DNA from: a virus | Taxonomy: Duplodnaviria > Caudoviricetes | Virus record (IMG/VR): IMGVR_UViG_3300043672_000039 | Coordinates: 9,187 to 73,186 of that record | DNA: 64,000 nt | Direction: 5' to 3' (one strand) | Part shown: piece after piece, positions 1 through 64,000 of the stretch | Layout of the letters: every line of letters starts with the position of its first letter | Numbering within the stretch: the first letter of the stretch is position 1 | Notes under the pieces: generated by a model | Seen by the model: only the letters and a program-made list of their open reading frames with translations | Databases searched by the model: none | What the model was told of the DNA's origin: nothing | Position numbers and translations under genes: made by a program

Positions 1-270
1 CCGCAACTGCACATGGGCGAACTCGAATGGCATTACATTGTGGACAACCAATGTAATCAGTGGGGCGATTTTGGTTGGCATAAATACCAAATCACCCGGG
101 CATATCGCCCGCTCCGTCCTCAACACATTATTCCTATCCTCTACAAACGGTGCCGCGCTGATCTCGGCCTCATCGCTTGTGCGGATAGTCCTTCGTCCAG
201 CTTCTCAGGTTCCGATAGTTTCTCGACTATCGGCGTGTGCGGCGACGACGAATCGCCCGTGATTCACTAA
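1..270 (+). CDS. Probable major capsid protein, C-terminal fragment (5'-truncated)
   Basis: Frame is open from base 1 (PQLHMGELEWHY...YQITRAYRPLRP...). It is followed by a strong terminator and then decoration genes, and the portal lies at the other end of the window. Positional inference. Confidence 0.5.
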   Translation, partial: PQLHMGELEWHYIVDNQCNQWGDFGWHKYQITRAYRPLRPQHIIPILYKRCRADLGLIACADSPSSSFSGSDSFSTIGVCGDDESPVIH

Positions 271-297
271 CACTTCGCGTTAGGGGGAAGCGAACTC

Positions 298-329
298 AGG
301 CGGGGTGGGGAAACCCATCCCGCCTTTTT
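298..329 (+). terminator. Rho-independent terminator
   Basis: AGGCGGGGTGGG-GAAA-CCCATCCCGCCT stem-loop followed by a T run. Confidence 0.85.
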
Positions 330-344
330 AGGATAGAAAATTAG

Positions 345-779
345 ATGCGCAAAATGAGGTTTTCTGATACCCTCTCGGACATGACTACGAAAGAGAAACT
401 GTTGGAATTTCAGAAAGATTTTCCGGACGCGAACTACTCCGAATTGGCGCGTAAAGCGGGGTGTTCAAACGTAAACGCGCAGGTTCATTTGGACCCGGTG
501 TATCGAGCGAAAAATCGGGTGTCCAACCGTGATTTTTTACGAAAGAGATGTGAAAAAACCAAGCGGCTTTTGGTGGAATTTTTAGGCGGGTGTTGTTACA
601 CATGTGGGTATGATACCGATTTTCGTGCCCTCGATTTTCATCATAAAGACCCGTCACAAAAAGTTGCGCAGATTACCAATCTGTTGTCCGGTAAAATAGA
701 AAACGCAATCGACGAAGCCCGTAAATGCGTTCTTCTCTGTTGCCGTTGTCACCGGGAGCTTCACGCAAAGGAAATTTAA
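345..779 (+). CDS. HNH endonuclease (T7 gp7.7-like)
   Basis: CYTCG...LDFHHKDP...CVLLCCRCHRELH. Confidence 0.85.
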   Translation: MRKMRFSDTLSDMTTKEKLLEFQKDFPDANYSELARKAGCSNVNAQVHLDPVYRAKNRVSNRDFLRKRCEKTKRLLVEFLGGCCYTCGYDTDFRALDFHHKDPSQKVAQITNLLSGKIENAIDEARKCVLLCCRCHRELHAKEI

Positions 780-780
780 T

Positions 781-1818
781 ATGGCAGACGACCAAAATAC
801 AGATTACAAACAGGCGGATTCCCAGTATAATATTCTGCGGAAGATTCTCGCGCGACTCAATCTCGGCATTTCCACGTCCGGTGGTGGAGGCGGCGGAGGC
901 GGGGGCGGAGCAGTCACTATCGCCGACGGCGCGGATGTCGCGGAGGGCGCGAAGGCGAACGCTGCCGCAACCGACTCAACTTCGGCGTGGTCGGTTGTTT
1001 CTCTGCTTAAGGGGCTTTATGCAAAGCTCTCCGGAACCTTGACGGTCGGCGGCACCGTGGCGGTTAGCAATTTACCCGCGACTCAGCCGGTATCCGGCAC
1101 AGTTGCAGTTTCTAATTTTCCCGCGACTCAACCCGTTTCTGGCACAGTTGCGGTGTCATCTATCGGCGCGGGAGCCGCAGTCATCGGGCACGTCATTGCC
1201 GATACTGGATCGACAACCGCAGTCACCGGAAACGTCGCGGTGACGAGCGCCGGGCTTACGAATATCGACGTTGCGTTGAGCACTCGGCTTAAACCGGCGG
1301 ACACACTCGCGGCGGTCACAACTGTTACTACTGTCTCCGCGCTCACGAGCGGGAATGTGGGTGGGTTCACCAACGTCCAAAAAGATACGACTGCGGTCAG
1401 CACTACCCCGGCGTATTCCATTGGGGATGCTGTTGGCGCTAAACGGACGTTTGCGAATGCCGTCCGGGTTTCCGGCGGCTCTGGAGTGCTACAATCCGTT
1501 ACTATTCTCGACCGCGCAAATCAAAAAGCGGGTATGACGCTTTTCATTTTCGATGCCGACCCGACGAACGCAACGATTACGGACAATGCCGCGTTTGTAT
1601 TCAGCACGGACGATTTGAAAGTGATCGCGCAGATTTCAATTGCTGCGGGGGATTATGTCACTACGAACAGCAAAGCGGTAGCCATCGTTTCCGGGCTCTC
1701 AATCCCGGTGAAAGCGTCCGGCTCCGCGAGCTTGTTCGCGGCTCTCGTCACGACCGGCACGCCGACTTTTGTGGCGACGACCGACGTTCAGTTGACCCTA
1801 GGAATTCTCCAAGACTAA
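781..1818 (+). CDS. Virion structural/decoration protein with 15-aa tandem repeats
   Basis: Poly-Gly run, TVAVSNxPATQPVSG x2.3, Ala/Thr/Val-rich, in structural module. Confidence 0.6.
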   Translation: MADDQNTDYKQADSQYNILRKILARLNLGISTSGGGGGGGGGGAVTIADGADVAEGAKANAAATDSTSAWSVVSLLKGLYAKLSGTLTVGGTVAVSNLPATQPVSGTVAVSNFPATQPVSGTVAVSSIGAGAAVIGHVIADTGSTTAVTGNVAVTSAGLTNIDVALSTRLKPADTLAAVTTVTTVSALTSGNVGGFTNVQKDTTAVSTTPAYSIGDAVGAKRTFANAVRVSGGSGVLQSVTILDRANQKAGMTLFIFDADPTNATITDNAAFVFSTDDLKVIAQISIAAGDYVTTNSKAVAIVSGLSIPVKASGSASLFAALVTTGTPTFVATTDVQLTLGILQD

Positions 1819-2684
1819 TGCCCAACTCAGTTCTAATCAAACGTTTAAACGGCATCAAGCCGTTGTCCCCTTTGAATAAGGACTGGTTGCGTCGCATCCT
1901 CAACGCAGGCGGGGTTCGTCCGTCTCGGACGCAGTTCAAGATTAATGATCAGTTTTATAAAGAACTGGTCAACGGAGGAATTGATTCAAAGGTCATCGTT
2001 GCTAATCTTTTCCTTTCGGCGACTGATTTGCCGACCGCTTATACTCCTCTGATCGCTAATAACGGAAGCGATTCGTGGCCGGACACGGGCAGCACTGGGT
2101 CAATTGCAGACCTGACGATTAACGGGCTCAAACGGTCGGTGGGTGGGGGCAATAATCGGTTCCTCGAAAGCGGGGTTCTTCCGGGCAATTTTATGACTTC
2201 CGGCTCTGGTCACGGAACTGTTTACGTCACCGAGGATAGTAAAACGGCGAATGAAGTTGAATGGGGTTGTGCAAACGGCGCGGGCACGAATGACATTCGT
2301 ATGTTTGCGCACTTGAGCGATAATAACACCTATGCGTATTTTTTCGCGCAAACACGATTGCTGACGGCTTCTGTTACCACGGGAAATTTAACCGGATATC
2401 TCTGCGCTTCTCGAACGACTACGACTCGTTCCGATATCTATTTCGCCAATTCCTCTACCGTGCATGCCAGTGTCGCAAATGATACCGGAACTTGCACGAC
2501 TGCGCCGTCTGCAATTGTGGGAATGAAAATTTATGCGGATTCTCAAAATGGAACGGTAAGCGCATTCAGTAATAAACGGTTAAGTGCCGTAACCTTCGGA
2601 ACGGCTCTTACCGCAGCCGAATCCCTCATCCTTTTCAATGCCATTCAAAATGCCCGAAAAGCATTCGGTGGCGGATTTGCATAA
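1818..2684 (+). CDS. Putative virion protein (beta-rich, lectin-like C-terminus possible)
   Basis: Translationally coupled to the previous gene (TAATG), Gly/Ser/Thr-rich. Confidence 0.5.
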   Translation: MPNSVLIKRLNGIKPLSPLNKDWLRRILNAGGVRPSRTQFKINDQFYKELVNGGIDSKVIVANLFLSATDLPTAYTPLIANNGSDSWPDTGSTGSIADLTINGLKRSVGGGNNRFLESGVLPGNFMTSGSGHGTVYVTEDSKTANEVEWGCANGAGTNDIRMFAHLSDNNTYAYFFAQTRLLTASVTTGNLTGYLCASRTTTTRSDIYFANSSTVHASVANDTGTCTTAPSAIVGMKIYADSQNGTVSAFSNKRLSAVTFGTALTAAESLILFNAIQNARKAFGGGFA

Positions 2685-2887
2685 TGAACAACGAAGTTAG
2701 TAACAAAACGCTCGGGGCAGTTGCCGCAATTAACCTATCGGTCGCGGGCCTTCGGGCTGTCTCCGATTATTTTCTTGCGCATATTGTCCCGATTCTGTCC
2801 GGTGTCGCGGTGGTTATTCAAGTCGCGATTGGTGTCGTGACTCTATACCATCTGTTGAAGAATAAAAAGAATAAAGATGAAAAATAA
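2684..2887 (+). CDS. Holin-like small membrane protein
   Basis: 67 aa, hydrophobic segments, strongly basic C-terminus KNKKNK. Confidence 0.5.
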   Translation: MNNEVSNKTLGAVAAINLSVAGLRAVSDYFLAHIVPILSGVAVVIQVAIGVVTLYHLLKNKKNKDEK

Positions 2888-3431
2888 AGTTCTCCTCCTC
2901 AGTCTCGCTCTGTTGGCCGGGTGCTCTTACTTTCCGTTGCGCCCCGGGATCGGATTGATCCAGTCCGGTCCGAACGGCGGCGCATACGTTCGACAGTCAC
3001 AAAATCCTCAAGCGGAGTCCACGCAGAAATACGAGCGGACTACGGAGACGATTCCTGCCGGGCTCACAAACGCGACCGTTCGAATTACGGAAAAGGGCGA
3101 GACGAAAATAGGTGCCGCACAAAAAGACACCGCGCGTGAAATGGCGGCAAAACTCGGCTCTCTTAAAAGCGTCGTGTGGATCGGCATCCTTGTATTTCTT
3201 TTCGGTGCCGTGAGCTTTGTTTATCCTCCGTTGAAAATCATTACGGGCGGGAGTATTACCACGAGTGCTGTTATTACCGCCGCCGGGTTGGCCCTCATTG
3301 TGCTACCGTCCCTCATCGTTGGGCATGAGTTGCTGATTCTCGCTGTTTCGGGGGGTGCCGCCGGGCTCTACTTCTTTGCTCATAGACATGGGAATCTTAA
3401 GGGAGTGGTCGAGACTCTCAAACCAAAATAA
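2877..3431 (+). CDS. Lipoprotein with C-terminal TM helices (spanin-like)
   Basis: Lipobox LAGC at aa 13-16, polar linker, three hydrophobic helices. Confidence 0.55.
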   Translation: MKNKVLLLSLALLAGCSYFPLRPGIGLIQSGPNGGAYVRQSQNPQAESTQKYERTTETIPAGLTNATVRITEKGETKIGAAQKDTAREMAAKLGSLKSVVWIGILVFLFGAVSFVYPPLKIITGGSITTSAVITAAGLALIVLPSLIVGHELLILAVSGGAAGLYFFAHRHGNLKGVVETLKPK

Positions 3432-4144
3432 TGGCGGCGATTTCACAGATAACGAGCGGAGTTTTACAGACTTTTTCGCAACCCCGAGTAGGGGAAACGG
3501 TTAAAATTTTTGTATCGTCAAACACTTTGTTCAAGGTGGGCGCGTTTATTTTTATCGCAAACTCTGGGCTTTATTCGGTCGTTCTTTCGGGTTCGCACGG
3601 ACAAATATCAGTTAAACTTGAACGGAAATCTTTTGATGCCGGAGCGCAGGTAAAGCAAGGATCAATAATCACTTTTGTTTCTGAAACCGCCATAGGTCCC
3701 TCGGGTCCTGCGGGCGTGACCGGACCGAGCGGAATTGCTGGCCCGGCGGGCGCTGTGGGTGCTACCGGCGCGACGGGAGCCGCAGGCGCAACCGGGGCAA
3801 CCGGTCCGTCCGGAGGTGCTATTTCAATTGTAGCCGCAGAAAATCTCCCTGCTTTTATTGCTGTGACTTCGACCGGGTTCAAAGCCAATTCTTCAACAAC
3901 CGCCCATTTTTCGCGCATCGTTGGTATTACTACCGCAGCTATTTCTTCTGGTTTTTCTGGGGGTGTGGTAGAAGTGGGAGAAATTCAAAATTTGGGTTGG
4001 TCTTGGATTTCCGGAGACATAATTTTTTTAAACGGACTCGGACTTTCGACGATTCCGCCAACATCCGGGTTCGTTCAAAAGATCGCCCTTGCAAAAAACT
4101 CAACAACCTTAATAGTGGAATTGGATGATCCAATTCTTTTGTGA
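3431..4144 (+). CDS. Collagen-like virion protein with capsid-cement-like C-terminal domain
   Basis: Gly-X-Y run GPSGPAGVTG...GPSGG, C-terminus ending VQKIALAKNSTTLIVEL. Confidence 0.65.
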   Translation: MAAISQITSGVLQTFSQPRVGETVKIFVSSNTLFKVGAFIFIANSGLYSVVLSGSHGQISVKLERKSFDAGAQVKQGSIITFVSETAIGPSGPAGVTGPSGIAGPAGAVGATGATGAAGATGATGPSGGAISIVAAENLPAFIAVTSTGFKANSSTTAHFSRIVGITTAAISSGFSGGVVEVGEIQNLGWSWISGDIIFLNGLGLSTIPPTSGFVQKIALAKNSTTLIVELDDPILL

Positions 4145-4154
4145 AAGATAATAT

Positions 4155-4640
4155 ATGGCCTTACGCAAACCGTTAGTATTAGTCGCCGGACAAAGACAAC
4201 AATTGCAATCCGCCGATACACTGGATGCGCCGCAATCGGGCGGAGATGTAATCGTGCAGACGAATGATGAGGCGGGGGCGATTGTTATCGGAACTCCGGT
4301 GTATAACGACGCTAATGATGGAGTAAAGAAAGCGAAAGCCGACGCTTCCGGAACGAAAGATGTTATCGGTTTGGTTCGGGATGTCAGTATCACGAATGCA
4401 ATCGCCGGAGCGATTCAAACGTCTGGAGTGTTATCCGCGACCACCGGACAATGGGATGCCGCATTCGGAACTAGCGGAGGGCTTACTCGGGGAACGAGAT
4501 ACTATTTATCAGCAGCTACCTCTGGACTCGGGACTAGCACAGCCCCCTCGACCACGGGTCAATATGTTGTGGAACTTGGAATCGCGATTTCTACAACGGA
4601 ATTATTGTTATCTGCTCCTTTCACAAGCACATTACTATGA
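4155..4640 (+). CDS. Capsid cement/decoration-like protein
   Basis: IVIGTPVY...AKA...VIGLV...GTRYYLS...TAP...G pattern typical of phage cement proteins. Confidence 0.55.
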   Translation: MALRKPLVLVAGQRQQLQSADTLDAPQSGGDVIVQTNDEAGAIVIGTPVYNDANDGVKKAKADASGTKDVIGLVRDVSITNAIAGAIQTSGVLSATTGQWDAAFGTSGGLTRGTRYYLSAATSGLGTSTAPSTTGQYVVELGIAISTTELLLSAPFTSTLL

Positions 4641-4813
4641 GTAACCGGCTTCCACTGGTGCTAGACGACTCCGGTCAAAGACAACGTCTGCAACCCGGAG
4701 ATGATGTAGCGATTCCGGTCAATGACAGAGTAACTTATTTGGAGGAAAAAGTAAAAACATTAATCGAAGCTCTGGCCCTGAATGGGTTAGAACTTCCGGA
4801 GGAAATATTATGA
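4637..4813 (+). CDS. Small virion-associated protein (58 aa, not in ORF track)
   Basis: ATGA overlaps at both ends. MSNRLPLVLDDSGQRQRLQPGDD resembles the N-terminus of 4155..4640. Confidence 0.65.
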   Translation: MSNRLPLVLDDSGQRQRLQPGDDVAIPVNDRVTYLEEKVKTLIEALALNGLELPEEIL

Positions 4814-5418
4814 TTGTAGAAATATCGGGGCAGGTAGGACCGCAAATTTTAGCCGACGGAGTAAACGGAACAGTCCGTCAAGGCCGAACCGGCGCTATCG
4901 TGGTGGGAGAATTGCACGGACGATATTACGAAAACACTTTTCGAAAGAGTGTTTTCTCTGCGTCGAATCAAGCCGCACAAGCTGTTTCTGTTGCTCTAGC
5001 GACGGCGTATACTGGGCTTTGCCTTTCGAACCCTCTCGGGAGTGGGGTGAATCTTTCGCTGCTCAAAGTGAATTTTGCGCTATCAGTTGCTCCCGCCGCG
5101 ATCGCCTCTCTACATCTTATTGGAGGATTTTCAGCGGTTGCAAACGTAGCGCATACGGCCGCAGTTACTCCGACGAATAATTTTCTGGGCGGTGTCGCCC
5201 CGAATGCAAAGGTTGATTCCCAAGCAACAATTCCAACGCCAACGTATCTGTTTTCGTTATGTAACGGGTTTACTGCCGCCGCCCTGCCGAATCAAACTAT
5301 GCTCCCGGTTGATTTTGAAGGGTCCTTTGTGATTCCCCCGGGCGGATTCATCGCTATCGGGGCTTTAACCGCTGTTACCGGGTTCGGTTCGTTCATCTGG
5401 GAAGAAATCGCCGCCTAA
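4810..5418 (+). CDS. Putative virion protein
   Basis: Coupled ORF in structural module, Ala/Gly-rich. Confidence 0.55.
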   Translation: MIVEISGQVGPQILADGVNGTVRQGRTGAIVVGELHGRYYENTFRKSVFSASNQAAQAVSVALATAYTGLCLSNPLGSGVNLSLLKVNFALSVAPAAIASLHLIGGFSAVANVAHTAAVTPTNNFLGGVAPNAKVDSQATIPTPTYLFSLCNGFTAAALPNQTMLPVDFEGSFVIPPGGFIAIGALTAVTGFGSFIWEEIAA

Positions 5419-5435
5419 CTTTGAGGAAATAATTT

Positions 5436-6512
5436 ATGTCTGATTGCGGATGCAATAAAAATCCCCGGAATATTCTCGATTGCAACACGAACACGACCGA
5501 GTCGTGCCAGAATCCGTGCTGCTCGACGCCGACTAATTCCGCCGCGTGTGAATCACTCCCGAGTCAAATCGAGAATTTCACGCTTCAATTTTTCGGCACC
5601 GTAGTTAAGACGGAAATTGACGGGGCTGTTTCGTGGTCGCTGCCTTGCAATCTCGATGTCGGGCTCCCGAATAATCCGCGTGGCGTCGATGAGGGCCTCG
5701 CATGTTATTTCCTCCGCCTTTTCCATGATGGAATTGTAGGATTGACTGGTCCTCAAGGCGCGGCTGGAACCCCGGGCACGAACGGTCACAACGCGTATAC
5801 CGTGACTCTCGCGGGATTTGCGCAACCGACTCTTGCATCTCCGGTAGTTCAAGTTGTCACGCAATACAACCCGGCGATTTTGCCCGGCATCTACGTTTAC
5901 ATTTCGACTTCTGGTTGGTATCTCGTCAACGAAACAGACGGGAACGGCGTCCTACTGCTCACGCTTGTTAAATCGGTTGACGGTCCGGCGGCGTTCATCG
6001 CCGCAGGAAAGCTCGTGGTTCCTAGCGGTTTTCCGGGCGCATCGATTCAGGGCGGACCCGGCCCGCAAGGTCCGCAAGGTCCGCAAGGCGTCCCGGGTAA
6101 CACCTTCACAACCACCAATGGAATTTATTTCGCCGAAGTCGGAACAGATTTCAATCTGCCGATTGTTTATGCGCAAGTGGATTTCGTAAATTCGGCTCCG
6201 CAGCTTTTGCTGCCGACTGCCGGGCTATATCTCGTGACTGTGGTCGCGGGAGTGCAAGGAGAAACCGGTGTTGCTTCTACGGACGCCGCGACTCTGAAAC
6301 TTCGCAATCTAAGTTTGGGCGCGGACATCGGCGGTTCCGAACATCTGATCTCAAACGTTGCGGTTGATGAGTTTGGTCAGATCGTGATCAATATCCGGGT
6401 CCAAACAGACGCCGTGAATCAGACCATTGCTCTGTATGGGAAGTGCACTTCGGATGTAAAAATTTCAGTGGTCGCGCTGCACACCACAATGACATATGTC
6501 AAAATCGCGTAA
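5436..6512 (+). CDS. Tail fibre-like protein with short collagen segments
   Basis: Cys-rich N-terminus, GPQG repeats, beta-sandwich-like C-terminus. Confidence 0.6.
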   Translation: MSDCGCNKNPRNILDCNTNTTESCQNPCCSTPTNSAACESLPSQIENFTLQFFGTVVKTEIDGAVSWSLPCNLDVGLPNNPRGVDEGLACYFLRLFHDGIVGLTGPQGAAGTPGTNGHNAYTVTLAGFAQPTLASPVVQVVTQYNPAILPGIYVYISTSGWYLVNETDGNGVLLLTLVKSVDGPAAFIAAGKLVVPSGFPGASIQGGPGPQGPQGPQGVPGNTFTTTNGIYFAEVGTDFNLPIVYAQVDFVNSAPQLLLPTAGLYLVTVVAGVQGETGVASTDAATLKLRNLSLGADIGGSEHLISNVAVDEFGQIVINIRVQTDAVNQTIALYGKCTSDVKISVVALHTTMTYVKIA

Positions 6513-6669
6513 AGGCAAATGCACAACTCCGGTGACACATGATCCAGACCGGATAATTGTCGGGCGATGCAAATCGGAGAAAGGCGGAACGAAAACCGTC
6601 GAACCTCCGGTGTATTCTTTGGTAGTCCAGAACCCGACAAATGGACGCGATTTTCTCCCCGGGTCGTAG
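6496..6669 (+). CDS. Small hypothetical protein (57 aa)
   Basis: Only open frame filling the gap (MSKSRKGKCTTPVTHDP...FLPGS). Confidence 0.35.
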   Translation: MSKSRKGKCTTPVTHDPDRIIVGRCKSEKGGTKTVEPPVYSLVVQNPTNGRDFLPGS

Positions 6670-6677
6670 GCGGGCAG

Positions 6678-6686
6678 GTGACTGTT
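6678..6686 (+). promoter_or_regulatory. GTGACTGTT motif
   Basis: Intergenic, 17 nt before ATG 6704. Confidence 0.55.
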
Positions 6687-6703
6687 AGATATAGTGAACA
6701 ATT

Positions 6704-7042
6704 ATGAAAGATAAAGGAATTGATTTGGCGCTTCCGGGATTCTCCGGCGGCGAGTCTCCGCTCGCGGTCTCTGACCGGGCTCCGGAATACCCCACGCTGC
6801 ACTTAGAATTCATTGGTGACGATGCCATTGATTTTCCGAAAGACGGCACGGTAACTTTTCGGTATCACCGCGCGTCTGAGACCGAGTCCGACCGCAACGG
6901 AAAGGAACGCTGCTCCTATACTCTGGAAATTCAAAAACTGGTCTCTGTGGAAGCCGACAAGGACATCCGTCCTTCGAAACGCGACACCAGCACCGAGGAC
7001 AATCTCGATAAGCTGATGAAAGCCAAACAGGACAGTTATTGA
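6704..7042 (+). CDS. Hypothetical protein
   Basis: 112-aa ORF downstream of the motif. Confidence 0.6.
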   Translation: MKDKGIDLALPGFSGGESPLAVSDRAPEYPTLHLEFIGDDAIDFPKDGTVTFRYHRASETESDRNGKERCSYTLEIQKLVSVEADKDIRPSKRDTSTEDNLDKLMKAKQDSY

Positions 7043-7043
7043 C

Positions 7044-7601
7044 ATGACGAGGAAGGAACAAGTAAGAGAATGCTCTCGTCGTTGGTATTTTGCCAATAAG
7101 AAAAGGGCGAAATTTCTATGTCGTCGATGGAATAAAAGGAACAAAGAACGACTGCGGGAACTCCAACGAAATTGGAAACGCAAAAACAGGAAAAAATGTT
7201 CAGAAGCTACGCGTAGATGGCTGGACAAAAATACAATAAAGAATAGGGAAACCCATCGACGATATCTTCGTCAGCGTTGGAAAACCGATTTGTCTTTCCG
7301 ACTTTTGGTTACGTTACGAAATCGAATGCGACAAGCGTTGAAGAAGAACTATAAAAGTTCCGGAACAGAGCGATTGACGGGGTGTTCCATGCGGGAATTA
7401 AAACAGTATCTTGAATCCTTGTTTAGGCCCGGCATGACGTGGGAAAATTACGGTCCAGTTTGGCACATTGACCATCAAACCCCCTGCGTTAGATTTAATC
7501 TATCCCTGCCTGAACAGCAACGAAAGTGTTTTCATTTTACGAATCTACAGCCCCTATTTGCGAGCGAGAATCTCAGAAAGAATAAATATGTTTCGTGTTG
7601 A
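7044..7601 (+). CDS. HNH-type endonuclease with basic N-terminus
   Basis: MTWENYG..WHIDHQTPC...CFHFTNLQPL..SENLRK. Confidence 0.85.
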   Translation: MTRKEQVRECSRRWYFANKKRAKFLCRRWNKRNKERLRELQRNWKRKNRKKCSEATRRWLDKNTIKNRETHRRYLRQRWKTDLSFRLLVTLRNRMRQALKKNYKSSGTERLTGCSMRELKQYLESLFRPGMTWENYGPVWHIDHQTPCVRFNLSLPEQQRKCFHFTNLQPLFASENLRKNKYVSC

Positions 7602-8589
7602 TGATATAGCGGATGAGGCGAGAAAAATTATCGGGGTTTGCGACGATACAAAACTTTTCCGGTGGTGCGGCGATGCCGTTTCTATTGTCTCTAACAAAGC
7701 AGATTTGGAGGGATGGAAGGGGTATCTCGATATCTGCTCCGCCGGGTGTTCCTGTGAACAGGGCTCTGTCTGCAATAATCCTGCCGGGTGTGGGCGACGA
7801 TGTATTGCTCTGCCGCGAGAAGTCGAGACGGTAATCGGCGTCAATATCGCCGGGCAACCGGTGCTAGGGCGAGACCAGCTTTTTTCGTTCCATCTGAACG
7901 GCCCGGGAGATTTACGAAACTCTTGCGAATGGGCTTGGTCCGACAAAGGAAATTTTCACTGCACATACAAAGATTTGATTACCCCGGCGAAACTCGTGGC
8001 GTATCTTCAGACGCGCGAGGACAATGGCAAAGTAATGACGGTCTTCGGGTATGATGTCAACGGAAACGTTCTGCGCCGAACGGAGAACGGTGTCACGATG
8101 AACGGTTGGAATATTCCAATGATTTACGGAGTCGCGGTGCCGGGCGACGGAGCCCCCACGGTCGCGCGAATCACCGGACTTTACAAAGACATGACGGTTG
8201 GCAGCGTCCGACTCTCGACCATCGACGATTCTGGATCGACCGGCACGCTTCTTTCGGTTCTGGAGCCCGACGAAACTCTGCCGCAATACCGGCGAATTCA
8301 ACTCAATCGAAATTGCAATTGGGTTCGAATCGCATATCGAAAAAATGACCCAGTTTTTCATTCTCGGTGGGATCACGTTCCAATGAAAAGCAGGCTAGCA
8401 TTTTTGATTGCTATTACCGCAAGGAAAATGTATGCGGATTTGCAAATCCCGGAAGCGCACGCTTTCGAGGCCGACGCGGCTCGTATGGAAATTGAGGCTC
8501 AGCAGATGCGAGAAGCCCCGCTATTCCATCCCGTGCAGGTCGTGGACCTGAACAATATTAAAGACAAGAACGATTATCAAATTGTCTGA
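7588..8589 (+). CDS. Head-tail adaptor / tail tubular protein A-like
   Basis: Probable start ATG 7588 (MFRVDDIADEAR). Position immediately before the nozzle-like gene. Confidence 0.45.
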   Translation: MFRVDDIADEARKIIGVCDDTKLFRWCGDAVSIVSNKADLEGWKGYLDICSAGCSCEQGSVCNNPAGCGRRCIALPREVETVIGVNIAGQPVLGRDQLFSFHLNGPGDLRNSCEWAWSDKGNFHCTYKDLITPAKLVAYLQTREDNGKVMTVFGYDVNGNVLRRTENGVTMNGWNIPMIYGVAVPGDGAPTVARITGLYKDMTVGSVRLSTIDDSGSTGTLLSVLEPDETLPQYRRIQLNRNCNWVRIAYRKNDPVFHSRWDHVPMKSRLAFLIAITARKMYADLQIPEAHAFEADAARMEIEAQQMREAPLFHPVQVVDLNNIKDKNDYQIV

Positions 8590-8591
8590 CT

Positions 8592-10604
8592 ATGGCATCC
8601 GTCGCCGAACGTTTGATAGATTACGATGGAACGTTTTTTCGGGGGATGAAGTCGGATTCCTACCCCGGTCAACTTCCTCTCGGTTATTACTGGTCCGGAT
8701 TCAATACGCTGAATCTCGGCGGCTCGCTTTCTTGCCGACCCGGCTATCGCTGTTTGATTACTTTCCCGCAAGGAAATCTTCAAGGCTCCGCGATTTTCCG
8801 TCCGCAAATCGGTCTCGAACAAATGATGGTCGCGGTAGATGGCGTTATCTATGTTGCTGAGTGGCCGTTTTTGGAATTTCGAATTCTGCCCAATGTTCAG
8901 TTTTCGCCGCACGCCAAGCAAATTTATTGGCAGCTTACCACCCAGTCGGCGCGTCGAGTTTCTCCGGATGTATTTTCATCTGGAATTGAAGTCATTCCGC
9001 CGCGCGTCGTGATGTTCATGCAGGACGGGGGCAACACCGCGCCTGCGTGGTATGATGGGGCACAGTCCGGGCACATCCGCGACCGCGAATTCGAGACCCC
9101 GGCGGGCAGTGCAATGATGTGGGTCGGAGATAGGCTTTGGGTTGCAAAAAGCAATCAGGTCTTCGCGTCCGATATAGGAAATCCGTTCAGTTTCCGAGAA
9201 CAAGTTTATCTCGGTAGCAACACTTCATTTTATTTTGTCGGAGATGTCACCGCGATGGTTAAGACCCCGAGCATTGAGTCTCCGCAACTCATGGTGTTCA
9301 CTGACAGCAATGGATCGATTCTGCAAGCGAACATTCGCAATCGGGATTTGTGGCCGCAAACGGATAACTTCCAAATGGAAGTGATTCAGATCGGTTGCCC
9401 GAGTCAGAACGGGGTAATTTCTCATTATGGTCGCATCGTCTGGATGGCAAATCAGGGAATGATTTTCTTCGATCCCGCGACTTCCGGAAAGATTACATCC
9501 CGGCTACCGGTGCGAGATAATGAAATGCTCGTCAGCAAGATTCGTTTAAACGAAGACTTGAGCGGCGTAGCAATTGGTTCCTTCGGACAATTCTTGTGCG
9601 TTTCCGTTCCGGCAGAATCTCTTTTCAATAAGCATACGTGGGTCCTCAATCATGCCAGCTTGCAAACGCTGGAGGACGATTCTGGTCCGTCATGGGCGGG
9701 CTACTGGCTTGGAACCCGACCGGTGAATTGGCTCTATGGAGACATCGTGGGCACCGAACGAATTTTTCATGTGAGCGCGGACGAAGACGGGAATAACCGT
9801 CTGTGGGAAGCGTTCATTCCGGACCGGCTCGATAATGGTTGCCCGATTACTTGGGCGGTTGAGACCCGAGGCTATTTTGGGCAGACGACTCAGTCGCATA
9901 AAGTCCCGGGCTCTCGCTGTCGCATGGCATGGGCAGACGTTGCGTTGATCGGGATCGAGGAAGATTTGGACCTTGGAATTTTTTATGCTCCCGGGGCTCG
10001 CGGCGCTTATATACAAATTCTAAAGAAGCGACTTGAAGTCGAAAAAGGTAGTTTGAGTTTTGATCTTCAGATCGACATGACTACGGAATTGTTTGCGTTT
10101 AAAGCTCAGTCTCGAAAAGAACGAACGGAAGACGCAAATCAAATGTCGATGTCGGTGGAAACTGGGTCATGCGATTTGGAGAGCCCCGACAACGAAAACA
10201 TTGACGAGAGCTTCCAGCTTTTGATTGTGGCACACGGACCGGCAACGATTTACTACATCCGCCCGTTTGCGTTCGCGGTCTCCGAAGATTTCTCTGGTGA
10301 TCCGGATGCTTGCATCGACGAGATTCCATTCAATACGGTTCGGTTCGATGGCACCGGTGTCCGTGCTTCTGATCTTGCTGAAGCGACGTTGGCCTTATCG
10401 ACGCGACCTCTCGCGTATTACACTGCGAACAAAACGGAAATCGTCACGCAACTGGGTATGTCCGCTATCGGGACTGGATTCGCGGAAAGTATAGTCTCTC
10501 AAGAGGCGGCGGAGCGCGTAGCTCGAATCATCGCGATTAAGCAAGCGGAGTCAGAGCTTAAGCGCGACCTGCCGAAAACTCTATCTGTAGGAGAAGGATT
10601 CTAA
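8592..10604 (+). CDS. Tail nozzle / packaged-DNA stabilization protein-like
   Basis: 670 aa, beta-propeller-like (GDRLWVAK..QVFASDIGNP), podovirus gene order. Confidence 0.55.
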   Translation: MASVAERLIDYDGTFFRGMKSDSYPGQLPLGYYWSGFNTLNLGGSLSCRPGYRCLITFPQGNLQGSAIFRPQIGLEQMMVAVDGVIYVAEWPFLEFRILPNVQFSPHAKQIYWQLTTQSARRVSPDVFSSGIEVIPPRVVMFMQDGGNTAPAWYDGAQSGHIRDREFETPAGSAMMWVGDRLWVAKSNQVFASDIGNPFSFREQVYLGSNTSFYFVGDVTAMVKTPSIESPQLMVFTDSNGSILQANIRNRDLWPQTDNFQMEVIQIGCPSQNGVISHYGRIVWMANQGMIFFDPATSGKITSRLPVRDNEMLVSKIRLNEDLSGVAIGSFGQFLCVSVPAESLFNKHTWVLNHASLQTLEDDSGPSWAGYWLGTRPVNWLYGDIVGTERIFHVSADEDGNNRLWEAFIPDRLDNGCPITWAVETRGYFGQTTQSHKVPGSRCRMAWADVALIGIEEDLDLGIFYAPGARGAYIQILKKRLEVEKGSLSFDLQIDMTTELFAFKAQSRKERTEDANQMSMSVETGSCDLESPDNENIDESFQLLIVAHGPATIYYIRPFAFAVSEDFSGDPDACIDEIPFNTVRFDGTGVRASDLAEATLALSTRPLAYYTANKTEIVTQLGMSAIGTGFAESIVSQEAAERVARIIAIKQAESELKRDLPKTLSVGEGF

Positions 10605-12316
10605 TGCGTATCGTCATTGATCCTCTCTATCTCCGGCGTCCGAAGTTGAATTATGTTTCCCCTCCGGTTTGCGAAGCTATTTTTTCTGGCTCTGGATCGC
10701 CGATTATTATTCTCGATGATATCAGCAAGCTACCCGGACCGACTGGATTGGTTTTGGGTGGTCACGGTCAGGTTCGCTTGAGTTGGAATCGCTACCCCGG
10801 CGCATTGTGTTACAATGTTTACACTCTCGTTATTTCTCAAACGGAGCTTTCGTTCCCGTGTTCCGATATTCAAGACATCAGTCAAAGTGGAAGCTATGTG
10901 CTATTGTCGGAGTGTCATATCGATCCAACGATAGTTATTACGCAACCGGGATGCTATCGAATCTCGGCAATCACTGGTGACGGTGAATCCGATTTGAGTG
11001 ATCCGATTTGCACCTGCGAGTGCCCGGATTGTTTTTGTCCGGACGGCACGGAGTTTTATCCGGATTACGAGGAGTGTCTTTGCTCTCCGCAGTCTTGCCC
11101 CCCGGGACAGGTTTGGGACCCGACGATTTGTCAGTGCGTGGGTTGCGGCTCTCAGCAATGCGCCCCGAGTTTTATTCCGGACTACGCTGACCCGTGTAAC
11201 TGTATCCCGAGCCCCGGCGGACCGACGAACGTTTGTAACGAAGAACAGACCGCTACTTGCCCGGGTGATTCCGTTACCGTCCCTGCCGGAACGTTTTGCG
11301 TGCAAGCGCCGAATCGTTTGCCCGCGACGATTGCCGCCGCTCAAGCGCAAATGAATGCAGAGGCTCTAGCCGAAGCAGAATCAGAACTTGAGTGCGATGG
11401 ATGGAGAATTTGTAACTGGGATGCTTCAGTTCGCGCGGCGATAGCTGCCGGGTTAGCGTCCGCCGGATGCACGGGAAGTGTAGCTCCGGAATGGGATGGA
11501 GTCTTCGACAAGTCTTACTCTTTCGTTGTTGGCCCAATCAACGAGGTAAAATATTTCGACAATCAATCAATCCTCGGAAATGCAGTAGCGCCCTCTGAAT
11601 TCCCGGGGTATCCGGGCGGCAATTGGCAGGATATGTGTTTCACTCGGCTCTATTACAATGCCGCTTCCGGAACATGGACGCTCTCGATTGGTTGCGCGTT
11701 CGATTGCACGGGAAATCAATACGCGTGGGTCGGGGAGATGGTCAATAACGAATCTGCGAACCCGGGCGGGATTTATACACAGACTTCCGGATTTTCTTCC
11801 GGCCCAACTACGATTGAAGTCGTTCCCACTTCTGGTGGTCATTGCACGGGTTGCCAAGCTGTCCCGCAGAGCATTCAAAATACGGTGTTCGCGCAAGGTC
11901 CGTTTGGAGCGTTTCCAGCTTGCGGAAATTTCGCAATTACGAATGGCTCCGGAACATGGAGTCTTACTCAAAATCTCAGCACTTGCACGGAAAATTTTAT
12001 TGAGATAACCGGGCAGACTTGTAATCCGAATGAGAACCCTTATGCTCTTACGGTGGATATTCCGTGGGACGATTCCGGTAACGTCGCCGCCGGGGTCCAT
12101 ACCGTTCAATTTCAGCTTTCGTTCAACGGAAGTTTGGTGGACTCGGAGACGCGGGACTTGGCAACCGGACCGTTCACCCCCGTTCAATTGACCGCCCCGT
12201 TGCCGGTCGGTATTGTTACAATTCGAATCGCAGTAGTTTTCCAGTGCGTCCCGAGCCCAAGCGTGACGGCGAATAACCTCGGCCCATTGTTAATAACCCC
12301 CCTCACACCACCATAA
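10604..12316 (+). CDS. Cysteine-rich tail-associated protein
   Basis: FN3-like N-terminus, CxCxC-like repeats (CPPGQVWDPTICQC), about 34 Cys by manual count. Confidence 0.55.
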   Translation: MRIVIDPLYLRRPKLNYVSPPVCEAIFSGSGSPIIILDDISKLPGPTGLVLGGHGQVRLSWNRYPGALCYNVYTLVISQTELSFPCSDIQDISQSGSYVLLSECHIDPTIVITQPGCYRISAITGDGESDLSDPICTCECPDCFCPDGTEFYPDYEECLCSPQSCPPGQVWDPTICQCVGCGSQQCAPSFIPDYADPCNCIPSPGGPTNVCNEEQTATCPGDSVTVPAGTFCVQAPNRLPATIAAAQAQMNAEALAEAESELECDGWRICNWDASVRAAIAAGLASAGCTGSVAPEWDGVFDKSYSFVVGPINEVKYFDNQSILGNAVAPSEFPGYPGGNWQDMCFTRLYYNAASGTWTLSIGCAFDCTGNQYAWVGEMVNNESANPGGIYTQTSGFSSGPTTIEVVPTSGGHCTGCQAVPQSIQNTVFAQGPFGAFPACGNFAITNGSGTWSLTQNLSTCTENFIEITGQTCNPNENPYALTVDIPWDDSGNVAAGVHTVQFQLSFNGSLVDSETRDLATGPFTPVQLTAPLPVGIVTIRIAVVFQCVPSPSVTANNLGPLLITPLTPP

Positions 12317-12321
12317 AACAA

Positions 12322-12330
12322 GTGACTGTT
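12322..12330 (+). promoter_or_regulatory. GTGACTGTT motif
   Basis: Intergenic, 6 nt before ATG 12337. Confidence 0.7.
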
Positions 12331-12336
12331 TAATAT

Positions 12337-13161
12337 ATGGCACTAAAACCTACAAATCTTTACATTCAGATGGCACCGTTGCCCGCGACCTTCAAAGGGA
12401 GCCCGCAAGATTTCGCGGTTGCCATGGTGCAACGTATGAAAATTCTTTCGCCCAACGGAACGAATTTCATTTTCATTGGCGACGTTGAGCCTATTTCCAA
12501 TGTCGGTCCGTGGTTGCGCGGCGGCACTCAATGGTGGGTCTGGGATGAGAATATCAAGCGATATGTTCCTCTCGATATCTCCGCGTCCGAGACGCGATGG
12601 TATTGGATGGGCGCGAGCACCCCGACGAGCACTCCTCCGCAAGTGTGGCTGAAGACGACGAAGGACGCGACGGACCAAGACCCGAGCCATGGCGAGCCGA
12701 TTGGCTGGTATGTGTTCGATGGCACTACTTGGAATCCTTTTATCGGAATCGTGTTGAGCGGTTCGACTGCGGACCGTCCGACTGGCGGAGTTGAATATCA
12801 GCAGTATTATGACACGGATATCGCTGTCCTTATCTGGTGGGAGCGGGGGCAGTGGAGAACGGTTTCCGGCGTTCCCGGCGATATCAAATTTACTGTGTTT
12901 GAAGTGCTGACGGACGCTCTGCGGTTCAATCCCGGCTGGGAAGTTCTCGGTGCTGGCAATCAATCTTTTCGTGGACGTATTATCGTTCAAGCGGCGAAGG
13001 ATTCAGGAACGTCACCGGAAACGGTGCTTACGGTTGGGGCAAATATCACCCCAAGGCAAGCTCTAGAAACTTTTGGCGAAAGTGATGGGATCAAAATCGA
13101 TAATGCGTCCACTTTAAAATATCCCGGGACCCTCGCTTGCTGGACTCTGGTAAAAACATAA
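12337..13161 (+). CDS. Putative tail protein
   Basis: Trp-rich ORF in tail module. Confidence 0.5.
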   Translation: MALKPTNLYIQMAPLPATFKGSPQDFAVAMVQRMKILSPNGTNFIFIGDVEPISNVGPWLRGGTQWWVWDENIKRYVPLDISASETRWYWMGASTPTSTPPQVWLKTTKDATDQDPSHGEPIGWYVFDGTTWNPFIGIVLSGSTADRPTGGVEYQQYYDTDIAVLIWWERGQWRTVSGVPGDIKFTVFEVLTDALRFNPGWEVLGAGNQSFRGRIIVQAAKDSGTSPETVLTVGANITPRQALETFGESDGIKIDNASTLKYPGTLACWTLVKT

Positions 13162-13163
13162 AA

Positions 13164-13739
13164 ATGCAATCGGTTTTTATCTATTCATTGAACGATCCGA
13201 TTTCGGGGCGGTCTCGTTACATTGGGAAAACTGCCAATCCCACAATCCGGCTAGATCAGCACATTCGAGAGTCTCGAAAAATTAAGAAAAACTACCACAG
13301 ACTAAACTGGATTCGTTCTCTGGGTTCACGAAATTTAAAACCGGTGTTTGAAATTTTAGATGAGGTTCCAGCGTTGGAATGGGAATTCTGGGAATGCGAA
13401 TATATTCGTCTCTATAGAATTCTAGGTTTTAATTTAACAAACTCCACGGATGGAGGAGAGGCAGGCCCTTCTATGAAGGGAAAAAAATTATCTCTGGAAC
13501 AGTGCGCGAGTCGTGTTGGTAATAAGCGGAGATTAGGAATTCCGCATACCCCGGAGAGCAAGGCCCGAATCAGCGCCGGAAGTCGAGGACACAAAAAATC
13601 TCTAGAAACGCGGGCGCGGATGAGTGCCTCTTTGCGAGGTAATACTCGTTTTGTTGGCCAGTGTTTGTCAGATTCGCACAAACAAAGGCTATTGGAAGGG
13701 CACCGTAAGTGGCGGGATTCACTCGTCAAAACCCCTTGA
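13164..13739 (+). CDS. GIY-YIG homing endonuclease with NUMOD3-like repeats
   Basis: FIYSL...RYIGKT...RL..H, E..YI, HTPESKARIS / KSLETRARMS repeats. Confidence 0.85.
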   Translation: MQSVFIYSLNDPISGRSRYIGKTANPTIRLDQHIRESRKIKKNYHRLNWIRSLGSRNLKPVFEILDEVPALEWEFWECEYIRLYRILGFNLTNSTDGGEAGPSMKGKKLSLEQCASRVGNKRRLGIPHTPESKARISAGSRGHKKSLETRARMSASLRGNTRFVGQCLSDSHKQRLLEGHRKWRDSLVKTP

Positions 13740-13743
13740 ACGA

Positions 13744-14205
13744 GTGACTATTAGAAAAAGAAGCAGTGCGGTAGTCAAGCAACTTGAAGTGAACGATTTA
13801 TGGCCTGTGTTGAATCATCTGGTCGAGAACTTTCCGAGAAAGAAATTTCTCTCGGAACCGATCAACGTGGATTATCTCGCTTCGAGTTGGAGCAGCTTAA
13901 TGAAAAACGGCAGTGCGGTCGCATACGCAACCTTTTTAGATTCAAAGCCCTCTGGGGTCTTGCTCGGTTTGTTGACGCCGGACTTGCACAACGGGAAACT
14001 TCAGGGGGTAGAGTTTTTCTGGACCGGAAGCAACACGCTTCCCCTTTTGGATATGTTTGAAGCAGAATGCAAAGCTCGTGGATGTTACCGGGTGGTCGCC
14101 GGACTTTGGGGGCAAGCCATCGGGCCTCGGGCTCCGGTGTTGCGCCGATTTTATCGTAGCCGGGGGTATTCGCCAGAAGCGGAATCCTTTTCGAAAGTGT
14201 TGTAA
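13744..14205 (+). CDS. GNAT-family acetyltransferase-like protein
   Basis: VEFFW...LLDMFEAECKARGC...FYRSRGY. Probable GTG start at 13744. Confidence 0.65.
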   Translation: MTIRKRSSAVVKQLEVNDLWPVLNHLVENFPRKKFLSEPINVDYLASSWSSLMKNGSAVAYATFLDSKPSGVLLGLLTPDLHNGKLQGVEFFWTGSNTLPLLDMFEAECKARGCYRVVAGLWGQAIGPRAPVLRRFYRSRGYSPEAESFSKVL

Positions 14206-14208
14206 TTT

Positions 14209-15183
14209 ATGGGTGAAATTTTCACAGCAGCGGGGCAAGTAGCAGCGGCAGCGATGCAAGCTGCTGCGGTGCGTGAAGCTACTCAAATGCAGATCGACGC
14301 GCTTGAGCGTCAACGGCAGTATGTTTACGCGAACCTCGACCCGAGCGTAATCGGCGGACAAGCCTATCAGGGCGATGTCAATCGCGCGTTGCAGCAGCGG
14401 AATTTGCAAGGGCTCATTGATCCGGCGTTGCTCAATCAGCGATACGCGGCGGAGAATGCAATCACTTCGCAAGGCTCCGAACTTGGACAGGAATCCGGTC
14501 GAGTTTCTCGTCAGGCTACAGATGAAGCTTTGCGCGGAACGCCGGGAATGGATTTGGTTAAGCAGAACCTCGTGGATCAGGCTTTGCAAGAATTGCAGAT
14601 GGGCGCGACGTTGCCGCCTGATGTTCAGGCTGAGCTTGTGAAAGCCGGGCTTGAAAAAACCGGTATGACGACCGGCTCTGCGTCCGGTCAAGGAACCGGT
14701 GGACAAATTTTGCGGACCATTCTCGGTCGCGCCGGTCTCGAACTGAAGGCGCAACGACAGGAACAGGCCGCAAAGCTTGCGACGACTGCTCAGAATTTGG
14801 AAGGTGCGCGGCAGAATATTCTGCAATCGCTTTTTCCTCGTCTGAATGAAGTCCAATTGAACAACCTCGGCGGACAGCAAAGCATCCTAGCGCAATCAAA
14901 TGCGATGATGCCTGAAGCTGGTTTGAGCGGTCACGATATTGCAAATATTTGGCTTGCGCGAGTTGGGGCAACGAATCAGCTTGCGCAAAATGCTGCAAAT
15001 GCTGCCGCCGCCGGAGCACAACAGCAAGGACAAATTTGGGCGGGAGCAATTGGAGGAGCAACTCGCGCCGCCGCAGGTGCCGCGCCGTCATGGAATACTG
15101 TTAGCGGTTGGTTTGGCGGCGGAGGGGGCGGCGGAACTGGTTCTGGAAATTCAATGGACTTGGGCGGCTTTGCAACAGATTAA
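14209..15183 (+). CDS. Internal virion (ejection) protein
   Basis: Ala/Gln-rich helical protein with Gly-rich tail, follows the GNAT. Confidence 0.6.
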   Translation: MGEIFTAAGQVAAAAMQAAAVREATQMQIDALERQRQYVYANLDPSVIGGQAYQGDVNRALQQRNLQGLIDPALLNQRYAAENAITSQGSELGQESGRVSRQATDEALRGTPGMDLVKQNLVDQALQELQMGATLPPDVQAELVKAGLEKTGMTTGSASGQGTGGQILRTILGRAGLELKAQRQEQAAKLATTAQNLEGARQNILQSLFPRLNEVQLNNLGGQQSILAQSNAMMPEAGLSGHDIANIWLARVGATNQLAQNAANAAAAGAQQQGQIWAGAIGGATRAAAGAAPSWNTVSGWFGGGGGGGTGSGNSMDLGGFATD

Positions 15184-15189
15184 AATTTT

Positions 15190-15864
15190 ATGCCAGTAAG
15201 CACACTCAACGGATGGACTAGCTCGGGATTACTTCCGAGCAGCACGGTCGTTTCACAAATTCTCAGCCGCGCGGGTTCAGGGGCGCAAGCCGCTCCTCCG
15301 CCGGGCTCCGTTCCCCCGCCTGCGGGCGGTGCGGCGTCCCCTCCGCTTTTCGGCGGGCTCGGAGGCGGTGCAACTACTCCCGGGGCTGGTGGATATCAGC
15401 CGTTACCTTCCGTGCCGTCCCGTCAGCCGCCCGGGTTTGGTGGGGGAGCCGGACCCGGATACGGAGATGTGTCCGGTGGACGAGGATGGGTGAATCCGTC
15501 ACTTACTCCCGAGCAAGCTTACTCTCAGTATTTGCAATGGCGAGGGTTCGCAGATACTACGACTCCTTTGCAGGCGAATATTAATGCGATGGTCGGGGCT
15601 CAGGGGGCCTTAGCGTATAGTAGCGCCGGAGACCCGAACCGAAATGGATTGAACTACGATCCATACGGCGCCACTTTGCGAGCGAATCTCGCGGCTCAAA
15701 TGATGGGTGTTCAACGTGCCTCGCCGTATGCTTATTCATATGGAACTCCGGCGGCTCACGCTCCGGCTCCTCAACCGGCGGGCGGATACGTCACCGGTTA
15801 TGGGGCTCCTCCACCTTCTCCCGGTGGTGGATTCGGATTCAGTGGCGGTGGATTCGGTTTCTAA
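15190..15864 (+). CDS. Pro/Gly/Tyr-rich low-complexity protein, probably internal virion
   Basis: Composition and position between ejection genes. Confidence 0.5.
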   Translation: MPVSTLNGWTSSGLLPSSTVVSQILSRAGSGAQAAPPPGSVPPPAGGAASPPLFGGLGGGATTPGAGGYQPLPSVPSRQPPGFGGGAGPGYGDVSGGRGWVNPSLTPEQAYSQYLQWRGFADTTTPLQANINAMVGAQGALAYSSAGDPNRNGLNYDPYGATLRANLAAQMMGVQRASPYAYSYGTPAAHAPAPQPAGGYVTGYGAPPPSPGGGFGFSGGGFGF

Positions 15865-15870
15865 AAAATT

Positions 15871-17370
15871 ATGGCTGGACTAGGCGGAGCACCCGCACAA
15901 CAAATTCAAGCTGGGATTGCGCCACAACCTTTGGTGACTGGTGCGCCCCCGTTGTCGCCCACACTGCTCAACGCTTTTCGTGACGGATTCATTACCGCCG
16001 ACGACATCTTTGAACGAATCAGCGCGACGACGAAGGCGAAGAAAAAGGCTGAGTTGCAAATGGCGACGGAAGCTACGTCTCCGGAATCAATTGAAGCTCG
16101 GAAACAGGTTGTAGCGGCTCAAGCGGCTCAAGCGCAGCTTGCACAACAGCAAGCCGCCGCTTCTGGTCCGCTCGTTGCTCCCCAAGCCGCACTGAGTGCC
16201 GCAGAGATTGCTGCAAAACAGCAGTTGCTTCCGGCGCAAACGGAACTGACCGCGCAGCAATTGGAAATGAATTCAAAGTTCATGTTCCCGAAAGCTTTGT
16301 ATGATATCGCAACCGAGCGGTTGAAGGTCGTCAACCCGGTGAAGCGAGTCGATCCGGCGAACGGAGCCGAATACACTCAGATGTTGAACGCGGCTGGTGA
16401 AGATGTGACCCCCGGTAGCCCGGCGCATGCCACTTACTCGCGCATTGCGCAAGGTGCTTTTTCTAATCTGTCTCCCGGTGGTTCGCCGCAAGTCGCCCCG
16501 AAAGCAACCGTTGCCCCGGCGGCACCGGTAGTCGCTCCGGCGGCTGCTCCTTCGGCTATGGTTACGCCGAATGTAGCTGCTCCTGTGACTGTTTCCCCGC
16601 TCGCGGGTAATCAAACTCGCGCGGCCTTGATGGAACATCCAGCTTTCTCCGGCGTCCCGGGTTCGACGATTGCGGCTATGTCTGATGCCGACGCTGCTGA
16701 TGCCCTCGTCAAAGCAAATCGTTCCGTTCCGCCGTCGCCCTCCGTCATTCAGCCGAAAGCTCCGTCAATGGCATACACTCCCGGAGTTGGATTGCAAACC
16801 GGAATGCGTTCGATTAAAGATCGGGCTCTCGTTCCGGCTGAAGGTGTGGAAAAACTCGCTTTGGCCTCGCAGGCCAAATCCACGGCGGACCGATTGCAGA
16901 AAGCATACGCGGATTTGATTCAGTCTGACCCTCAATTCACCGGACTCATCAACGGCACGATTACGAAGGCGGTAGCGGGGAAACGATGGAACGAAAAAGT
17001 TGCCGCCTTCGAACGTGAAGCTACAGCAATTCTCGCGCCAGTCGCCAAGGGAACCTATAATGAAACCGGCGTGCTGAGTGATAAAGATGTCGAGCGATAC
17101 AAAAATGTGTTGCCGGATTTGCGAGATACTCCTAGAGTGGGCAACGAGAAAATGCAACGGCTCATCAACGAAGTGAATTCGGCTTACTCGAACAAAATCG
17201 AAATGTGGAAGAAAGCGGGATACGATGTCGGTAATCTTGGTGCGGATAGCTCCGCCGCGACTGCGCCGACTCCCTCAGTCACCCCTGTTGCTGGCAAGCT
17301 GGTCACGATTCCCGGGCTCGGGACTGGCACCTATGACCCGGCAACCGGTCTTTTCACCCGGACGCAGTAA
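15871..17370 (+). CDS. Internal virion (ejection) protein
   Basis: Ala/Gln coiled-coil, Pro-rich linker, helical C-terminal domain. Confidence 0.6.
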   Translation: MAGLGGAPAQQIQAGIAPQPLVTGAPPLSPTLLNAFRDGFITADDIFERISATTKAKKKAELQMATEATSPESIEARKQVVAAQAAQAQLAQQQAAASGPLVAPQAALSAAEIAAKQQLLPAQTELTAQQLEMNSKFMFPKALYDIATERLKVVNPVKRVDPANGAEYTQMLNAAGEDVTPGSPAHATYSRIAQGAFSNLSPGGSPQVAPKATVAPAAPVVAPAAAPSAMVTPNVAAPVTVSPLAGNQTRAALMEHPAFSGVPGSTIAAMSDADAADALVKANRSVPPSPSVIQPKAPSMAYTPGVGLQTGMRSIKDRALVPAEGVEKLALASQAKSTADRLQKAYADLIQSDPQFTGLINGTITKAVAGKRWNEKVAAFEREATAILAPVAKGTYNETGVLSDKDVERYKNVLPDLRDTPRVGNEKMQRLINEVNSAYSNKIEMWKKAGYDVGNLGADSSAATAPTPSVTPVAGKLVTIPGLGTGTYDPATGLFTRTQ

Positions 17371-17372
17371 CT

Positions 17373-20300
17373 ATGCCGGACCCCATCTCAATAGGGGAGT
17401 CGGTTCAACTGACTCCTGACCAAGTTGCACAGTTGCAACAACCGGCGGATGCTTTTCCTGTCGGCTCGCAAACCGTTCTAAATTCAGAACAGGCCACAGA
17501 AGCTCGCAAGCAATCCGGCCATTTCGATCCGTTCACTGATTTTACCGCAGAGCAACTTGCGGAGTTGCATCATCAATCCCCGGACTTCAAGCTTGTCGAG
17601 TCTTACGCGCCGCGCAGCGATTTGCAACAGGTGCCCGGGATGAATCAAAAGGTAGCTGACGCATATAGCATGCTCCGGCAGCGAGGAGACTTCGGGGCGC
17701 AACTCGATATCAAGAAAGTTCCCGGCCAGTTGTTCGACATCGCCAAAGGCTTTGGCAAGCAAGCTTGGAATTACGCGCAAGCGGTCGCGACCCCGGTCGG
17801 TGCCGCAATCGCGGATGTTGCCGGTGCTTCGCCGGAAACGGTTTCTCGAATGTTCGGTGAGGGTCAACGACAAGTCGCGGAGAACGTCGCCGGAACGGAA
17901 GCCGCGTTGCAAGGTCTGGGCAAAACTGTTGGCGCGGGCTCAGAGTGGATCAAGCGCCGTCTCAAACTTTCGAAACCTCTCGCGGAATTTACGCCAGAGG
18001 AGAAAGTTGCCGACTTGTTCGATGCGGTTCGGTCTCATAAACAGCTTCAAGAAATATCGCGCGGTCAGGGTCCGATACTTCAGACGGTTGGCTCTGAAGT
18101 TGTTAAGCAGCTTGAGGATGCCGGAACCCCTGTCCGTCCAGAGGAAGTTCAGAAGCTCGCTGCCGGTGATCCGTTCTCATGGTATTTGATGGGCAAAACT
18201 TTCTCCGGCGCGGGAGCCCTCGTTCCGGAAGCCGTCGCGTCACGCGCGGCTCAAGCCGCTCAAGCGGCGGGAAATTTCGCCGCGAAAGTTGGCGGTAAGA
18301 CCGTAGAAACTGCCGCAGACGTTACCCGACTCGGGCTTGATGCCGCCGCCGTGGTTGCGCCGACTGCCGCCGCTGTTACCGGCGCGGTGAAGGGTGGAAC
18401 CCACGGCCCTCTCGGCGTCGTCACTGGGGCAACCCTCGGTTACAAAGGCGGACAAGTTATTGCTAGCGGGCTCCGCAAAGGTGCGACTACGGCAGAGAAA
18501 GTCTCTCAAATCGGCGAGCAAATCTCCGGCGCTAAGCCTGTTATTTCACCCGTGGCTCAACTCGGTCGAGATGTGCTGCAATCTTCGCCTGCGGCAGTCG
18601 GGGAACTGGGAAAAGGCGTCGCGTTCGACCTTGGATTAGCCGCCGTTACCAGCGAAGAAACCCCGGAGGAACGCGCCGGGCTCGGAATCGGCACCGCCTT
18701 TGGTGCTCTCGGTGCCGGACGCCGCGTTGCCGGGCATGTGGTAAGCGGTCAGATCATCGCGCCGCGTGAATACGGCGTTAAACAAGTCACGCCGTCCTCT
18801 GGACAATTTCCGACTCTCGACGCCATGCACACCGCCGCGATTGCGGACGCCGCCCCGGGAGTTGCCGCGCGATTGAACGCAATTCGTTTGTTTACGAAAG
18901 GCGCGTCACCGAACACAGACGTTTTTCTGGCGAAGGATGCGCCCGCGATGGAATCAGCGTTGACGCAACTCGGCGTTTCGCCGGAGCAGGCTAAACAAAT
19001 CTCTGCGCAAGAAGGATTTTTTACCAAATCAATCCCCGGCAAGGACGGCTCGGAGCGCCGGGTGATTCTTGCGACCAATGTTGAGTCGGCCCCGCATGAA
19101 TCTTTTCATGCAATTCAAGATGTCCTCGGTGAATCAGCGAACCGAGAGATTGATAAAATGGTGCAGTCCGCTTATACACCACGCTGGGAAAATGAAGGAA
19201 ATACTTATGCTCGACGACTTGTTGGTTTGTCCGGTCTGCAAAATAAAACTTGGCGAGAAGCAATCCTCGACGCTTCCGGCTGGGGCCGTGCAGAGGCCGC
19301 AGATAAGCTTGCGCGAGATGCAGAAAATCAAATCAATACTGCTACCGGAGCCGTTGCCAAACCCTCTGACGTTTCCGCAATGGCTGAAGGAGAGTGGGGA
19401 CGCCTTCTCGCTGATGCTGCCAAGCGAAATCCCGGAGTCCCGGTTGATGAATTGCAAAATAATTTATGGCGCGACGTGCTCACTCCCCAAGAGGCTCACG
19501 ATGTCGGAGACCGATACCTCGCCCGTGAATTAGCGGCGGAGAATTTCGATGCGGTGTTTAAACACGGACTCGGCGGAGACTCTGGTTTGATTCCGAAACT
19601 CGCCCGAGTTGTCGCTAACGTCACGTCAGCCCTAGGCGGGGAGCCGCTCTCCGGTCGAACCAGTGAAATCGGAAATGTCCCTCTTAGTTATGATGTCGTC
19701 AACGCAGTTCGCGGGATACGCCCGGTTGTTGAGCCGAAGGGCAATGTTGCAAAACCAGTTATATCGACCGGGAAGTCTGCCCAAACCGTTCCGACCACTC
19801 CTGAAGCGCAGCAACAAGCCGCAGAGGAAGCCCGAGCCATCGCCGCAGAAGCCCCGGACGTAATTCCGCCTGCGCCGACCACACCAGTTCCGCCGAAACC
19901 GGGCCAGCCTGCTCCTACCCCGCTCCCTACCGTTGCGTCACCGCGAGAACTGCTCGGCAAAATCGCCGAAGCGATTGCAACCCGCTCGGGAGTGAAGATT
20001 AATTACTCCTCGGCTCCCGGAGAGCCCGCCGCTTCGATTACCAGCACTCGACCGATTCGCCGTTCCGTCATAGAAGCCTTTCGAACCATGCCGGAAGCTG
20101 CTCGCGCATTGTGGGAGAAGAATTTTTTCCCGGAGCGCGTCATCAAAACGAAATCCGGATATCAGGTGCTAGGCTGGGCTCCGGAAGTTTTCGCGGCGAA
20201 TGCGCACAAGCTCGCCGGAACTTTAATCGATGCCGGGGTTGCATCGCCCTACGAACTGAACCCGGCTGAACGTTCCTTTTCTTCGCAGGGTTGGCAGGAT

Positions 20301-23300
20301 TTGTATAATGATGTCGCGACCTTCGTAAACAATCAGATGGGCGGACGGACTGGCGCGGGCGGAGAATTGAACGTCCCGAAATCGATTACCGCGCAAGGTT
20401 ACACCGCTCCTGCTGTGACTGGTGCCCCGGAGCCGATTGATCAACGGAAAGCGGATTTCATCAACATGCTTTTCCATTTCAAACTTCCGGAGACCCCGCG
20501 CATTACCTCCGGCAAGCTGCCATTGAATATCGCCGGGCAGGAAGTCAGCACGGCAACTCAACCGGGACGGTTGGTGTCGCCCGTGACCCCGAGGGCTCCT
20601 TACAGTGGAGCATCCGCCGAGAAACTTGGTATTTCCGGACGAGAAATTTTGGAGACGAATCCTCTCCGAAATGAAATCGAGCAAGCCGCCGCGTCGAAGG
20701 GAATTGATATGCCTTCGATGATCGAAGCAATTCAGCGGCTCGACCTTGCGCATATCAAAGAAGTCTCTGGCGCACCAGAGTTGCCACAGTTTCGAGGGAA
20801 CACTCTCACCCTTACCGGTGGTTTTCAACCGGCATCAGAGGCAATCACCAAAATTCGAGACGAGTCGTTTTGGAATTCAATCAAAAATTACTCTGGGAAG
20901 TTTGGCGGCGGAATTACCGGATGGGCTTTCGAAGTTGGCGCGTCTGCTAAGACTCCGCAAGACGTTCAAGCGTTCCGAGATGCGAACCGGGAGTGGGGAG
21001 AACTCGGGCGCGAAGCCATGCGAAACAAGGATTACGATTCTGCCGCGCAGTTGCTTACTAAAGCACAGGCCGCGCGTGAAGCGTTCGAGGTTGCGACCGG
21101 CCAAAAAATCGACGGCTCTGGCGGCGCTTCTGGCGCGTCCGACATGATGCGGTCGAAAGACCCGAATTACATTCCGCCAGTTTTGGAAAAACCGGAGTTG
21201 CTCGGTCAGGCGCAGCCTAAAAATCCGGAGGTTGAAAAAGTGGCGGAGGAATACCTCAAAGGTAAGTCATTCAAGCCAATGGCTCCGCGCATTGTTCCTC
21301 TCAACGCCGAAATCGCCAAGGACATCGCTGATTATTACGACCAAGCCAAGTCGGAGCCCGCAAACCCGGCGGTGTTGAACTCTTACAACGCATTATCGGC
21401 GGAAACTATCGATCAATACAAGAAAATTATCGATGCCGGATATAAAATTGAGCCGTGGACGGACAAAGGCGAGCCTTACGCCAACAGCGCGGCAATGACG
21501 GCGGATGTAAGAAACAACAAACACCTGTTTTTCAAACCGACTGGGTCCGACATCAAGGGCGAAAACCTGATGCTGCGCCCCTCGGGCATCGAGAAATTCA
21601 ATATCAACGATATTTTCCGCGCAGTGCATGACTTTTTCGGTCACGCCAAGGAGGGGCACCAGTTCGGACCGCAGGGAGAGTTGAACGCGTGGAAAGAACA
21701 CTCCGCGATGTATTCGCCGGAAGCTCAAGGGGCTCTCGCGGCGGAGACTCTGGCGCAAAATAGCTGGGTGAACTTCGGAAAGCATCTACGCGATGAGGCT
21801 GGAAATGTCCCGCTCAAGGGAGCCGCAGGTTTTCAACCGTTGGCGGAGCGTCCGTTCGCTGATCAGAAAAACATTGTGATTCCGCCGAACCTCATCGATC
21901 TAGCGCGTGAGCAAGTTCCGATTGAAGACGCGCGGACGACGAGACGTTTCGTGCAAACGCTCGGCCAAGCGCAGCCCGCACGAGATGTGCATGAAGACTT
22001 TTCAGAACGTTACGACCGACAAGGATCGTCCCTCCTCGATGAGTTTAAAAAATCCCCCCACGGGGAGATTTCTTGGGACAAAATTCCTGCGGCCCGCCTT
22101 AAAAAAATTTGGTTGGATTATGGGAAGACCGGGGTAGTGAGAGACGAGAAAGGTTTAGAGAAGATCGCCGACAAGATGTTGGACAACATCGCCCGGTTTT
22201 CTGTGACCACTGATCTGAGTGGGCACACGCCGAATGACCCACAAATGGTGGCCGAGGGACTAGGGCATACGCTGCCATCTGGAGGGGGTGAAGAAGGAAA
22301 ACCTCCGGTGAATGAGGACTTCTACAACTGGCTCGGAGATAAGTTTTCTGATTTTGGGCTTCGTCCCTTGCAGATGGCATACGAAAAAATTTACTCCGCC
22401 AAATCGGCAGAAGAAAAACTTCAAGAAATCGATAGGGCTTTGAATATCGTCCATCAACGTTCTGACCTAGCGGGAGTGTTTGTGGAGGGAGGGTCGAAAA
22501 CTCTCGATGAGATCGCCTCTCAGGGGGGTTACGCTCCTCATTCCAAACCTACTAACAATGATTACATCGGATACAAAGGGCAGTTTCAACCGAAAAAAAA
22601 AGAGGAGGAATTCAAACTGCGCCCGGCCTCGTCCGGGTTCAGCAAAGCTTGGATTCTGCCGGACGGCACTCCGGTTCAGCTTGGCGGGCAATGGCATCAC
22701 GATTGGTTGAACGAAGCTACCGCCATCCGGAAGCAATACGGAATCAAAAAAGGCACCGCCGACGAGGATGACACCCGCTCGGAAGCGTTGCGCAAAGGAT
22801 TTTCTCGAATCAATTACGATGCTCGCACCGGTTCTCTGACGGTGGAAGTTCGGGAGAAAGACTTGGACAACTTGCGCGGGCCGCTCACCAAGTTTATCGA
22901 AACGAATCTGCCGCAGATCGACAAGATTCAAATGTATCTGTTCGACAACAAGGTGTCTCATGTTGCCGACTCCGGGTTCGCAAACCTTTTCGACAAACCG
23001 AAGGCCGAACGCATGGCGGCGATTCCGTTCCTATTCGCTCCCGGGGATATCACCGAGGTATCCCCCCAAGCTACTAAAGGAGCCTTGAGCGAGCAAGCTG
23101 CACCGGGGGCGATGCCGGTTCGTGGTCAGTCACAACCGAAGAAATCCGACGAACTTTATTACATAACACCGGAGAAAAATCTTCCGAATATATTGAAAGA
23201 GGGAATCAAACCGGCAAAGCCGAAAGACTTCGATGATGAACATGCCGTGTATTTATTCCCGGACAGGGCACACATGGATGATGGGGTAGCTAATTGGCTG

Positions 23301-24632
23301 GCAGATAGGTATCCGGAAGATACCCGGCTCGTTGCGATTAAAGTTGATCCGACTGGTTTAACATTTGAACCGGCGGTTGTTGATTGGGAAGTGAAGCACA
23401 AAACTACGATACCCGTTAAAAATATTCTCGGGCATGAATCGTTAGACGATTATCCGGCACCTTTTTTTCCGAATAAAAAGGCAATGAAATTTTCTGGTCA
23501 GTCTCAACCTCCCGCAGAGCAGAAAACGTTTGAAGAATTTTCTGGAAAAGAACCGCTAGGGACGATGGCTCTTTCGAACATGACAAAGGACGAAGTCTCA
23601 AACTATTATCCTGAAGCCGTCATCGCGCGAAAGAAATTCGACCCGATTCCTTCTGAGATTGCCGACTCTCCGCTCGCCAAACAGGCCGGAGACGAGACCA
23701 AGGCAATCAGCGCCTACGCTGACAAGCTCGTTGATTTCGCGAACGAATACAAAGATGACCCGAGCTTTGCAGAGGGTGCGGACTGGTATCGAAAGTTCGT
23801 GCCTCAGTTGAAAAAGCAATTTGGAAAAGATTCCTCCGTCATGGCGGAGCTTCTCGCGGCGACGAGTCCTCGGACAGATGTCGCGTCTAACTTTGCCTAC
23901 GCTCTTGACGCGCTCGAAGGCATGCGCTCCGGACGGTTCGCAAAACAGGTTGCGAAGTTCGAAGAAGGATTGCGCAAACTCGAAGGCGAGAACTGGCGTC
24001 CGTGGTATGACAAGGAACTGAAGGCCGGGAACATTCCCGCGCCGCCTGCGGAGCCGACTCCGGCAGCTTTTCTCGAACACTGGATCGCGACGTATGACCT
24101 GAAGCCCCGGCAAAGCAACGGCAAACTTTATGGAACGCACTCCAATCGAATTTTGCAGGTGCTCGCGCGACGTTGGGTCGATTTGAATACCGGTCCGAAG
24201 ACGCGGACCTTCGTCAGTAATTTACTCGGAACCGGTCACGATGCAACCATCGATGTCTGGGCAGACCGAACCATGCGCCGTCTCGGGTATCAGGATTTCT
24301 CCGACCGTTGGCGAATACTCCCGCAGAACGCCGCGCCGGTTTCCGACACCGATTTTCATTTTTCCCAGAAGGCTTTTGCCGCCGCCGCCAAACGCCTCGG
24401 GATGAAACCGGACGCGTTGCAAGGTGCCCTCTGGTTTGCAGAGAAAAAGCACTGGGCAAAAAACGGCTGGGCACGACTTGACTTAGGGAGCTTTTCGAAG
24501 GAGATTACAAAAGTGCCAATGTTGCGCCGTGGTATCGAGCAACGGTCCGCCGTTAGTAAGCTGGTCCCTAAAGGCCCTGCTGCGACGACCGGCGAACTCG
24601 GTTTCAGCATTGAGCCCCGAAAGTATAAATGA
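17373..24632 (+). CDS. Large polyvalent internal virion protein (zincin, metallopeptidase-like, ART-like and HhH-like modules)
   Basis: 2419 aa. HESFH at aa 575-579 with downstream ELAAENF, FRAVHDFFGH, ART-fold-like module, WY...LAATSP...GPK...NL.G...TIDVW, and six GQxQP-type linkers. Confidence 0.75.
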   Translation: MPDPISIGESVQLTPDQVAQLQQPADAFPVGSQTVLNSEQATEARKQSGHFDPFTDFTAEQLAELHHQSPDFKLVESYAPRSDLQQVPGMNQKVADAYSMLRQRGDFGAQLDIKKVPGQLFDIAKGFGKQAWNYAQAVATPVGAAIADVAGASPETVSRMFGEGQRQVAENVAGTEAALQGLGKTVGAGSEWIKRRLKLSKPLAEFTPEEKVADLFDAVRSHKQLQEISRGQGPILQTVGSEVVKQLEDAGTPVRPEEVQKLAAGDPFSWYLMGKTFSGAGALVPEAVASRAAQAAQAAGNFAAKVGGKTVETAADVTRLGLDAAAVVAPTAAAVTGAVKGGTHGPLGVVTGATLGYKGGQVIASGLRKGATTAEKVSQIGEQISGAKPVISPVAQLGRDVLQSSPAAVGELGKGVAFDLGLAAVTSEETPEERAGLGIGTAFGALGAGRRVAGHVVSGQIIAPREYGVKQVTPSSGQFPTLDAMHTAAIADAAPGVAARLNAIRLFTKGASPNTDVFLAKDAPAMESALTQLGVSPEQAKQISAQEGFFTKSIPGKDGSERRVILATNVESAPHESFHAIQDVLGESANREIDKMVQSAYTPRWENEGNTYARRLVGLSGLQNKTWREAILDASGWGRAEAADKLARDAENQINTATGAVAKPSDVSAMAEGEWGRLLADAAKRNPGVPVDELQNNLWRDVLTPQEAHDVGDRYLARELAAENFDAVFKHGLGGDSGLIPKLARVVANVTSALGGEPLSGRTSEIGNVPLSYDVVNAVRGIRPVVEPKGNVAKPVISTGKSAQTVPTTPEAQQQAAEEARAIAAEAPDVIPPAPTTPVPPKPGQPAPTPLPTVASPRELLGKIAEAIATRSGVKINYSSAPGEPAASITSTRPIRRSVIEAFRTMPEAARALWEKNFFPERVIKTKSGYQVLGWAPEVFAANAHKLAGTLIDAGVASPYELNPAERSFSSQGWQDLYNDVATFVNNQMGGRTGAGGELNVPKSITAQGYTAPAVTGAPEPIDQRKADFINMLFHFKLPETPRITSGKLPLNIAGQEVSTATQPGRLVSPVTPRAPYSGASAEKLGISGREILETNPLRNEIEQAAASKGIDMPSMIEAIQRLDLAHIKEVSGAPELPQFRGNTLTLTGGFQPASEAITKIRDESFWNSIKNYSGKFGGGITGWAFEVGASAKTPQDVQAFRDANREWGELGREAMRNKDYDSAAQLLTKAQAAREAFEVATGQKIDGSGGASGASDMMRSKDPNYIPPVLEKPELLGQAQPKNPEVEKVAEEYLKGKSFKPMAPRIVPLNAEIAKDIADYYDQAKSEPANPAVLNSYNALSAETIDQYKKIIDAGYKIEPWTDKGEPYANSAAMTADVRNNKHLFFKPTGSDIKGENLMLRPSGIEKFNINDIFRAVHDFFGHAKEGHQFGPQGELNAWKEHSAMYSPEAQGALAAETLAQNSWVNFGKHLRDEAGNVPLKGAAGFQPLAERPFADQKNIVIPPNLIDLAREQVPIEDARTTRRFVQTLGQAQPARDVHEDFSERYDRQGSSLLDEFKKSPHGEISWDKIPAARLKKIWLDYGKTGVVRDEKGLEKIADKMLDNIARFSVTTDLSGHTPNDPQMVAEGLGHTLPSGGGEEGKPPVNEDFYNWLGDKFSDFGLRPLQMAYEKIYSAKSAEEKLQEIDRALNIVHQRSDLAGVFVEGGSKTLDEIASQGGYAPHSKPTNNDYIGYKGQFQPKKKEEEFKLRPASSGFSKAWILPDGTPVQLGGQWHHDWLNEATAIRKQYGIKKGTADEDDTRSEALRKGFSRINYDARTGSLTVEVREKDLDNLRGPLTKFIETNLPQIDKIQMYLFDNKVSHVADSGFANLFDKPKAERMAAIPFLFAPGDITEVSPQATKGALSEQAAPGAMPVRGQSQPKKSDELYYITPEKNLPNILKEGIKPAKPKDFDDEHAVYLFPDRAHMDDGVANWLADRYPEDTRLVAIKVDPTGLTFEPAVVDWEVKHKTTIPVKNILGHESLDDYPAPFFPNKKAMKFSGQSQPPAEQKTFEEFSGKEPLGTMALSNMTKDEVSNYYPEAVIARKKFDPIPSEIADSPLAKQAGDETKAISAYADKLVDFANEYKDDPSFAEGADWYRKFVPQLKKQFGKDSSVMAELLAATSPRTDVASNFAYALDALEGMRSGRFAKQVAKFEEGLRKLEGENWRPWYDKELKAGNIPAPPAEPTPAAFLEHWIATYDLKPRQSNGKLYGTHSNRILQVLARRWVDLNTGPKTRTFVSNLLGTGHDATIDVWADRTMRRLGYQDFSDRWRILPQNAAPVSDTDFHFSQKAFAAAAKRLGMKPDALQGALWFAEKKHWAKNGWARLDLGSFSKEITKVPMLRRGIEQRSAVSKLVPKGPAATTGELGFSIEPRKYK

Positions 24633-24641
24633 AAGATAAAA

Positions 24642-24803
24642 ATGAAATACAAAATTCTGAATTGGTCGCCTCTGCTCCTGTTGCTGTCTCTGGTGCTCTT
24701 GGCGGGGATTTTTGGGATGAAGTCGAAGCGCGTTCGCAAATTCGAGAAAACGCGCAGCCCGAAGTTTCAGCAAGACCCGGGGTCGAAAAGGAGTGACTGT
24801 TGA
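24642..24803 (+). CDS. Small single-TM protein (53 aa)
   Basis: MKYKILNWSPLLLLLSLVLLAGIFG then basic tail. An alternative open frame 24629..24796 also exists. Confidence 0.35.
   Translation: MKYKILNWSPLLLLLSLVLLAGIFGMKSKRVRKFEKTRSPKFQQDPGSKRSDC
24793..24801 (+). promoter_or_regulatory. GTGACTGTT motif
   Basis: 5 nt before ATG 24807. Confidence 0.65.
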
Positions 24804-24806
24804 TAT

Positions 24807-25505
24807 ATGGCCTTAATTGAACCCAAATTACCCCCCGCTTCCGCCGCAATCGCGCCAGAAGCCCTTCAGACGGAACAACCCCCTGCATCACCCGCCGAGC
24901 CTGCTCCGGCTTCACCCAGTCAAGGTGGTGGACTTTCTGATGAGCTAATACAAGTCCCGGCCATGCAAGCCTTGCTTGCCGGAGCCCCTCCGGCCTTCTC
25001 TGCCAATATCAAGCAATTTGCCGCAAATCCGGTTAGCAAGCTCATCGTCGCGAACAAGGAGCCCCTGATGAAGGCCGGGATGGGATTTTACCAGTCTCTC
25101 AGCGGAGACCTCGGGGTAGTGTTCAACCAAATGTATGTGCATCCGGAGGACATTCAGGCCGCAGATAAGGCCGGGAAGCTGCTTCAGATCGCGCCGCCGT
25201 TTGACTCCGTCAATTCTTCCGTTGCGCAGTCTGGGAAGGAGAACCCTGCTCTGAAGGTCGGGTCAATGCCCGGCGGCATGGCGATGCCGTCAATTAAGGC
25301 TCCGCCTCAATCGACAGGGGCACCCATGGCGGCACAACCAGCCCCGCAGCGGTCATCCGGACCGGGTATGGCTCCCGCTTCGAATGCCATTCAAGCTCAA
25401 GTGATGGGACTGCGAGCGAAGAATCTGACGCCGGGCTCTCCGACGAGTGGTCCGGCTCCGGGTGCCGGACGGATTCTCAACCAAATCCTACGCCCTACGG
25501 TATAA
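24807..25505 (+). CDS. Hypothetical Pro/Ala-rich late protein
   Basis: Last ORF of the plus-strand block. Confidence 0.6.
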   Translation: MALIEPKLPPASAAIAPEALQTEQPPASPAEPAPASPSQGGGLSDELIQVPAMQALLAGAPPAFSANIKQFAANPVSKLIVANKEPLMKAGMGFYQSLSGDLGVVFNQMYVHPEDIQAADKAGKLLQIAPPFDSVNSSVAQSGKENPALKVGSMPGGMAMPSIKAPPQSTGAPMAAQPAPQRSSGPGMAPASNAIQAQVMGLRAKNLTPGSPTSGPAPGAGRILNQILRPTV

Positions 25506-25667
25506 GATAGGAATCAATTTTGGCCCCGGCGGAAGTCGATACGCAATCCTCACTACATAGCAAAATTGCATTGGTTTAGGTCTACGCCTTCGAAATAACG
25601 CCGTCGGGAGGATGGAGAACCCCGCCGCCATGACGCCGATTCGCCGGAAAAAATCTCGCCGTTTCAT
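25488..25667 (-). CDS. Small protein with twin-arginine-like N-terminus
   Basis: MKRRDFFRRIGVMAAGFSILP, start 1 nt after the Nudix stop. Confidence 0.5.
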   Translation of the reverse strand: MKRRDFFRRIGVMAAGFSILPTALFRRRRPKPMQFCYVVRIAYRLPPGPKLIPILYRRA

Positions 25668-25668
25668 T

Positions 25669-26187
25669 CTAAGTTTTTCGGACCTCACTGGGAAGTTCAA
25701 TCTCGTGAGTCGCGTTAGCCCATTCCGGATTGAGAACCCAACAGACTTTTGGACCTTCACCGGGAAGATAGGTGGACACTTCGGCAACGGAATTTTCTGG
25801 GTCGAGCGCGAGAGGTATCAGCCAGTTTAAATTCGGAATGATTTCTTCCCGAGCATCGTAGAGCCATGTAAGGCGAACCTTCATTACCGGCTCATCCGTC
25901 ATGGATCGCAGCAAAGACTGCCCAAAAGATTTGTAGCACCAGACAACCCAGTCTCCGCCGTCCATCTTGCAAAAGTATTTCCATTTCTCCGCCGGGATAT
26001 CTGCGCCGGTTTCCTCTTTGAATTCTCGAACCATGGCATCGAGAGGAGTTTCACCCGGCTCGATGTGCCCGCCAATGCCGTTGAGTTTCCCCGCCTGCCA
26101 GCCGGGACGTTTCTTCTCGATGAGGGCCACTGTTTGTGGCTCAGAGCCTTCACTGAAAAGGAAGCCAACAACGTATTCAGTTTTCAT
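25669..26187 (-). CDS. Nudix hydrolase (MutT-like)
   Basis: Nudix box GGHIEPGETPLDAMVREFKEETG. Confidence 0.9.
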   Translation of the reverse strand: MKTEYVVGFLFSEGSEPQTVALIEKKRPGWQAGKLNGIGGHIEPGETPLDAMVREFKEETGADIPAEKWKYFCKMDGGDWVVWCYKSFGQSLLRSMTDEPVMKVRLTWLYDAREEIIPNLNWLIPLALDPENSVAEVSTYLPGEGPKVCWVLNPEWANATHEIELPSEVRKT

Positions 26188-27218
26188 CGATTGATTACCA
26201 AGTGCCCTTTCAAAATCTTTTTGTCCGATTTGAGATACGGCGTGTAATACCCTCGGGTAAAATACCGGTTAAACTCCACTCTACATCGGGTAACTGCACC
26301 ATCGTCCGGGTTAACTTTAAATTCAAGAATCGCACCGCCTACTTCCATACGCAATCGTTTTTTTCTCGCAAAAACCGTTTGGCTTTGGAATCCGGGCATA
26401 CTGATCACATGCACATTGCGTTCTTGCATGTAGTTACTCACATGGTAGTGCCCCTGAATAAGGATCGCAGGTTTCTCTCCCCCCTCCAATGCCTCAACTT
26501 GTTTCTGACCGGTATAGGATCGCGCGTAAGCGGAGCCGCCGCCGGGGTGTTGAATCTTGATGATGGTGGACGCGCCGGTTTGCTTGTTCTTCAACTCGAC
26601 ATCGGCCTCGACGTGCCCGATATATTCCAAATCGGTGCGGCCTTGGTCTTTGGCGAGGTATCCAATGTAGCCGCCGATGTTAAACCCGGGAGCAAGCCAC
26701 GACTCGTGATCATCACCGGTGATAAAATAGGTCTTAATTCCCTTGCGTTGAGGATACTTATCCACCATATACTGTGCCTGTCCGTCAATAGTCGTTTCAA
26801 ATACGCTCGCACCGTTGATACGCGCGACATACCCATCAATAGGATTCCCCGCATGAAAAACAGTAGTGATGCCTTCCTTAGCAAATAAATCATACTGATT
26901 GTGTAGCTCAGTAAGGCACTCCTCTTTGCAGCAAAGGTGAGTGTCGGAGACGAGCCCGTAGCGAATCCAGTCACCACAGTCCACATTTTTCAGCGGGAGA
27001 TATCCGAATTCCGGCGGTGCGAGCTTCGCTTCTTCGGCGAGCTTCGGTATCGTGGGGTCGATTTCGCCCGGCTTGCCGAGTTGTTTCGCCTTGTTGATGA
27101 CGGAGTCGTAACTCCTAGCTAGGGTTGCCGCTATCACTTTGCTGGTTGCTCCCGCCGCGCGAAGGGCGACGAGCTTTGCGGTTTCTTCGACCGTCCACGG
27201 ACCTGTATTTAGTTTCAT
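26184..27218 (-). CDS. Calcineurin-like metallophosphoesterase with N-terminal Myb/HTH
   Basis: WTVEE..KL N-terminus, SDTH, AGNPIDG, GDDHE, QHP, GHYH motifs. Probable start 27218. Confidence 0.85.
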   Translation of the reverse strand: MKLNTGPWTVEETAKLVALRAAGATSKVIAATLARSYDSVINKAKQLGKPGEIDPTIPKLAEEAKLAPPEFGYLPLKNVDCGDWIRYGLVSDTHLCCKEECLTELHNQYDLFAKEGITTVFHAGNPIDGYVARINGASVFETTIDGQAQYMVDKYPQRKGIKTYFITGDDHESWLAPGFNIGGYIGYLAKDQGRTDLEYIGHVEADVELKNKQTGASTIIKIQHPGGGSAYARSYTGQKQVEALEGGEKPAILIQGHYHVSNYMQERNVHVISMPGFQSQTVFARKKRLRMEVGGAILEFKVNPDDGAVTRCRVEFNRYFTRGYYTPYLKSDKKILKGHLVINR

Positions 27219-27825
27219 TTTTGTTGGTATTCGGACTTGTTGGGAATGGGATACCGGCATTCAAAGCCTGTTCACGTTGTGCGAGCCATTCTAACATTTT
27301 AATCGGAAGTTCTCCCTGAAAAACTTGATCGAACGCGATGATCGCTTCAGCGGGGGACGTGCCCATGCCCGCGATGGTATTCTCCGGCGAGCCAGTGACA
27401 TCGCCGAGGAACGCTACCCATCCGGTGCCGTCAGAAGTTTTCTGAAGGATGGGGCGGAAACGAAAATGCGGGGACACGACTTCTTGCGCGGCGGCGGACT
27501 GATGCTTGAGCAATTCGATATTGTGATTCTGGATCAACTCCGCGCGGTGTTCCATGTCGTGCTGAAATTTCATTGAGAATCGGGCGGGGTCCGTGATGAT
27601 GCTATCGAGCCGGTTGCAAACATTGATGAAGGTCGCTTCAGCGGAATCGAGCACGTTACCACTTGGGTCGGAAGCTCCGGGAATTTTCTCCATATCCCGG
27701 AGAGGATTGAGCAACACCCCCATCAGCGTCCCCGCAATCGAGAGCAGGCTATTGATCTGAGTCGATGTGGTAGCGTCAGGGTGCGGTAAATTTTGGCTCA
27801 GGGCTAATTGATCTTTAGGACTCAT
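27115..27825 (-). CDS. Hypothetical protein
   Basis: Coupled to the RuvC-like gene, overlaps the next gene by about 100 nt. Confidence 0.5.
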   Translation of the reverse strand: MSPKDQLALSQNLPHPDATTSTQINSLLSIAGTLMGVLLNPLRDMEKIPGASDPSGNVLDSAEATFINVCNRLDSIITDPARFSMKFQHDMEHRAELIQNHNIELLKHQSAAAQEVVSPHFRFRPILQKTSDGTGWVAFLGDVTGSPENTIAGMGTSPAEAIIAFDQVFQGELPIKMLEWLAQREQALNAGIPFPTSPNTNKNETKYRSVDGRRNRKARRPSRGGSNQQSDSGNPS

Positions 27826-28322
27826 ACATGCTTAAGATGTTTCTTGGCCCAATGCCAGAGCCAAATTGCGTCAATTGCATCATCCGAGAGGGTAACCGAT
27901 TTCCATCGCGGATACAACAAGTAAAGTGACGCCGCCATCATTTCTTTGGTAGCGCCGCCATGCCCGGTAGCAAATTTTTTCAAGGTGCCGGTAGGAACAC
28001 ATTCGATTATAACACCGCTCCGCGCACCAAAAGCGCACCACACCGCCGCCCGAAAGCTCGACCAAAGCTGAACCTGATAGGTTGAGGAAGCAAACTGCAC
28101 GTCTTCAAAAATCACTATATCAGCTTTACACTCATTCAGTTGAGAATAAAGGCTCATTACGCGCGGATCACATCTTCGAGTCATTCTCGTCTTACCGTAT
28201 TCAGTAATCATTTTACGAGATGCGAGTTTCCACGTTCCGGCATACTCCGGTTTTGAATCCATGTCTATCCCCATGGCGTAACCAGTATCGGTGCCTAAAT
28301 CAAGTGCGAGGATTTTCTTCAT
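27822..28322 (-). CDS. RuvC-like Holliday junction resolvase
   Basis: ILALDLG..TGYA, VIFED, LKKFATG.G.A.KE.M, DDAIDA. Confidence 0.85.
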   Translation of the reverse strand: MKKILALDLGTDTGYAMGIDMDSKPEYAGTWKLASRKMITEYGKTRMTRRCDPRVMSLYSQLNECKADIVIFEDVQFASSTYQVQLWSSFRAAVWCAFGARSGVIIECVPTGTLKKFATGHGGATKEMMAASLYLLYPRWKSVTLSDDAIDAIWLWHWAKKHLKHV

Positions 28323-29035
28323 TCGAGTTTCTTGCTGCGCATCAGTTCGTTTCGGATTTTGCGCAGCGCCTTTGAATGAGTGCTCTGAGCCGCCGAGCGG
28401 GTTGTCGCCGTCAGGTCTCCGATTTGCTGAAAGTTTAGGTGCCCCCGGTAAACTAAATCGATGACCATTTGTTCTTGCTCGGTAAGTTTTTTCTTGATGA
28501 TGTCTTCGACGATCTTCAGGCGTTCTCGAAAATCTATACTTCTGAAATCAGCTTCCTCATGGGGCTCAATTACGTGTTCGAAAGCTGGTTTGAAATTCCA
28601 ATCCTCATACTCGTTTAGCTCAAGTTCAGGGTCCGTAAGTCCACCGCCCGGAAGAAACACTGCCGCCCAACCATTGTGCAAATATTTTGTGGTTTCTTCC
28701 TCATGCAAGCTCGAATGTTTTACAACATCAATCGTTTTCCAATAGTCACTTATCTCACCACGGATGGCAATTTTTGAGAACGCCATGAAACGCAGCGTGC
28801 CGGGCCGGAAACGTTTTGCAGACCGGCGAAGCGCGAGATAGCACAGACTGAACAACTCGTCGTCAGCGATTTTGTTCCGGCACACGCGTTTCGAATAGAG
28901 AAAAGCGTCTCGCATGGTGTGCAGCACGAGCGAGTTTATGTCGTCATCGTTCTTGTCGTGCTGGATTTTGCGGGCGAGATCGAATTCCTGATCGCGCGTG
29001 AAAACATCGGGAGGCAGTGATTCAAGTAGCTTCAT
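28319..29035 (-). CDS. Phage RNA polymerase sigma factor (sigma70 family, group-3-like)
   Basis: Region 1.2 TRDQEFDLARKI, region 2 ELFS...AL..SAKRF...RF..F....IRGEI, region 4 LTEQEQMVI...FQQIG...ALRKIR. Start ATG 29035. Confidence 0.85.
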   Translation of the reverse strand: MKLLESLPPDVFTRDQEFDLARKIQHDKNDDDINSLVLHTMRDAFLYSKRVCRNKIADDELFSLCYLALRRSAKRFRPGTLRFMAFSKIAIRGEISDYWKTIDVVKHSSLHEEETTKYLHNGWAAVFLPGGGLTDPELELNEYEDWNFKPAFEHVIEPHEEADFRSIDFRERLKIVEDIIKKKLTEQEQMVIDLVYRGHLNFQQIGDLTATTRSAAQSTHSKALRKIRNELMRSKKLE

Positions 29036-31229
29036 TGGGGACGGTAAAAATTGAAACGGTTTGAGGCTCCGGCGCGGAGACCTGCGGGGGTGCCGCAACT
29101 TGGGTTGTCCGGCTGAATTTCCAGACGCGGGTATTGATTGGCCCGGTCTCAGCCGTGCATTGCATCAAACCTTCTTTCTGAATCTGTTCGAGATAGCGGG
29201 AGACCTGCTCTAGTTTGATCGAATGAAGGACGTATTCATTCAAGGGATTCGTCGCGAGCATCTTGATGAGCTTTGATACCGAGCCGCGCCATTCTGTTAG
29301 GTCCGGCTGACCGTCGAACAACTCTTGCAGCGATTCGATCAACAATTCTTTGAAGGGTGCGCTTGGGTTGCTCTGCTGAGATTGCTCAAGCAACGTTTGC
29401 TCTTGAAAGGACGCGAATCCGTAACGTGAGTCCCGCTCAATTTCCTCCGGCGCTATCCAATCGATGAGCCAGCGTAGGAAGTAGGGTAGCTCCGCCTGAA
29501 TGAGTTGTTTCGTTTCCGCGCGGCTCGGGAATTTGAACCGGGACGCCGCCGCGCATTTGAATAAGCACGTCTTGTCGAGGGAGGAATTGTCCATCGGTCC
29601 GACGATTCGACTGCTAACAAAGTCTAAGTTAGTCGTGCAGCCGATTCGCCCCATCCATTCGGTCATCCCGGAGACCTGAAATTTTTCGTTCGCCAAGTGC
29701 TGCTGATTCGCCGCCGTCTTCTTGAACATCGCATGGAGCTTGGCGTTTGCAGTCGGGGAGTTTGACGGCGTATCATCATCAAGACACCAATGGGGGACGT
29801 GCATCAAGTGCGAATTGAACACCGAGCCCTCGACAAGGTAATCAGACGCATCGATGAACCCGCCAACCGCGACGCCGATTATTTGCCGGTTGATGAGAGT
29901 CTTTCCAATGCCGACACCGCCCATCAAGAACATATTTTGTCCGGGCATCGGGTTCTGAAACCACGAGGAGCAATAGTAGTATTGAAACCACGCTAGGAAG
30001 TGCGGAAGTTGTGACGCCGGGTCGAACAGTGCGTCAAGCAACTTCGAAAGGAACGGGAATTTTCCTTGCTCTCCCCACTCTTGAGCCCCCTCCGCAGGTG
30101 CCGTGGGCTTGTGGATGTAAGTATTGAGCATCCGCTCACCGAGAAAGTCGAGGGGTCCAGACGCGCGGAACACAAATGGGACTGCGGCCTTGATACGGTT
30201 GTGATTGAAAATGTGGCTCAGTGCTTTGTCGAGCGGAGATACGCCGGACTTGTCCGCTTTATTACTCAGCGCACAATCGACCTTCAGGTAATTGGTAATT
30301 TCTTTTTCACCTAGCGACGCATACATTCCCCGAATCTTTCGCCAAACCCTTTTGGAATCCCACCAGACATCCATGGTTGCCTTAGTGATGCTGCTCTCAG
30401 AGAATTGCTTTACGAAATCGTTACCGAGGATATCCGCCCACGTCGAAAATGGTTTGGCGGCATGCGCAGAAAAAGAAAACATGCCGGTCGGTTTGACGAT
30501 TGCAGAGAGGGGCGATGTGCTTTCCGGAATCCAGAAGCTTGGGCCTTGCGACTCGACCGCGAATTCACCCGGCCAGTTCATGTTCGGGTATTTTTCCTTC
30601 AACGCTTTTTCAACGATGTCGAGCGGGATATCGGTTTCGTTCGCAGGCCGGAAACGAAACTTGCGCCCGCAGTCCACGAAGAACGCTTGCAACGCGGGCT
30701 CGGAAATTTGCGGAAGATTCGTCGCTTTCCAAACGCAACCATTGCAAAGCAGACGGCTTGGGGCTTGGAATGCGGGGGCATCAAATGCCGGTAACATATC
30801 GAGTTGCAACCATTTAATCGCGGCTTCGAGAACGAAGGCGCAAAAAGCGTATTCATCAACGAGCAGGGGGCGGGGGAGTATCCAGACGAGTCGAACATTG
30901 CCGCCGAGGGAACGTTCGACCCACTGTGGGGGATACGGCATCGCGGCGATAGCCTCAGAGACTCTGGCGTCCGGGATATTAACATCGTAGTCAGCGGCAA
31001 AGGCATGGATTTTATGAGGACTGTTCTCCTTGCCCGGGCGCATATTCGCATTAATCGCTTCGATCCCGCTATAAAAAGAATGATTAGTTGCAGGATTGGC
31101 ATACCACGCCTGTCGATCTTCTTTACTTCCCCGAATTTGTGCAGTTATTTTTTCTGTGGGAATGAATTCCCACGGAATACTGGGTATGACGGACTGTTCT
31201 GTAAGATTTTTTGCAGCAAAGAATATCAT
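29022..31229 (-). CDS. DNA primase-helicase (D5/SF3-like C-terminal domain)
   Basis: AADYD, SLGG..RLVW primase-like N-terminus, Walker A MGGVGIGKT, CLDDD. Start at ATGA overlap 31229. Confidence 0.75.
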   Translation of the reverse strand: MIFFAAKNLTEQSVIPSIPWEFIPTEKITAQIRGSKEDRQAWYANPATNHSFYSGIEAINANMRPGKENSPHKIHAFAADYDVNIPDARVSEAIAAMPYPPQWVERSLGGNVRLVWILPRPLLVDEYAFCAFVLEAAIKWLQLDMLPAFDAPAFQAPSRLLCNGCVWKATNLPQISEPALQAFFVDCGRKFRFRPANETDIPLDIVEKALKEKYPNMNWPGEFAVESQGPSFWIPESTSPLSAIVKPTGMFSFSAHAAKPFSTWADILGNDFVKQFSESSITKATMDVWWDSKRVWRKIRGMYASLGEKEITNYLKVDCALSNKADKSGVSPLDKALSHIFNHNRIKAAVPFVFRASGPLDFLGERMLNTYIHKPTAPAEGAQEWGEQGKFPFLSKLLDALFDPASQLPHFLAWFQYYYCSSWFQNPMPGQNMFLMGGVGIGKTLINRQIIGVAVGGFIDASDYLVEGSVFNSHLMHVPHWCLDDDTPSNSPTANAKLHAMFKKTAANQQHLANEKFQVSGMTEWMGRIGCTTNLDFVSSRIVGPMDNSSLDKTCLFKCAAASRFKFPSRAETKQLIQAELPYFLRWLIDWIAPEEIERDSRYGFASFQEQTLLEQSQQSNPSAPFKELLIESLQELFDGQPDLTEWRGSVSKLIKMLATNPLNEYVLHSIKLEQVSRYLEQIQKEGLMQCTAETGPINTRVWKFSRTTQVAAPPQVSAPEPQTVSIFTVPNEAT

Positions 31230-31705
31230 GGAAAATTTAGCTGTAAAGAACATCTTAACCCGAGAGTTTTGGCGGCTAAATCATAAGCTTTCGCGGCCAT
31301 CTTTTCAGATAAAAAATTACCGAGATTTTTGTCTTTCCGATTTAGGCATATATGCGAAGCCCATTTTTGGCGGTCCGAATTCCAACTAACACCCCGATAT
31401 TTGGATGTCGCAAAACGTTTTTTGCTGCAATGACCGTGCGCGTTTTCTAGATGTGTTGCGGGCAACAAATTTTTACGACGATTATCTAATCCATCCCCAT
31501 TTTTATGATTCACTCGCGAGAACCCCGAAATAAAATGATGTAAATATTGCCCCGAAGATCGCTTTGTGCGGGGGTCCCATATGGCGCGTTTTGCGTAGCT
31601 GGTATGTGTGCGTAAGGATACCGACCAATTATACTCCATCGTCCGTAAATAATCAATACTATCCACAATCGCGAATTTTCCTTGAGTGAGCGGGATTCGT
31701 TTCAT
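31226..31705 (-). CDS. HNH_3-AP2 homing endonuclease
   Basis: IPLTQGKFAIVD, VNHKNGDGLDNRRKNL, SKYRGV...KW...LG.F..E..AA.AYD. Confidence 0.9.
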   Translation of the reverse strand: MKRIPLTQGKFAIVDSIDYLRTMEYNWSVSLRTHTSYAKRAIWDPRTKRSSGQYLHHFISGFSRVNHKNGDGLDNRRKNLLPATHLENAHGHCSKKRFATSKYRGVSWNSDRQKWASHICLNRKDKNLGNFLSEKMAAKAYDLAAKTLGLRCSLQLNFP

Positions 31706-33685
31706 TTATTTACAATAAAAAGACACAACTTTAGCTTCGGCGGCAATTGGGCATCCCTCAAGCCAGCCCGGGCATACTGACATTATTTTTTCCACATCCG
31801 TCGCCGTAACAGAGGGATCGACTTCAAGAATCGCCTCATCATGCGCCGTGAAAAGGACCGTATCAGGACCAAAGGCATCCTCTAGAGCGACGAGATGGTG
31901 CCCGAATACGTCCCGCGCGGTAGCTTGGACGAGGTTCTCACATAAAATCCCACCGTAATAGGGCTTACGTCTGCCATCTGATTCTGCTGTAAAAATCGTT
32001 CGCTTTACCGGCTTTCCATTTTCATCCGGCTCGATTCGAATACTCGCCCGAACCCCCCGATATGTCATGCAGCGTCCGCTTGGCATCTTCATTACAAAGT
32101 CAGAAGCAATCGAGCGTTTAAACGATTGGTCGAGATCGCTCCAAAGTTTAGTCAACAGCGGGCTTTTTTCCCGAAACTCTTTCACAATTTCTTTACTACG
32201 CTTGCCGTAACCGGAAACCTTTTTCACTTCTCCGGTCACGGGGTCCAGAGATTCAATCCATTCCGGGTCGTCTTTTGTTATATCGATTCCGCCTGCCGCC
32301 GCGATTGTGATAAATTTTTTCCACGCGGCCTGATAACCTAGGCCGAGAACCATGATCTTAATCAATTTGTAGTAGTCACTGTCCTTGTCCATTCTCCCGG
32401 TCGCGGCGTATCCCATGTTAGCCCGGGCAAATGCTTCATACACTGATAACCCCCCTCGTATCATGTCGAGTAATTTTTGATTACCCGTAATCCACGCAAG
32501 AACCCGAGGTTCAATCTGTGACAGGTCCGAAGTGATCATTTTTTTCCCGGGACGAGGCACCAGCAGAGAACGAAAATCAAGAGAGTATTTTACCCATTCC
32601 GAAAGCTCGCCCGTTTTCTTTTTTGCACTCAACGCGGAATCGATTCGGGCTTCATTAGTTTCCATTAACCCTAGTTCATTCACTAGTAGAGGTTTCTTAC
32701 GCGGATTTTGAAGGTTGATTTTTTCCGCTCCCGACCATCGGCCCGTATGCGCACCAAAAAATTTTAATCCGAAAGGCATCGTGCCGTCGTCTCGCAACCG
32801 TTCTTTCATCAACATGAAAGTTTTATATAACTTGTTCACACTGCGCCAAGATGATAGCGCGGAAATCCATTTGTGCGTCTTGCCGTAAGTTGTTTCCCAC
32901 TCCTCAAATGCTTCCTCCCCCTCGTTCGCCTTCACCGGGGGCGAGGGAATACCGACGCGGCGGCACATTTCCGCAATACACTTCGTCGAAGTCGGCTTAG
33001 TGTTGAATTCATCCCACGATTCATCCTCCGCACCGGCCAGCCACGGCAGAACTTTTTCTGTATTGAGTTTTACCTCATGCGCTTGCACGATGTAATCATT
33101 CAGTAACGCGGTGTTGATTTGAATTCCGCGCATGCCTTGCGCAATCGTTTGATTGCTCAATCGTCGTTCGATCTCCGGCCATTTCGCGGAGTGATCGTTC
33201 CAAAGACGCCAGCACCAATAAGCATCGGAGCCGCCATATTTCAGCATGTCGGAACGTTCTTTCTCCGAGAAATCCTGCGGCCAACGTTTTCCGTCCGCAT
33301 TGGCGCGAACGGATTTATCAAGTTTGATTTTGTAGAGAAATTCCACCGCGTCCGAGAGTGCTCGCCGATTGCAAAGATACGCGGTCATGTTCGCCGTGCA
33401 TTCCCAACTTGAATACTTAATCGGAGGAGCTAATTTTCTTTTCACTAACTCGTTGAAAACGGTATGGTCGAAGTAGCTGTTATGACTGAGAAGCCTCTGT
33501 CCTTCGAGAGCCGACCAATTAAAATCCCTCGGATGCCCGACCCATGATTGAGACCCATCACAAACGGCAAGCAAGTATGCGTCGAACATTTCATGGGCAC
33601 AATATTGCTCCGCAATCATCTGCCGCAAACCAAACTTAAGTTTGGAACTGTAAAAGGTCTCGAAATCCACGGCCACATTATTCAT
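31706..33685 (-). CDS. polA: DNA polymerase family A
   Basis: Exo I VDFET, TGRWSG, motif A SDLSQIEPRVLAW, motif B K..VLGLGY, motif C HDE. Confidence 0.95.
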   Translation of the reverse strand: MNNVAVDFETFYSSKLKFGLRQMIAEQYCAHEMFDAYLLAVCDGSQSWVGHPRDFNWSALEGQRLLSHNSYFDHTVFNELVKRKLAPPIKYSSWECTANMTAYLCNRRALSDAVEFLYKIKLDKSVRANADGKRWPQDFSEKERSDMLKYGGSDAYWCWRLWNDHSAKWPEIERRLSNQTIAQGMRGIQINTALLNDYIVQAHEVKLNTEKVLPWLAGAEDESWDEFNTKPTSTKCIAEMCRRVGIPSPPVKANEGEEAFEEWETTYGKTHKWISALSSWRSVNKLYKTFMLMKERLRDDGTMPFGLKFFGAHTGRWSGAEKINLQNPRKKPLLVNELGLMETNEARIDSALSAKKKTGELSEWVKYSLDFRSLLVPRPGKKMITSDLSQIEPRVLAWITGNQKLLDMIRGGLSVYEAFARANMGYAATGRMDKDSDYYKLIKIMVLGLGYQAAWKKFITIAAAGGIDITKDDPEWIESLDPVTGEVKKVSGYGKRSKEIVKEFREKSPLLTKLWSDLDQSFKRSIASDFVMKMPSGRCMTYRGVRASIRIEPDENGKPVKRTIFTAESDGRRKPYYGGILCENLVQATARDVFGHHLVALEDAFGPDTVLFTAHDEAILEVDPSVTATDVEKIMSVCPGWLEGCPIAAEAKVVSFYCK

Positions 33686-33867
33686 AGGCTGCGGCGAAGT
33701 TCGTCGATGCGGTTCTCTTGATCTTCGATAGTGCCCTGTAGTCTAGTAATTTCATCCGCCTTGGCTTGCATTTCCAAGCCGTGCTTGATGACGAGATCGC
33801 AGAGCGGGCACGTTAATTCCCAGTGCAAAATTTCTGGATGTCCTGCGTTGCAATATTCTTTACTCAT
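33682..33867 (-). CDS. Small Zn-ribbon/coiled-coil protein
   Basis: C..GH...CPLC, coupled to polA. Confidence 0.55.
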   Translation of the reverse strand: MSKEYCNAGHPEILHWELTCPLCDLVIKHGLEMQAKADEITRLQGTIEDQENRIDELRRSL

Positions 33868-33875
33868 AAGAAATT

Positions 33876-33903
33876 TGGCCGGTATTATATATAATACCGG
33901 CCA
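33876..33903. repeat. Perfect 28-bp palindrome
   Basis: TGGCCGGTATTATA|TATAATACCGGCCA. Confidence 0.95.
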
Positions 33904-33927
33904 GAATTATTTTCTACGGGCGGTATC

Positions 33928-34287
33928 TCATCGCGTTCGGCTGAGCGTGCAGCCGACCGTGGGTTGCCGTTGAACCTTGTTTTGGATCATCCGGCAAATC
34001 ATTTGATTGAAAATCGTTTCCAGATTCTCCAGAAACGCGCCCTTGACGAAGTTGACTTCGTCCGGAGTTGGGTCGGTCGGGCTTGCGGCCTGACCCTGCC
34101 CGAGTGCCGGATGCAGAGTGTTCGCGCTCTTGTTGCGCAACTCCCGCAAGACGTTCTCGATGTCAGCATAAAGCTCGTCGAGAAAATCCTGACCGGTGCG
34201 GGTAAATTTTCCGGCGCGATAAGTCTTCGAGCATCGCAGCGCGAAGTCCTTCGAGGCCGACTCGTTTATCATGCTGGAGACGTTCAC
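33928..34287 (-). CDS. Hypothetical protein
   Basis: Coupled ORF, basic ends. Confidence 0.55.
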   Translation of the reverse strand: MNVSSMINESASKDFALRCSKTYRAGKFTRTGQDFLDELYADIENVLRELRNKSANTLHPALGQGQAASPTDPTPDEVNFVKGAFLENLETIFNQMICRMIQNKVQRQPTVGCTLSRTR

Positions 34288-34913
34288 GATTCCACCCCCA
34301 TTTCGCCATGCTCCGGACAGTGGGGTGCGCCGACATCGTCAATCCACTTCTGGGTAGTGCGGCAGACGTATCCGCATTCCGCGTCCTGACACTGGCACTT
34401 AATGAGCCGGGAACCGGGCTTCGCTTTATTCCGAGACGGACCCCGGAAGCTTTCGAAAATGTCGCGGTCGAATTTGATCTCCTTCAAAAAGTCTTCGCCG
34501 GGCTTCGCCAAGTCCGTGTAACCATAGCCGACAGAACTGTCCCGGGGCTTCACTTCGAGCCCGAGCTTCTCCGCCATGATCTTGAATTTCTTGTTATGCA
34601 TCCGGCCATTGGAACAGTCCTTTATGCCGAGCACATTGTTTTCCGCGTGGGCCAGTTCGTGCAACAGGGTCTCGCCCATGTTGTGCTCTTTCAGATACTC
34701 CGCGCAGAGATTGATTTCATGCACGGTTGCCTTCTTGTCTTTCGTCCGCCAATACTCCGGACCGAACCAGCCGAGGGCATTCTTTCGCCCGGTGCTCTGA
34801 ATCGTCAAACAGATTTGTTCGGGCTTAACCGTGAGCCCGAAATGTTTGATCGCTTGTGAGATGACTCGCTCCGATTCGGTTATCACCGGCACGAGGGATG
34901 AACTATTTTTCAT
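34284..34913 (-). CDS. SprT-like zinc metalloprotease
   Basis: TLLHELAH...HNKKF, C-terminal CxC..C...C..H. Confidence 0.85.
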   Translation of the reverse strand: MKNSSSLVPVITESERVISQAIKHFGLTVKPEQICLTIQSTGRKNALGWFGPEYWRTKDKKATVHEINLCAEYLKEHNMGETLLHELAHAENNVLGIKDCSNGRMHNKKFKIMAEKLGLEVKPRDSSVGYGYTDLAKPGEDFLKEIKFDRDIFESFRGPSRNKAKPGSRLIKCQCQDAECGYVCRTTQKWIDDVGAPHCPEHGEMGVES

Positions 34914-34960
34914 ACTTTTTGCATTCTAATGATTTGGCGTTTTGCCGCATCTTCAGAACC

Positions 34961-34988
34961 AATATAACACAGATTGTTTAAACGTCAA
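34961..34988 (-). promoter_or_regulatory. sigma70-type promoter
   Basis: TTGACG-N16-TATATT upstream of the SprT gene. Confidence 0.55.
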
Positions 34989-35011
34989 GTGGGGCGGTTG
35001 TCCGCCCCACT
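34988..35011 (-). terminator. GC-rich hairpin after the SSB-like gene
   Basis: 10-bp perfect stem AGTGGGGCGG/CCGCCCCACT, weak U tract. Confidence 0.55.
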
Positions 35012-35020
35012 GACGATGAA

Positions 35021-35926
35021 TTACTCAGCCACTTCGTCAGCGGGCACCGAGGCCGGAGCCACAGACCCAGTAAGCAGGGCTCGAACAAAGTCGAGGAACG
35101 CTTCCGTATTCTTGGCCCTCGGAACACAGACCGGAATCCACGTCGAGTTGCCGCTTTTATACGGCTTCAGGATGGTGGAAGCGGAGAAGTTCATCGTAGG
35201 GTATCCCTTCTGAAGGCAACCGATTCTCCGTTCCGTGAAGAACACGCCTTTGGCCAGCGAAGTATATGACGTGCCCTTCAGCGCCCAAAGAGCCAGCGCG
35301 TATTTCTTTCCGTCCACGGCGAAACCGAAAACGGTGTCATCGTCCGCCGCAGTTGCCGGGCGTTCGATGAGCACCACCGCGTCCGCCAATGGCTCGAACC
35401 GTTTCATGCCAGCCGCTTTCTTCAGTTGGTATTCCTTGTAGTCAAGGGTGCCGCCGTAGGCTCTGACTTCTGCCTCGGTGTTGACGATGAGGTTGCTGAC
35501 GCCGGGAGCATAAACGTCCGGCTTCTCAACGTAGCGCGTGGGCCGGAAGCCCAGCACGGTGATAAACGCCGGGGCTGACGCCGCGCGGCGAACGTTGCCG
35601 GTAGCCATGTCGATATCCGGCGGGGTGAACAGAACAGTCGTCCGGCGAAAAACAATCGAGCCTGGGTGGAACTGATCTTTGAGGTTGCCGGTATCATATA
35701 CGAGATTGACCCGAGGCAAGATTATGTCCTCAAATCCCGGGAGGGTATCGCCAAGAACAAATCCGGAGCCTTTCGCAGGCACACCCGGAGAGGGCGGAAC
35801 GACTGCCGGAAGGTTGGAGGTTTGTGCGGGCTTAGCCGCGTCAACCGCCGCATTCTCTGCGGGGGTCTGGACTGGTGTAACAGGCTGTGCGCCTTTGCCG
35901 AAGGATGTATTGAATTTGACTTCCAT
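35021..35926 (-). CDS. Putative ssDNA-binding/annealing protein
   Basis: Disordered N-terminus, acidic C-terminal tip (DEVAE), next to exonuclease and polA. Confidence 0.45.
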   Translation of the reverse strand: MEVKFNTSFGKGAQPVTPVQTPAENAAVDAAKPAQTSNLPAVVPPSPGVPAKGSGFVLGDTLPGFEDIILPRVNLVYDTGNLKDQFHPGSIVFRRTTVLFTPPDIDMATGNVRRAASAPAFITVLGFRPTRYVEKPDVYAPGVSNLIVNTEAEVRAYGGTLDYKEYQLKKAAGMKRFEPLADAVVLIERPATAADDDTVFGFAVDGKKYALALWALKGTSYTSLAKGVFFTERRIGCLQKGYPTMNFSASTILKPYKSGNSTWIPVCVPRAKNTEAFLDFVRALLTGSVAPASVPADEVAE

Positions 35927-35964
35927 ACTTTTATTTTTATGTTTTTATTTTGTTTTTGGTTTTT

Positions 35965-36456
35965 TTACGCCCGATTCGACGTAAAATTTCCACGGACAAA
36001 TTTACGGAAAGCATACTTCGCTATAATGTCATAACGATTCGCTGCTTCCATCCGTGATGAAAAATGACCCAAGAAAAACTGTCTTCCGAAAACTTGAATG
36101 TCGGCCCTCCATTTTCCGGAGACCGAATTCCATGATACCCCCTTAAAACCGCTCGTGTTATCGCGCCTTCGGGCTGTATTCATTAGATTTTGTGACGGTG
36201 AGGCGATTCTTAAATTTTTTCTCGTGTTGTCAAGGCTATCTAAATTTTTATGATCAACCTGTATTTTCGGATTGAGAATTTTCAAAATCTGACGATGCAT
36301 TAGGATGGTTTTCTTTTTACCGGCGATTCTCACGTCCCGGGCCGCGTAATACCGAGACCCGCCCCAAAGAGAATACCATTTCTTTTTAATCAAAAAGGGG
36401 AAGTCCCGTTTATTCACTTTCGCATATAGCCCTCTAGTTAGCGGGATTTTTGTCAT
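35965..36456 (-). CDS. HNH_3-AP2 homing endonuclease
   Basis: IPLTRG..A.V, VDHKNLDSLDNTRKNL, SGFKGV...KWRA.I...LG.F. Confidence 0.9.
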   Translation of the reverse strand: MTKIPLTRGLYAKVNKRDFPFLIKKKWYSLWGGSRYYAARDVRIAGKKKTILMHRQILKILNPKIQVDHKNLDSLDNTRKNLRIASPSQNLMNTARRRDNTSGFKGVSWNSVSGKWRADIQVFGRQFFLGHFSSRMEAANRYDIIAKYAFRKFVRGNFTSNRA

Positions 36457-37649
36457 TCAGAAATTGGAACAGCCTTGAGAAAAGAATACGGCGCTCCCCT
36501 TTTAACCGCTTCAGCGGTGCTCAATTCCTCTTGAAATTGTTCGACCGTGGTTTTCTTCTGCCCGCGCGGGGCTTTGTCTGAGATCGCTTTTTCAACGGCT
36601 CCGAACAGCACATCAAGGGTGCTATTATATTCGTCTTCCGTAAGATAGGCGAGAGCGATGTTTTTAAACTTGTCCTTATCAACTAATTCCCGACGCGATT
36701 GAGAAACTATTTTGTATCCGGCGGGCAACTCCGCGTCGTTGCGCAAAATTCTATCAGTCGTTTGCGAACGAAAAGAATCCGCCCAGACTTTCACCACTTG
36801 CGCAAGTCGAAGTCCGAGCAGAGTTTGTCCCGGGGCCATCACTTCGCAGGGGGTAATACTTTCCGGAATCTCGACCGGATGAAACTTTGCCCCGACTTTG
36901 CATACCATGGCACATACCTTCGGACAACGCCCAAGATTAGCGCAGAACAAACATACGGGAACCATCGGGTTTGCGGCGGCGAAATCATCCGCGAGTTTCG
37001 CTGCCCGGGCTCTGGCGACGACAGTTTGCACCCGAAGATACAACGCAGGAATTTGATCTCGGGTAAAGGTTGCATCCGAGTTGAGCGGAATCGCTGGTTG
37101 ACGAAAGAAAAATCGTATAGACTTCAATCGAGGGAATTTTCGAAAGGCCCCGAGGACGTAGGCGATACATTGCAAATTATTTTCCGCCGGTTCGACACCC
37201 CAGATTCCGAATTTGTAGTCCACCATCTCCGCGTATTCCTCGGTATGATCAATGAGCAGATTATCGACGAAGCCCGCCGTTGTCGAGTCGGTGTCTTCGA
37301 ATTTACATTCATCCACCGCAAGTTCTATTTCCTTAAACTCTTGCGGAGACCGAGGATTCCCCCCCGTCTCGGAAGCCTTTTCCCATGCGATTTCCATCAG
37401 CCGTTTTCGACCATCGATGAAATCCGCGCACTCTGCGGCAGCAGTGTAATCATCGTCCGATAACGCATGGCTGTCTTCTCTCGTTTCTACAACGCCATGG
37501 GCGATTGTCCCCGCTATCGCGCGGATGTGAGCGGTGTTACGCGATTCGTAGCACGCGCAGGCTTCTCGATTTTGCAGCGTGCTAGGACTGAAAGGATGGT
37601 GCTTGCGTTCGATGGGCCATGTTTCCGGGGGGCGGGTTGCTTCACTCAT
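36453..37649 (-). CDS. PD-(D/E)xK exonuclease (DUF2800/Cas4-like)
   Basis: FSPS...C, GTIAH, EIEL, GFVD...MVDYKFG, N.Q..AY, C.FC...C. Confidence 0.85.
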   Translation of the reverse strand: MSEATRPPETWPIERKHHPFSPSTLQNREACACYESRNTAHIRAIAGTIAHGVVETREDSHALSDDDYTAAAECADFIDGRKRLMEIAWEKASETGGNPRSPQEFKEIELAVDECKFEDTDSTTAGFVDNLLIDHTEEYAEMVDYKFGIWGVEPAENNLQCIAYVLGAFRKFPRLKSIRFFFRQPAIPLNSDATFTRDQIPALYLRVQTVVARARAAKLADDFAAANPMVPVCLFCANLGRCPKVCAMVCKVGAKFHPVEIPESITPCEVMAPGQTLLGLRLAQVVKVWADSFRSQTTDRILRNDAELPAGYKIVSQSRRELVDKDKFKNIALAYLTEDEYNSTLDVLFGAVEKAISDKAPRGQKKTTVEQFQEELSTAEAVKRGAPYSFLKAVPISE

Positions 37650-37731
37650 TAGTAATTGGATGGATCATCCGGGGGTAGGGGTGGCATCAATACGATGACA
37701 AGTGTAATGCACAAAACAAAAAAGGCGTAAC

Positions 37732-37953
37732 TCATGCGATTAGTATCACATCGACCCGGTTGCCATACCCCGGGTCCGGCGTAATTTCTTGCCCGAAGTC
37801 TTCGCTATACCGTCCATCACCTTCATGCATGGCGGTAGTAATTTCCGCCTTCAACGGACGATAAGAATGATCCGGCCCGGAGCAGACAACGATAGAATTC
37901 GGCGGAGCCTTCTGAAGCAGGGCGATTAAATCTTTGGCCTTCAGAGTTTTCAT
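37732..37953 (-). CDS. Hypothetical protein
   Basis: Coupled ORF (LIALLQKAPPNSIV). Confidence 0.55.
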   Translation of the reverse strand: MKTLKAKDLIALLQKAPPNSIVVCSGPDHSYRPLKAEITTAMHEGDGRYSEDFGQEITPDPGYGNRVDVILIA

Positions 37954-38171
37954 ACGGAAAATTTCGCGTTGCTACACAGTTCCTTCATTAGCGTGTCCAG
38001 TTTGGCCAGCGCGAGCAACTCGGTCCGGCGGACGTATTGATGTGAGACGCCGAGCTTGGCCGCGACTTCCTCGCAGGACCGAATCGGCACGAGTTGATCC
38101 GCAATCTCGCGGCCACGTTTGAGTCGGGCCTTGAACGAGGGAGAGGAGTGCGTTACGTTTGAATGAGTCAT
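37950..38171 (-). CDS. Stand-alone sigma70 region-4-like HTH protein
   Basis: SCEEVAAKLGVSHQYVRRTELLALAKL matches the TLEEVG..LGVTRERVRQIE..AL.KL pattern. Confidence 0.6.
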   Translation of the reverse strand: MTHSNVTHSSPSFKARLKRGREIADQLVPIRSCEEVAAKLGVSHQYVRRTELLALAKLDTLMKELCSNAKFSV

Positions 38172-38401
38172 CGGGCACCCCCAGTCAGCGCGGACGCCGC
38201 CGCACATTTGGCCGTATGGGTTCCTCGATACCAGACCCGCTCAATGGTAGAGAGCAAGGGTCGATCTTTGTCGGCGAGTCTTTTCGAAACCGTTCGCGGA
38301 AGCTCAAGCTCGCGAGAGTCTGCAAGCGATTTCTGTTTTGATATTGCACGTCCATTCATATTTTCAATTTTTAGATTATTCGATTTTTGGTTTTTACACA
38401 A
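38168..38401 (-). CDS. Hypothetical protein
   Basis: Gap-filling ORF, start uncertain. Confidence 0.35.
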   Translation of the reverse strand: MCKNQKSNNLKIENMNGRAISKQKSLADSRELELPRTVSKRLADKDRPLLSTIERVWYRGTHTAKCAAASALTGGAR

Positions 38402-38490
38402 CTAAAGTTTTCAGAAATCTCCAAGCCCGAAATCAAAGGTGCCCTCAATGTCGAAGCAAGGAGCGAATCGCGGATCACCTTTGGAAAGGC

Positions 38491-38685
38491 TCAGCGTCCC
38501 ATTACTTGTTTGCGCATAGCGTCCCGAGCGGGTGCCCCTGTCGGACGCCAGTCCGAGTGCTCGACTGCGTTGAGCAGTCTTTTTTGGGCTTGTGCTTTTG
38601 CGGGAGTTGTCGATTTGCTTTTGGTTCCGCCGGGCGTGGATACCCGGACCTTTCCGCCTTTGAGTTTTCGCAGAGTTACTGGCAT
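38491..38685 (-). CDS. Small basic protein
   Basis: MPVTLRKLKGGKVRVSTPGG...AQAQKRLLNAVEH, ATG 7 nt after a GTGACTGTT motif. Confidence 0.65.
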   Translation of the reverse strand: MPVTLRKLKGGKVRVSTPGGTKSKSTTPAKAQAQKRLLNAVEHSDWRPTGAPARDAMRKQVMGR

Positions 38686-38692
38686 CAAACAT

Positions 38693-38701
38693 AACAGTCA
38701 C
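38693..38701 (-). promoter_or_regulatory. GTGACTGTT motif
   Basis: 7 nt before ATG 38685. Confidence 0.7.
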
Positions 38702-38779
38702 CTTTCCATTCTCCGGTGTCAATTTCATACTTCATCACCTTTCCCCGCCACGAAAAAGTAGCTCCACGGGAATAAAATT

Positions 38780-39091
38780 TCAGATCGCGACCCTGTCCCA
38801 TCGTTCCGGATAATATCGGCCCCAATACCAGTCGGCTATGGTGTCGAGCGTGCCGTAACAGTGCCCGCGATGGACCTGACCGTAAGCTTTGATCCCGAAG
38901 ATTTCGCCGGTCGCGTTGTCCACCATGAATTTCCCGGAAGTTCCCCGGTCAACTTTGGTGAATTTCCGCCCCGGGCGGATGTGAGATTTGGTGTTGATTT
39001 GATTCGCTTCGCAGTTCACGTCCGAGAGGACGAGTTGCGCGAGCCCATGGCGTTCGACGAGATCGGCGAAGGCTTGAAGTTTTTCTTTCAT
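38780..39091 (-). CDS. Hypothetical early protein
   Basis: KFTKVD..SGKFMVD..TGEIFGIKAYG. Confidence 0.65.
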   Translation of the reverse strand: MKEKLQAFADLVERHGLAQLVLSDVNCEANQINTKSHIRPGRKFTKVDRGTSGKFMVDNATGEIFGIKAYGQVHRGHCYGTLDTIADWYWGRYYPERWDRVAI

Positions 39092-39097
39092 ATTGGT

Positions 39098-39125
39098 AAG
39101 ATAGCAGAACGGCGTCGGTTGTCAA
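39098..39125 (-). promoter_or_regulatory. sigma70-type promoter, leaderless
   Basis: TTGACA-N16-TATCTT (TG extension), then N6-ATG 39091. Confidence 0.75.
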
Positions 39126-39514
39126 ATCGATTTTACGGAATCGTTCATTTCTTGCGCATAATCCGCGATGTTGGCGGCGTCCCATCCCGCGAGCCATGCC
39201 ATCATGTTCCGCTCGTTACGAGGAAAAACCTCCGGCATGTGCGCAATCGTCACGCGGGGCAGGCCAGCGCCCCATGCGGCGGCACCGGCTTGAGTCGCCC
39301 GGACCATTACGCGGTTCCCGGCGAGCATCGAGACGAATCGAATACCGGCTTCCGAAAGCTGCACTAGCGCGGTATCAGAGCACCCGTCAAGCAGGGTGGA
39401 AAGCTCCTCATGTTTCGAGACGGGAAAAGTGGTAAACTGCGAGAAGGCTTCGCGCAGCGCGTTCGTTTGCGCTTTCGAGAAGGTCGCCTCTTTGGTCATC
39501 GGTAGTAATTTCAT
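39122..39514 (-). CDS. Hypothetical early protein
   Basis: ORF directly under a sigma70 promoter. Confidence 0.65.
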   Translation of the reverse strand: MKLLPMTKEATFSKAQTNALREAFSQFTTFPVSKHEELSTLLDGCSDTALVQLSEAGIRFVSMLAGNRVMVRATQAGAAAWGAGLPRVTIAHMPEVFPRNERNMMAWLAGWDAANIADYAQEMNDSVKSI

Positions 39515-39520
39515 AAGGAG

Positions 39521-39549
39521 AAGATAACGTATCGGCGGTTAGTTGTCAA
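39521..39549 (-). promoter_or_regulatory. sigma70-type promoter, leaderless
   Basis: TTGACA-N17-TATCTT-N6-ATG 39514. Confidence 0.8.
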
Positions 39550-39773
39550 GCCCGGACAGCGGATTCCACCATTTCCTGCGCTATTCGGCATTTGAAACTG
39601 TGTCCAAGAAACCGGGTTTTGTCACCAATGCCGATATGCGCCCGCCATGCGTTAACATCACCGCCCGTGTTATCCGGGCGGTAAATAAAGCCGACTTCGA
39701 CCCCATTCAGGCGCATCACGCGCAGATTGGGCAGACTCCGGCTGACGACTTTGTCCCAAAAAATAGTAATCAT
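39546..39773 (-). CDS. Hypothetical early protein
   Basis: 75-aa ORF in the early cluster. Confidence 0.55.
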   Translation of the reverse strand: MITIFWDKVVSRSLPNLRVMRLNGVEVGFIYRPDNTGGDVNAWRAHIGIGDKTRFLGHSFKCRIAQEMVESAVRA

Positions 39774-39995
39774 AAAATCAAAGCGCGATGAGGTAGTCCG
39801 GCCAGTTCTTCATGAGTGGACTGGCAATGATTGGGTGCCCATAGTGGTTTTTGCGAATTTTACCCGTAGATGTAAAGTTCGCTTTGGATTTCATGCACGG
39901 CGACAATTGTTGCTCGCGAGATTTGATAACCTCTCACAGCACATAACACATTTCGGAAATTTCACTTTAATTGTTTTCATAATTTTCATGCCCTC

Positions 39996-40024
39996 AAATT
40001 AGCATGGCGCTCAAACGTTGTCAA
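39996..40024 (-). promoter_or_regulatory. sigma70-type promoter, leaderless
   Basis: TTGACA-N17-TAATTT (TG extension), then N6-ATG 39989 of a 32-aa ORF. Confidence 0.75.
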
Positions 40025-41466
40025 GGGGCAAAGTGAAGATTTTCCGGGCTGAGATCGGCGTCCGTAAGTGCGTCCAGATTGTCCAGTTTTGGCTTAAGCG
40101 CCGTGTAAATTTGGCTTTCCACGGTCTTAGCGGCGAAAATAACCCTATAAAATGAGCGGGATTTGCCACCGTGACGCGGCAACCGCCCGAATACCTGCCG
40201 CATAGTGGTCGCGGAGAACCCGGGAAACACAAGCCCAACCCGGGGGTGCTCGCCGTCCCTATCATCGAGCGAAACGGAGACCCCGCCCGCCTCGGAATTC
40301 AGAATGATATTGGGCTCCGAATTAGTCTGAAAATTCTCAATATTGACAACGCGGTTTTTCACCCCGTTTGCCGAACCGTCCACGATACAAGTAGTGTTTA
40401 AACGCTTGGAAAGCTCAGCAATTGTTTGAGCGAAATTGACGAAGACCGCGACTGAAAACCCTTTGGCGTTTAAATCCGCAACCAATTCTTCGACCACTGG
40501 CACCTTCAGCAATTCGATTTCCTGCCGAGCCCGGAGGATTTTAGTTAGCGGATGCTCCGGAGATTTGTCGGAGAGTGACGCGGATCGCAGTTGCGCAATC
40601 GATTGCGCCATTGATTTGTAAAGCTCGTCGATTCGCCCGCCCTTGTGCAAATCATAAAGCTCTGCGGAGATATCGCAACCGGGAAAATCCGGGATGTCTA
40701 TTTTACGAACCCGGATGCCGCGTTCTGGAATGATGGAGGCACGGATTGCGGCCATGACTTCTGCTTGCTTGGCTCGCGATACTGCCCATTTGAATCCACA
40801 GCCGGGAATCCGGCGCACACCGTAACGTCCCATCCATGAGTAGAAATCCCCGAGCTTATGAAGGTCGAGTGCGTAGCCGAGTGCCCGAAGATGCAAAGGT
40901 GAAGAAGCCGGAGTTGCTGATAATCCAAGGATTTTAAGATTTCCTCTTTTAGCTGCGATAAGTAAATCTGCGTTCTGCGAGTTGAGTCCGTTGCTGCGAT
41001 GGACTTCATCGAAGATGACGAATCGAACCCCGGGATGGAAGTTGAACTTCCCGAGCCGGGCGGGTTTTTTTCTCGTTTCGAAACCATGGATTCCCCCGGG
41101 ATGGCAGTAACACGGAGGGATAACTTCTCCATCGCTAAATTTACGTTGGCAATTGACGCATTGAAAATACATCTCGCGCGGTTTGGGTGTGCAATCCCAA
41201 TGACCGAATTGAGAACGTCCAGTCCGAAGGGACTCGTAATTGATAACGGACAATGTATCGCCAAAAGCTGACGCGGCTCGATGCCAAGCTGAAATGGAAA
41301 TAAGGGGGCAGACAACGAGGGTCGGAATTCGTAATTGGGATGCGACCCACGCCGCGATATAGGTCTTTCCGATACCACAGTCGGACATATCAAGCGCAGA
41401 ATTAGTGGCCCTGAGAATCTCCAATAGTTTTTTCGCCGGAATTTCTTGGTGCGGTCTAAGAGGCAT
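40021..41466 (-). CDS. SF2 (SNF2-like) DNA helicase
   Basis: LRPHQ, D.SDCGIGKT, IFDEVH, LSATP, motif V GGVSVSL, motif VI QVFGRLPR. Confidence 0.9.
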   Translation of the reverse strand: MPLRPHQEIPAKKLLEILRATNSALDMSDCGIGKTYIAAWVASQLRIPTLVVCPLISISAWHRAASAFGDTLSVINYESLRTGRSQFGHWDCTPKPREMYFQCVNCQRKFSDGEVIPPCYCHPGGIHGFETRKKPARLGKFNFHPGVRFVIFDEVHRSNGLNSQNADLLIAAKRGNLKILGLSATPASSPLHLRALGYALDLHKLGDFYSWMGRYGVRRIPGCGFKWAVSRAKQAEVMAAIRASIIPERGIRVRKIDIPDFPGCDISAELYDLHKGGRIDELYKSMAQSIAQLRSASLSDKSPEHPLTKILRARQEIELLKVPVVEELVADLNAKGFSVAVFVNFAQTIAELSKRLNTTCIVDGSANGVKNRVVNIENFQTNSEPNIILNSEAGGVSVSLDDRDGEHPRVGLVFPGFSATTMRQVFGRLPRHGGKSRSFYRVIFAAKTVESQIYTALKPKLDNLDALTDADLSPENLHFAP

Positions 41467-41506
41467 GGATTCACGGGAAATTTAAACCAGAGTCGTCCTA
41501 GGGTAA

Positions 41507-41971
41507 TCACCCTACAGGAACCCATATCGGACCAATCAATCGAGGAGAGTAACCGATCATCGACGGCGAGTATTTTTGATGTGAGAGCCCGCGCAGCAAA
41601 GGCACGCCAGCAAAATCGAAAGCAGCAGCGACAAGATCAGAGCAGAACCATTTTTTCTGCTCCAACGGATTCAATATCGACTTTCCATCGCGCGGCAGAA
41701 ACCGCAAGCACCCAACGAAGTCATACGGTTTCCCGCATTGACTCCCCAAAAAGGCTTGCGCGAGATATTCCTGATGCGGCGTCATCGAAACGTAGAATGC
41801 ATCTACCCCGCGCCAGTCGGTTTGTTTTTTGCGATGCACTCCGTAACGCGGCCAAGCTTCGATGACGGATTCATCTTCGAGTTGCACCGCGACGTGAGCA
41901 TATTTTCCCCACGTTTGCCAACGGATGAGAGTTGAAATCAGACCGTATCCTCGGAATAAAAGAATTTTCAT
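41507..41971 (-). CDS. Permuted papain-like NlpC/P60 (YiiX/YebB-like) enzyme
   Basis: YAHV...IEA...GKPYDF...WFCSDLV (His before Cys). Confidence 0.85.
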   Translation of the reverse strand: MKILLFRGYGLISTLIRWQTWGKYAHVAVQLEDESVIEAWPRYGVHRKKQTDWRGVDAFYVSMTPHQEYLAQAFLGSQCGKPYDFVGCLRFLPRDGKSILNPLEQKKWFCSDLVAAAFDFAGVPLLRGLSHQKYSPSMIGYSPRLIGPIWVPVG

Positions 41972-41975
41972 TATT

Positions 41976-42368
41976 TTAGGTTCCTTGTGGCCAAGGACAA
42001 AGCGTGGGCTCCGTCAACAAATCCGGATAGCGACTCAACGCAGTCTCGCGCACATTGATGTTAAACATCATAGCCGCCGCGTGGTCTTCATCCACAAGCC
42101 CGGCCATATAATCCTTCTGGTGCCGCATGAGCGACCGGCCCGCCCGTTCGTAAGCGGTCCGCGCAGAATCCCGAGTCTCAAAAAATTTCAACCAATTTCG
42201 AGCCGCGTATTTTTTTGCGCCCTTCGTAAGATGCGCGGCCCATCGTTCATACATCACGCCATCGAGAATGAGGGTGTAATCGAGTTTGCCGTCTTCAGTA
42301 TCGCGAACGCCCGCCCCAATGCTCGCGCGTTCTCCGGAATCTTTTATCACAAATTTGATATCGTTCAT
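41976..42368 (-). CDS. dNTP diphosphohydrolase-like (DUF5664-type)
   Basis: KDSGER...G.VRD...K..Y...GAKKY..RNW...RH...EDH.AA..FN. Confidence 0.75.
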   Translation of the reverse strand: MNDIKFVIKDSGERASIGAGVRDTEDGKLDYTLILDGVMYERWAAHLTKGAKKYAARNWLKFFETRDSARTAYERAGRSLMRHQKDYMAGLVDEDHAAAMMFNINVRETALSRYPDLLTEPTLCPWPQGT

Positions 42369-42380
42369 TCTGGTAAAAAG

Positions 42381-42824
42381 TTACTCGCCAATACCCATCT
42401 TGAGGTATTCAACAGGAATCCCCATCGACAGGGCGATTTTGATTTCGGCTTGCACACCCACGGATTCTAACCAACCGTCCGCCATGAGCACAACAAGTTT
42501 CTCGGAGAGCCGAAGGTATTCGATATCGACTTTCTTCCAGAATTCCCAATCGCCGCGCATGCCAATTTCGTGCAGCGGGTGCGAGTGCGTGATGGGTGAG
42601 AAAACATTGAGCCCTTCGGACTCCATCAAATACTTCGTTGCCTTGGTCGCGGCGAGGAATCGCGCCTTCCGCACTGAAGCTTTTTTGTGCGAGTAGGGGC
42701 AGGCGAGATATGTAAGCGGATGATAGGCGGCACGCTCGTAGCAAAGACTGCGCATCGCCATCTCGCTATTAATCACTGGAGACGACGCAAGTCGATGGGC
42801 CAATTTTTTCTCAATTGTGTTCAT
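42381..42824 (-). CDS. DUF1937-like nucleoside deoxyribosyltransferase-fold protein
   Basis: YLACPYSH...VFSPITHSH...W.ES.GV.AEI..A. Confidence 0.8.
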   Translation of the reverse strand: MNTIEKKLAHRLASSPVINSEMAMRSLCYERAAYHPLTYLACPYSHKKASVRKARFLAATKATKYLMESEGLNVFSPITHSHPLHEIGMRGDWEFWKKVDIEYLRLSEKLVVLMADGWLESVGVQAEIKIALSMGIPVEYLKMGIGE

Positions 42825-43000
42825 CGCACCACGGGGATTTCGCCTTCGGATTCGCCGCCGATTTTCTCGCCGGGCTTGCGCAGTCCTTCGCCGGGCCAAT
42901 ATGGATTCTGCCCGCCGACCGGGCTCTCCGAAGCAGCCTCGTCCTTCTTCAGGTCGCGGCCTTCGTCACCTTCGAGGATTTTGATTGCATCGTCACTCAT
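42821..43000 (-). CDS. Small acidic protein (59 aa, not in ORF track)
   Basis: MSDDAIKILEGDEG...IPVVR, ATGA overlap with the next gene. Confidence 0.5.
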   Translation of the reverse strand: MSDDAIKILEGDEGRDLKKDEAASESPVGGQNPYWPGEGLRKPGEKIGGESEGEIPVVR

Positions 43001-43001
43001 A

Positions 43002-43409
43002 TTATTTCAGTTTCTTTGGATCGAATTTATCGATTTTGATTTCGGCCTTGCACACTTGCATTTTTCCGTTGAGAAAATACTTGTTCCAAACGTCGCCGGT
43101 TTCTTCACCCTCACCATGGAGGGTGAATAGCACACCCGGAATTTCTTTGGAGAAACTTTTCATATCATCTTCGTGCTCATACCACTTGCACGGATCACAT
43201 TGGCTACCATCCGGAAGGACGCCAAAATTATCCTCCCTCGCGGTGATCAAATCGCTTACGAGCTTGTTGAGCGAGATAACTCCTACTGGTGTTCCACAAT
43301 CCGGGCAAAATTTTGCAGTGCCCCGAGGAGGATTGTGTTTGCAATTCGGAACATCGACGCGCCCCGGTTGTGCCTGCCATGTCAACTTATATACAGTGTA
43401 ATATCCCAT
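43002..43409 (-). CDS. Hypothetical protein with Zn-ribbon
   Basis: MGYYT..., CPDCG, KWY.HE.DM...S...P..LFTL.GEGEE. Confidence 0.65.
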   Translation of the reverse strand: MGYYTVYKLTWQAQPGRVDVPNCKHNPPRGTAKFCPDCGTPVGVISLNKLVSDLITAREDNFGVLPDGSQCDPCKWYEHEDDMKSFSKEIPGVLFTLHGEGEETGDVWNKYFLNGKMQVCKAEIKIDKFDPKKLK

Positions 43410-43410
43410 A

Positions 43411-44439
43411 TTATTCCATGGATACAGTCTCACAGGCAGCGGCACGTTGCGTCGCACTCGCGGTAACGAAATCGCTGATGCTCCAGAGACGGTTACTGAC
43501 TGGGGCAGTGCTGTCCTTCCAAATGCACCGGAGCTTCGGTCCGTTCTTCTGAACGGAGACCACCTTCGTCACATCGTTGTCGAGGGACCCGCTCAGTGGA
43601 TCAACGGTGCCGCCGATACCGGGGCGAGCCGTTGAATGCCAGTGCGTAAACCCTTGCGCCCGGATATATTCAAACTCGTGCTTGTTAGTGACGCCGGTAA
43701 TGACGATGATTCCGCCGGGCGCGAGATCAGGAATTGCCGCGTTGGCCGCGCTAACACAAGCATCAATCCAGAAACCTTCGTTGCTGCCGAATTTGTGCCA
43801 GTTGACGCCGGGAGGGAGCGCATTCGGCAGAGTCGCGAGAGACTTAATCATCTGAATGAAAATCGCTCGTGCCGGAGTGATGGGAAAAGCCGCAGTGATT
43901 TCGCCGGAGCCCCAAGCCTTGATGGTAGCGATGAACGAATCCGCGCCGGGGTTTGCTTTCACATCGGGAGTCGATGGGAACGCCGAATCTCCAAAAAATC
44001 GTTTCGACAATTCGTAGGCCGGTTGAGTCACATTGAAATTGATCGCGCCGATTGCGGTGATAATATCAACCAGCCCTCGACCGGTCAGTAGCAGCTTGGT
44101 CCCAATCCTCGCCACAGTCGGCGAACTTGTAGGTGCCGCCGGAACAGGTTCCGGGCGAGGACTGGAAGATTGAGCCGAAGGGAAAGGACTGGCGACGGCA
44201 GCGGGCGCGGGGGAAGCACCTAGCTGCTCGCCGCCAGTTGGAGGCAAAGTTGTGAGTGTCTCGCCATTCTTTCCGGCGGGTCCGTCATACCTCTCCTCTT
44301 TCGGCATCTCCGCGCCGGTGATGAGAGGGTTGTTCAACATGCCGGTGAGTGCGCGAAGTGTCGCGCTATCATTGCTCAGTGCGGACTTGTCGAGCGGACG
44401 GACGGGTTTCGAATTCAGGCCGAGGTCTTCTTTGTTCAT
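43411..44439 (-). CDS. Deoxynucleoside monophosphate kinase-like, degenerate P-loop
   Basis: KLLLTGR without GxGK, FWID..., IIVITGV...E..YIR..G. Confidence 0.45.
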   Translation of the reverse strand: MNKEDLGLNSKPVRPLDKSALSNDSATLRALTGMLNNPLITGAEMPKEERYDGPAGKNGETLTTLPPTGGEQLGASPAPAAVASPFPSAQSSSPRPEPVPAAPTSSPTVARIGTKLLLTGRGLVDIITAIGAINFNVTQPAYELSKRFFGDSAFPSTPDVKANPGADSFIATIKAWGSGEITAAFPITPARAIFIQMIKSLATLPNALPPGVNWHKFGSNEGFWIDACVSAANAAIPDLAPGGIIVITGVTNKHEFEYIRAQGFTHWHSTARPGIGGTVDPLSGSLDNDVTKVVSVQKNGPKLRCIWKDSTAPVSNRLWSISDFVTASATQRAAACETVSME

Positions 44440-45143
44440 AAAGTTGCGAGTGCGGGTGTAGGTTGCTTCGTTTTTCCAGTGAGGAATTTTCCAATGCGGC
44501 GAAAGATCGAGTCCCGGGCCTTTGGCTTCAATTCGGCGACGGTCTCCGGCACGAAAGCTTTGCGCGGCTCCGGGCAGGTGAAAGGAATGTTTCGCTTTTG
44601 AAGTTCTGCTTCGATTGCGGCCCGGGCGATGTCGAGATTTATTCCGCGCGTAATCAGCATTTGCTGAACCCCTTTCGACCGCGCATCCGTCAGATGCTCA
44701 ATCCTGCGGAACACTCGCAGCGTCCCGGCGCGGCGATAGATAGACCGGCGCAACCATCGCCCTAGCTGGGCCAGTTCAGCAGTCTTCATACGTGCTGCTA
44801 GTTTGGTTGCGCCGGGTTTGCGTGGCACCACAGATACGTAATGGGTCTCGCGGGCCGACTGAAAAGTTTTTCGTTCTCGGTTCGTCATCCGGCCAAGTCC
44901 GCCGGAGACGCCGAGCAATCGCTCGGTCGCGACTTCTTCCGGCATGGTATCCCGGTCGATGTCCTGCGGAGAAATATCCATCGCGGCCTGCAAAGCCTTG
45001 TCACAGGTCTCCGCGTCTTTGATAGCCCGCTCAGTCATCCCCGGATATGCGCCGTCCTCTTGGGCGCGAGCGAAGTGAACGAGCTTGTTCGCCGCTCGCA
45101 ATTCGTCTTCCCGCCTCAATATTGTTTTAGTAATCAATTTCAT
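44436..45143 (-). CDS. Hypothetical protein
   Basis: Coupled ORF. Confidence 0.6.
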   Translation of the reverse strand: MKLITKTILRREDELRAANKLVHFARAQEDGAYPGMTERAIKDAETCDKALQAAMDISPQDIDRDTMPEEVATERLLGVSGGLGRMTNRERKTFQSARETHYVSVVPRKPGATKLAARMKTAELAQLGRWLRRSIYRRAGTLRVFRRIEHLTDARSKGVQQMLITRGINLDIARAAIEAELQKRNIPFTCPEPRKAFVPETVAELKPKARDSIFRRIGKFLTGKTKQPTPALATL

Positions 45144-45457
45144 TGTGGCAACTCTAGCACAGCATCCTTCGATGACGCAACTAAAAGTTTTAATTCCGGA
45201 GCGATTATTTTTTGATACTGCGCCTCAATTTCCTCCGCAGTCATGCGCGGATGACGGGTCCGCAAACGTGCCGGGCAGACTGCGGACAGCGGATGATCGA
45301 GCCGCCAGTAACCGTGCAGCACCGCGCGTTTGAGATCGCATGAAAAACGGTAGTTCAGGTCGAGAGCGGCATCGTAAAGCGCCGCGAGTTGAGTCCGCGA
45401 AAGCTCGGGATGAGTCAGGCCGAAAAGTTTACGGAACCAGCGGATCATATTTTTCAT
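45140..45457 (-). CDS. Hypothetical protein, MIRWFRKLFGL N-terminus
   Basis: Coupled ORF. Confidence 0.55.
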   Translation of the reverse strand: MKNMIRWFRKLFGLTHPELSRTQLAALYDAALDLNYRFSCDLKRAVLHGYWRLDHPLSAVCPARLRTRHPRMTAEEIEAQYQKIIAPELKLLVASSKDAVLELPQ

Positions 45458-45665
45458 TTACTTCAATCGCTCGTTGAATCTCGGGGTGATCGAGGGCCGG
45501 AAGCTTGCGGTCGAAATCCGCACAAAACCAAGTGCGAAGTCCTCGCCCGTTCTTCGTGAGCCCGACTTCGAATGGTGACGCCCGAACAACGGAATACCCA
45601 AGAGATTCTGCCCGGAGGATTGCCGAGGGTCGCAGGCCGAAAAGTTTACGGAGCCAGCGGATCAT
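45416..45665. repeat. 33-bp direct repeat pair (45416-45448, 45633-45665), 1 mismatch
   Basis: CAGGCCGAAAAGTTTACGGA(A/G)CCAGCGGATCAT. Confidence 0.9.
45429..45665 (-). CDS. Hypothetical protein, MIRWLRKLFGL N-terminus
   Basis: Coupled ORF. Confidence 0.55.
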   Translation of the reverse strand: MIRWLRKLFGLRPSAILRAESLGYSVVRASPFEVGLTKNGRGLRTWFCADFDRKLPALDHPEIQRAIEVNEKYDPLVP

Positions 45666-45925
45666 GGTTCGAGTTTTGGTTCGGCGATTTTTGCAGCGGC
45701 AAACGCGGGCCTAAGAAAAGCTCCGAGCCAGAGTAAAAATAACCTTCGAGGATTATCAACCCATTGAAAATCTGGCATTGGGCAATTTTTCCACTGAGAT
45801 TCGAGGGTCTTAGTGAACGTATCTATCGCAGCCTTCAACTCTGCTCGGGCCGCGTCGTGATGCTTCGTCGCAAGGTTTTTGTATTCTTCTTCGGTTAGTA
45901 GATATTGCATGACGTTTAAACCCAA
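45662..45925 (-). CDS. Hypothetical protein
   Basis: MQYLLTEEEY..L pattern, coupled. Confidence 0.55.
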   Translation of the reverse strand: MGLNVMQYLLTEEEYKNLATKHHDAARAELKAAIDTFTKTLESQWKNCPMPDFQWVDNPRRLFLLWLGAFLRPAFAAAKIAEPKLEP

Positions 45926-46161
45926 TCAGAATTTTTGTAGTAGTGCTCCAATGCGGCGAAGTCCGTCGCGCGAACAAGAACATACGTATGACCATCGAAG
46001 GTATGTCCGAAGGTCGGTCCGCCGTTTCGTTCAAGTAGCAATTTCACGCCTTCTCTCACAGTGGCAATAGGAAGTTTCGGTTTACCGGAGACCGAAGTTG
46101 CAAGGGGCTCGAAGCGACCGCTTAGCTTGCAACCTCGGGACGGTAAATTTTTCTTCTTCAT
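45916..46161 (-). CDS. Hypothetical protein
   Basis: Coupled ORF. Confidence 0.5.
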   Translation of the reverse strand: MKKKNLPSRGCKLSGRFEPLATSVSGKPKLPIATVREGVKLLLERNGGPTFGHTFDGHTYVLVRATDFAALEHYYKNSDWV

Positions 46162-46655
46162 TCAATATTCCCCAACGCTTCGGAAATCGAGTCGCGCATC
46201 TGATCGAGTTGCTCTTGCTCGCCGTTCTCGTCTTCCTCGTCCAGTTCGAAAGAGAGTTCATTCAATTCTTCGATGATGGACTCCAGACAATCAATGCGCG
46301 ACTGCAATAGCTGCCCGGTGTCTCCGTCTTGTAATCCCTGCGGCATGTTCTCAAGACTTCCCTGAGTTTCGTCCTTAAGGTTTTCCAAGTCGCCGACAAC
46401 GCCGTCGCGATTCGATTCGAAATCCTCCGGCGTGGTGCCTTCAATCGGCGCATCTTGAATTGCGAAGACTGCGGAGTAATACGCGGAGCGCGTCAGGTCG
46501 GAGCGGCTCGGGCGGCAGGATTTGCATCGCACATACTTTCCGCCGCGCATGAACTTCCACCAAAAATAACTGTCACCTTTGGCGATTTTCTTTTCGCACT
46601 TGGAACAGGCTCCCGGTGATTTCCTCGCTTTAGCTACTACGTTGAGTTGTGACAT
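46158..46655 (-). CDS. Zn-finger plus acidic coiled-coil protein
   Basis: CSKC..KI.KGDSY.WWK...C..C. Confidence 0.65.
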   Translation of the reverse strand: MSQLNVVAKARKSPGACSKCEKKIAKGDSYFWWKFMRGGKYVRCKSCRPSRSDLTRSAYYSAVFAIQDAPIEGTTPEDFESNRDGVVGDLENLKDETQGSLENMPQGLQDGDTGQLLQSRIDCLESIIEELNELSFELDEEDENGEQEQLDQMRDSISEALGNIE

Positions 46656-46658
46656 ATA

Positions 46659-46967
46659 TTAGAATGAGTTTGTTTCGACGAAGTTGGTTACATCCGCGAC
46701 GGGGTCCGGATCAGGTCCGCAGCGCCAGTCCCTCGTTGGGGCGGAAGGAAGTTTCGCCGGTTCGCCATAGCTCTTGCGAATCCGGCCCGGCGACACGCGT
46801 TCGAAACCGGGATGATCTCCCCAAATCTTATGAAAACCTTCGGGCTCGCGTTTCCAATCGATTTCGTCGTAGTGGTCTCGCCATCCGGGCGAGCGGTCCG
46901 CGTCACCTTTGCCTGCGCCATGGGCTCCCATCAAGTCTCGTTGTGCTGGTCCTGAGTTGCGTGGCAT
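46659..46967 (-). CDS. Hypothetical protein
   Basis: GAGKGDADRSPGW...YDEIDW motif. Confidence 0.6.
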   Translation of the reverse strand: MPRNSGPAQRDLMGAHGAGKGDADRSPGWRDHYDEIDWKREPEGFHKIWGDHPGFERVSPGRIRKSYGEPAKLPSAPTRDWRCGPDPDPVADVTNFVETNSF

Positions 46968-46971
46968 AAAT

Positions 46972-47214
46972 TTAAATGTGGACTTCGTAGAATACTACCA
47001 GCGTTCGAATGATGCGTTCCTTTTGGTATCGCGGAAGCACGCCGAGGATAGTGGTAATTTTCTCAAGTGACGCCAGCATGTTCGAAGAACTGGCGGACTC
47101 CGGCTCAATCGCCGGATCAGCAATCGGCGTGAAGTTTGCCGGAGGGGCTCCGTCATGCCCGAATCGAATCGGTTGTTTAACGCTTCGAATATCAAGTGGC
47201 GAATGTTTTTTCAT
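46972..47214 (-). CDS. Hypothetical protein
   Basis: Coupled ORF. Confidence 0.5.
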   Translation of the reverse strand: MKKHSPLDIRSVKQPIRFGHDGAPPANFTPIADPAIEPESASSSNMLASLEKITTILGVLPRYQKERIIRTLVVFYEVHI

Positions 47215-47546
47215 ACGTCAGCGGCGAGAACGACTTCGCGAATGTTGTCGAAGGTGGTGCTTGGATGATCGTTGAAGGTAACGAGCCCGTTATCGGCGAG
47301 CCGAGGAAAAAGTTTATGCGCAGTTGAGGCAATTTTTTTCACAACTTCAATAGTCTCTTTGGCAACGCCGTCACCGTAGCATTTTTGGATCGCGCCGCTC
47401 AAACACCAGCAGCATGCCCTTGGGTGATTCCATGAACTGACCACCGCATCCTCAGAAAAGAAACCTAACGCGATGCCTGCGGCGTCCCGAGCGAAGCAGC
47501 CTTTCGTCCACTTGTCCGGGCTCGTGAGTAGTTCGGAGATTTTCAT
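47211..47546 (-). CDS. W.KG..AR / WCL.GA family protein, paralog 1 (DUF6197-like)
   Basis: WTKGCFARD...CWCLSGAIQKCYG...FND..TTF. Confidence 0.65.
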   Translation of the reverse strand: MKISELLTSPDKWTKGCFARDAAGIALGFFSEDAVVSSWNHPRACCWCLSGAIQKCYGDGVAKETIEVVKKIASTAHKLFPRLADNGLVTFNDHPSTTFDNIREVVLAADV

Positions 47547-47554
47547 GGCGAAGC

Positions 47555-47749
47555 TTACGCGTCGAGGGTGCCGACCCACTTAACGTTTTTGATTCTCCAA
47601 ATCGCCTTGCGAGAAAACTTCTTGCGCAAGAACTTGACCGCTTTGACTTCGGCGTGAACCAGCGCATGCTGTTTGGTGGTAATCAGCAGATCGCCGATAT
47701 GCTGGTTCGGTTCGTAGCGGATTTCCCAGAGATGCAAACCGGAGATCAT
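47555..47749 (-). CDS. Hypothetical protein
   Basis: Small ORF in operon. Confidence 0.45.
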   Translation of the reverse strand: MISGLHLWEIRYEPNQHIGDLLITTKQHALVHAEVKAVKFLRKKFSRKAIWRIKNVKWVGTLDA

Positions 47750-48138
47750 ACCTTTATGGTTCGGTCGAGTTGGATAATGTTGCTCGGGCTCGATTCGACT
47801 TTCGTTTTTTCAGCGGTGAATAACGCTTCCTGTTTCGCAGCCGCGATGCGAGCTTGAGTCGCGTTACGGATCGCGAGCACGCGCATCGCAACGTTCGAGA
47901 TCGAGCCGAGCAGGGGTTCATACTCCTGCTTGAGTGTGAACCACGCGCCGAGAAACTCGGAGCCGTGCTGGATGAATGTGTTCGCGAGAAACTCGTGATT
48001 GCCGGTAATCTCCGCTTGATGCTCGCGCGTTTGCACATCGAGCGCCGCAAGCTCGGAAAGCCGGTCGAGGGCTCCGGCGATTTGAGACGCGAGTTGAAGG
48101 TTGAGGGGCTGGACAGGTGTTTGTTTTGTGTTACTCAT
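47746..48138 (-). CDS. Hypothetical protein
   Basis: Helical ORF. Confidence 0.55.
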   Translation of the reverse strand: MSNTKQTPVQPLNLQLASQIAGALDRLSELAALDVQTREHQAEITGNHEFLANTFIQHGSEFLGAWFTLKQEYEPLLGSISNVAMRVLAIRNATQARIAAAKQEALFTAEKTKVESSPSNIIQLDRTIKV

Positions 48139-48229
48139 TATAGTAGGGCTCGGTGGTTGAGATCGAGGAGGGATTTGTATTTCATACGTTAGCGGGTTTT
48201 GCGGGCGGAGTTGTAAAGTTTAATCAACG

Positions 48230-48544
48230 TCATACTTTGGCCTTTCGAATAACGCGACGGATCATGGCAAACGTGGTGCTCGACAGATTGTTGAACGACG
48301 CGATACCGTAGTATTGGTATTGGGGATACAATTCGTTGAGTGCGTTTTTGAGTTTGAGAACGACATCTATCGGCTCACCATACGGATCATCCTCTGGCGC
48401 GTAGCACTTCTGGATCGCGCCGCGCAGGCACCAACTAACAGCGCCCGTGCAATTGCCGTGAGGCAAGGTGCCGCCATGTTTATCCATGGCGAAGTAGCGT
48501 TTGATCCACTTCTCCGGCTTGTCAAGCAGTTTGAGTAGCGTCAT
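48230..48544 (-). CDS. DUF6197-like paralog 2
   Basis: WIKRYFAMD...SWCLRGAIQKCY...FNN..TTF. Confidence 0.7.
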   Translation of the reverse strand: MTLLKLLDKPEKWIKRYFAMDKHGGTLPHGNCTGAVSWCLRGAIQKCYAPEDDPYGEPIDVVLKLKNALNELYPQYQYYGIASFNNLSSTTFAMIRRVIRKAKV

Positions 48545-48834
48545 ACGTTGGCCTTACGCAGAAGGTTGCGGAGCTTACGAAAAGTGGTGGTGCTGGCGTT
48601 ATTGAAACCTACAATGTTGCCGCAAAACTGGGGATGCATTTTTGCGATGACTTGTTCAAGCTTCTTGCTTTGTGCATTATAGGCTGAGCCGTAGCATTTT
48701 TCAAGGGCTCCAATCAGGCACCAACTCACGGCGTCTGGGTGTGACCCGAGGAAGACCGGGTGACCTTCTTTGTTCCGGGCAATGGAGCCTTTGATCCACT
48801 TCTTTGAATGATTGAGCAGTTTGAGGATTTTCAT
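48541..48834 (-). CDS. DUF6197-like paralog 3
   Basis: WIKGSIARN...SWCLIGALEKCYG...FNN..TTF. Confidence 0.7.
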   Translation of the reverse strand: MKILKLLNHSKKWIKGSIARNKEGHPVFLGSHPDAVSWCLIGALEKCYGSAYNAQSKKLEQVIAKMHPQFCGNIVGFNNASTTTFRKLRNLLRKANV

Positions 48835-49172
48835 ACGCGGGCAGCGCGAACAACGCGCAGGATATCGTTGAAGGTGGTTTTCGGATCATCGTTGAAATCA
48901 ACGATGGAGGACATTCCCGGATAAAATTTTCTAATGGCCCTGAGAAGCCGGGCTCTCGCCCGGTGATTCGCGGCATTAAAAGAATCCCCGTAACATTTTC
49001 TTAGAGCGCCGCCCAAGCACCAGCATTGCGCAGAGTCGGACATATAATCACAACTCGTTTTGGAGAGCAAACCCGGGTCGATTTTTAAAGACCGGAGGCT
49101 GACGTAACGAGTGCGAGCGAAATACCCGCGCGTCCATCGCTGGTAACTGGTGAACAGCTTTAAAATTTTCAT
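48831..49172 (-). CDS. DUF6197-like paralog 4
   Basis: WTRGYFART...CWCLGGALRKCYG...FND..TTF. Confidence 0.7.
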   Translation of the reverse strand: MKILKLFTSYQRWTRGYFARTRYVSLRSLKIDPGLLSKTSCDYMSDSAQCWCLGGALRKCYGDSFNAANHRARARLLRAIRKFYPGMSSIVDFNDDPKTTFNDILRVVRAARV

Positions 49173-49975
49173 TACGATACGCTACCACCATCGCCATCAG
49201 TTGCACAACTAATATTTACAGAAAAAATTGGTGGGCTCGATTGATCACCGATTGGTGTCGTGGGCGGATCGCCGAAATACGGTTGCGGACTCGGTGGAAC
49301 CGGTGTGACGTTCGGAGGATACACCAGAGTAGGTCGTGCAGAGCCCGGCACATAGTCCGCAGGTATCAGGCTCCGCCGGTCGATGCTGCGTTCGATTGCG
49401 TCGAGTCGTTTATCAATCGAGTCGAGACGCTCGATGATCTTGGATGTGGATTTTTCAAACTCACCCGCAATCGTTTTGTATTGAGGACGCGTCTTGTCGG
49501 CACAGTCTTCGCGAAGCTGCCCTGCGGCAATGAGTGCAGCCTCAATCTGAAGCAGGGACGAGACGATGTCGTGCTCATTTTCATTGTCGAGCTTCGCGCG
49601 GTTGAAGGTGATGTTGAAATCGTCATCGGTTGGCTTTTTGTAGGCGTCACGCCGATATTTCCAGAAGCGATACACAATCATGTCGGCAAGCCGGAACGCC
49701 TGTTCATATTCATGGAGCCCGAAGACTCCCCACGTTCGTTGCTGACCACCGAGGTAGGATTTGACAAACCATTTGTTCGCGACGGCATACACGTTCGAGG
49801 CTTTACCTTCAGATCGCCGGTCAGCGATGGCAACCTCGGACGGCGTCAGCTTGGTCTGGGGCATGCACGTTCGCAGGTTCGAGAAGGCGAGACGGATCAG
49901 GTCTTGCTGCACGCGGGTTTGAGCGAAAGAACGAGAGTCCGCCGATTCGCCCTGAGAAAATGAGTCATTTTGCAT
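49172..49975 (-). CDS. Protein with AP2-like DNA-binding segment and coiled coil
   Basis: KWFV...GGQQRTWGVF...EQAFRLAD. ATG 49975 lies 7 nt after the motif. Confidence 0.5.
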   Translation of the reverse strand: MQNDSFSQGESADSRSFAQTRVQQDLIRLAFSNLRTCMPQTKLTPSEVAIADRRSEGKASNVYAVANKWFVKSYLGGQQRTWGVFGLHEYEQAFRLADMIVYRFWKYRRDAYKKPTDDDFNITFNRAKLDNENEHDIVSSLLQIEAALIAAGQLREDCADKTRPQYKTIAGEFEKSTSKIIERLDSIDKRLDAIERSIDRRSLIPADYVPGSARPTLVYPPNVTPVPPSPQPYFGDPPTTPIGDQSSPPIFSVNISCATDGDGGSVS

Positions 49976-49982
49976 ACAATCC

Positions 49983-49991
49983 AACAGTCAC
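49983..49991 (-). promoter_or_regulatory. GTGACTGTT motif
   Basis: 7 nt before ATG 49975. A TTGACA lies upstream, 17 nt before the GACTGT core. Confidence 0.7.
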
Positions 49992-50054
49992 CGGGGGAGT
50001 GGGTGATGTCAAGAACGAAATTGAAGATGCGTAGGCGAGTCGGCGTTTCGCCGT

Positions 50055-50256
50055 GATGATGGGTATCTATGTTTTAGAGCGAATGCGGTGACAACTTTTT
50101 ATTATCGATGTATGGACAGTTAAAGGTCTCCTGTATCTATATTAAATTAATTCACACATATATTAAAATACATCATATTAAACATCTTTAGCTGTTCATA
50201 CTTCGATAATAAAAAGTTGTCGTCGTGTTCGCTCTAAAACATAGATACGCATTATT
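50055..50256. repeat. Long imperfect inverted repeat (73-bp arms) with AT-rich 56-nt loop; candidate origin or structured RNA/ssDNA
   Basis: 50055-50127 pairs with 50184-50256, with 9 G.T pairs and 2 mismatches. Confidence 0.9.
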
Positions 50257-50299
50257 TATTAGATTTATCACTTTTTATCTGCGCCCGAGCATTTTCTAG

Positions 50300-50308
50300 G
50301 TGACTGTT
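50300..50308 (+). promoter_or_regulatory. GTGACTGTT motif
   Basis: 6 nt before ATG 50315. Confidence 0.7.
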
Positions 50309-50314
50309 GGATTG

Positions 50315-50455
50315 ATGGCCTCGACCAAGAAACCTGAAGACAGGCTTTTCGCAGACATGAGCCCGGAGCTTCGCAAGCTTCAAAAGCAGGCGCACAAAGA
50401 ACTTCGCCTGAAGAAACGCACTGAATGGAAGCTAAAAAATCTTCAACCGCAGTAA
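50315..50455 (+). CDS. Small basic protein (46 aa, not in ORF track)
   Basis: MASTKKPEDRLFADMSPELRKLQK...QPQ directly after the motif. Confidence 0.55.
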   Translation: MASTKKPEDRLFADMSPELRKLQKQAHKELRLKKRTEWKLKNLQPQ

Positions 50456-50640
50456 TCTTTCCCTGCCGGTATTGCGGCAACCCACTTCCGCACTTGCCGA
50501 GCGACTCACCCTCGGATTATCGAACGCGGAAATACTGCTCCGCACCGTGCCGCGCAAAGGGGAGGCGTGATTTGGTGAGAGACCTAAAGGCTGATATGCG
50601 AAGGGTCGGCGCACTGATCCAACAGATCAACGATTTATGA
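50425..50640 (+). CDS. Zn-finger protein
   Basis: CRYCG...RKYCSAPC. Confidence 0.6.
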
Positions 50641-51602
50641 AGCGCGCTTTTCTCACCGGCGTCACGGGCCAAGACGGAAGTTATCTCTCCGAGTTGTTGC
50701 TCGGCAAAGGTTACGAGGTTCACGGACTTGTGCGGCGCACCAGCACCTATAACCGTCAGAGGATTGCGCATCTCGAATCCAATCCAGCGTTTAAACTTCA
50801 CTATGGAGACTTGAGCGAGGGCTCCTCAATCTCGCGACTGCTCAACGCGATTGAGCCGAATGAGGTTTACAATCTCGGTGCTCAATCCCACGTTCAGGTG
50901 AGCTTCTTGAATCCGGAATACACGGCAGACGTGGACGCAACAGGCACGATTCGATTGCTAGAAGCAGTGCGATGCATGCGGCATCGTCCGAGATTCTATC
51001 AGGCATCTTCAAGCGAAATGTTCGGCAAGGTCGCAGAGATTCCGCAGACTGAAACAACTCCATTCTATCCACGCAGTCCGTATGGTTGCGCCAAAGTATT
51101 TTCGTATTGGGCCACAGTCAACTATCGCGAAGCGTATGGGCTCCACGCGAGTAACGGTATTCTGTTCAATCACGAATCCCCGCGCCGTGGCGATACGTTC
51201 GTGACTCGGAAGATCACGCAAGCGGTCGCGCGTATTAAGCTCGGGCAACAGAAGCAACTTGCTCTCGGCAATCTCAACGCTCAGCGTGATTGGGGATACG
51301 CAGCAGACTTCGTCGAGGCAATGTGGTTGATGCTTCAGCAGGATGTGCCCGGCGATTACGTTGTGGCAACGAACGAAATGCACACCGTTGCTGAATTCTG
51401 CCAGCTTGCTTTTCATTACGTTGGCTTGGACTGGCGCAAGTATGTCGTGCATGATCCACAGTTCGACAGGCCCGCAGAGGTTGATCAATTGCTCGGGAGT
51501 TATGCGCGTGCTGAGCGCGTGCTCGGATGGAGACCGAAGACCAAGTTTGCTGAGCTTGTTCGGATCATGGTGGATCACGATTTGATGAAGGCCGAAGCAT
51601 GA
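50637..51602 (+). CDS. gmd: GDP-mannose 4,6-dehydratase
   Basis: [71 protein letters not shown]. Confidence 0.97.
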
Positions 51603-52219
51603 GCCAACATAATCGAGAACTGGTGGATAAAGCTTTAGCGACTGCAATGGCAGATCGTAGCGCATGCGTGAAGTATGAGGTTGATCAAGATCAGGCGTTC
51701 TTGTTGTATGCAACGTTCTGTTGCGATGTTGAACGCACTGCACACGCAGTCAATGTAAAGCCTGCGGACATCATCCAAATGGCAGAGCAGGGTGGATGGA
51801 ATGAGAAGCTACGCGGCATCATTGAGCTAAAGAAATCTGGCAGAGCAGGCGATGTTGAACGCGCGGTCAATCGTGCAATCAATTACGTTCAGGCTCACCG
51901 ATTGCGTGAATTCCTTCAGCGTGTGCTTCAGCACATCTTTGGGCAACCATTGGAGAACATTGAAGAATGGATGTTTTCCATGCAGTATTCAAAAGGCCAA
52001 GAGGAGCCCGTAAAGAAGTTCACCACTCGACCGCTTGCGGACTTGGCAGTTGCATTGGAGAAGTGTCATTTGCTCACATATATGGCTCTGGGCGACTCAG
52101 CCTCGGAGCGCCGTGGACGCGACACCGCACCGGACGCAGACTTGAGTAGCGGAGACCTTCACGCGAAGATTGCTGCGGCGATGTCCAAAGAGGTTACGGT
52201 CACAGCCAAAGTTCTCTGA
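51599..52219 (+). CDS. Candidate terminase small subunit / HTH protein
   Basis: N-terminal HTH-like segment ending W, helical oligomerisation-like region. No other TerS candidate seen. Confidence 0.35.
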
Positions 52220-52567
52220 ATTCTGAACAGAGAGAAATCAAGTTAGGCTCACCTAACATTCTTCAATGTAACTACATTTCTTTGGCGTTCCTCCAATAGT
52301 TAGACTAAGCGAAATCCGAGCGTCGGGCTCGCGTTCAGTCGATTATTGCAGCCGCCCTCCTCGACTTCACGCCCTCATAACGATACGGCTCGACGACTGT
52401 CCGCAATCCTACAGGAATGGTATTCGGCGACACGTTCCCGAGCGGGATCGACGCCCCGGAGCCCCGGCGGACCGTAAAAACGGCTCGGGGGGAAATTCGC
52501 TTGACAACTCTCGCTTAGTGGTGATACCTAGAAACGAAAAAACCGTATCGCGACCCCCTTAATTTAG

Positions 52568-52576
52568 GTGACTGTT
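52568..52576 (+). promoter_or_regulatory. GTGACTGTT motif
   Basis: 7 nt before ATG 52584. Confidence 0.7.
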
Positions 52577-52583
52577 GTAATTG

Positions 52584-53216
52584 ATGTCAGAGTTTAAGGA
52601 TATTTGTTCTGCGAAAAAATCGACCCCGCTAGAGAAGGATTTAAAATTTTTGGATTGGGCGATTCGGATTGTTCGACGGCGGATCACATTTCGGGAACGA
52701 AAGGTGCTTCGTATGGCGCGATGGCGAAAAACGGCTCTGGTGAGATATCATTCCGGCGAAAATGTTGCCCGGCAGATGCGCGAACGAAAGCGCACGTTGG
52801 AACGAGCGTTTAGACGTGTGCTTCGACGTGAATCCCGGCAAAAAATAAAAAATCAGATCGGGATCGAAAAGGCATACCGGCGCGTTTTACTCCGGCAAAA
52901 TAATCAGATAGAAATAAAACTCGCCAATCGGCTTCGCCGTCGTTTTGAGAAAGCTTTCCGGCATAGAAAATCATCTCGCATCTGTATGGAACTGACCGGC
53001 ACGTCCGTTGCTGGACTCCGGGCGCATCTTGAATCACTTTTCAAATCCGGGATGACGTGGGAGAACTACGGGTTTTGGGGCTGGCACATCGATCACATTA
53101 AACCGGTATGTTCTTTCGATTTGAAGTTGCCAGAGCATCAACGCGCCTGCTTTCATTACAGCAATCTTCAGCCTCTCTGGAAATCGGAGAACCTCGAAAA
53201 GGGTAGGAAACATTAG
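52584..53216 (+). CDS. HNH-type endonuclease with basic N-terminus
   Basis: GMTWENYG..WHIDHIKP...CFHYSNLQPLW..ENL.K. Confidence 0.85.
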   Translation: MSEFKDICSAKKSTPLEKDLKFLDWAIRIVRRRITFRERKVLRMARWRKTALVRYHSGENVARQMRERKRTLERAFRRVLRRESRQKIKNQIGIEKAYRRVLLRQNNQIEIKLANRLRRRFEKAFRHRKSSRICMELTGTSVAGLRAHLESLFKSGMTWENYGFWGWHIDHIKPVCSFDLKLPEHQRACFHYSNLQPLWKSENLEKGRKH

Positions 53217-53397
53217 TTGTGGAAAACCCGCTCGCCGTGCTATCGTCATTCCAATGAAAACTAAATTTCGTCTCGGCATTCGGTATCTCGTCTATTGGGA
53301 CTTTCGGATTCGCGGCGTTTTTCTCTCTTGGGTAAGAGAGCACCGCCGAATGGTCGGGCTTCCTCCAGTCGGTTCGCCGTGGGACCAATAGGATTTT

Positions 53398-53586
53398 ATG
53401 GCCGCACACATCTCGCCTGACACAGAATTGGAGACCGTGCCTTGCACGTATTGCGCTACGCCCACGACGATGACTGGCACCAAGCTTTGTGACCGGTGCT
53501 GGGAATTGCGCGGGCGCATCTCCCGAGACCCGGTGCTGGCAAAGAGAATGCTGGACGAGATTACCAACAATGAAAAAACGGAATGA
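53398..53586 (+). CDS. Small Zn-finger protein
   Basis: CTYC..PT...TKLCDRCWEL. Confidence 0.6.
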   Translation: MAAHISPDTELETVPCTYCATPTTMTGTKLCDRCWELRGRISRDPVLAKRMLDEITNNEKTE

Positions 53587-53746
53587 ATTTCACGTCCATC
53601 CCTTCACCGGGATTCTGTTCGGCGCTCTCATCGTCAGGCCATGGCGGACGAAGGCCCTGCCCAAGGCGCGGGTGATGCACGTCCACGTTTGGAATATTAT
53701 CTCGCCGCGCGGTCGGCTGATGAAGGCAAACTTTATCCTTAACTGA
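53570..53746 (+). CDS. Small hypothetical protein
   Basis: ATG 53570, fills the gap. Confidence 0.4.
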   Translation: MKKRNEFHVHPFTGILFGALIVRPWRTKALPKARVMHVHVWNIISPRGRLMKANFILN

Positions 53747-53747
53747 T

Positions 53748-53954
53748 ATGAAACGAAAGTTCAAACCCCGGGCAACCCTGACGTTGCACAACTTTTCCAA
53801 ACTGTCCTCCGCCGAGCGTGAAGCAGTTTTTTCATGGATGACGCGGCAACTCACGATGTTGATTCAACAGCCGGAAAGCTTTGCGGACCGATATACCGCG
53901 CGATTTCTCGTCCCGAAGATCAAGGCAACGGTCCGGCGCAAAGAAAGATATTGA
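53748..53954 (+). CDS. Small hypothetical protein
   Basis: A.LTL......S..ER..V..W pattern. Confidence 0.5.
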   Translation: MKRKFKPRATLTLHNFSKLSSAEREAVFSWMTRQLTMLIQQPESFADRYTARFLVPKIKATVRRKERY

Positions 53955-53975
53955 TCGTCAGAGGGAGCCCGGCGA

Positions 53976-53984
53976 GTGACTGTT
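53976..53984 (+). promoter_or_regulatory. GTGACTGTT motif
   Basis: 7 nt before ATG 53992. Confidence 0.7.
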
Positions 53985-53991
53985 AGATTAG

Positions 53992-54333
53992 ATGTCAGCA
54001 CCAACACCGCCAACACAAAATGTTCGGGCCAAACCCGCTTCCGGCGACACCGATAATAATCTCCTGCGAAAAATCGACGGCATCCTCGCGACTGGCGCGG
54101 GCCTCGGCGGAGTCGATCAGTTTTCCGATACTGCTGCCCATACTGGGCTCTGGGGAATTGTCCACGCAATTACTGATGTCACAATCACGGCGATTGTGTA
54201 TGCGCCGAATACGCAGGCTGGCACGGGGCTCGCGGGGAAGACCCTTTTAGCCGGGGATAGAATCTACGGCGACATCCGGAGTTTTCAAGCTGGCTCCGGC
54301 ACCTTCGAACTTTATCGGTCCGCCGTTCTCTGA
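53992..54333 (+). CDS. Putative virion protein
   Basis: DTDNNLLRKI motif shared with 781..1818. Confidence 0.55.
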   Translation: MSAPTPPTQNVRAKPASGDTDNNLLRKIDGILATGAGLGGVDQFSDTAAHTGLWGIVHAITDVTITAIVYAPNTQAGTGLAGKTLLAGDRIYGDIRSFQAGSGTFELYRSAVL

Positions 54334-54485
54334 TGCAACTGCAAATCCAAAATTTACTTTTCATTGCCGGGACAGTTTTCGGCACTGCGGTTCCTCCGGG
54401 TCCGCCGCCCCCGGGCGATGAGCGAATCACCGAAGCAGGAGAATTTCGGCTCACAGAAGGCAACGATCAACGAGTGATTGAATGA
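54333..54485 (+). CDS. Tiny RxTExG-repeat protein (50 aa, not in ORF track)
   Basis: ...ERITEAGEFRLTEGNDQRVIE, TGATG coupling. Confidence 0.6.
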   Translation: MQLQIQNLLFIAGTVFGTAVPPGPPPPGDERITEAGEFRLTEGNDQRVIE

Positions 54486-54619
54486 AGGACCCGACACCAA
54501 AACCCCCGGCTCCGGAAATAGTTTTGCGCATTACGGAACAAGGAGACGAACTGCGCTTAACGGAAGCAGGAGAGTTGAGGATTCTCGAAACGAAACCAGT
54601 CATACCGAACAAGGAATAA
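54482..54619 (+). CDS. Tiny RxTExG-repeat protein (45 aa, not in ORF track)
   Basis: ...LRITEQGDELRLTEAGELRILE, ATGA coupling. Confidence 0.6.
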   Translation: MKDPTPKPPAPEIVLRITEQGDELRLTEAGELRILETKPVIPNKE

Positions 54620-54623
54620 AATC

Positions 54624-55157
54624 ATGGCTACAAAAAAAATCTCAGAGTTAATCGCCGCCGCAGCGGCAGTCGGAACGGATCAGCATGAAGTCAATCAGGG
54701 CGGAGTCAGCAAGCGGTTGACGAATGCTCAGATTGCGACTTATATGGAGACCGCATTCGCGAGCCTTACGTTGACCGGAGGGGGTATTGCGCTTAATGCC
54801 GACGGGGGGGCCTCGTTCGGCACTGGGCAAGCAACCGTTGATAGCGGCGGCAACATTGCCGCAAAATCCATTTCAATAAATGGCGGTGTCGCTCAGATTT
54901 TTGACACGAGTGCGGCTGAATTCGCGAGCGGTGATATTCTGCTTAACGCCAATGGTTCGGCTAGTTTTGCGGGTGGAATAGTGCAAATTAGCAATGCTGG
55001 TGACGTGACCTTGGTTAACGGGGGGCTCGATGTCGCGAGTGCTATCAATACTGCTTCAGGTTTTTCTTTGGGCGGCACCCCCGGCGTCACACAGGATGTC
55101 GTAATCGGCGGGACAACTTTGCATTTTGAAGGCGGTATTCTCACATCTGTCACATGA
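54624..55157 (+). CDS. Fibre-like virion protein
   Basis: MA.KKISEL...D...VNQGG N-terminus, GxAxFxxG beta repeats, LHFEGGIL C-terminus. Confidence 0.6.
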   Translation: MATKKISELIAAAAAVGTDQHEVNQGGVSKRLTNAQIATYMETAFASLTLTGGGIALNADGGASFGTGQATVDSGGNIAAKSISINGGVAQIFDTSAAEFASGDILLNANGSASFAGGIVQISNAGDVTLVNGGLDVASAINTASGFSLGGTPGVTQDVVIGGTTLHFEGGILTSVT

Positions 55158-56077
55158 AAAAACTTTTCGTTTCCCTCTGTCTCGTCGCGACTCTTTTGGT
55201 CATTCTGCTTACCCCGGATAGACCAGTCGTCGCGTTTCACTCGACCGGCAATAAATATTCCGACGCGCAAGAGCAAGTCGGGCTCGTCTCCTACAAAACC
55301 GCAGAGGGCGCGACGGCGTCCGGCTCCGGTGTTGTCATTCGCCGTGTCTCAATCACCGATGGCAAGCCCCGGTTATTCGTCTGGACCGCGAAGCACGTTG
55401 TCTCCGACATCGACGAAGTATCGTTTAAACGCATACTGCATTACAACGGCACGAAGAAGGGGGAAATGGTTTTTACCGCCAAGGTTTTATTCCGGCTACC
55501 GAATACTGACGCCGCGCTACTCTGGCTCGACGCACCGCCTGAAGCCTTCGCCGCTTCGAGCTTCGCGAATGCTGAGCCTCTCGCGCCCGGCACTGCCGTT
55601 TTTCATGTGGGAAATTTTCTCCGGCAGTTCGACGGATCGGTGTCGCGAGGCATCGTCTCTCAAACTGGCATCAAACCGGAGTCGCCCTTCTGGCCGTGGA
55701 ATCTGACCGACCAAACAGACCTGCGGATACTGCCGGGCTCCTCCGGTGGCCCGATTTTCGATGACGCCTCGGGTAAAGTAATCGGGCTCATTGTCGGCGG
55801 ACCGAATTCCGGAACGCTCGGGGTCGGATGTTTCATCCCGGTTCGAGTATTACTTTCCGATTGTGGGATTTATTCGTGGGCAATCTACGGGGTATTCTGC
55901 CCGAGTGATGAGGCTCTCAGTCTTGCGGCAACGAAGGCGCTGTTACCCAAAGAGGCTGCACCAGAGAAGAAACCAGAAGGCGCAACGCCAGAAAAGCAGA
56001 CGAGCCCCGTCGAAAAGAAGAACACTAATCATTGGCGTCTCCCGTTCTTTCGGCCCCTGCCGACCCCAAGGCCCTGA
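55154..56077 (+). CDS. Exported trypsin-like serine protease (S1)
   Basis: Signal/TM N-terminus, TAKHV, DAALL, PGSSGGP. Confidence 0.9.
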   Translation: MKKLFVSLCLVATLLVILLTPDRPVVAFHSTGNKYSDAQEQVGLVSYKTAEGATASGSGVVIRRVSITDGKPRLFVWTAKHVVSDIDEVSFKRILHYNGTKKGEMVFTAKVLFRLPNTDAALLWLDAPPEAFAASSFANAEPLAPGTAVFHVGNFLRQFDGSVSRGIVSQTGIKPESPFWPWNLTDQTDLRILPGSSGGPIFDDASGKVIGLIVGGPNSGTLGVGCFIPVRVLLSDCGIYSWAIYGVFCPSDEALSLAATKALLPKEAAPEKKPEGATPEKQTSPVEKKNTNHWRLPFFRPLPTPRP

Positions 56078-56252
56078 TCAATCGCTCGGCTTTGTGTTTC
56101 CAGCAATCACATGCGGAGACGTTCAAAGGTGCAACGTGTTTTGGATGTCTCGTAGGAAGATACATCAGCGACCGTCTGAATTTGCAATCCGGCGCGTGCC
56201 GTCCGTATTGCAACGCTTCCGAGAGAATTGATTTGAGGAGAGTCGGTTTCAT
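56025..56252 (-). CDS. Small hypothetical protein
   Basis: H.PDC...C.C motif, ATGA overlap. Confidence 0.5.
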   Translation of the reverse strand: MKPTLLKSILSEALQYGRHAPDCKFRRSLMYLPTRHPKHVAPLNVSACDCWKHKAERLIRALGSAGAERTGDAND

Positions 56253-56443
56253 TTTCTTTTGATCACGATACTTTGGTCTTGATTGTAAATTATTTCGGTG
56301 GGGCATGAGCCGAACAATTTAATTGCGGCGTTGAATGCACTTCGTCGTGATCGTTTCCATTGGGTCACGGCGTGGTCGCGGATAATCGCCCAACGTTTCC
56401 AGTTTAGGTCTGTGCTCGGATAAATTGCGATTCTGTTAATCAT
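56249..56443 (-). CDS. Small hypothetical early protein
   Basis: Directly under a sigma70 promoter. Confidence 0.6.
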   Translation of the reverse strand: MINRIAIYPSTDLNWKRWAIIRDHAVTQWKRSRRSAFNAAIKLFGSCPTEIIYNQDQSIVIKRK

Positions 56444-56449
56444 GCCTTC

Positions 56450-56478
56450 AAATTAGCACATCGCCAAACTCTTGTCAA
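56450..56478 (-). promoter_or_regulatory. sigma70-type promoter, leaderless
   Basis: TTGACA-N17-TAATTT (TG extension), then N6-ATG 56443. Similar to the 39996 promoter. Confidence 0.8.
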
Positions 56479-56481
56479 GGG

Positions 56482-56490
56482 GTGACTGTT
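56482..56490 (+). promoter_or_regulatory. GTGACTGTT motif
   Basis: 7 nt before ATG 56498. Confidence 0.7.
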
Positions 56491-56497
56491 GATTTAT

Positions 56498-56719
56498 ATG
56501 GCCACTCTATCGACCGACAATAAAAACAAACTTCAGCACGCAATCGACGCCATGGTGAAAACCAACGCGACCGAGCTTCCATTCGACGCGACGATTATCG
56601 AGCAGGTCGGCAGAGTTGCCGTCTCCTCGGGCTTCGAGTCCGCGATGAAATTCCAGCAGGATTGCAGGGACAACCCCATTTCCACGCTGCTTCGCTTCGC
56701 CAAGTTTCTCGGCACCTAA
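56498..56719 (+). CDS. Small hypothetical protein
   Basis: ATG 56498 after the motif. Confidence 0.6.
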   Translation: MATLSTDNKNKLQHAIDAMVKTNATELPFDATIIEQVGRVAVSSGFESAMKFQQDCRDNPISTLLRFAKFLGT

Positions 56720-56771
56720 GCTTCGCCCCTAATCCTTCGGATTAGCCGCCCTTATATCTTCATATCGCGAG

Positions 56772-56800
56772 TTGCGTTCGCTCGCGCCTTCTGCTATCGT
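56772..56800 (+). promoter_or_regulatory. sigma70-type promoter, leaderless
   Basis: TTGCGT-N17-TATCGT (TG extension), then N6-ATG 56807. Confidence 0.65.
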
Positions 56801-56806
56801 CCCGGC

Positions 56807-57181
56807 ATGGAAATATTAACTTTGGAAGATATGACTGGGCAATCCGAAAAGGAAGTCTTTGCTCATTTGGTGAAACAGTGGTCGGCCCCGGAGGATATTG
56901 CGAAGACCCACTCGCTTTTGATTGCCTACGAGTCGGTGGGGGACTATGGGTGTGATTCTTCCGGATGGTATCTTCTCCGAGAGAAAAAATCCCGAGCCCT
57001 TTTCGAAGTCAGTGGGTCACATTGCTCGTGCTATGGGTTCGAGGATCAATTCAAACTGGAGCCTACCTCGAAAGAATATCTCCGCTCGGACAAGTTCAGC
57101 ATCTCTTGCGGCGGTTACGATAATGATTCCGTTGGAAACACGGATGCGATTAAGAGATATCTGAAATCCAAACGTCTGTGA
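56807..57181 (+). CDS. Hypothetical protein
   Basis: Y..GDYGCDSSG...L.EV.GSHCSCYG.E motif. Confidence 0.7.
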   Translation: MEILTLEDMTGQSEKEVFAHLVKQWSAPEDIAKTHSLLIAYESVGDYGCDSSGWYLLREKKSRALFEVSGSHCSCYGFEDQFKLEPTSKEYLRSDKFSISCGGYDNDSVGNTDAIKRYLKSKRL

Positions 57182-57531
57182 AAAAATTACTCGCAACATT
57201 TTTCCTGCTCGTCGCGCTCTCGGCTCGCGCCGTCACGCTCGAATGGGATGCCAGCCCGAGCCCGGATGTCGCCGGGTATAACGTTTACTACGGCAGCGAG
57301 AGCGGAATCTACACCGCAATTGTCGATGTCGGCAACGTGAAGCGAGCGATGATTGAAATCTACGAAAAGTCGGTGCTCCGGCACCAGTCAATATTTTTCG
57401 CTGTCACGGCTTACGATATTTGGGGAGTCGAAAGCGATTACTCCAACGAGGTTGAGTGGACGCGGAAAATCGAACGCGAAGCGGAGGTTGACGCCGCAGT
57501 GGAACTGATCCTGAATGAAATTAATCCTTGA
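57178..57531 (+). CDS. Secreted fibronectin type III domain protein
   Basis: Signal peptide, VTLEWD.S...VAGYNVYYG...FAVTAYD..G.ES.YSNEV. Confidence 0.85.
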   Translation: MKKLLATFFLLVALSARAVTLEWDASPSPDVAGYNVYYGSESGIYTAIVDVGNVKRAMIEIYEKSVLRHQSIFFAVTAYDIWGVESDYSNEVEWTRKIEREAEVDAAVELILNEINP

Positions 57532-57799
57532 AGTTGAATGGGTGCCCGGCGTGAAGGTGACGCAGTTCGCCGACATGCTTCGAGCACTGCTTGAAGCTAA
57601 TCCGCAGTCGATTGAAGCCGCCGTCCCCTGCGTAGAGCAGGCAGGCTTTGTCGCAAAGATCGACCCGCAGGGATTCGATTTGTCGATCCACATGGTTTCC
57701 GATTTCGGCGAGTGCTTGCCAAGTCGAGTTGCCGTGCTGCACAGCCGCGCTCGGACAAGCCGCGAGGAATTCAAAAAACAGGTGGATGTTTTTCTGTGA
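57515..57799 (+). CDS. Hypothetical protein
   Basis: Coupled ORF. Confidence 0.45.
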   Translation: MKLILEVEWVPGVKVTQFADMLRALLEANPQSIEAAVPCVEQAGFVAKIDPQGFDLSIHMVSDFGECLPSRVAVLHSRARTSREEFKKQVDVFL

Positions 57800-58551
57800 A
57801 CGTATTTTCTTATGTCCGGGTTTCCGGGCTCTCGCAAACGGACAAAGATGGACCCCTCCGCCAGAGGGATTCTATTCAGACCTTTTGCAATAAACATCAG
57901 TTGCGTTTAAACGCAGAGTTTTTCGAAGAAGGGGTATCCGGCGAAGTCGATGCCATGGATCGCCCGAAGTTTGCCGACATGCTGGCGAAAATTGCGTTAT
58001 TCCGACGAACGGCGGAAGATACCCGTGGCACCTACGTTCGAGAAATTCTCGGGCACCCATTCGATATCGGGGCTATTGTTGTCGAGCGAATGGATCGGCT
58101 CGCGCGTGATTTGATGGTGTCTGAGTTTTTATTGCGCGAGTGCCGAAAGGTCGGAGTCAAAGTTTTCTGCGCAGATCAGGGCGAGCTAATCGATATGGCT
58201 TCCAATGAGGGAGACCCTACACGCAAAATGCTCCGGCAGATTCTCGGCGCTATCGCAGAATGGGATAAATCGGTCACGGTGCGAAAACTTCGCGCCGCTC
58301 GGCTCCGCCTTCGAAACAACGGGGTTCGATGCGACGGCAAGAAACCTTACGGGTTTTATCCGGGAGAAAAAGAAACCTACGCGAAAATCCGGGATTTGAA
58401 ATCCTCGGGGCTCAGTTTTTCAGAGATTGCTAAGTATCTGAATGCCGGGGGGTTGAAGACCCGGCACGGGAAAATCTGGACCAAGCAAATAGTAAACAAG
58501 ATGCACAACAAAAAAATTATTGTCGCTCCGCCGAAACCCCCCGACTGTTAG
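57796..58551 (+). CDS. Serine recombinase (resolvase/invertase-type with partial recombinase domain)
   Basis: YVRVS...Q, EEGVSG...DRP.F, VERMDRLARD, C-terminal IA..LN..G.KTR.G..W. GTG start 57796. Confidence 0.9.
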   Translation: MNVFSYVRVSGLSQTDKDGPLRQRDSIQTFCNKHQLRLNAEFFEEGVSGEVDAMDRPKFADMLAKIALFRRTAEDTRGTYVREILGHPFDIGAIVVERMDRLARDLMVSEFLLRECRKVGVKVFCADQGELIDMASNEGDPTRKMLRQILGAIAEWDKSVTVRKLRAARLRLRNNGVRCDGKKPYGFYPGEKETYAKIRDLKSSGLSFSEIAKYLNAGGLKTRHGKIWTKQIVNKMHNKKIIVAPPKPPDC

Positions 58552-58554
58552 CAT

Positions 58555-59169
58555 ATGAACGACTTTGCTACGCTGAATGGGACAATTGTTGGAGCCTCTA
58601 TTGTTTTGCGCTGGAGTTTGGCGCACCTTTCTGAAGTCAACGGGAAAACCGTTGTCTCGAATACGGTGCAGCGGTCGCCGACCGGCGTAGAGCAGTGGGT
58701 AACTCTCGCCACATCGACCGGCGCAGATTTTGCCGGTGCGACTTATACTGATCGCGTCCCTGCCGAAGGGGATTTTCAATATCGGCTGGTGCTGATCGTC
58801 GGCATCGCGCCGCACACGGTCACTTTGCACTCGAACATAATTTCGGCGAACTTCGTCACTGCCGTAACATTGACCGGCTCCGTTTCCGGTAGTGTGGTCT
58901 CGCTCGATTGGGGTGGCGCTGGGAACGCGGTCGGGTATGTCGGAGAAGTGGAATCCGCGACCGTCGAACGCAGTGCCGACGCGGGAGTAACCTATTTTCC
59001 GGTGCGGACCCTCAGTGGTCGGCTGGCCTCGGCTTATTCCGAGTCGCTGTCGCAACCCGGCACGTATCTGTATCGGGTCAAAGTCTCGTTCGAGAATCCG
59101 GAGACCCCGGACGCCATTGGGCGTGATCAGGTGCTCACTTCGAATGTGGTCTCTTTGACCGTTTCTTAA
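58555..59169 (+). CDS. Protein with two FN3/Ig-like repeats
   Basis: Two L.G...G..V.L.W...V.RS...Y.D...G.Y.YR units. Variant motif CCGACTGTT 5 nt upstream. Confidence 0.65.
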   Translation: MNDFATLNGTIVGASIVLRWSLAHLSEVNGKTVVSNTVQRSPTGVEQWVTLATSTGADFAGATYTDRVPAEGDFQYRLVLIVGIAPHTVTLHSNIISANFVTAVTLTGSVSGSVVSLDWGGAGNAVGYVGEVESATVERSADAGVTYFPVRTLSGRLASAYSESLSQPGTYLYRVKVSFENPETPDAIGRDQVLTSNVVSLTVS

Positions 59170-59172
59170 TTT

Positions 59173-59248
59173 TGCGGGATGGAGCAGTTGGTAGCTCGTT
59201 TGGCTCATAACCAAAAGGTCGAGGGTTCGAGTCCCTCTCCCGCTACCA
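59173..59248 (+). tRNA. tRNA-Met(CAT), initiator type (fMet), encoded CCA
   Basis: 76-nt cloverleaf, unpaired 1:72 (T.T), A11:T24, anticodon loop CTCATAA. Confidence 0.92.
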
Positions 59249-59251
59249 TTT

Positions 59252-59290
59252 CGCCCGGAAGGAATAAAACCCTTTCGGGCGTCTCTTTTT
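59252..59290 (+). terminator. Rho-independent terminator after tRNA
   Basis: CGCCCGGAAGG...CCTTTCGGGCG stem then TCTCTTTTT. Confidence 0.75.
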
Positions 59291-59292
59291 CG

Positions 59293-59301
59293 GTGACTGT
59301 T
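59293..59301 (+). promoter_or_regulatory. GTGACTGTT motif
   Basis: 7 nt before ATG 59309, just after the terminator, heads the terL operon. Confidence 0.75.
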
Positions 59302-59308
59302 AGATTGA

Positions 59309-59566
59309 ATGCAAGTTCTAACAGTTTACTCCCCCGGCAACTCCCATTTTTACCGCCAGTGGGCTAAAAGCTGGTCTGCGCAAGGCTGGAAGCCCGGAAT
59401 CATCACGCCGAAGGAAATCTCCCGGCACGGCTCCGCGAAGGCCGCAGCGAAGGCCCGGGGTGCCAAGCTGCTTTGCGCCGCAAACCTTTTCAACGTCTCC
59501 TTCCGGCCCCCGCGCAAGACGCCGGACCGAATTCCTAAATCTGCTGCCGTCCGGCTGGTTAAATGA
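59309..59566 (+). CDS. Hypothetical protein
   Basis: W..SW...GW.P motif, coupled to terL. Confidence 0.55.
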   Translation: MQVLTVYSPGNSHFYRQWAKSWSAQGWKPGIITPKEISRHGSAKAAAKARGAKLLCAANLFNVSFRPPRKTPDRIPKSAAVRLVK

Positions 59567-61485
59567 ACGCGCAAGAAAAAGAACTTGCCCGGCTGGTTGC
59601 CAAAAATGTTCACGCTCAAACTGCGTGGATCGCCGCGCAATATATCGCCGATTTTGCTCGCATCTCAATTAGCATTACCTCGGACACCAAGGAGTCGAAA
59701 TACGTTCCGATTCTGCAAAATTATTTGCATGTGCTGCTGGAGAATGACGGCATGGCGGAAGCCGCGCAAATCCTCTGGAGCCCGAACCAGTTTACGCCGG
59801 AGCCTCAATCGGTTCGCGACCTTTGGAAACTGTTCGACGAAACTTCTACCGGGCTCATCATGGGAGCCGCCGCGATGGGAAAATCTTTTTCTCTTGGCGT
59901 TCGATTATTCTTGGAATGGCTGCGCGACCCGGACTGGACGAGCGTCCGCGTGATTGGCCCTTCCGAAGATCATTTGGAGCAAAATCTTTTTTCGCATTTG
60001 GTGAGCTTGCATTCTCACGCGACGCTGCCCATGCCCGGGCAAATCGGAGATTTGTTCATCGGCATGGACCGGCGAAATCAGGTGTCTTCGATACGCGGCA
60101 TCGTAATTCCGAAAGGCAACAACAAGAAGGCCGGTCGTCTGCAAGGTGGGCACCGCAAGCCGCGATTGATGCCGCACCCGAAATTCGGACCGCTCTCTCG
60201 GATGTTTATTTTCGTGGACGAAATCGAAAACGTTCCGCAGGGCATCTGGACTGACGTGGACAACGTTATGTCTGAAATTGGCGACGGCGGGTTCAAAATT
60301 TTCGGCGCTTACAATCCTACGAATCTCGGCGACGAGGTTGCAAAGCGAGTCGAGCCCGAGTTCGGTTTCGAGAACCTGAATGAGGATGAACATTTTCGAT
60401 GGAAGTCAAAACGCGGCTGGGATGTGCTGAGACTCGATGGAGAAAAATCTGAGAACGTGATTCAGGGTCGCATTATATACCCCGGGCTTCAGAACAAAGT
60501 GGGCCTTGAGAAGATCGCGCTCGGCTCTGGTGGTCGCCAATCCGCCGGGTATATGACGATGGGGCGCGGCATGTATCCAAAACAGGGCACGGAAATCACG
60601 GTCATTCCGCCCGGAATGCTTCAGAGAATGCGTGGGGAGGTCATCTGGCTCGATACTCCGCAGCCTGTCGGCGCGACGGACCTTGCGCTCGACGGCGGCG
60701 ATGACGCAATTCAGACCTTCGGCAAGTGGGGGCTCGCGACAGGTGTTAAATTAATCCCGTCTCTTGAACATCCGGAAGGAAAAAAATTTATGTTCAAGAA
60801 CGAGAAGGGAGTCAGCACGCCGCGCTGGTGTCTGGAGGCAACGCGCCAGTTTGCGCTGCCCAAGGGAGACACGGTTGCGATGAAAAATTCCGTCATCGAC
60901 GTGAATAAAAAGGCTGGAGTGCGCCCGGAATTTTATGCGTGCGACCGAACTGGGCACGGAGCCGGAGTCGCAGACCTGATTAAGCATGACTGGTCGGCAG
61001 CAATCCACGATGTAAATTATTCTCAGTCTTCGAGCGAAGAAAAAATCATGCTGGAGGACTCGAAGACCTGCTCGGAACAATACGAACGCATGTTCACCGA
61101 ACTTTGGTTTGCACTTCGCGCGTGGGGAGAATTTAATTATCTCGTGCTACACCCCTCCCTCGACATGAGTAAGATAACTCAGCAGCTTACGCAACGCCGT
61201 TTTCGAATCAGCGGAGCCCGGACGAAGGTAGAATCGAAACGGGACTACGAATCGCGCGGTTTCGGATCGCCGAACGAGGCGGATTCACTCACGTTGCTCG
61301 TTCACGCAGCCCGGAAAGGCTCCGGCGCAACTCTCAGCATGCACGGGGAAGGCGTGATACCGTCTTCGACGTGGGATGATGAATGGCCTATGGACGGAAT
61401 GAATGGCGGTGCGAAGATCGACGTAACAAATCGTTCCGATTGGCTCGATGATCGCCCGGATTCAGATGCTTTGCCGATTTTATGA
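59563..61485 (+). CDS. terL: Terminase large subunit
   Basis: Walker A GAAAMGKS, Walker B IFVDE, GAYNP, RNase H-like DLALDGGD, DRTG.G, SPNEADS. Confidence 0.9.
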   Translation: MNAQEKELARLVAKNVHAQTAWIAAQYIADFARISISITSDTKESKYVPILQNYLHVLLENDGMAEAAQILWSPNQFTPEPQSVRDLWKLFDETSTGLIMGAAAMGKSFSLGVRLFLEWLRDPDWTSVRVIGPSEDHLEQNLFSHLVSLHSHATLPMPGQIGDLFIGMDRRNQVSSIRGIVIPKGNNKKAGRLQGGHRKPRLMPHPKFGPLSRMFIFVDEIENVPQGIWTDVDNVMSEIGDGGFKIFGAYNPTNLGDEVAKRVEPEFGFENLNEDEHFRWKSKRGWDVLRLDGEKSENVIQGRIIYPGLQNKVGLEKIALGSGGRQSAGYMTMGRGMYPKQGTEITVIPPGMLQRMRGEVIWLDTPQPVGATDLALDGGDDAIQTFGKWGLATGVKLIPSLEHPEGKKFMFKNEKGVSTPRWCLEATRQFALPKGDTVAMKNSVIDVNKKAGVRPEFYACDRTGHGAGVADLIKHDWSAAIHDVNYSQSSSEEKIMLEDSKTCSEQYERMFTELWFALRAWGEFNYLVLHPSLDMSKITQQLTQRRFRISGARTKVESKRDYESRGFGSPNEADSLTLLVHAARKGSGATLSMHGEGVIPSSTWDDEWPMDGMNGGAKIDVTNRSDWLDDRPDSDALPIL

Positions 61486-62054
61486 GACAGATAAACCGAA
61501 ATTTATTTCCGAAAGATGGGTTCGGATTCAAAGAATCGGATGGGGTCCGGATTGGCGCGGATACTTGGGCTGGGGTTATCGTTCGGGTCCGAAATTATCG
61601 CGCTCGAAACGGTTTTCCGCCCGGAAATCCGGAAGAAGAAGTAATGGCGCAGGCATGCAATCGCAATCCGGGATATTGCACGGACGAAAATGCCGCATAT
61701 ACTCATGCAGTCAGCCGCGCTTCGCTGAAAAATCGAGTCCTGCTTTGGTTTTTGGCGATGCGAAAGCGTAAAGCGGATGAGTCTATTCGTATAGTTTCGG
61801 ATCAGGATGCCCGAAACCGGGCGCAGGTCTGCGCGAGTTGCCCGCTCAACCAATCTTTGCCCGAAGGGTGTTCATCCTGTCGCGAAGCGATTGAAGAAAG
61901 CCGTAAACAACTCATCGGGAGCAGATTTGTCGATGCGCGAATCAATTCTTGTGCGGCGCTCGGCGAAGAATTGAACACAACTATCCATCTCGACCTTGTT
62001 CGCGTGGAAAACGGCTCGCTGCCGGGCCACTGTTGGAGAAAGCGAACATCGTGA
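61482..62054 (+). CDS. Cys-rich hypothetical protein
   Basis: RA.VC.SCP.N...C.SC...C...CW. Confidence 0.65.
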   Translation: MRQINRNLFPKDGFGFKESDGVRIGADTWAGVIVRVRNYRARNGFPPGNPEEEVMAQACNRNPGYCTDENAAYTHAVSRASLKNRVLLWFLAMRKRKADESIRIVSDQDARNRAQVCASCPLNQSLPEGCSSCREAIEESRKQLIGSRFVDARINSCAALGEELNTTIHLDLVRVENGSLPGHCWRKRTS

Positions 62055-62305
62055 TGCTATTTTTTCATTTTTTCTGGGCTTGGGCGCTAACTCGTTGGGC
62101 GAAGTTTCGCGGGTATGAGGTTTTGACGAGCATCGACGAGCTAGATCATCGTTTTCGGACGTGTGAGCCGTGCGAATTTTTCGAGAACGGATTTTGCAAC
62201 GCTTGCGGGTGCTTAGTGATGTCAAAAATTATGCTTTCGACCGAGAAATGCCCGAAAAATAAGTGGCAACGGGTATGGGTCAAGCGAGTGACTGTTAGGA
62301 AGTAG
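62051..62305 (+). CDS. Small Cys-rich protein
   Basis: R...C..CE.F....C..CGC....K....EKCP..KW. Confidence 0.65.
   Translation: MMLFFHFFWAWALTRWAKFRGYEVLTSIDELDHRFRTCEPCEFFENGFCNACGCLVMSKIMLSTEKCPKNKWQRVWVKRVTVRK
62288..62296 (+). promoter_or_regulatory. GTGACTGTT motif
   Basis: 8 nt before the GTG start of the HNH gene. Confidence 0.6.
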
Positions 62306-62880
62306 TGCCTACGTGTAAAATAGTGTTGAAAATCTGCTCTAAATGTAAAATCGGGAAAGCCATGGAAGCTTTTTACCGCATGACGGCGAGTCCTGATGAG
62401 CGGGGGGCGTGGTGTCGCGAATGCTGTCGGAAACACAATCGCCGAGCATCAAAATCGTGGCGAGAACAGAATCATGCGCAGTTTTTAGCCACTCGTCAAA
62501 AGAGATATCAAAAAGATCATACACGAATACGGAACCTCGACAATATTTATCTGGCTCATCGGGCAAAAACAGACGTGGCGTTTCACCTGTTGAAAAATCT
62601 TCGCACCCGGCTTTATAAGGCGATTAAAGGAGCCCAAAAATCTGCCGTCACCACGAAATTGTTAGGCACAGATTTTTCCGGGCTGCGCAAGCATCTAGAA
62701 ATTCGTTTTGTTCCCGGTATGACATGGAAAAATTATGGTCCGGTATGGCATGTGGATCATATCATCCCCTGCGCTCGATTCGATCTTCGGATTCCCAAGC
62801 AGCAGCGGATTTGTTTTCATTATACAAATTTACAACCGTTATTTGCGGAGGAAAATCGAAAGAAAGGGGACAGAGTTTAA
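62305..62880 (+). CDS. HNH-type endonuclease with Zn-finger N-terminus
   Basis: KICSKC...F...C.EC, GMTWKNYG..WHVDHIIPC...CFHYTNLQPL. Confidence 0.85.
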   Translation: MPTCKIVLKICSKCKIGKAMEAFYRMTASPDERGAWCRECCRKHNRRASKSWREQNHAQFLATRQKRYQKDHTRIRNLDNIYLAHRAKTDVAFHLLKNLRTRLYKAIKGAQKSAVTTKLLGTDFSGLRKHLEIRFVPGMTWKNYGPVWHVDHIIPCARFDLRIPKQQRICFHYTNLQPLFAEENRKKGDRV

Positions 62881-62883
62881 ACG

Positions 62884-64000
62884 ATGCCAAAAAGCACGAC
62901 GTTTACAGTCGCGGATACCAAAGGTTCGGGATATCCTTCAAACTCTCCTCTCGGCTCAATTATTCAAAGTCCGGAGATTGACAGCAAAGGAAAACCGACT
63001 CAACACTCGATTAAAGATGCTGGGATGGCGCGGGATATCGTGAAGACCATCGTCGCCGCCGGACGAAACCGTTCCATCGTCAACTCCCGCATTCTGGCGA
63101 AGTATAACGCGGAGCGTCCATATGACGCGCAGAAGCTTGAGGCCGAAGGACTGGGCTGGCGTTCGAATTTTACGACTAAGCCGCTCCCATCGATGATTGA
63201 AAAAGTCGCGCCGCGATTCTCCGAGGCGGTTGAGGGGCTCAAATATCTCACTAATTCAAGTCTGTCCGACAAGTGGCAACGCGCGGTCGAGAAGACGGAA
63301 AAATTTCGCGAGGTAATCACCAAAACCATTCGAGGCCGGAAGGGTTGGAAGACTCTCATTGATGATATTGCTTTTGATAACGCGATTTTTGGGCATACCA
63401 TTGTTGCGGGCATCGATGAGTTTAGCTGGTTTCCGAAACATTTTAAACAGGACGAATCCTTTGTTGCAGACGGAACGAAAGCCGACCCGCGCTGGGCTCA
63501 AATCGTCGTGCTCAAGGAAGTGTATCTTCCCCACGAACTTTTCGAGCAAATTAAAGATACCGAAGCAGCTAAAGATTCCGGATGGAATCTGGAAAACACG
63601 CGAACAGCAATCAATACTGCTTCGCCCGCCCAAATCCGTGATCGACTCAACGTTGGAGGAACCCTTGAAACTTGGGCGCAGAACGCCATACGAGAGCTTA
63701 CAATCGGAGCGAGTTACATGGCCGGGGCTTCGGTTATTGTCGTTTACAGCCTACTTGCCCGGGAAGTCACCGGAAAAGTTTCTCATTATCGTTTGGCCGG
63801 TCCTGAGATGCTGGACATTTTCAGTCGGGATGATCGTTTCCCATCCTTTGAAGACTGCGCTGCGTTTTTCAGTTTTCAAAAAGGGAACGGAACGCTTCAC
63901 GGCAGCAAAGGCGTGGGGCGGGACATCTATGAACTTGCTGGCATGGTGGATCGCACTCGTAACGAAGTCGTGGATCGACTTGTTATGGCGGGCAAGACCA
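62884..64000 (+). CDS. Portal protein (3'-truncated, not in ORF track)
   Basis: ATG 62884 open to the window end (MPKSTTF...GWRSNF...AIFGH...HGSKGVGR...). Follows terL. Confidence 0.75.
   Translation, partial: MPKSTTFTVADTKGSGYPSNSPLGSIIQSPEIDSKGKPTQHSIKDAGMARDIVKTIVAAGRNRSIVNSRILAKYNAERPYDAQKLEAEGLGWRSNFTTKPLPSMIEKVAPRFSEAVEGLKYLTNSSLSDKWQRAVEKTEKFREVITKTIRGRKGWKTLIDDIAFDNAIFGHTIVAGIDEFSWFPKHFKQDESFVADGTKADPRWAQIVVLKEVYLPHELFEQIKDTEAAKDSGWNLENTRTAINTASPAQIRDRLNVGGTLETWAQNAIRELTIGASYMAGASVIVVYSLLAREVTGKVSHYRLAGPEMLDIFSRDDRFPSFEDCAAFFSFQKGNGTLHGSKGVGRDIYELAGMVDRTRNEVVDRLVMAGKT

Follow-up and report, generated by a model that had tools for sequence, protein, structure and literature searches.

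Putative host-type and phage-sigma promoters abutting start codons in a tailed-phage genome

The closest published analogues of the promoters described here are those of phages phiEco32 and 7-11, read by the sigma factors gp36 and gp47. In phiEco32, gp36 recognizes tAATGTAtA at middle and late genes, a 9-bp single-element promoter that has no -35 and is specific to the phage sigma; among phiEco32 relatives, promoter positions are kept and promoter sequences change together with the sigmas (PMC8948821). In Salmonella phage 7-11, gp47 reads the bipartite GTAAtg-16-aCTA; transcription initially enters the gp47 gene as read-through that starts at sigma70 early promoters (PMC8948821). A further point of reference is the group 3 factor sigma28 (FliA/WhiG), whose promoters follow TAAA-N15-GCCGATAA (PMC12784957). 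Their -10 element is 8-9 bp long and occupies -15 to -8, only A-11 is flipped and -7 is not conserved; FliA positions 80, 86 and 87 contact -12/-13 (PMC12784957).

The window analysed here is a 64,000-nt stretch of a 73,186-bp phage genome. It carries recurrent copies of the 9-mer GTGACTGTT close to start codons, together with a sigma70-family gene of the phage. With phiEco32 it shares a 9-bp element that would act as a single-element, -35-less promoter presumably specific to the phage sigma, and promoter positions that are kept among relatives while their sequences vary with the sigmas. Unlike gp36, which has no recognizable region 4, the sigma here has one, and some of the promoters have a -35. 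The resemblance to 7-11 gp47 lies in a phage sigma70-family factor with region 4 and in two-part promoters with ACT(A) at the heart of the downstream element (PMC8948821). In both cases start sites, here predicted ones, fall a few bp from the downstream element, and the sigma gene lies deep in a long operon, where host-sigma early promoters would act first and a cognate promoter would then boost expression. The two systems differ in that no sequence kinship is detectable between them (tblastn of the sigma against 50,697 phage records gave no match), in that the upstream element here is canonical TTGACA and optional, the conserved part being the 9-mer in the -10 region, and in that the promoters here abut start codons and head replication operons as well.

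The first-pass annotation had drawn its analogy with T4 gp55, and T4 late promoters (TATAAATA) are indeed short, lie wholly within the -10 region and are read by a phage sigma. However, gp55 lacks region 4 and depends on gp33 and the sliding clamp, and the late mRNAs of T4 have leaders. The sigma here possesses both region 2 and region 4 and is closest to FliA/WhiG, a -35 is present at some copies of the motif and at most sites in relatives, and there is an UP-like patch. T4 gp55 is therefore not a good model, and the sites do not qualify as late promoters of the gp55 type.

Exact copies of GTGACTGTT number 12 in the window and 13 in the genome, compared with 0.24 expected from dinucleotide shuffles (maximum 2). 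In 11 cases genome-wide the 9-mer is followed at 5-8 nt by a start codon, versus 0.02 in 300 shuffles. Every copy is co-oriented with the genes downstream, the majority occupy intergenic gaps at operon heads, and about 12 of roughly 100 genes carry one. A motif scan returned all coordinates listed at first pass, with the same start-codon distances (6, 5, 6, 7, 7, 7, 7, 8, 7 and 7 nt, and 17 nt for the copy at 6678). The purine noted before each listed copy was likewise found, and it precedes all 12 non-intragenic copies in the genome. The intragenic copy (16585..16593, plus strand) has a T before it, lacks a start codon behind it as well as a -35 and an upstream A, and is probably a chance or inactive occurrence. 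The 13th copy, outside the window at genome position 8015, has no adjacent ATG and lies about 135 nt 5' of the major capsid gene.

We refer to sites with this core as class II, or phage-type. On the plus strand, the copy at 6678..6686 is 17 nt away from the following ATG (6704), which predicts a short leader there. The site at 12322..12330 sits in a 20-nt gap behind the preceding gene, 6 nt before ATG 12337 of a 274-aa virion-module gene, and that at 24793..24801 lies 5 nt before ATG 24807 (232 aa). Further along the same strand are 50300..50308, 6 nt before ATG 50315; 52568..52576, 7 nt before ATG 52584 (HNH/EndoVII-like, 210 aa); 53976..53984, 7 nt before ATG 53992 (113 aa); 56482..56490, 7 nt before ATG 56498 (73 aa); 59293..59301, 7 nt before ATG 59309 of an 85-aa gene that is followed by a 640-aa terminase-large-subunit-like gene; and 62288..62296, 8 nt before GTG 62305 (HNH/EndoVII-like, 191 aa). 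The variant core CCGACTGTT (58541..58549, plus strand) was found 5 nt before ATG 58555, as claimed earlier, with TTGTCG 17 bp 5' of its GACTGT. Two minus-strand sites have a full -35. At 38693..38722, TTGACA (38722-38717) is separated by 17 bp from the GACTGT contained in GTGACTGTT (38701-38693); a second ATG directly after the site leaves a choice between two ORFs, 93 aa and 64 aa long, and the operon that it heads encodes a PD-(D/E)XK nuclease, PolA, a primase-helicase and the sigma. At 49983..50012, TTGACA (50012-50007) again stands 17 bp from GACTGT, and ATG 49975 lies 7 nt past the 9-mer at 49991; this site heads a leftward operon ending with a helicase gene and forms a divergent pair with 50300. 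The motif had been thought to head tail, terminase and virion operons, but it is also found at both leftward replication operons, one of which is the sigma operon, and at two HNH/EndoVII-like genes besides virion genes. It heads nearly all operons, marks no clear late set and is not late-specific, so any temporal logic is a guess.

TTGAC[AG] occurs exactly 17 bp 5' of GACTGT at three of the 13 copies (38701, 49991 and the out-of-window 8015; 0.007 expected), and the other ten have no -35. The earlier statement that the copies share no -35 is thus correct for ten and wrong for three, and the element is not strictly -10-only: canonical TTGACA at 17 bp, an optional feature of this phage, is the usual state in the relatives G002 and G003, where most sites match TTGACA at 5-6 of 6 positions at the same spacing (in G002, 6 of 10 sites match at least 5 of 6). 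A two-element arrangement, with a -35 at 16-18 bp and a -10 bearing A at -11, was found at 3 of the 13 copies and in G002. An A at about -44, in 11 of 12 copies, marks an A/T-rich UP-like patch. GACTGT matches TATAAT at 2 of 6 positions. The 17-bp register of TTGAC[AG], the UP-like patch, the capsid-gene copy with no nearby ATG and a terminator just ahead of site 59293 point to a promoter and not a ribosome signal. The original proposal that GTGACTGTT is a -10-region element of a sigma70-family promoter of non-primary specificity is supported.

Promoters of canonical form, TTGACA-16/17-TAnnnT-6 nt-ATG, occur four times in the genome, versus 0.01 expected. All four of these class I (host-type) promoters are on the minus strand: 39987..40024 (TTGACA-17-TAATTT, ATG 39989), 39512..39549 (TTGACA-17-TATCTT, ATG 39514; 130 aa), 39089..39125 (TTGACA-16-TATCTT, ATG 39091; 103 aa) and 56441..56478 (TTGACA-17-TAATTT, ATG 56443; 64 aa). 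The last is back to back with the class II site at 56482. The other three lie upstream of the sigma-gene operon in the same direction and could start sigma expression. The host primary sigma is the probable reader of class I promoters, at an early stage of infection, and the presence of four perfect examples indicates that a canonical specificity exists in this genome, distinct from that of GACTGT. This second class had been missed at first pass. A further host-type candidate, weaker and resting on a single pattern match, is TTGACG-16-TATATT at 34961..34988 (minus strand), with a leader of about 45 nt, within the sigma-containing operon.

The 238-aa sigma gene (28319..29035, minus strand) and its region 2.3 sequence are as first described. 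Its product falls within the sigma70 family, with TIGR02937 matching residues 33-231 at 56.2 bits (cut-off 42.9), Pfam Sigma70_r4 31.3 bits (cut-off 24.1), Pfam Sigma70_r2 19.5, just under the cut-off of 24, and PHROG 351 'RNA polymerase sigma factor' matching at E 6e-11. The best sequence matches are to sigma28. FliA chains are the best PDB matches (E 6e-5, region 4 only), the protein aligns with FliA region 2.3/2.4, and the two have in common the pattern F-x-x-aromatic-x-x-I-x-I-R-G...D and the lack of the W433/W434 pair. A further likeness to sigma28 is the long -10 element with G-12 and A-11. The protein nevertheless only resembles FliA/WhiG: TIGR02479 gives 47.6 bits where the cut-off is 189.6, the segment that joins regions 2 and 4 varies and has many indels, the promoter sequence is a different one, and the -35 is TTGACA-like, not TAAA. 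Metagenomes contain 33 homologues of the sigma.

The 9-mer is absent from four related phage lineages, all of which keep a sigma orthologue (35-38% identity, versus 55% for PolA) and have their own motif at orthologous sites, so the motif travels with the phage sigma, as the first-pass annotation had supposed. The variants preceding orthologous genes are GTAACTACTT in G001, GAGACTAYT in G002 and G003, whose sigmas are identical, as are their motifs, and GCACTAAT in G006; the common core is ACTnnT. Residues at FliA positions 80, 86 and 87 vary by lineage (A/S/D, G/Y/R, G/R/N and Y/R/R), as do the bases at -12/-13, a co-variation that spans only four independent lineages, since close genomes share sigma and motif by descent. 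The link between the sigma and GTGACTGTT is thus correlative.

The best explanation of these observations, and a probable one, is a combination of host-type early promoters and promoters of the phage sigma, either of which would yield mRNAs with no leader or almost none (0-3 nt). GTGACTGTT would span -14 to -6 of a phage-specific sigma70-family promoter, with GACTGT as the melting hexamer and A at -11, and would most likely be read by host core RNA polymerase carrying the phage FliA-like sigma (28319-29035). A TTGACA -35 with a 17-bp spacer would be optional, the promoters that lack it having the A/T-rich UP-like patch near -44. Early on, the host primary sigma would probably use the class I promoters; read-through from the three of them upstream would yield the first sigma, which would then reinforce its own operon via 38701 and switch on the remaining units. 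With start codons 5-8 nt past the 9-mer, transcription is expected to begin at the A of the ATG itself or up to 3 nt (1-3 nt) ahead of it, in line with the geometry first proposed, and such transcripts would be leaderless or nearly so. In class I the A of the ATG is exactly 6 nt after TAnnnT; in class II it is 6-9 nt after GACTGT (mode 8), not 6, so many transcripts may carry 1-3 extra bases, or the register may differ. We infer the 5' ends, the timing and the sigma that reads each class from sequence, and the leaderless state from geometry.

Promoters that abut start codons are already known from phages, and the present case adds a new phage group. Middle and late transcripts of the Thermus phages phiYS40 and P23-45 are reportedly leaderless. 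As is predicted for the genome studied here, those phages have many mRNAs that begin at AUG, and they have -10-dominated promoters without a -35. Their promoters, however, are read by a host sigmaA holoenzyme modified by phage proteins and not, as is proposed here, by a phage sigma; their motifs are different and their hosts are known.

A host sigma might instead read the motif, either a primary sigma that tolerates GACTGT or a host alternative sigma, with the phage sigma serving some other purpose. GACTGT keeps both flipped bases of the sigma70 -10 (A-11 and T-7), canonical TTGACA stands at 17 bp in three copies and at most G002/G003 sites, and the motif heads early-looking replication operons in addition to virion genes. 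The TTGACA-17-GACTAT of G002 and G003, which carries A-11, A-8 and T-7, could be readable by a host primary sigma. Yet ten of the 13 copies have no -35, GACTGT has only those two matches to TATAAT, and nine bases that are invariant within a phage and differ in each relative are unexpected of a host consensus. Canonical TAnnnT promoters, moreover, coexist in the same genome as a separate class, and we regard a host reader as unlikely. Somewhat less likely still is a phage DNA-binding activator or sigma appropriator that binds GTGACTGTT and recruits host holoenzyme, in the style of T4 MotA/AsiA or the P2/Mu late activators. Most of the phage proteins belong to no recognizable family, which leaves room for an unrecognized regulator, and the motif is asymmetric and orientation-locked. 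Activator sites, however, sit at or upstream of -35, and this element, judged by the 17-bp spacer from the optional TTGACA, takes the place of a -10; past the motif there is no usable primary-sigma -10 from which a transcript would still include the ATG, and the phage has a sigma gene that co-varies with the motif.

An unrecognized phage-encoded RNA polymerase, for example a domain of the 2419-aa virion protein, might also read the motif as its promoter. In N4-like and crAss-like phages the giant virion proteins are RNA polymerases, and phage RNA polymerases typically use a short invariant promoter close to where transcription begins. We consider this reading very improbable. No RNA polymerase family match was found in the proteins scanned and no DxDGD in any ORF, a search that a highly diverged polymerase may escape; the 743-aa protein beside the sigma is a DUF5906 primase-helicase, and TTGACA at 17 bp is the architecture of a sigma-dependent promoter. 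A promoter for a phage-encoded RNA polymerase was rejected on these grounds. A role of the motif at the RNA level, whether as Shine-Dalgarno substitute, translational enhancer or processing site, is hardly credible: the spacing to the start codon is short and fixed and SD-like words are only weakly enriched ahead of genes in general (a 4-mer in 23 of 102 genes, versus 16% at random positions), but the motif serves only about 12 genes, always at operon heads, the capsid-gene copy is about 135 nt from any start, a strong intrinsic terminator (59252..59281, plus strand; 11-bp stem, 8 G-C pairs, T-run) ends 11 nt 5' of the site at 59293, and the -35 register and UP-like patch are features of a promoter in DNA.

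More tentatively, and with less confidence than we place in the two promoter classes, this uncultured clade may run its whole genome on leaderless messages under two promoter codes, the host's canonical one for a few early genes and that of a private, fast-evolving FliA-like sigma, whose -10 element would be re-tuned in each lineage (GACTGT, AACTAC, GACTAY, CACTAA) through the residues that contact -12/-13. If so, the lineages would offer a naturally evolved series of sigma/promoter pairs, each orthogonal to the others. Individual sites in the relatives illustrate how position is kept as sequence varies. G006 has a syntenic variant site that matches 12322, and G002 repeats the divergent promoter pair (18659-/18940+). 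The orthologue of the gene at 24807 is preceded by GTAACTAC in G001, by CACTAA in G006 and by GACCAT with a TTGTCG -35 in G002, and the G001 orthologue of the gene at 59309 has GTAACTGCTTAG in front. The orthologue of the gene at 56498 carries the local variant in G002 (24355) and G006 (20384); in G001, an aberrant form, TAGTCACTTAG, precedes a second, weaker homologue of this gene.

The 9-mer GTGACTGTT is present 12 times in the window, where dinucleotide shuffles give an expectation of 0.24 copies and a maximum of 2, and 13 times in the whole genome (G000). Our rescan agrees with every coordinate and start-codon distance in the first-pass annotation. Eleven copies are followed at 5-8 nt by ATG or GTG (0.02 expected from 300 shuffles), all are oriented like their downstream genes, and most are found between genes, at the head of gene strings. 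Copy 16585, within a gene, is preceded by T, lacks a following start codon and looks inactive. Another copy, the 13th, at genome position 8015 outside the window, is ~135 nt upstream of the major capsid gene, with no ATG close by. Two candidate starts (window 38683-38692, - strand) are found downstream of site 38701. The ATG immediately past the 9-mer begins a low-complexity ORF of 93 aa and the one 7 nt past it a basic ORF of 64 aa; the other sites, by analogy, favour the 64-aa frame as the gene.

The motif is a promoter with sigma70-family architecture. TTGACA or TTGACG stands exactly 17 bp 5' of the internal hexamer GACTGT at 38701(-), 49991(-) and genome 8015 (three cases of TTGAC[AG] at this spacing against 0.007 expected), and the variant CCGACTGTT at 58541 has TTGTCG in the same -35 place. 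The first-pass annotation saw no shared -35 element, which holds for most copies and fails at these three. The -35 spacing fixes the register: GACTGT is the -10 hexamer with its A at -11, the 9-mer covers -14 to -6, and the preceding purine is -15. We rejected a register that reads TGT-TAGATT, with the bases that follow the motif, as an extended -10, since it would stretch the TTGACA spacer to 23 bp and put the start site within the ORF. The copies also have in common rrATT immediately 3' of the 9-mer and an A/T-rich patch at -45 to -40 (A at -44 in 11 of 12 copies, A or T at -41 in all 12), where the proximal subsite of an UP element would lie. A strong terminator (59252-59281) stops 11 nt upstream of site 59293; for the other motif copies in 1-20000, upstream terminator-like sites were no commoner than in shuffles.

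The 73,186-bp genome, of which the window is bases 9187-73186, has a GC content of 52% and is complete, as shown by its 251-bp terminal direct repeat (250/251 identical; G000 1-251 and 72936-73186, the latter being window 63750-64000). The record is listed as linear in IMG/VR, and the end of the related record G001 is likewise repeated. Rightward genes extend from ~50300, through the contig ends, up to 25505, and leftward genes from 49975 down to 25669; the strand switch falls in the 324-bp gap at 49976-50299, which separates the divergent promoters 49991(-) and 50300(+). Few G000 proteins have family matches: PolA (31706-33685), a helicase (40021-41466), a PD-(D/E)XK nuclease (36453-37649), a DUF5906 primase-helicase (29022-31253), the sigma70-family factor (28319-29035) and a paralogous pair of HNH/EndoVII-like proteins (52584-53216 and 62305-62880), each encoded behind its own copy of the phage-type promoter. 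A 640-aa terminase-like protein has a weak match. The related record G002 carries three HNH/EndoVII-like copies at positions different from those in G000, and these genes look like mobile free-standing endonucleases that carry the phage promoter along.

With sigma or the epimerase as query, no relative was found among 185,579 reference genomes, and 50,697 phage records gave no DNA match, no sigma match and only a weak terminase match. Four further records were reached through the 640-aa protein and sigma: G001 (74.9 kb), the near-identical G002 and G003 (69.7 and 61.2 kb) and G006 (68.6 kb). Together with G000 they make four lineages. Searching viral contigs with sigma by itself or with alignments returned only these five records, and a metagenome scan for more relatives added nothing new; 33 further sigma homologues are present in metagenomes, several of them encoded on contigs of 40-73 kb.

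As a repeated motif, the 9-mer was not found in any of the four relatives. Instead, each lineage carries a distinct element at the corresponding position, a few bases 5' of start codons: gGTAACTACTT in G001; rGAGACTAYT in G002/G003, usually with a TTGACA-like hexamer at 17 bp; and GCACTAAT in G006, often with TTGACN. Their common core is ACTnnT. The variant sites are orthologous across lineages. Upstream of the gene at window 24807 and its equivalents, the element reads GTGACTGT in G000, GTAACTAC in G001 and CACTAA in G006, and the G002 equivalent has GACCAT with TTGTCG. Equivalents of the 56498 gene have the lineage variant upstream in G002 and G006; in G001 the only form present, TAGTCACTTAG, is aberrant and precedes a weaker second homologue. 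The variant precedes the 12337 equivalent in G006 only and the 59309 equivalent in G001 only, and the divergent pair 49991/50300 has a counterpart pair in G002. The sole exact GTGACTGTT in the relatives, at G001 30870-30878 (-) in locus L020, runs into the stop codon of that genome's sigma gene, and 2 nt after it comes the ATG of the following gene, an orthologue of window 27822-28322; this copy could be chance or an internal promoter. The G001 repeat GTTGCTCCGG was rejected as a promoter, being a coding tandem repeat.

The presumed reader of these elements is the 238-aa phage sigma, which scores 56.2 bits against the sigma70-family model (cut-off 42.9) and also passes the Pfam region 4 model. 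Its nearest named relatives are FliA and WhiG, at scores well under their cut-offs, and its PDB matches are FliA throughout. Region 2.3/2.4 (F86...I89 A90 I91 R92 G93...D97) aligns to FliA Y76, I79, R80, R82, G83 and D87, numbered as in PMC12784957. In the sigma28 structure, the -10 element spans -15 to -8, A-11 alone is flipped and -7 is not conserved; R80 and D87 contact -12/-13, and R97 reads the extended -10 (PMC12784957). The phage 9-bp element, at -14 to -6 with an A at -11, is consistent with such a design. The sigma gene lies beside the primase-helicase and PolA genes in all relatives, where sigma (35-38% identity) is less conserved than the primase-helicase (43-48%) and PolA (55%). 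FliA positions 80/86/87 are A/S/D, G/Y/R, G/R/N and Y/R/R in the four lineages, and the -13/-12 bases are TG, TA, AG and GC; between G002 and G003, neither sigma nor motif differs. Co-variation of motif and sigma, for which the first-pass annotation had suggested a search of relatives, is seen, resting on only four lineages.

A host sigma factor may read the copies that bear a -35 element, or the G002/G003 sites, but this would not explain why nine bases kept invariant in one phage change from one sister phage to the next. It is possible that an unrecognised activator drives the motif, although the element occupies the -10 position itself. Reading by a phage RNA polymerase is unlikely, given that no polymerase domain and no DxDGD motif were found in the G000 proteins and that the large protein encoded beside sigma is a primase-helicase, not an RNA polymerase. 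A role at the RNA level, in ribosome binding or RNA processing, is contradicted by the DNA-level features (-35 element, UP-like patch and terminator) and by the presence of the motif at only ~12 of roughly 100 genes.

Placing A-11 at motif position 4 sets +1 at 6 nt past the 9-mer. Start codons lie 5, 6, 7 or 8 nt past it, giving predicted 5' UTRs of 0-3 nt (mode ~2), and purines are usually present at the predicted start positions. Two copies would be leadered, 6678 (~12 nt) and the capsid copy (~130 nt), so "leaderless or near-leaderless" is the accurate wording for what we infer of these transcripts. A tRNA-Met (CAT) gene (59173-59248) follows the gene 58555-59169 and precedes the terminator and promoter (59252-59301), and tRNA-Met(CAT) genes are present in G001, G002 and G006 too. 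The G000 tRNA has a U1-U72 mismatch; the others have U1-A72. The three G-C anticodon-stem pairs of the bacterial initiator were found in none of these tRNA-Mets, on which ground we do not propose the G000 tRNA as an initiator. A role in leaderless initiation is at most a possibility.

A second, host-type class consists of four perfect TTGACA-16/17-TAnnnT promoters followed after exactly 6 nt by ATG (0.01 expected), at 40024, 39549, 39125 and 56478, all on the - strand. Their ATGs have the A at the standard +1 position. G001 and G006 have promoters similar to these four, and a further G000 candidate, TTGACG-16-TATATT, lies at 34988. The presence of this class means that canonical primary-sigma specificity is in use, distinct from GACTGT, and would make the leaderless layout a general habit of this phage-host system. 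Our results suggest a host in which leaderless mRNAs are efficiently translated. As is common for early genes, those that follow the host-type promoters are small, and no homologues of their ORFs were found in the relatives. Just upstream of the 38701-headed operon, in the same direction, lie the three promoters at 39125-40024. This operon holds the nuclease, PolA, primase-helicase and sigma genes, and the three promoters would be a plausible starting route for sigma expression. This arrangement mirrors phage 7-11, where transcription from sigma70 early promoters is the first to reach the sigma gene, which a cognate promoter then boosts (PMC8948821).

Phage sigmas with their own promoters and leaderless phage mRNAs are already known, and Thermus phages are a precedent for the latter. 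Particular to this genome are a FliA-like sigma with an optional canonical -35 and a UP-like patch, two predicted leaderless promoter classes in a single genome, and -10 versions that differ by lineage at orthologous sites. Among published systems, the closest are phiEco32 gp36, with the single element tAATGTAtA, and phage 7-11 gp47, with the promoter GTAAtg-16-aCTA (PMC8948821). Sigma28 is the best structural model for the phage sigma; T4 gp55, to which the first-pass annotation had turned, is a poor analogue. The ~13 phage-type and 4-5 host-type promoters provide a transcription map, with operon heads and a plausible sigma-expression route, for a phage group that lacks cultured relatives and has hardly any annotatable genes. 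FliA positions 80, 86, 87 and 97 can be named as candidate specificity residues. If the sigma-motif pairing is true, the four lineages are natural specificity variants of a group-3-like sigma, useful for studying -10/extended -10 recognition and as orthogonal expression parts.

The window also holds 11 copies, against ~1 expected, of the palindrome GTTTAAAC, often as CGTTTAAACG (1843, 9544, 19556, 32116, 34976, 40396, 45914, 50789, 55423, 57905 and 62875). They are mostly intragenic and fall in all three frames, and one overlaps the spacer of the host-type candidate at 34988. The palindrome is a DNA-level signal. It is among the commonest 8-10-mers of G001 and G002 and, as the 10-mer CGTTTAAACG, of G003.

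Follow-up and report, generated by a model that had tools for sequence, protein, structure and literature searches.

An uncultured phage, represented by a 73-kb virus record (IMG/VR IMGVR_UViG_3300043672_000039), encodes a protein of 2419 amino acids in a single uninterrupted ORF (17373-24632, + strand), in which one short motif recurs six times downstream of a zincin-like domain. What is this motif for? We analyzed the window, i.e., the 64,000 nucleotides spanning positions 9,187 to 73,186 of that record, to which all coordinates refer. Known phages gave zero nucleotide matches, and matches at the protein level were limited to module 2 of the giant protein. Among 32 related IMG/VR loci, 16-32 preserve the genes neighboring the giant gene in synteny, and by its position in the genome the gene closes a conserved late block. 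A conserved 670-aa neighbor found no match among known phages, and most adjoining genes are without a Pfam or PHROGs family match. The features discussed below are as follows.

17373..24632, +: whole gene (2419 aa), open ORF, final and largest gene of the plus-strand late block
17373..18689, +: N-terminal part of the core (aa 1-439), conserved across ~115 homologs
18690..19742, +: zincin-like domain (aa 440-790), from invariant residues and the AF2 model
19095-19109, +: HESFH (aa 575-579), inside the zincin-like domain
19527-19550, +: E719-x3-E723-x2-D726 helix (ELAAENF, aa 719-725), inside the zincin-like domain
19755..19952, +: weakly conserved Pro/Ala-rich spacer (aa ~795-860), from the gapped conservation profile
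19953..20816, +: second conserved core domain, Arg-rich (aa 861-1148), from the conservation profile
20817..20831, +: junction 1, GGFQP (aa 1149-1153), closing the core; pLDDT <50
20832..21203, +: module 1, helical (aa 1154-1277), cassette cluster 3; pLDDT >85 for aa 1155-1272
21204..21218, +: junction 2, GQAQP (aa 1278-1282), BLAST HSP ends; pLDDT dips to 49
21219..21962, +: module 2, phrog_3170-like (aa 1283-1530), match to phrog_3170 at 7.2e-15; pLDDT >85 for aa 1280-1516
21963..21977, +: junction 3, GQAQP (aa 1531-1535), BLAST HSP ends; low pLDDT
21978..22577, +: module 3, rare cassette (aa 1536-1735), in 2-5 homologs; low pLDDT
22578..22592, +: junction 4, GQFQP (aa 1736-1740), with a folded domain beginning 2 residues downstream
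22593..23123, +: module 4, alpha/beta (aa 1741-1917), cluster 4; pLDDT >90 for aa 1742-1890
23124..23138, +: junction 5, GQSQP (aa 1918-1922), BLAST HSP ends; low pLDDT
23139..23495, +: module 5, uncommon cassette (aa 1923-2041), from BLAST against homologs
23496..23510, +: junction 6, GQSQP (aa 2042-2046), BLAST HSP ends; low pLDDT
23511..24629, +: module 6, DUF7178 terminal module (aa 2047-2419), PF23802 and phrog_3842

All six motifs reported in the initial annotation were recovered at the same residues and nucleotides. They delimit sequence-distinct blocks of 129, 253, 205, 182, 124, and 377 aa (124-377 aa, where about 125-375 aa had been described). Given the composition of the protein itself, 0.68 occurrences of G..QP would be expected compared with the six G-x-x-Q-P motifs observed, and 0.03 occurrences of GQxQP, the form taken by five of the six; a chance origin was thus rejected. 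GQxQP is found nowhere else in the 73-kb genome in any frame searched, and neither this motif nor a comparable Q-x-Q-P is present in the capsid gene, the putative scaffold, or any other called gene. A seventh site resembling the motif, AGFQP (aa 1485-1489, nt 21825-21839), lies inside module 2, where there is no boundary. The structure prediction proposed in the initial annotation as a check agrees with its domain boundaries: in the AlphaFold2 models all six motifs fall in low-confidence stretches (pLDDT <50), which separate confidently folded blocks wherever such blocks are modeled, and three of the six lie 2-8 residues upstream of a confidently folded domain.

The protein consists of a conserved chassis, the ~1,150-residue core (aa 1-1148), followed by the six modules. 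At aa ~275-460 the core is rich in Gly/Ala and moderately hydrophobic, with Kyte-Doolittle maxima of 1.2-1.5 at aa 317-343 and 407-426, and it contains no conserved Cys. In the family alignment H575, E576, H579, E719, and D726 are invariant down to ~30% identity, A722 is invariant too, and E723 is more than 90% conserved. The spacing of ~140 residues between HExxH and the downstream helix is long, and a Glu of this helix is the candidate third zinc ligand. The zincin part was modeled by AF2 with a pLDDT of 84.3 and shows, in order, three strands (77-81, 109-116, and 122-129 in model numbering), the HExxH helix (135-146), and a later helix (266-291) that carries E280, E284, and D287. Zincins have been described as a three-stranded sheet, an HExxH helix, and a later Glu helix (PMC5512222, section 8), and the predicted topology matches this description. 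Fold searches gave no clear relative. Foldseek against the PDB returned nothing at E ≤ 0.001 for the zincin model (best E = 0.4), its weak rows including the metallopeptidase 4l7a and anthrax lethal factor 1j7n, and VIA gave Z ≤ 6.0, with the N-terminal domain of Certhrax as the sole long alignment (Z 5.2, rmsd 4.5, 171 residues). Pfam and a PDB profile search likewise did not recognize the domain. In the ESM Atlas, the zincin part lies near LPD23, LPD1, ART-PolyVal, and MuF_C clusters at 0.77-0.86, which we treat as leads only. The zincin-type Zn site of the initial annotation is therefore backed by the invariant HExxH...E and the predicted topology but not by fold searches, and we regard the domain as a gluzincin-like putative metallopeptidase. 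It is confined to this chassis architecture, with 127 clusters among 1.84 billion proteins. In the Arg-rich domain that follows the spacer, R893, R896, R897, E901, R904, R911, W935, N943, and D980, among others, are at least 90% conserved; conserved His, Cys, and Ser residues are absent from this domain, whose end is formed by the element ...FRGNTLTLT.

Little can be said from databases about the cassettes of this protein: Pfam and PHROGs recognized in the 2419 aa only DUF7178 and two PHROGs lacking functional annotation. Module 1 belongs to a cluster of 73 homolog segments, as does module 4, which has a WHHxWL element. Module 2 contains a conserved VHDFFGHAKEG element and recurs in polyvalent proteins of cyanophages and in genes of mycobacteriophages. 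The low pLDDT of module 3 is due to its shallow alignment. A faint similarity of module 5 to the RNA 2'-phosphotransferase Tpt1/KptA (E = 0.08, aa 1921-1950) is a lead only; it was the sole match of the single protein in a PDB sequence search, in which the family profile found nothing. DUF7178, which the searched literature does not mention, matches aa 2256-2356 with 47.1 bits (E = 3.4e-12), above the Pfam gathering threshold of 27. All 106 homologs that carry it have it as their last major module, and module 6 ends in the family tail ...SIEPRKYK. A 991-residue cassette model gave only weak Rai1 and methyltransferase rows in Foldseek (E ~0.2) and, with VIA, nothing beyond helical-bundle matches in module 3, which is modeled with low confidence.

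The behavior of the motif across the family is more telling. We collected more than 120 homologous proteins, 121 of which entered the architecture and all-against-all BLAST counts. When the 2419-aa protein is compared with 120 homologs, HSP ends cluster at all six motif positions. Over all 121 homologs, HSPs start at -5 to -1 from the motif Pro 13.9 times per motif and end at 0 to +4 from it 17.6 times, compared with ~0.5 elsewhere in either case. The core takes first place in 116 proteins, while the order and copy number of the middle cassettes vary, giving 111 different architectures among the 121. Whole blocks are thus gained, lost, and reordered exactly at the motif, as the initial annotation had asked of homologs, and the motif marks every module boundary. 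The form GQxQP, proposed there as the motif, holds in this phage but is too narrow for the family, whose consensus is [A/G]-[Q>G,K]-[F>A]-x-P-[K/R] around a core of Q-(F/A)-x-P. Down to ~30% identity the Pro never varies and F/A is retained; residues upstream of the motif are unconserved. A related element, hydrophobic-x-[E/Q]-P-R, lies 0-6 residues from the C terminus whichever module comes last. Copies of module 2 in cyanophage polyvalent proteins with another chassis are without the motif, which therefore appears, from these sequences, to be specific to the zincin-bearing chassis family. Genes starting with the motif were not found downstream of the giant gene in 32 IMG/VR loci.

The residue x before the Pro is uniform inside one protein and variable between lineages, where it is Q, S/A/T, L/M, K/R, or E, producing QFQP, QAQP, QFSP, QFAP, QFLP, QFMP, QFKP, QFEP, and QFTP. 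Judged by the sequences, GQxQP is the local dialect of one lineage. Within-protein concordance of this residue is 0.313, compared with 0.21 ± 0.009 in shuffles. The core-end junction follows the dialect of the downstream junctions: in the 41 proteins with a non-Q core-end junction, 0.345 of downstream junctions match its residue, compared with 0.101 ± 0.029 in permutations (0 of 5000). The motif changes in concert within a protein. The dialect label changes ~34 times on the core tree, and one homolog (L033) with six K junctions is nested in a Q clade. Mutual information over core columns yielded no convincing partner for the dialect, such as a charge swap, from non-Q sequences that are few and phylogenetically confounded.

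We consider it slightly better than an even bet that this is a polyvalent virion protein cut at its junctions, most likely by its own zincin. In such a mechanism, the fixed chassis would carry exchangeable cargo, with [A/G]-Q-(F/A)-x-P introducing each cassette from a flexible linker a few residues upstream of the following fold. A reader encoded by the phage, most probably the zincin itself, would recognize the motif and split the polyprotein, releasing the cassettes from the chassis as separate proteins, whether inside the capsid or once delivered to the host. The scissile bond might be Q|F/A, which would place a hydrophobic residue at P1', as thermolysin-type zincins favor. An argument against a cut between x and Pro is that it would, unusually, put Pro at P1'. 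Virion carriage and delivery with the DNA, to which the "ejection protein" label of the initial annotation refers, are putative, suggested by the position of the gene as the last in the late block. Cleavage, its scissile bond, the identity of the protease, packaging in the virion, and delivery are what we infer from comparing sequences, and the six blocks are putative effectors. The fuller version, a true self-processing effector polyprotein with Q-(F/A)-x-P as its cleavage code and the variable position co-evolving with the embedded zincin, we hold at a little under even.

Could the motif instead be a scar of DNA exchange? As a by-product of cassette exchange at a microhomology joint, with no protein function, it would account for exchange exactly at the motif and for two pairs of junctions in the giant gene that share 12-14 nt (D1, D7). 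However, the codons for G, Q, and P vary among the six junctions, their DNA differs at synonymous sites, and no extended DNA repeat flanks them. Codon identity between junctions within one gene is 0.426, compared with 0.415 expected from codon usage (841 comparisons, 23 genes), so synonymous positions are free. Codon usage accounts for whatever likeness the junction codons show, which places selection at the protein level, as the initial annotation had proposed from the non-identical DNA under the motifs; the recombination joint that it had offered as an alternative finds no support at the DNA level, either in codon identity or in flanking repeats. Together with a Pro that never varies and an F/A conserved across the family, this makes the by-product explanation disfavored and very improbable. 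The putative catalytic residues are invariant and the motif is kept by selection on the protein. Ribosomal skipping of the 2A type was rejected as well, as residues upstream are unconserved and a host-ribosome mechanism would not yield phage-lineage dialects; to our knowledge, it occurs on eukaryotic ribosomes only.

Selection on the protein, and dialects, call for a co-evolving reader, which is not necessarily a protease. The motif could be an uncut docking or recognition tag at the N terminus of each cassette, bound by a phage partner, for instance a chaperone of packaging or ejection, the portal, the tail channel, or the chassis surface, while the chain travels whole as beads on a string. 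Its place 2-8 residues upstream of a fold resembles a label of the downstream module, and a cut at the C-terminal hydrophobic-x-[E/Q]-P-R element would free almost nothing. Precedents, by analogy, point both ways, since similar zincins also travel in uncut proteins: N4 vRNAP, ArdC, and TraC1 carry them and are delivered uncut (PMC5512222). On the other hand, such a tag has no known partner, the invariant, architecture-restricted HExxH...E would be left with no obvious substrate, and independent enzymes (GNAT, radical SAM, ART, phosphatase) are easier to use once freed. We regard a docking tag as rather unlikely. Still less probable, in our estimate, is cleavage by a protease other than the zincin, either an unrecognized phage head-maturation protease or a host protease, with the zincin acting on host targets or the cell wall, an effector role that Iyer et al. 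allow (PMC5512222). Some homologs have HDxxH or HExxxH and retain their motifs, the HDxxH ones favoring such a protease, as does the lack of a covarying core residue; head proteases of T4 and phiKZ do cut internal or ejection proteins at short motifs. However, head proteases usually also cut head proteins, and the motif is missing from capsid, putative scaffold, and other genes. The core-end junction beside the zincin chassis shares the downstream dialect, and a host reader is hard to square with switches between close relatives. No match to the S78, S77, or ClpP-type families was found (PF04586, PF03420, PF00574), where the PF03420 control matched nowhere; because the genes of this phage are poorly covered by Pfam and PHROGs, this lack of another protease is weak evidence.

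Cutting by the embedded zincin would have consequences beyond this locus. Few phage genes are as large or as poorly understood as those for polyvalent proteins, and the cutting proposed for their zincins in 2017 had no defined site; this family offers exact junction residues to test. The resemblance of the motif to viral polyprotein cleavage sites provides exact, testable cut sites, the natural dialect variants are ready-made specificity mutants, and the fixed chassis is a basis for comparison. If cleavage occurs, cassette boundaries become readable from sequence in hundreds of uncultured phage proteins, and individual cassettes could be produced in the mature form that they take naturally. 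If the protein processes itself, phages would rely on polyproteins, as RNA viruses and MARTX toxins do, for the delivery of rapidly reshuffled enzymes, and cut sites would be predictable from sequence alone. If cleavage does not occur, the motif remains a conserved, co-evolving tag at every module boundary. The searched literature mentions neither QFQP nor GQAQP in a phage context, nor describes a junction code; as far as this literature goes, the polyvalent class is known (Iyer et al., 2017) and the junction code is undescribed.

Several known systems resemble parts of this arrangement. During head maturation, T4 gp21 cuts at L/I-x-E and phiKZ gp175 at S/A/G-x-E, and capsid, scaffold, and portal proteins are substrates at these motifs too. 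Their processing resembles the proposal in that proteins carried by the virion undergo cleavage at short motifs ahead of delivery; it differs in that the motif here is restricted to one gene and that none of the three protease families searched is matched. MARTX toxins of Vibrio and relatives carry arrays of effectors, which a cysteine protease domain within the toxin frees by cutting at short sites. They illustrate how the mechanism would work, with a conserved chassis, recombining effector cassettes, and an internal protease cutting between them. The likeness is functional only: the phage protein has no sequence or fold relation to them, it would use a putative metalloprotease rather than a cysteine protease, its carrier would be a phage virion rather than a secreted toxin, and cleavage is proposed. 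Pfam matched neither a MARTX-type cysteine protease domain nor RTX repeats in it.

Among RNA viruses, picornavirus 3C and potyvirus NIa proteases give each virus its own polyprotein site consensus. The phage family likewise has a short site at every domain boundary that is uniform per genome and differs between lineages, whereas protease class, host domain, and the site itself differ, an invariant Pro being preceded here by Q-(F/A). Polyprotein processing in RNA viruses is also treated in the description of the polyvalent class by Iyer, Burroughs, Anand, de Souza, and Aravind (PMC5512222, section 34), to which the protein is closest. One large polypeptide joins unrelated domains, 2-15 in that class and here a chassis with six sequence-distinct modules; it is a giant multidomain phage protein from a late or virion block; and its predicted hub is a zincin with three-stranded sheet, HExxH helix, and Glu helix. 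Homologs carry ART-PolyVal (6.5e-16), His-phosphatase (His_Phos_1), GNAT, radical SAM, DUF3293, and NAS-like cassettes, which supports the assignment to large polyvalent proteins made in the initial annotation. Self-processing by an embedded zincin has already been proposed for the class, in a paper that sorts the zincins of the class into 12 clades, names no cleavage or junction motif, and lacks the word "linker" (PMC5512222). In contrast to the polyvalent proteins described there, the zincin here is missed by Pfam models and limited to one architecture, and the family combines a fixed chassis with a four- to six-residue junction code spoken in lineage dialects.

The giant protein of 2419 aa is encoded by an open reading frame at 17373-24632 (plus strand). 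The initial annotation had placed six G-x-x-Q-P motifs in this gene, and a script scan for G-x-x-Q-P re-found all of them at the same nucleotides; by chance, the composition of the protein predicts 0.68 occurrences of G..QP and 0.03 of GQxQP. In all frames, the window and the genome's first 9.5 kb (capsid gene included) hold no further GQxQP. The sole other G-G-aromatic-Q-P in a called gene, GGYQP at window 15388, lies in a Gly/Pro-rich stretch of ORF 15190-15864 (224 aa), two genes upstream of the giant gene, and may be a chance match.

Features of the giant protein (plus strand; motifs from the script scan)
aa 575-579, plus strand, HESFH
aa 719-725, plus strand, ELAAENF
aa 1149, plus strand, GGFQP, junction 1
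aa 1278, plus strand, GQAQP, junction 2
aa 1531, plus strand, GQAQP, junction 3
aa 1736, plus strand, GQFQP, junction 4
aa 1918, plus strand, GQSQP, junction 5
aa 2042, plus strand, GQSQP, junction 6
aa 2411-2419 (window 24603-24629), plus strand, C-terminus ...FSIEPRKYK

The IMG/VR virus record from which the window comes is 73,186 bp long and rated complete; the window covers its bases 9187-73186. No DNA-level match to any cultured phage was found, and Pfam and PHROGs recognised almost none of the neighbouring genes. The giant gene closes a plus-strand block that comes after the capsid gene and tail-fibre-like genes, and no gene of that block is larger; the genes around it are found in synteny in 16-32 of 32 related contigs of uncultured phages (about 60-78 kb); the label 'ejection protein' is putative, based on gene position alone. 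Two free-standing homing-endonuclease-type genes lie within the structural block, and the minus-strand NUDIX, phosphoesterase and polymerase genes mark the switch from the late to the replication block.

Genome context
345-779, plus strand, HNH gene in the structural block
13137-13739, plus strand, GIY-YIG/NUMOD3 gene between tail-block genes
25669-27260, minus strand, NUDIX hydrolase and calcineurin-like phosphoesterase, just downstream of the giant gene on the opposite strand
31706-33685, minus strand, family A DNA polymerase, further downstream

Among 5.8 billion proteins searched, 180 matched at E <= 0.001. Among the matches listed (120 of 180), homologs are 1,344-3,510 aa long and nearly all share the first ~1150 residues; their C-terminal halves diverge, with Pfam matches (precomputed and re-run) to GNAT, radical SAM, His_Phos_1, ART-PolyVal, NAS-like methyltransferase, DUF3293 and DUF7178. 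With this shared core and varied enzyme-type C-terminal halves, the giant protein groups with the polyvalent proteins described by Iyer et al., 2017 (PMC5512222). The class itself is already published, as is the proposal that its zincins process the proteins that carry them (PMC5512222); that paper names no junction motif, and full-text literature searches on the motif, on DUF7178 and on cleavage sites in polyvalent proteins returned nothing relevant. The junction motif makes this long-standing cleavage prediction directly testable. Within the core, aa ~275-460 form a Gly/Ala-rich, moderately hydrophobic region, conserved mainly at Gly positions; this part of the chassis might act on membranes or form a channel.

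The initial annotation proposed to check whether homologs gain or lose entire blocks at the motif, and they do so precisely there. When 120 homologs are aligned to the giant protein by BLAST, the HSP ends concentrate at aa ~1140-1180, 1260-1300, 1500-1530, 1720-1740, 1880-1940 and 2020-2060, coinciding with the six motif positions. In all-against-all BLAST, HSP starts peak at -5 to -1 and ends at 0 to +4 relative to the motif Pro, with 13.9 starts and 17.6 ends per motif versus about 0.5 at a distance of 50 residues. When 121 proteins were cut at their motif sites and the pieces clustered, 111 different architectures emerged. The core comes first in 116 of the 121, and in all 106 carriers of DUF7178 no other major module follows it; the middle cassettes vary in presence, reach three copies and can reverse their order (cassette cluster 5 precedes cluster 4 in 40 proteins and follows it in 6). 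The motif travels with this chassis and not with the cassette, because the polyvalent proteins of two cyanophages, Mel-JY33 and Pag-Yong1, carry module 2 on other chassis with no motif ahead of it.

For aa 1120-2110, AF2 modelling from an alignment of 32 sequences gave confident folds at aa 1155-1272, 1280-1516 and 1742-1890. All six motifs fall within stretches of pLDDT < 50, and the next fold begins 2-8 residues past motifs 1, 2 and 4; modules 3 and 5 were poorly modelled, because few homologs carry them. A seventh motif-like site, AGFQP (aa 1485-1489, window 21825-21839), is not a module boundary; it sits within module 2 and belongs to a conserved extension, G-F-x-P...ERPFAEQKN, which is confidently modelled (pLDDT about 88). 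In module 5, phmmer weakly matched aa 1921-1950 (window 23139-23228) to Tpt1/KptA RNA 2'-phosphotransferase (E = 0.08), which hints at a possible ADP-ribosyltransferase-fold cassette.

The zincin-type site proposed at HESFH lies in aa 440-790, a region that was modelled well (pLDDT 84.3, pTM 0.79). In the model, three strands are followed by the helix with HExxH and, later in the chain, by one that carries E719, E723 and D726; H575, E576, H579, E719, A722 and D726 are invariant across the family. This layout is that described for polyvalent-protein zincins, in which long inserts between the two helices are possible (PMC5512222), but fold searches with the model did not confirm the assignment. 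Exhaustive phmmer with the zincin part alone recovered only 127 clusters in 1.84 billion proteins, and this zincin is known solely within the present architecture, since the long proteins start the domain at about aa 360-760 and the shorter ones look like fragments. Some homologs carry HExxxH (P0090, P0153, P0154, P0175), a variant recorded by Iyer et al. (PMC5512222), HDxxH (P0116, P0148) or HDxxxH (P0178), and all of them still carry junction motifs; P0116 (HDALH) has K/R before the junction Pro. Conserved His, Cys and Ser residues are absent from the core's other conserved domain (aa 861-1148), which leaves the HExxH domain as the giant protein's only protease candidate.

GQxQP is real in this phage; as a definition, it proved only the local version of a family consensus, [A/G]-[Q>G,K]-[F>A]-x-P-[K/R], with forms including QFQP, QAQP, GFQP, KFQP, QFSP, QFAP and QFLP. 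The residue before Pro, here called the dialect, is nearly constant within one protein and variable between proteins.

Junction dialects in selected homologs (core-end junction; downstream junctions)
L033: GFKP; QFKP x5, QFRP x1
P0033: GFEP; QFEP x3
P0074: GFLP; QFLP x4
L030: GFMP; QFMP x4
P0136: GFAP; QFAP x3
P0180: GFTP; Q/KFTP x3
P0043: GAAQP; GQAQP x6

Concordance within proteins was 0.313 against 0.21 +/- 0.009 in shuffles, and in the 41 proteins with a non-Q core-end junction 0.345 of downstream junctions shared its residue against 0.101 +/- 0.029 when permuted (0 of 5000 permutations as high), although kinship among proteins inflates both statistics. On the core tree the dialect changes about 34 times over 117 tips. 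The K/R, E and L/M dialects each arise in separate places, which argues that many junctions changed in concert, more than once.

If gene conversion or a DNA joint were at work, junctions of the same gene would show raised codon identity. Over 841 same-residue codon pairs from 23 genes this identity was 0.426, with 0.415 predicted from the genes' codon usage, which speaks for selection at the protein level, as first proposed. Synonymous codons differ under the motifs of the giant gene, and DNA around the sites matches over 12-14 nt at two site pairs with no longer repeat; the alternative of a DNA recombination joint is thus very improbable. As junction codons show no DNA-level homogenisation, concerted change needs a peptide reader evolving alongside.

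The motif could be a docking tag that is never cut, a reading to which we give perhaps a quarter of the weight. This reading is favoured by the C-termini of the family: in most full-length proteins a related element, hydrophobic-x-[E/Q]-P-R, stands 0-6 residues, commonly three, from the end (LVEPR, LIQPR, IEPRKLK), also where the last module is not DUF7178; the strict pattern occurs in 65 of 167 proteins (background 1.3%), and the element is junction-like in sequence but independent of dialect. Proteins that stay uncut, e.g., N4 vRNAP (PMC5512222), are precedents that favour it too. Cutting by a protease other than the embedded zincin appears unlikely, as the motif is missing from head genes and searches for the S78, S77 and ClpP-type head-protease families gave no hit. 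We slightly favour a polyprotein: a protease encoded by the phage, in the simplest case the embedded zincin, would recognise the junction motif and liberate the cassettes by cutting there. Like the sites of viral polyproteins, the junctions are uniform within a protein and different between proteins. A candidate scissile bond is Q|F/A, with a hydrophobic residue in P1', which would suit thermolysin-type zincins.
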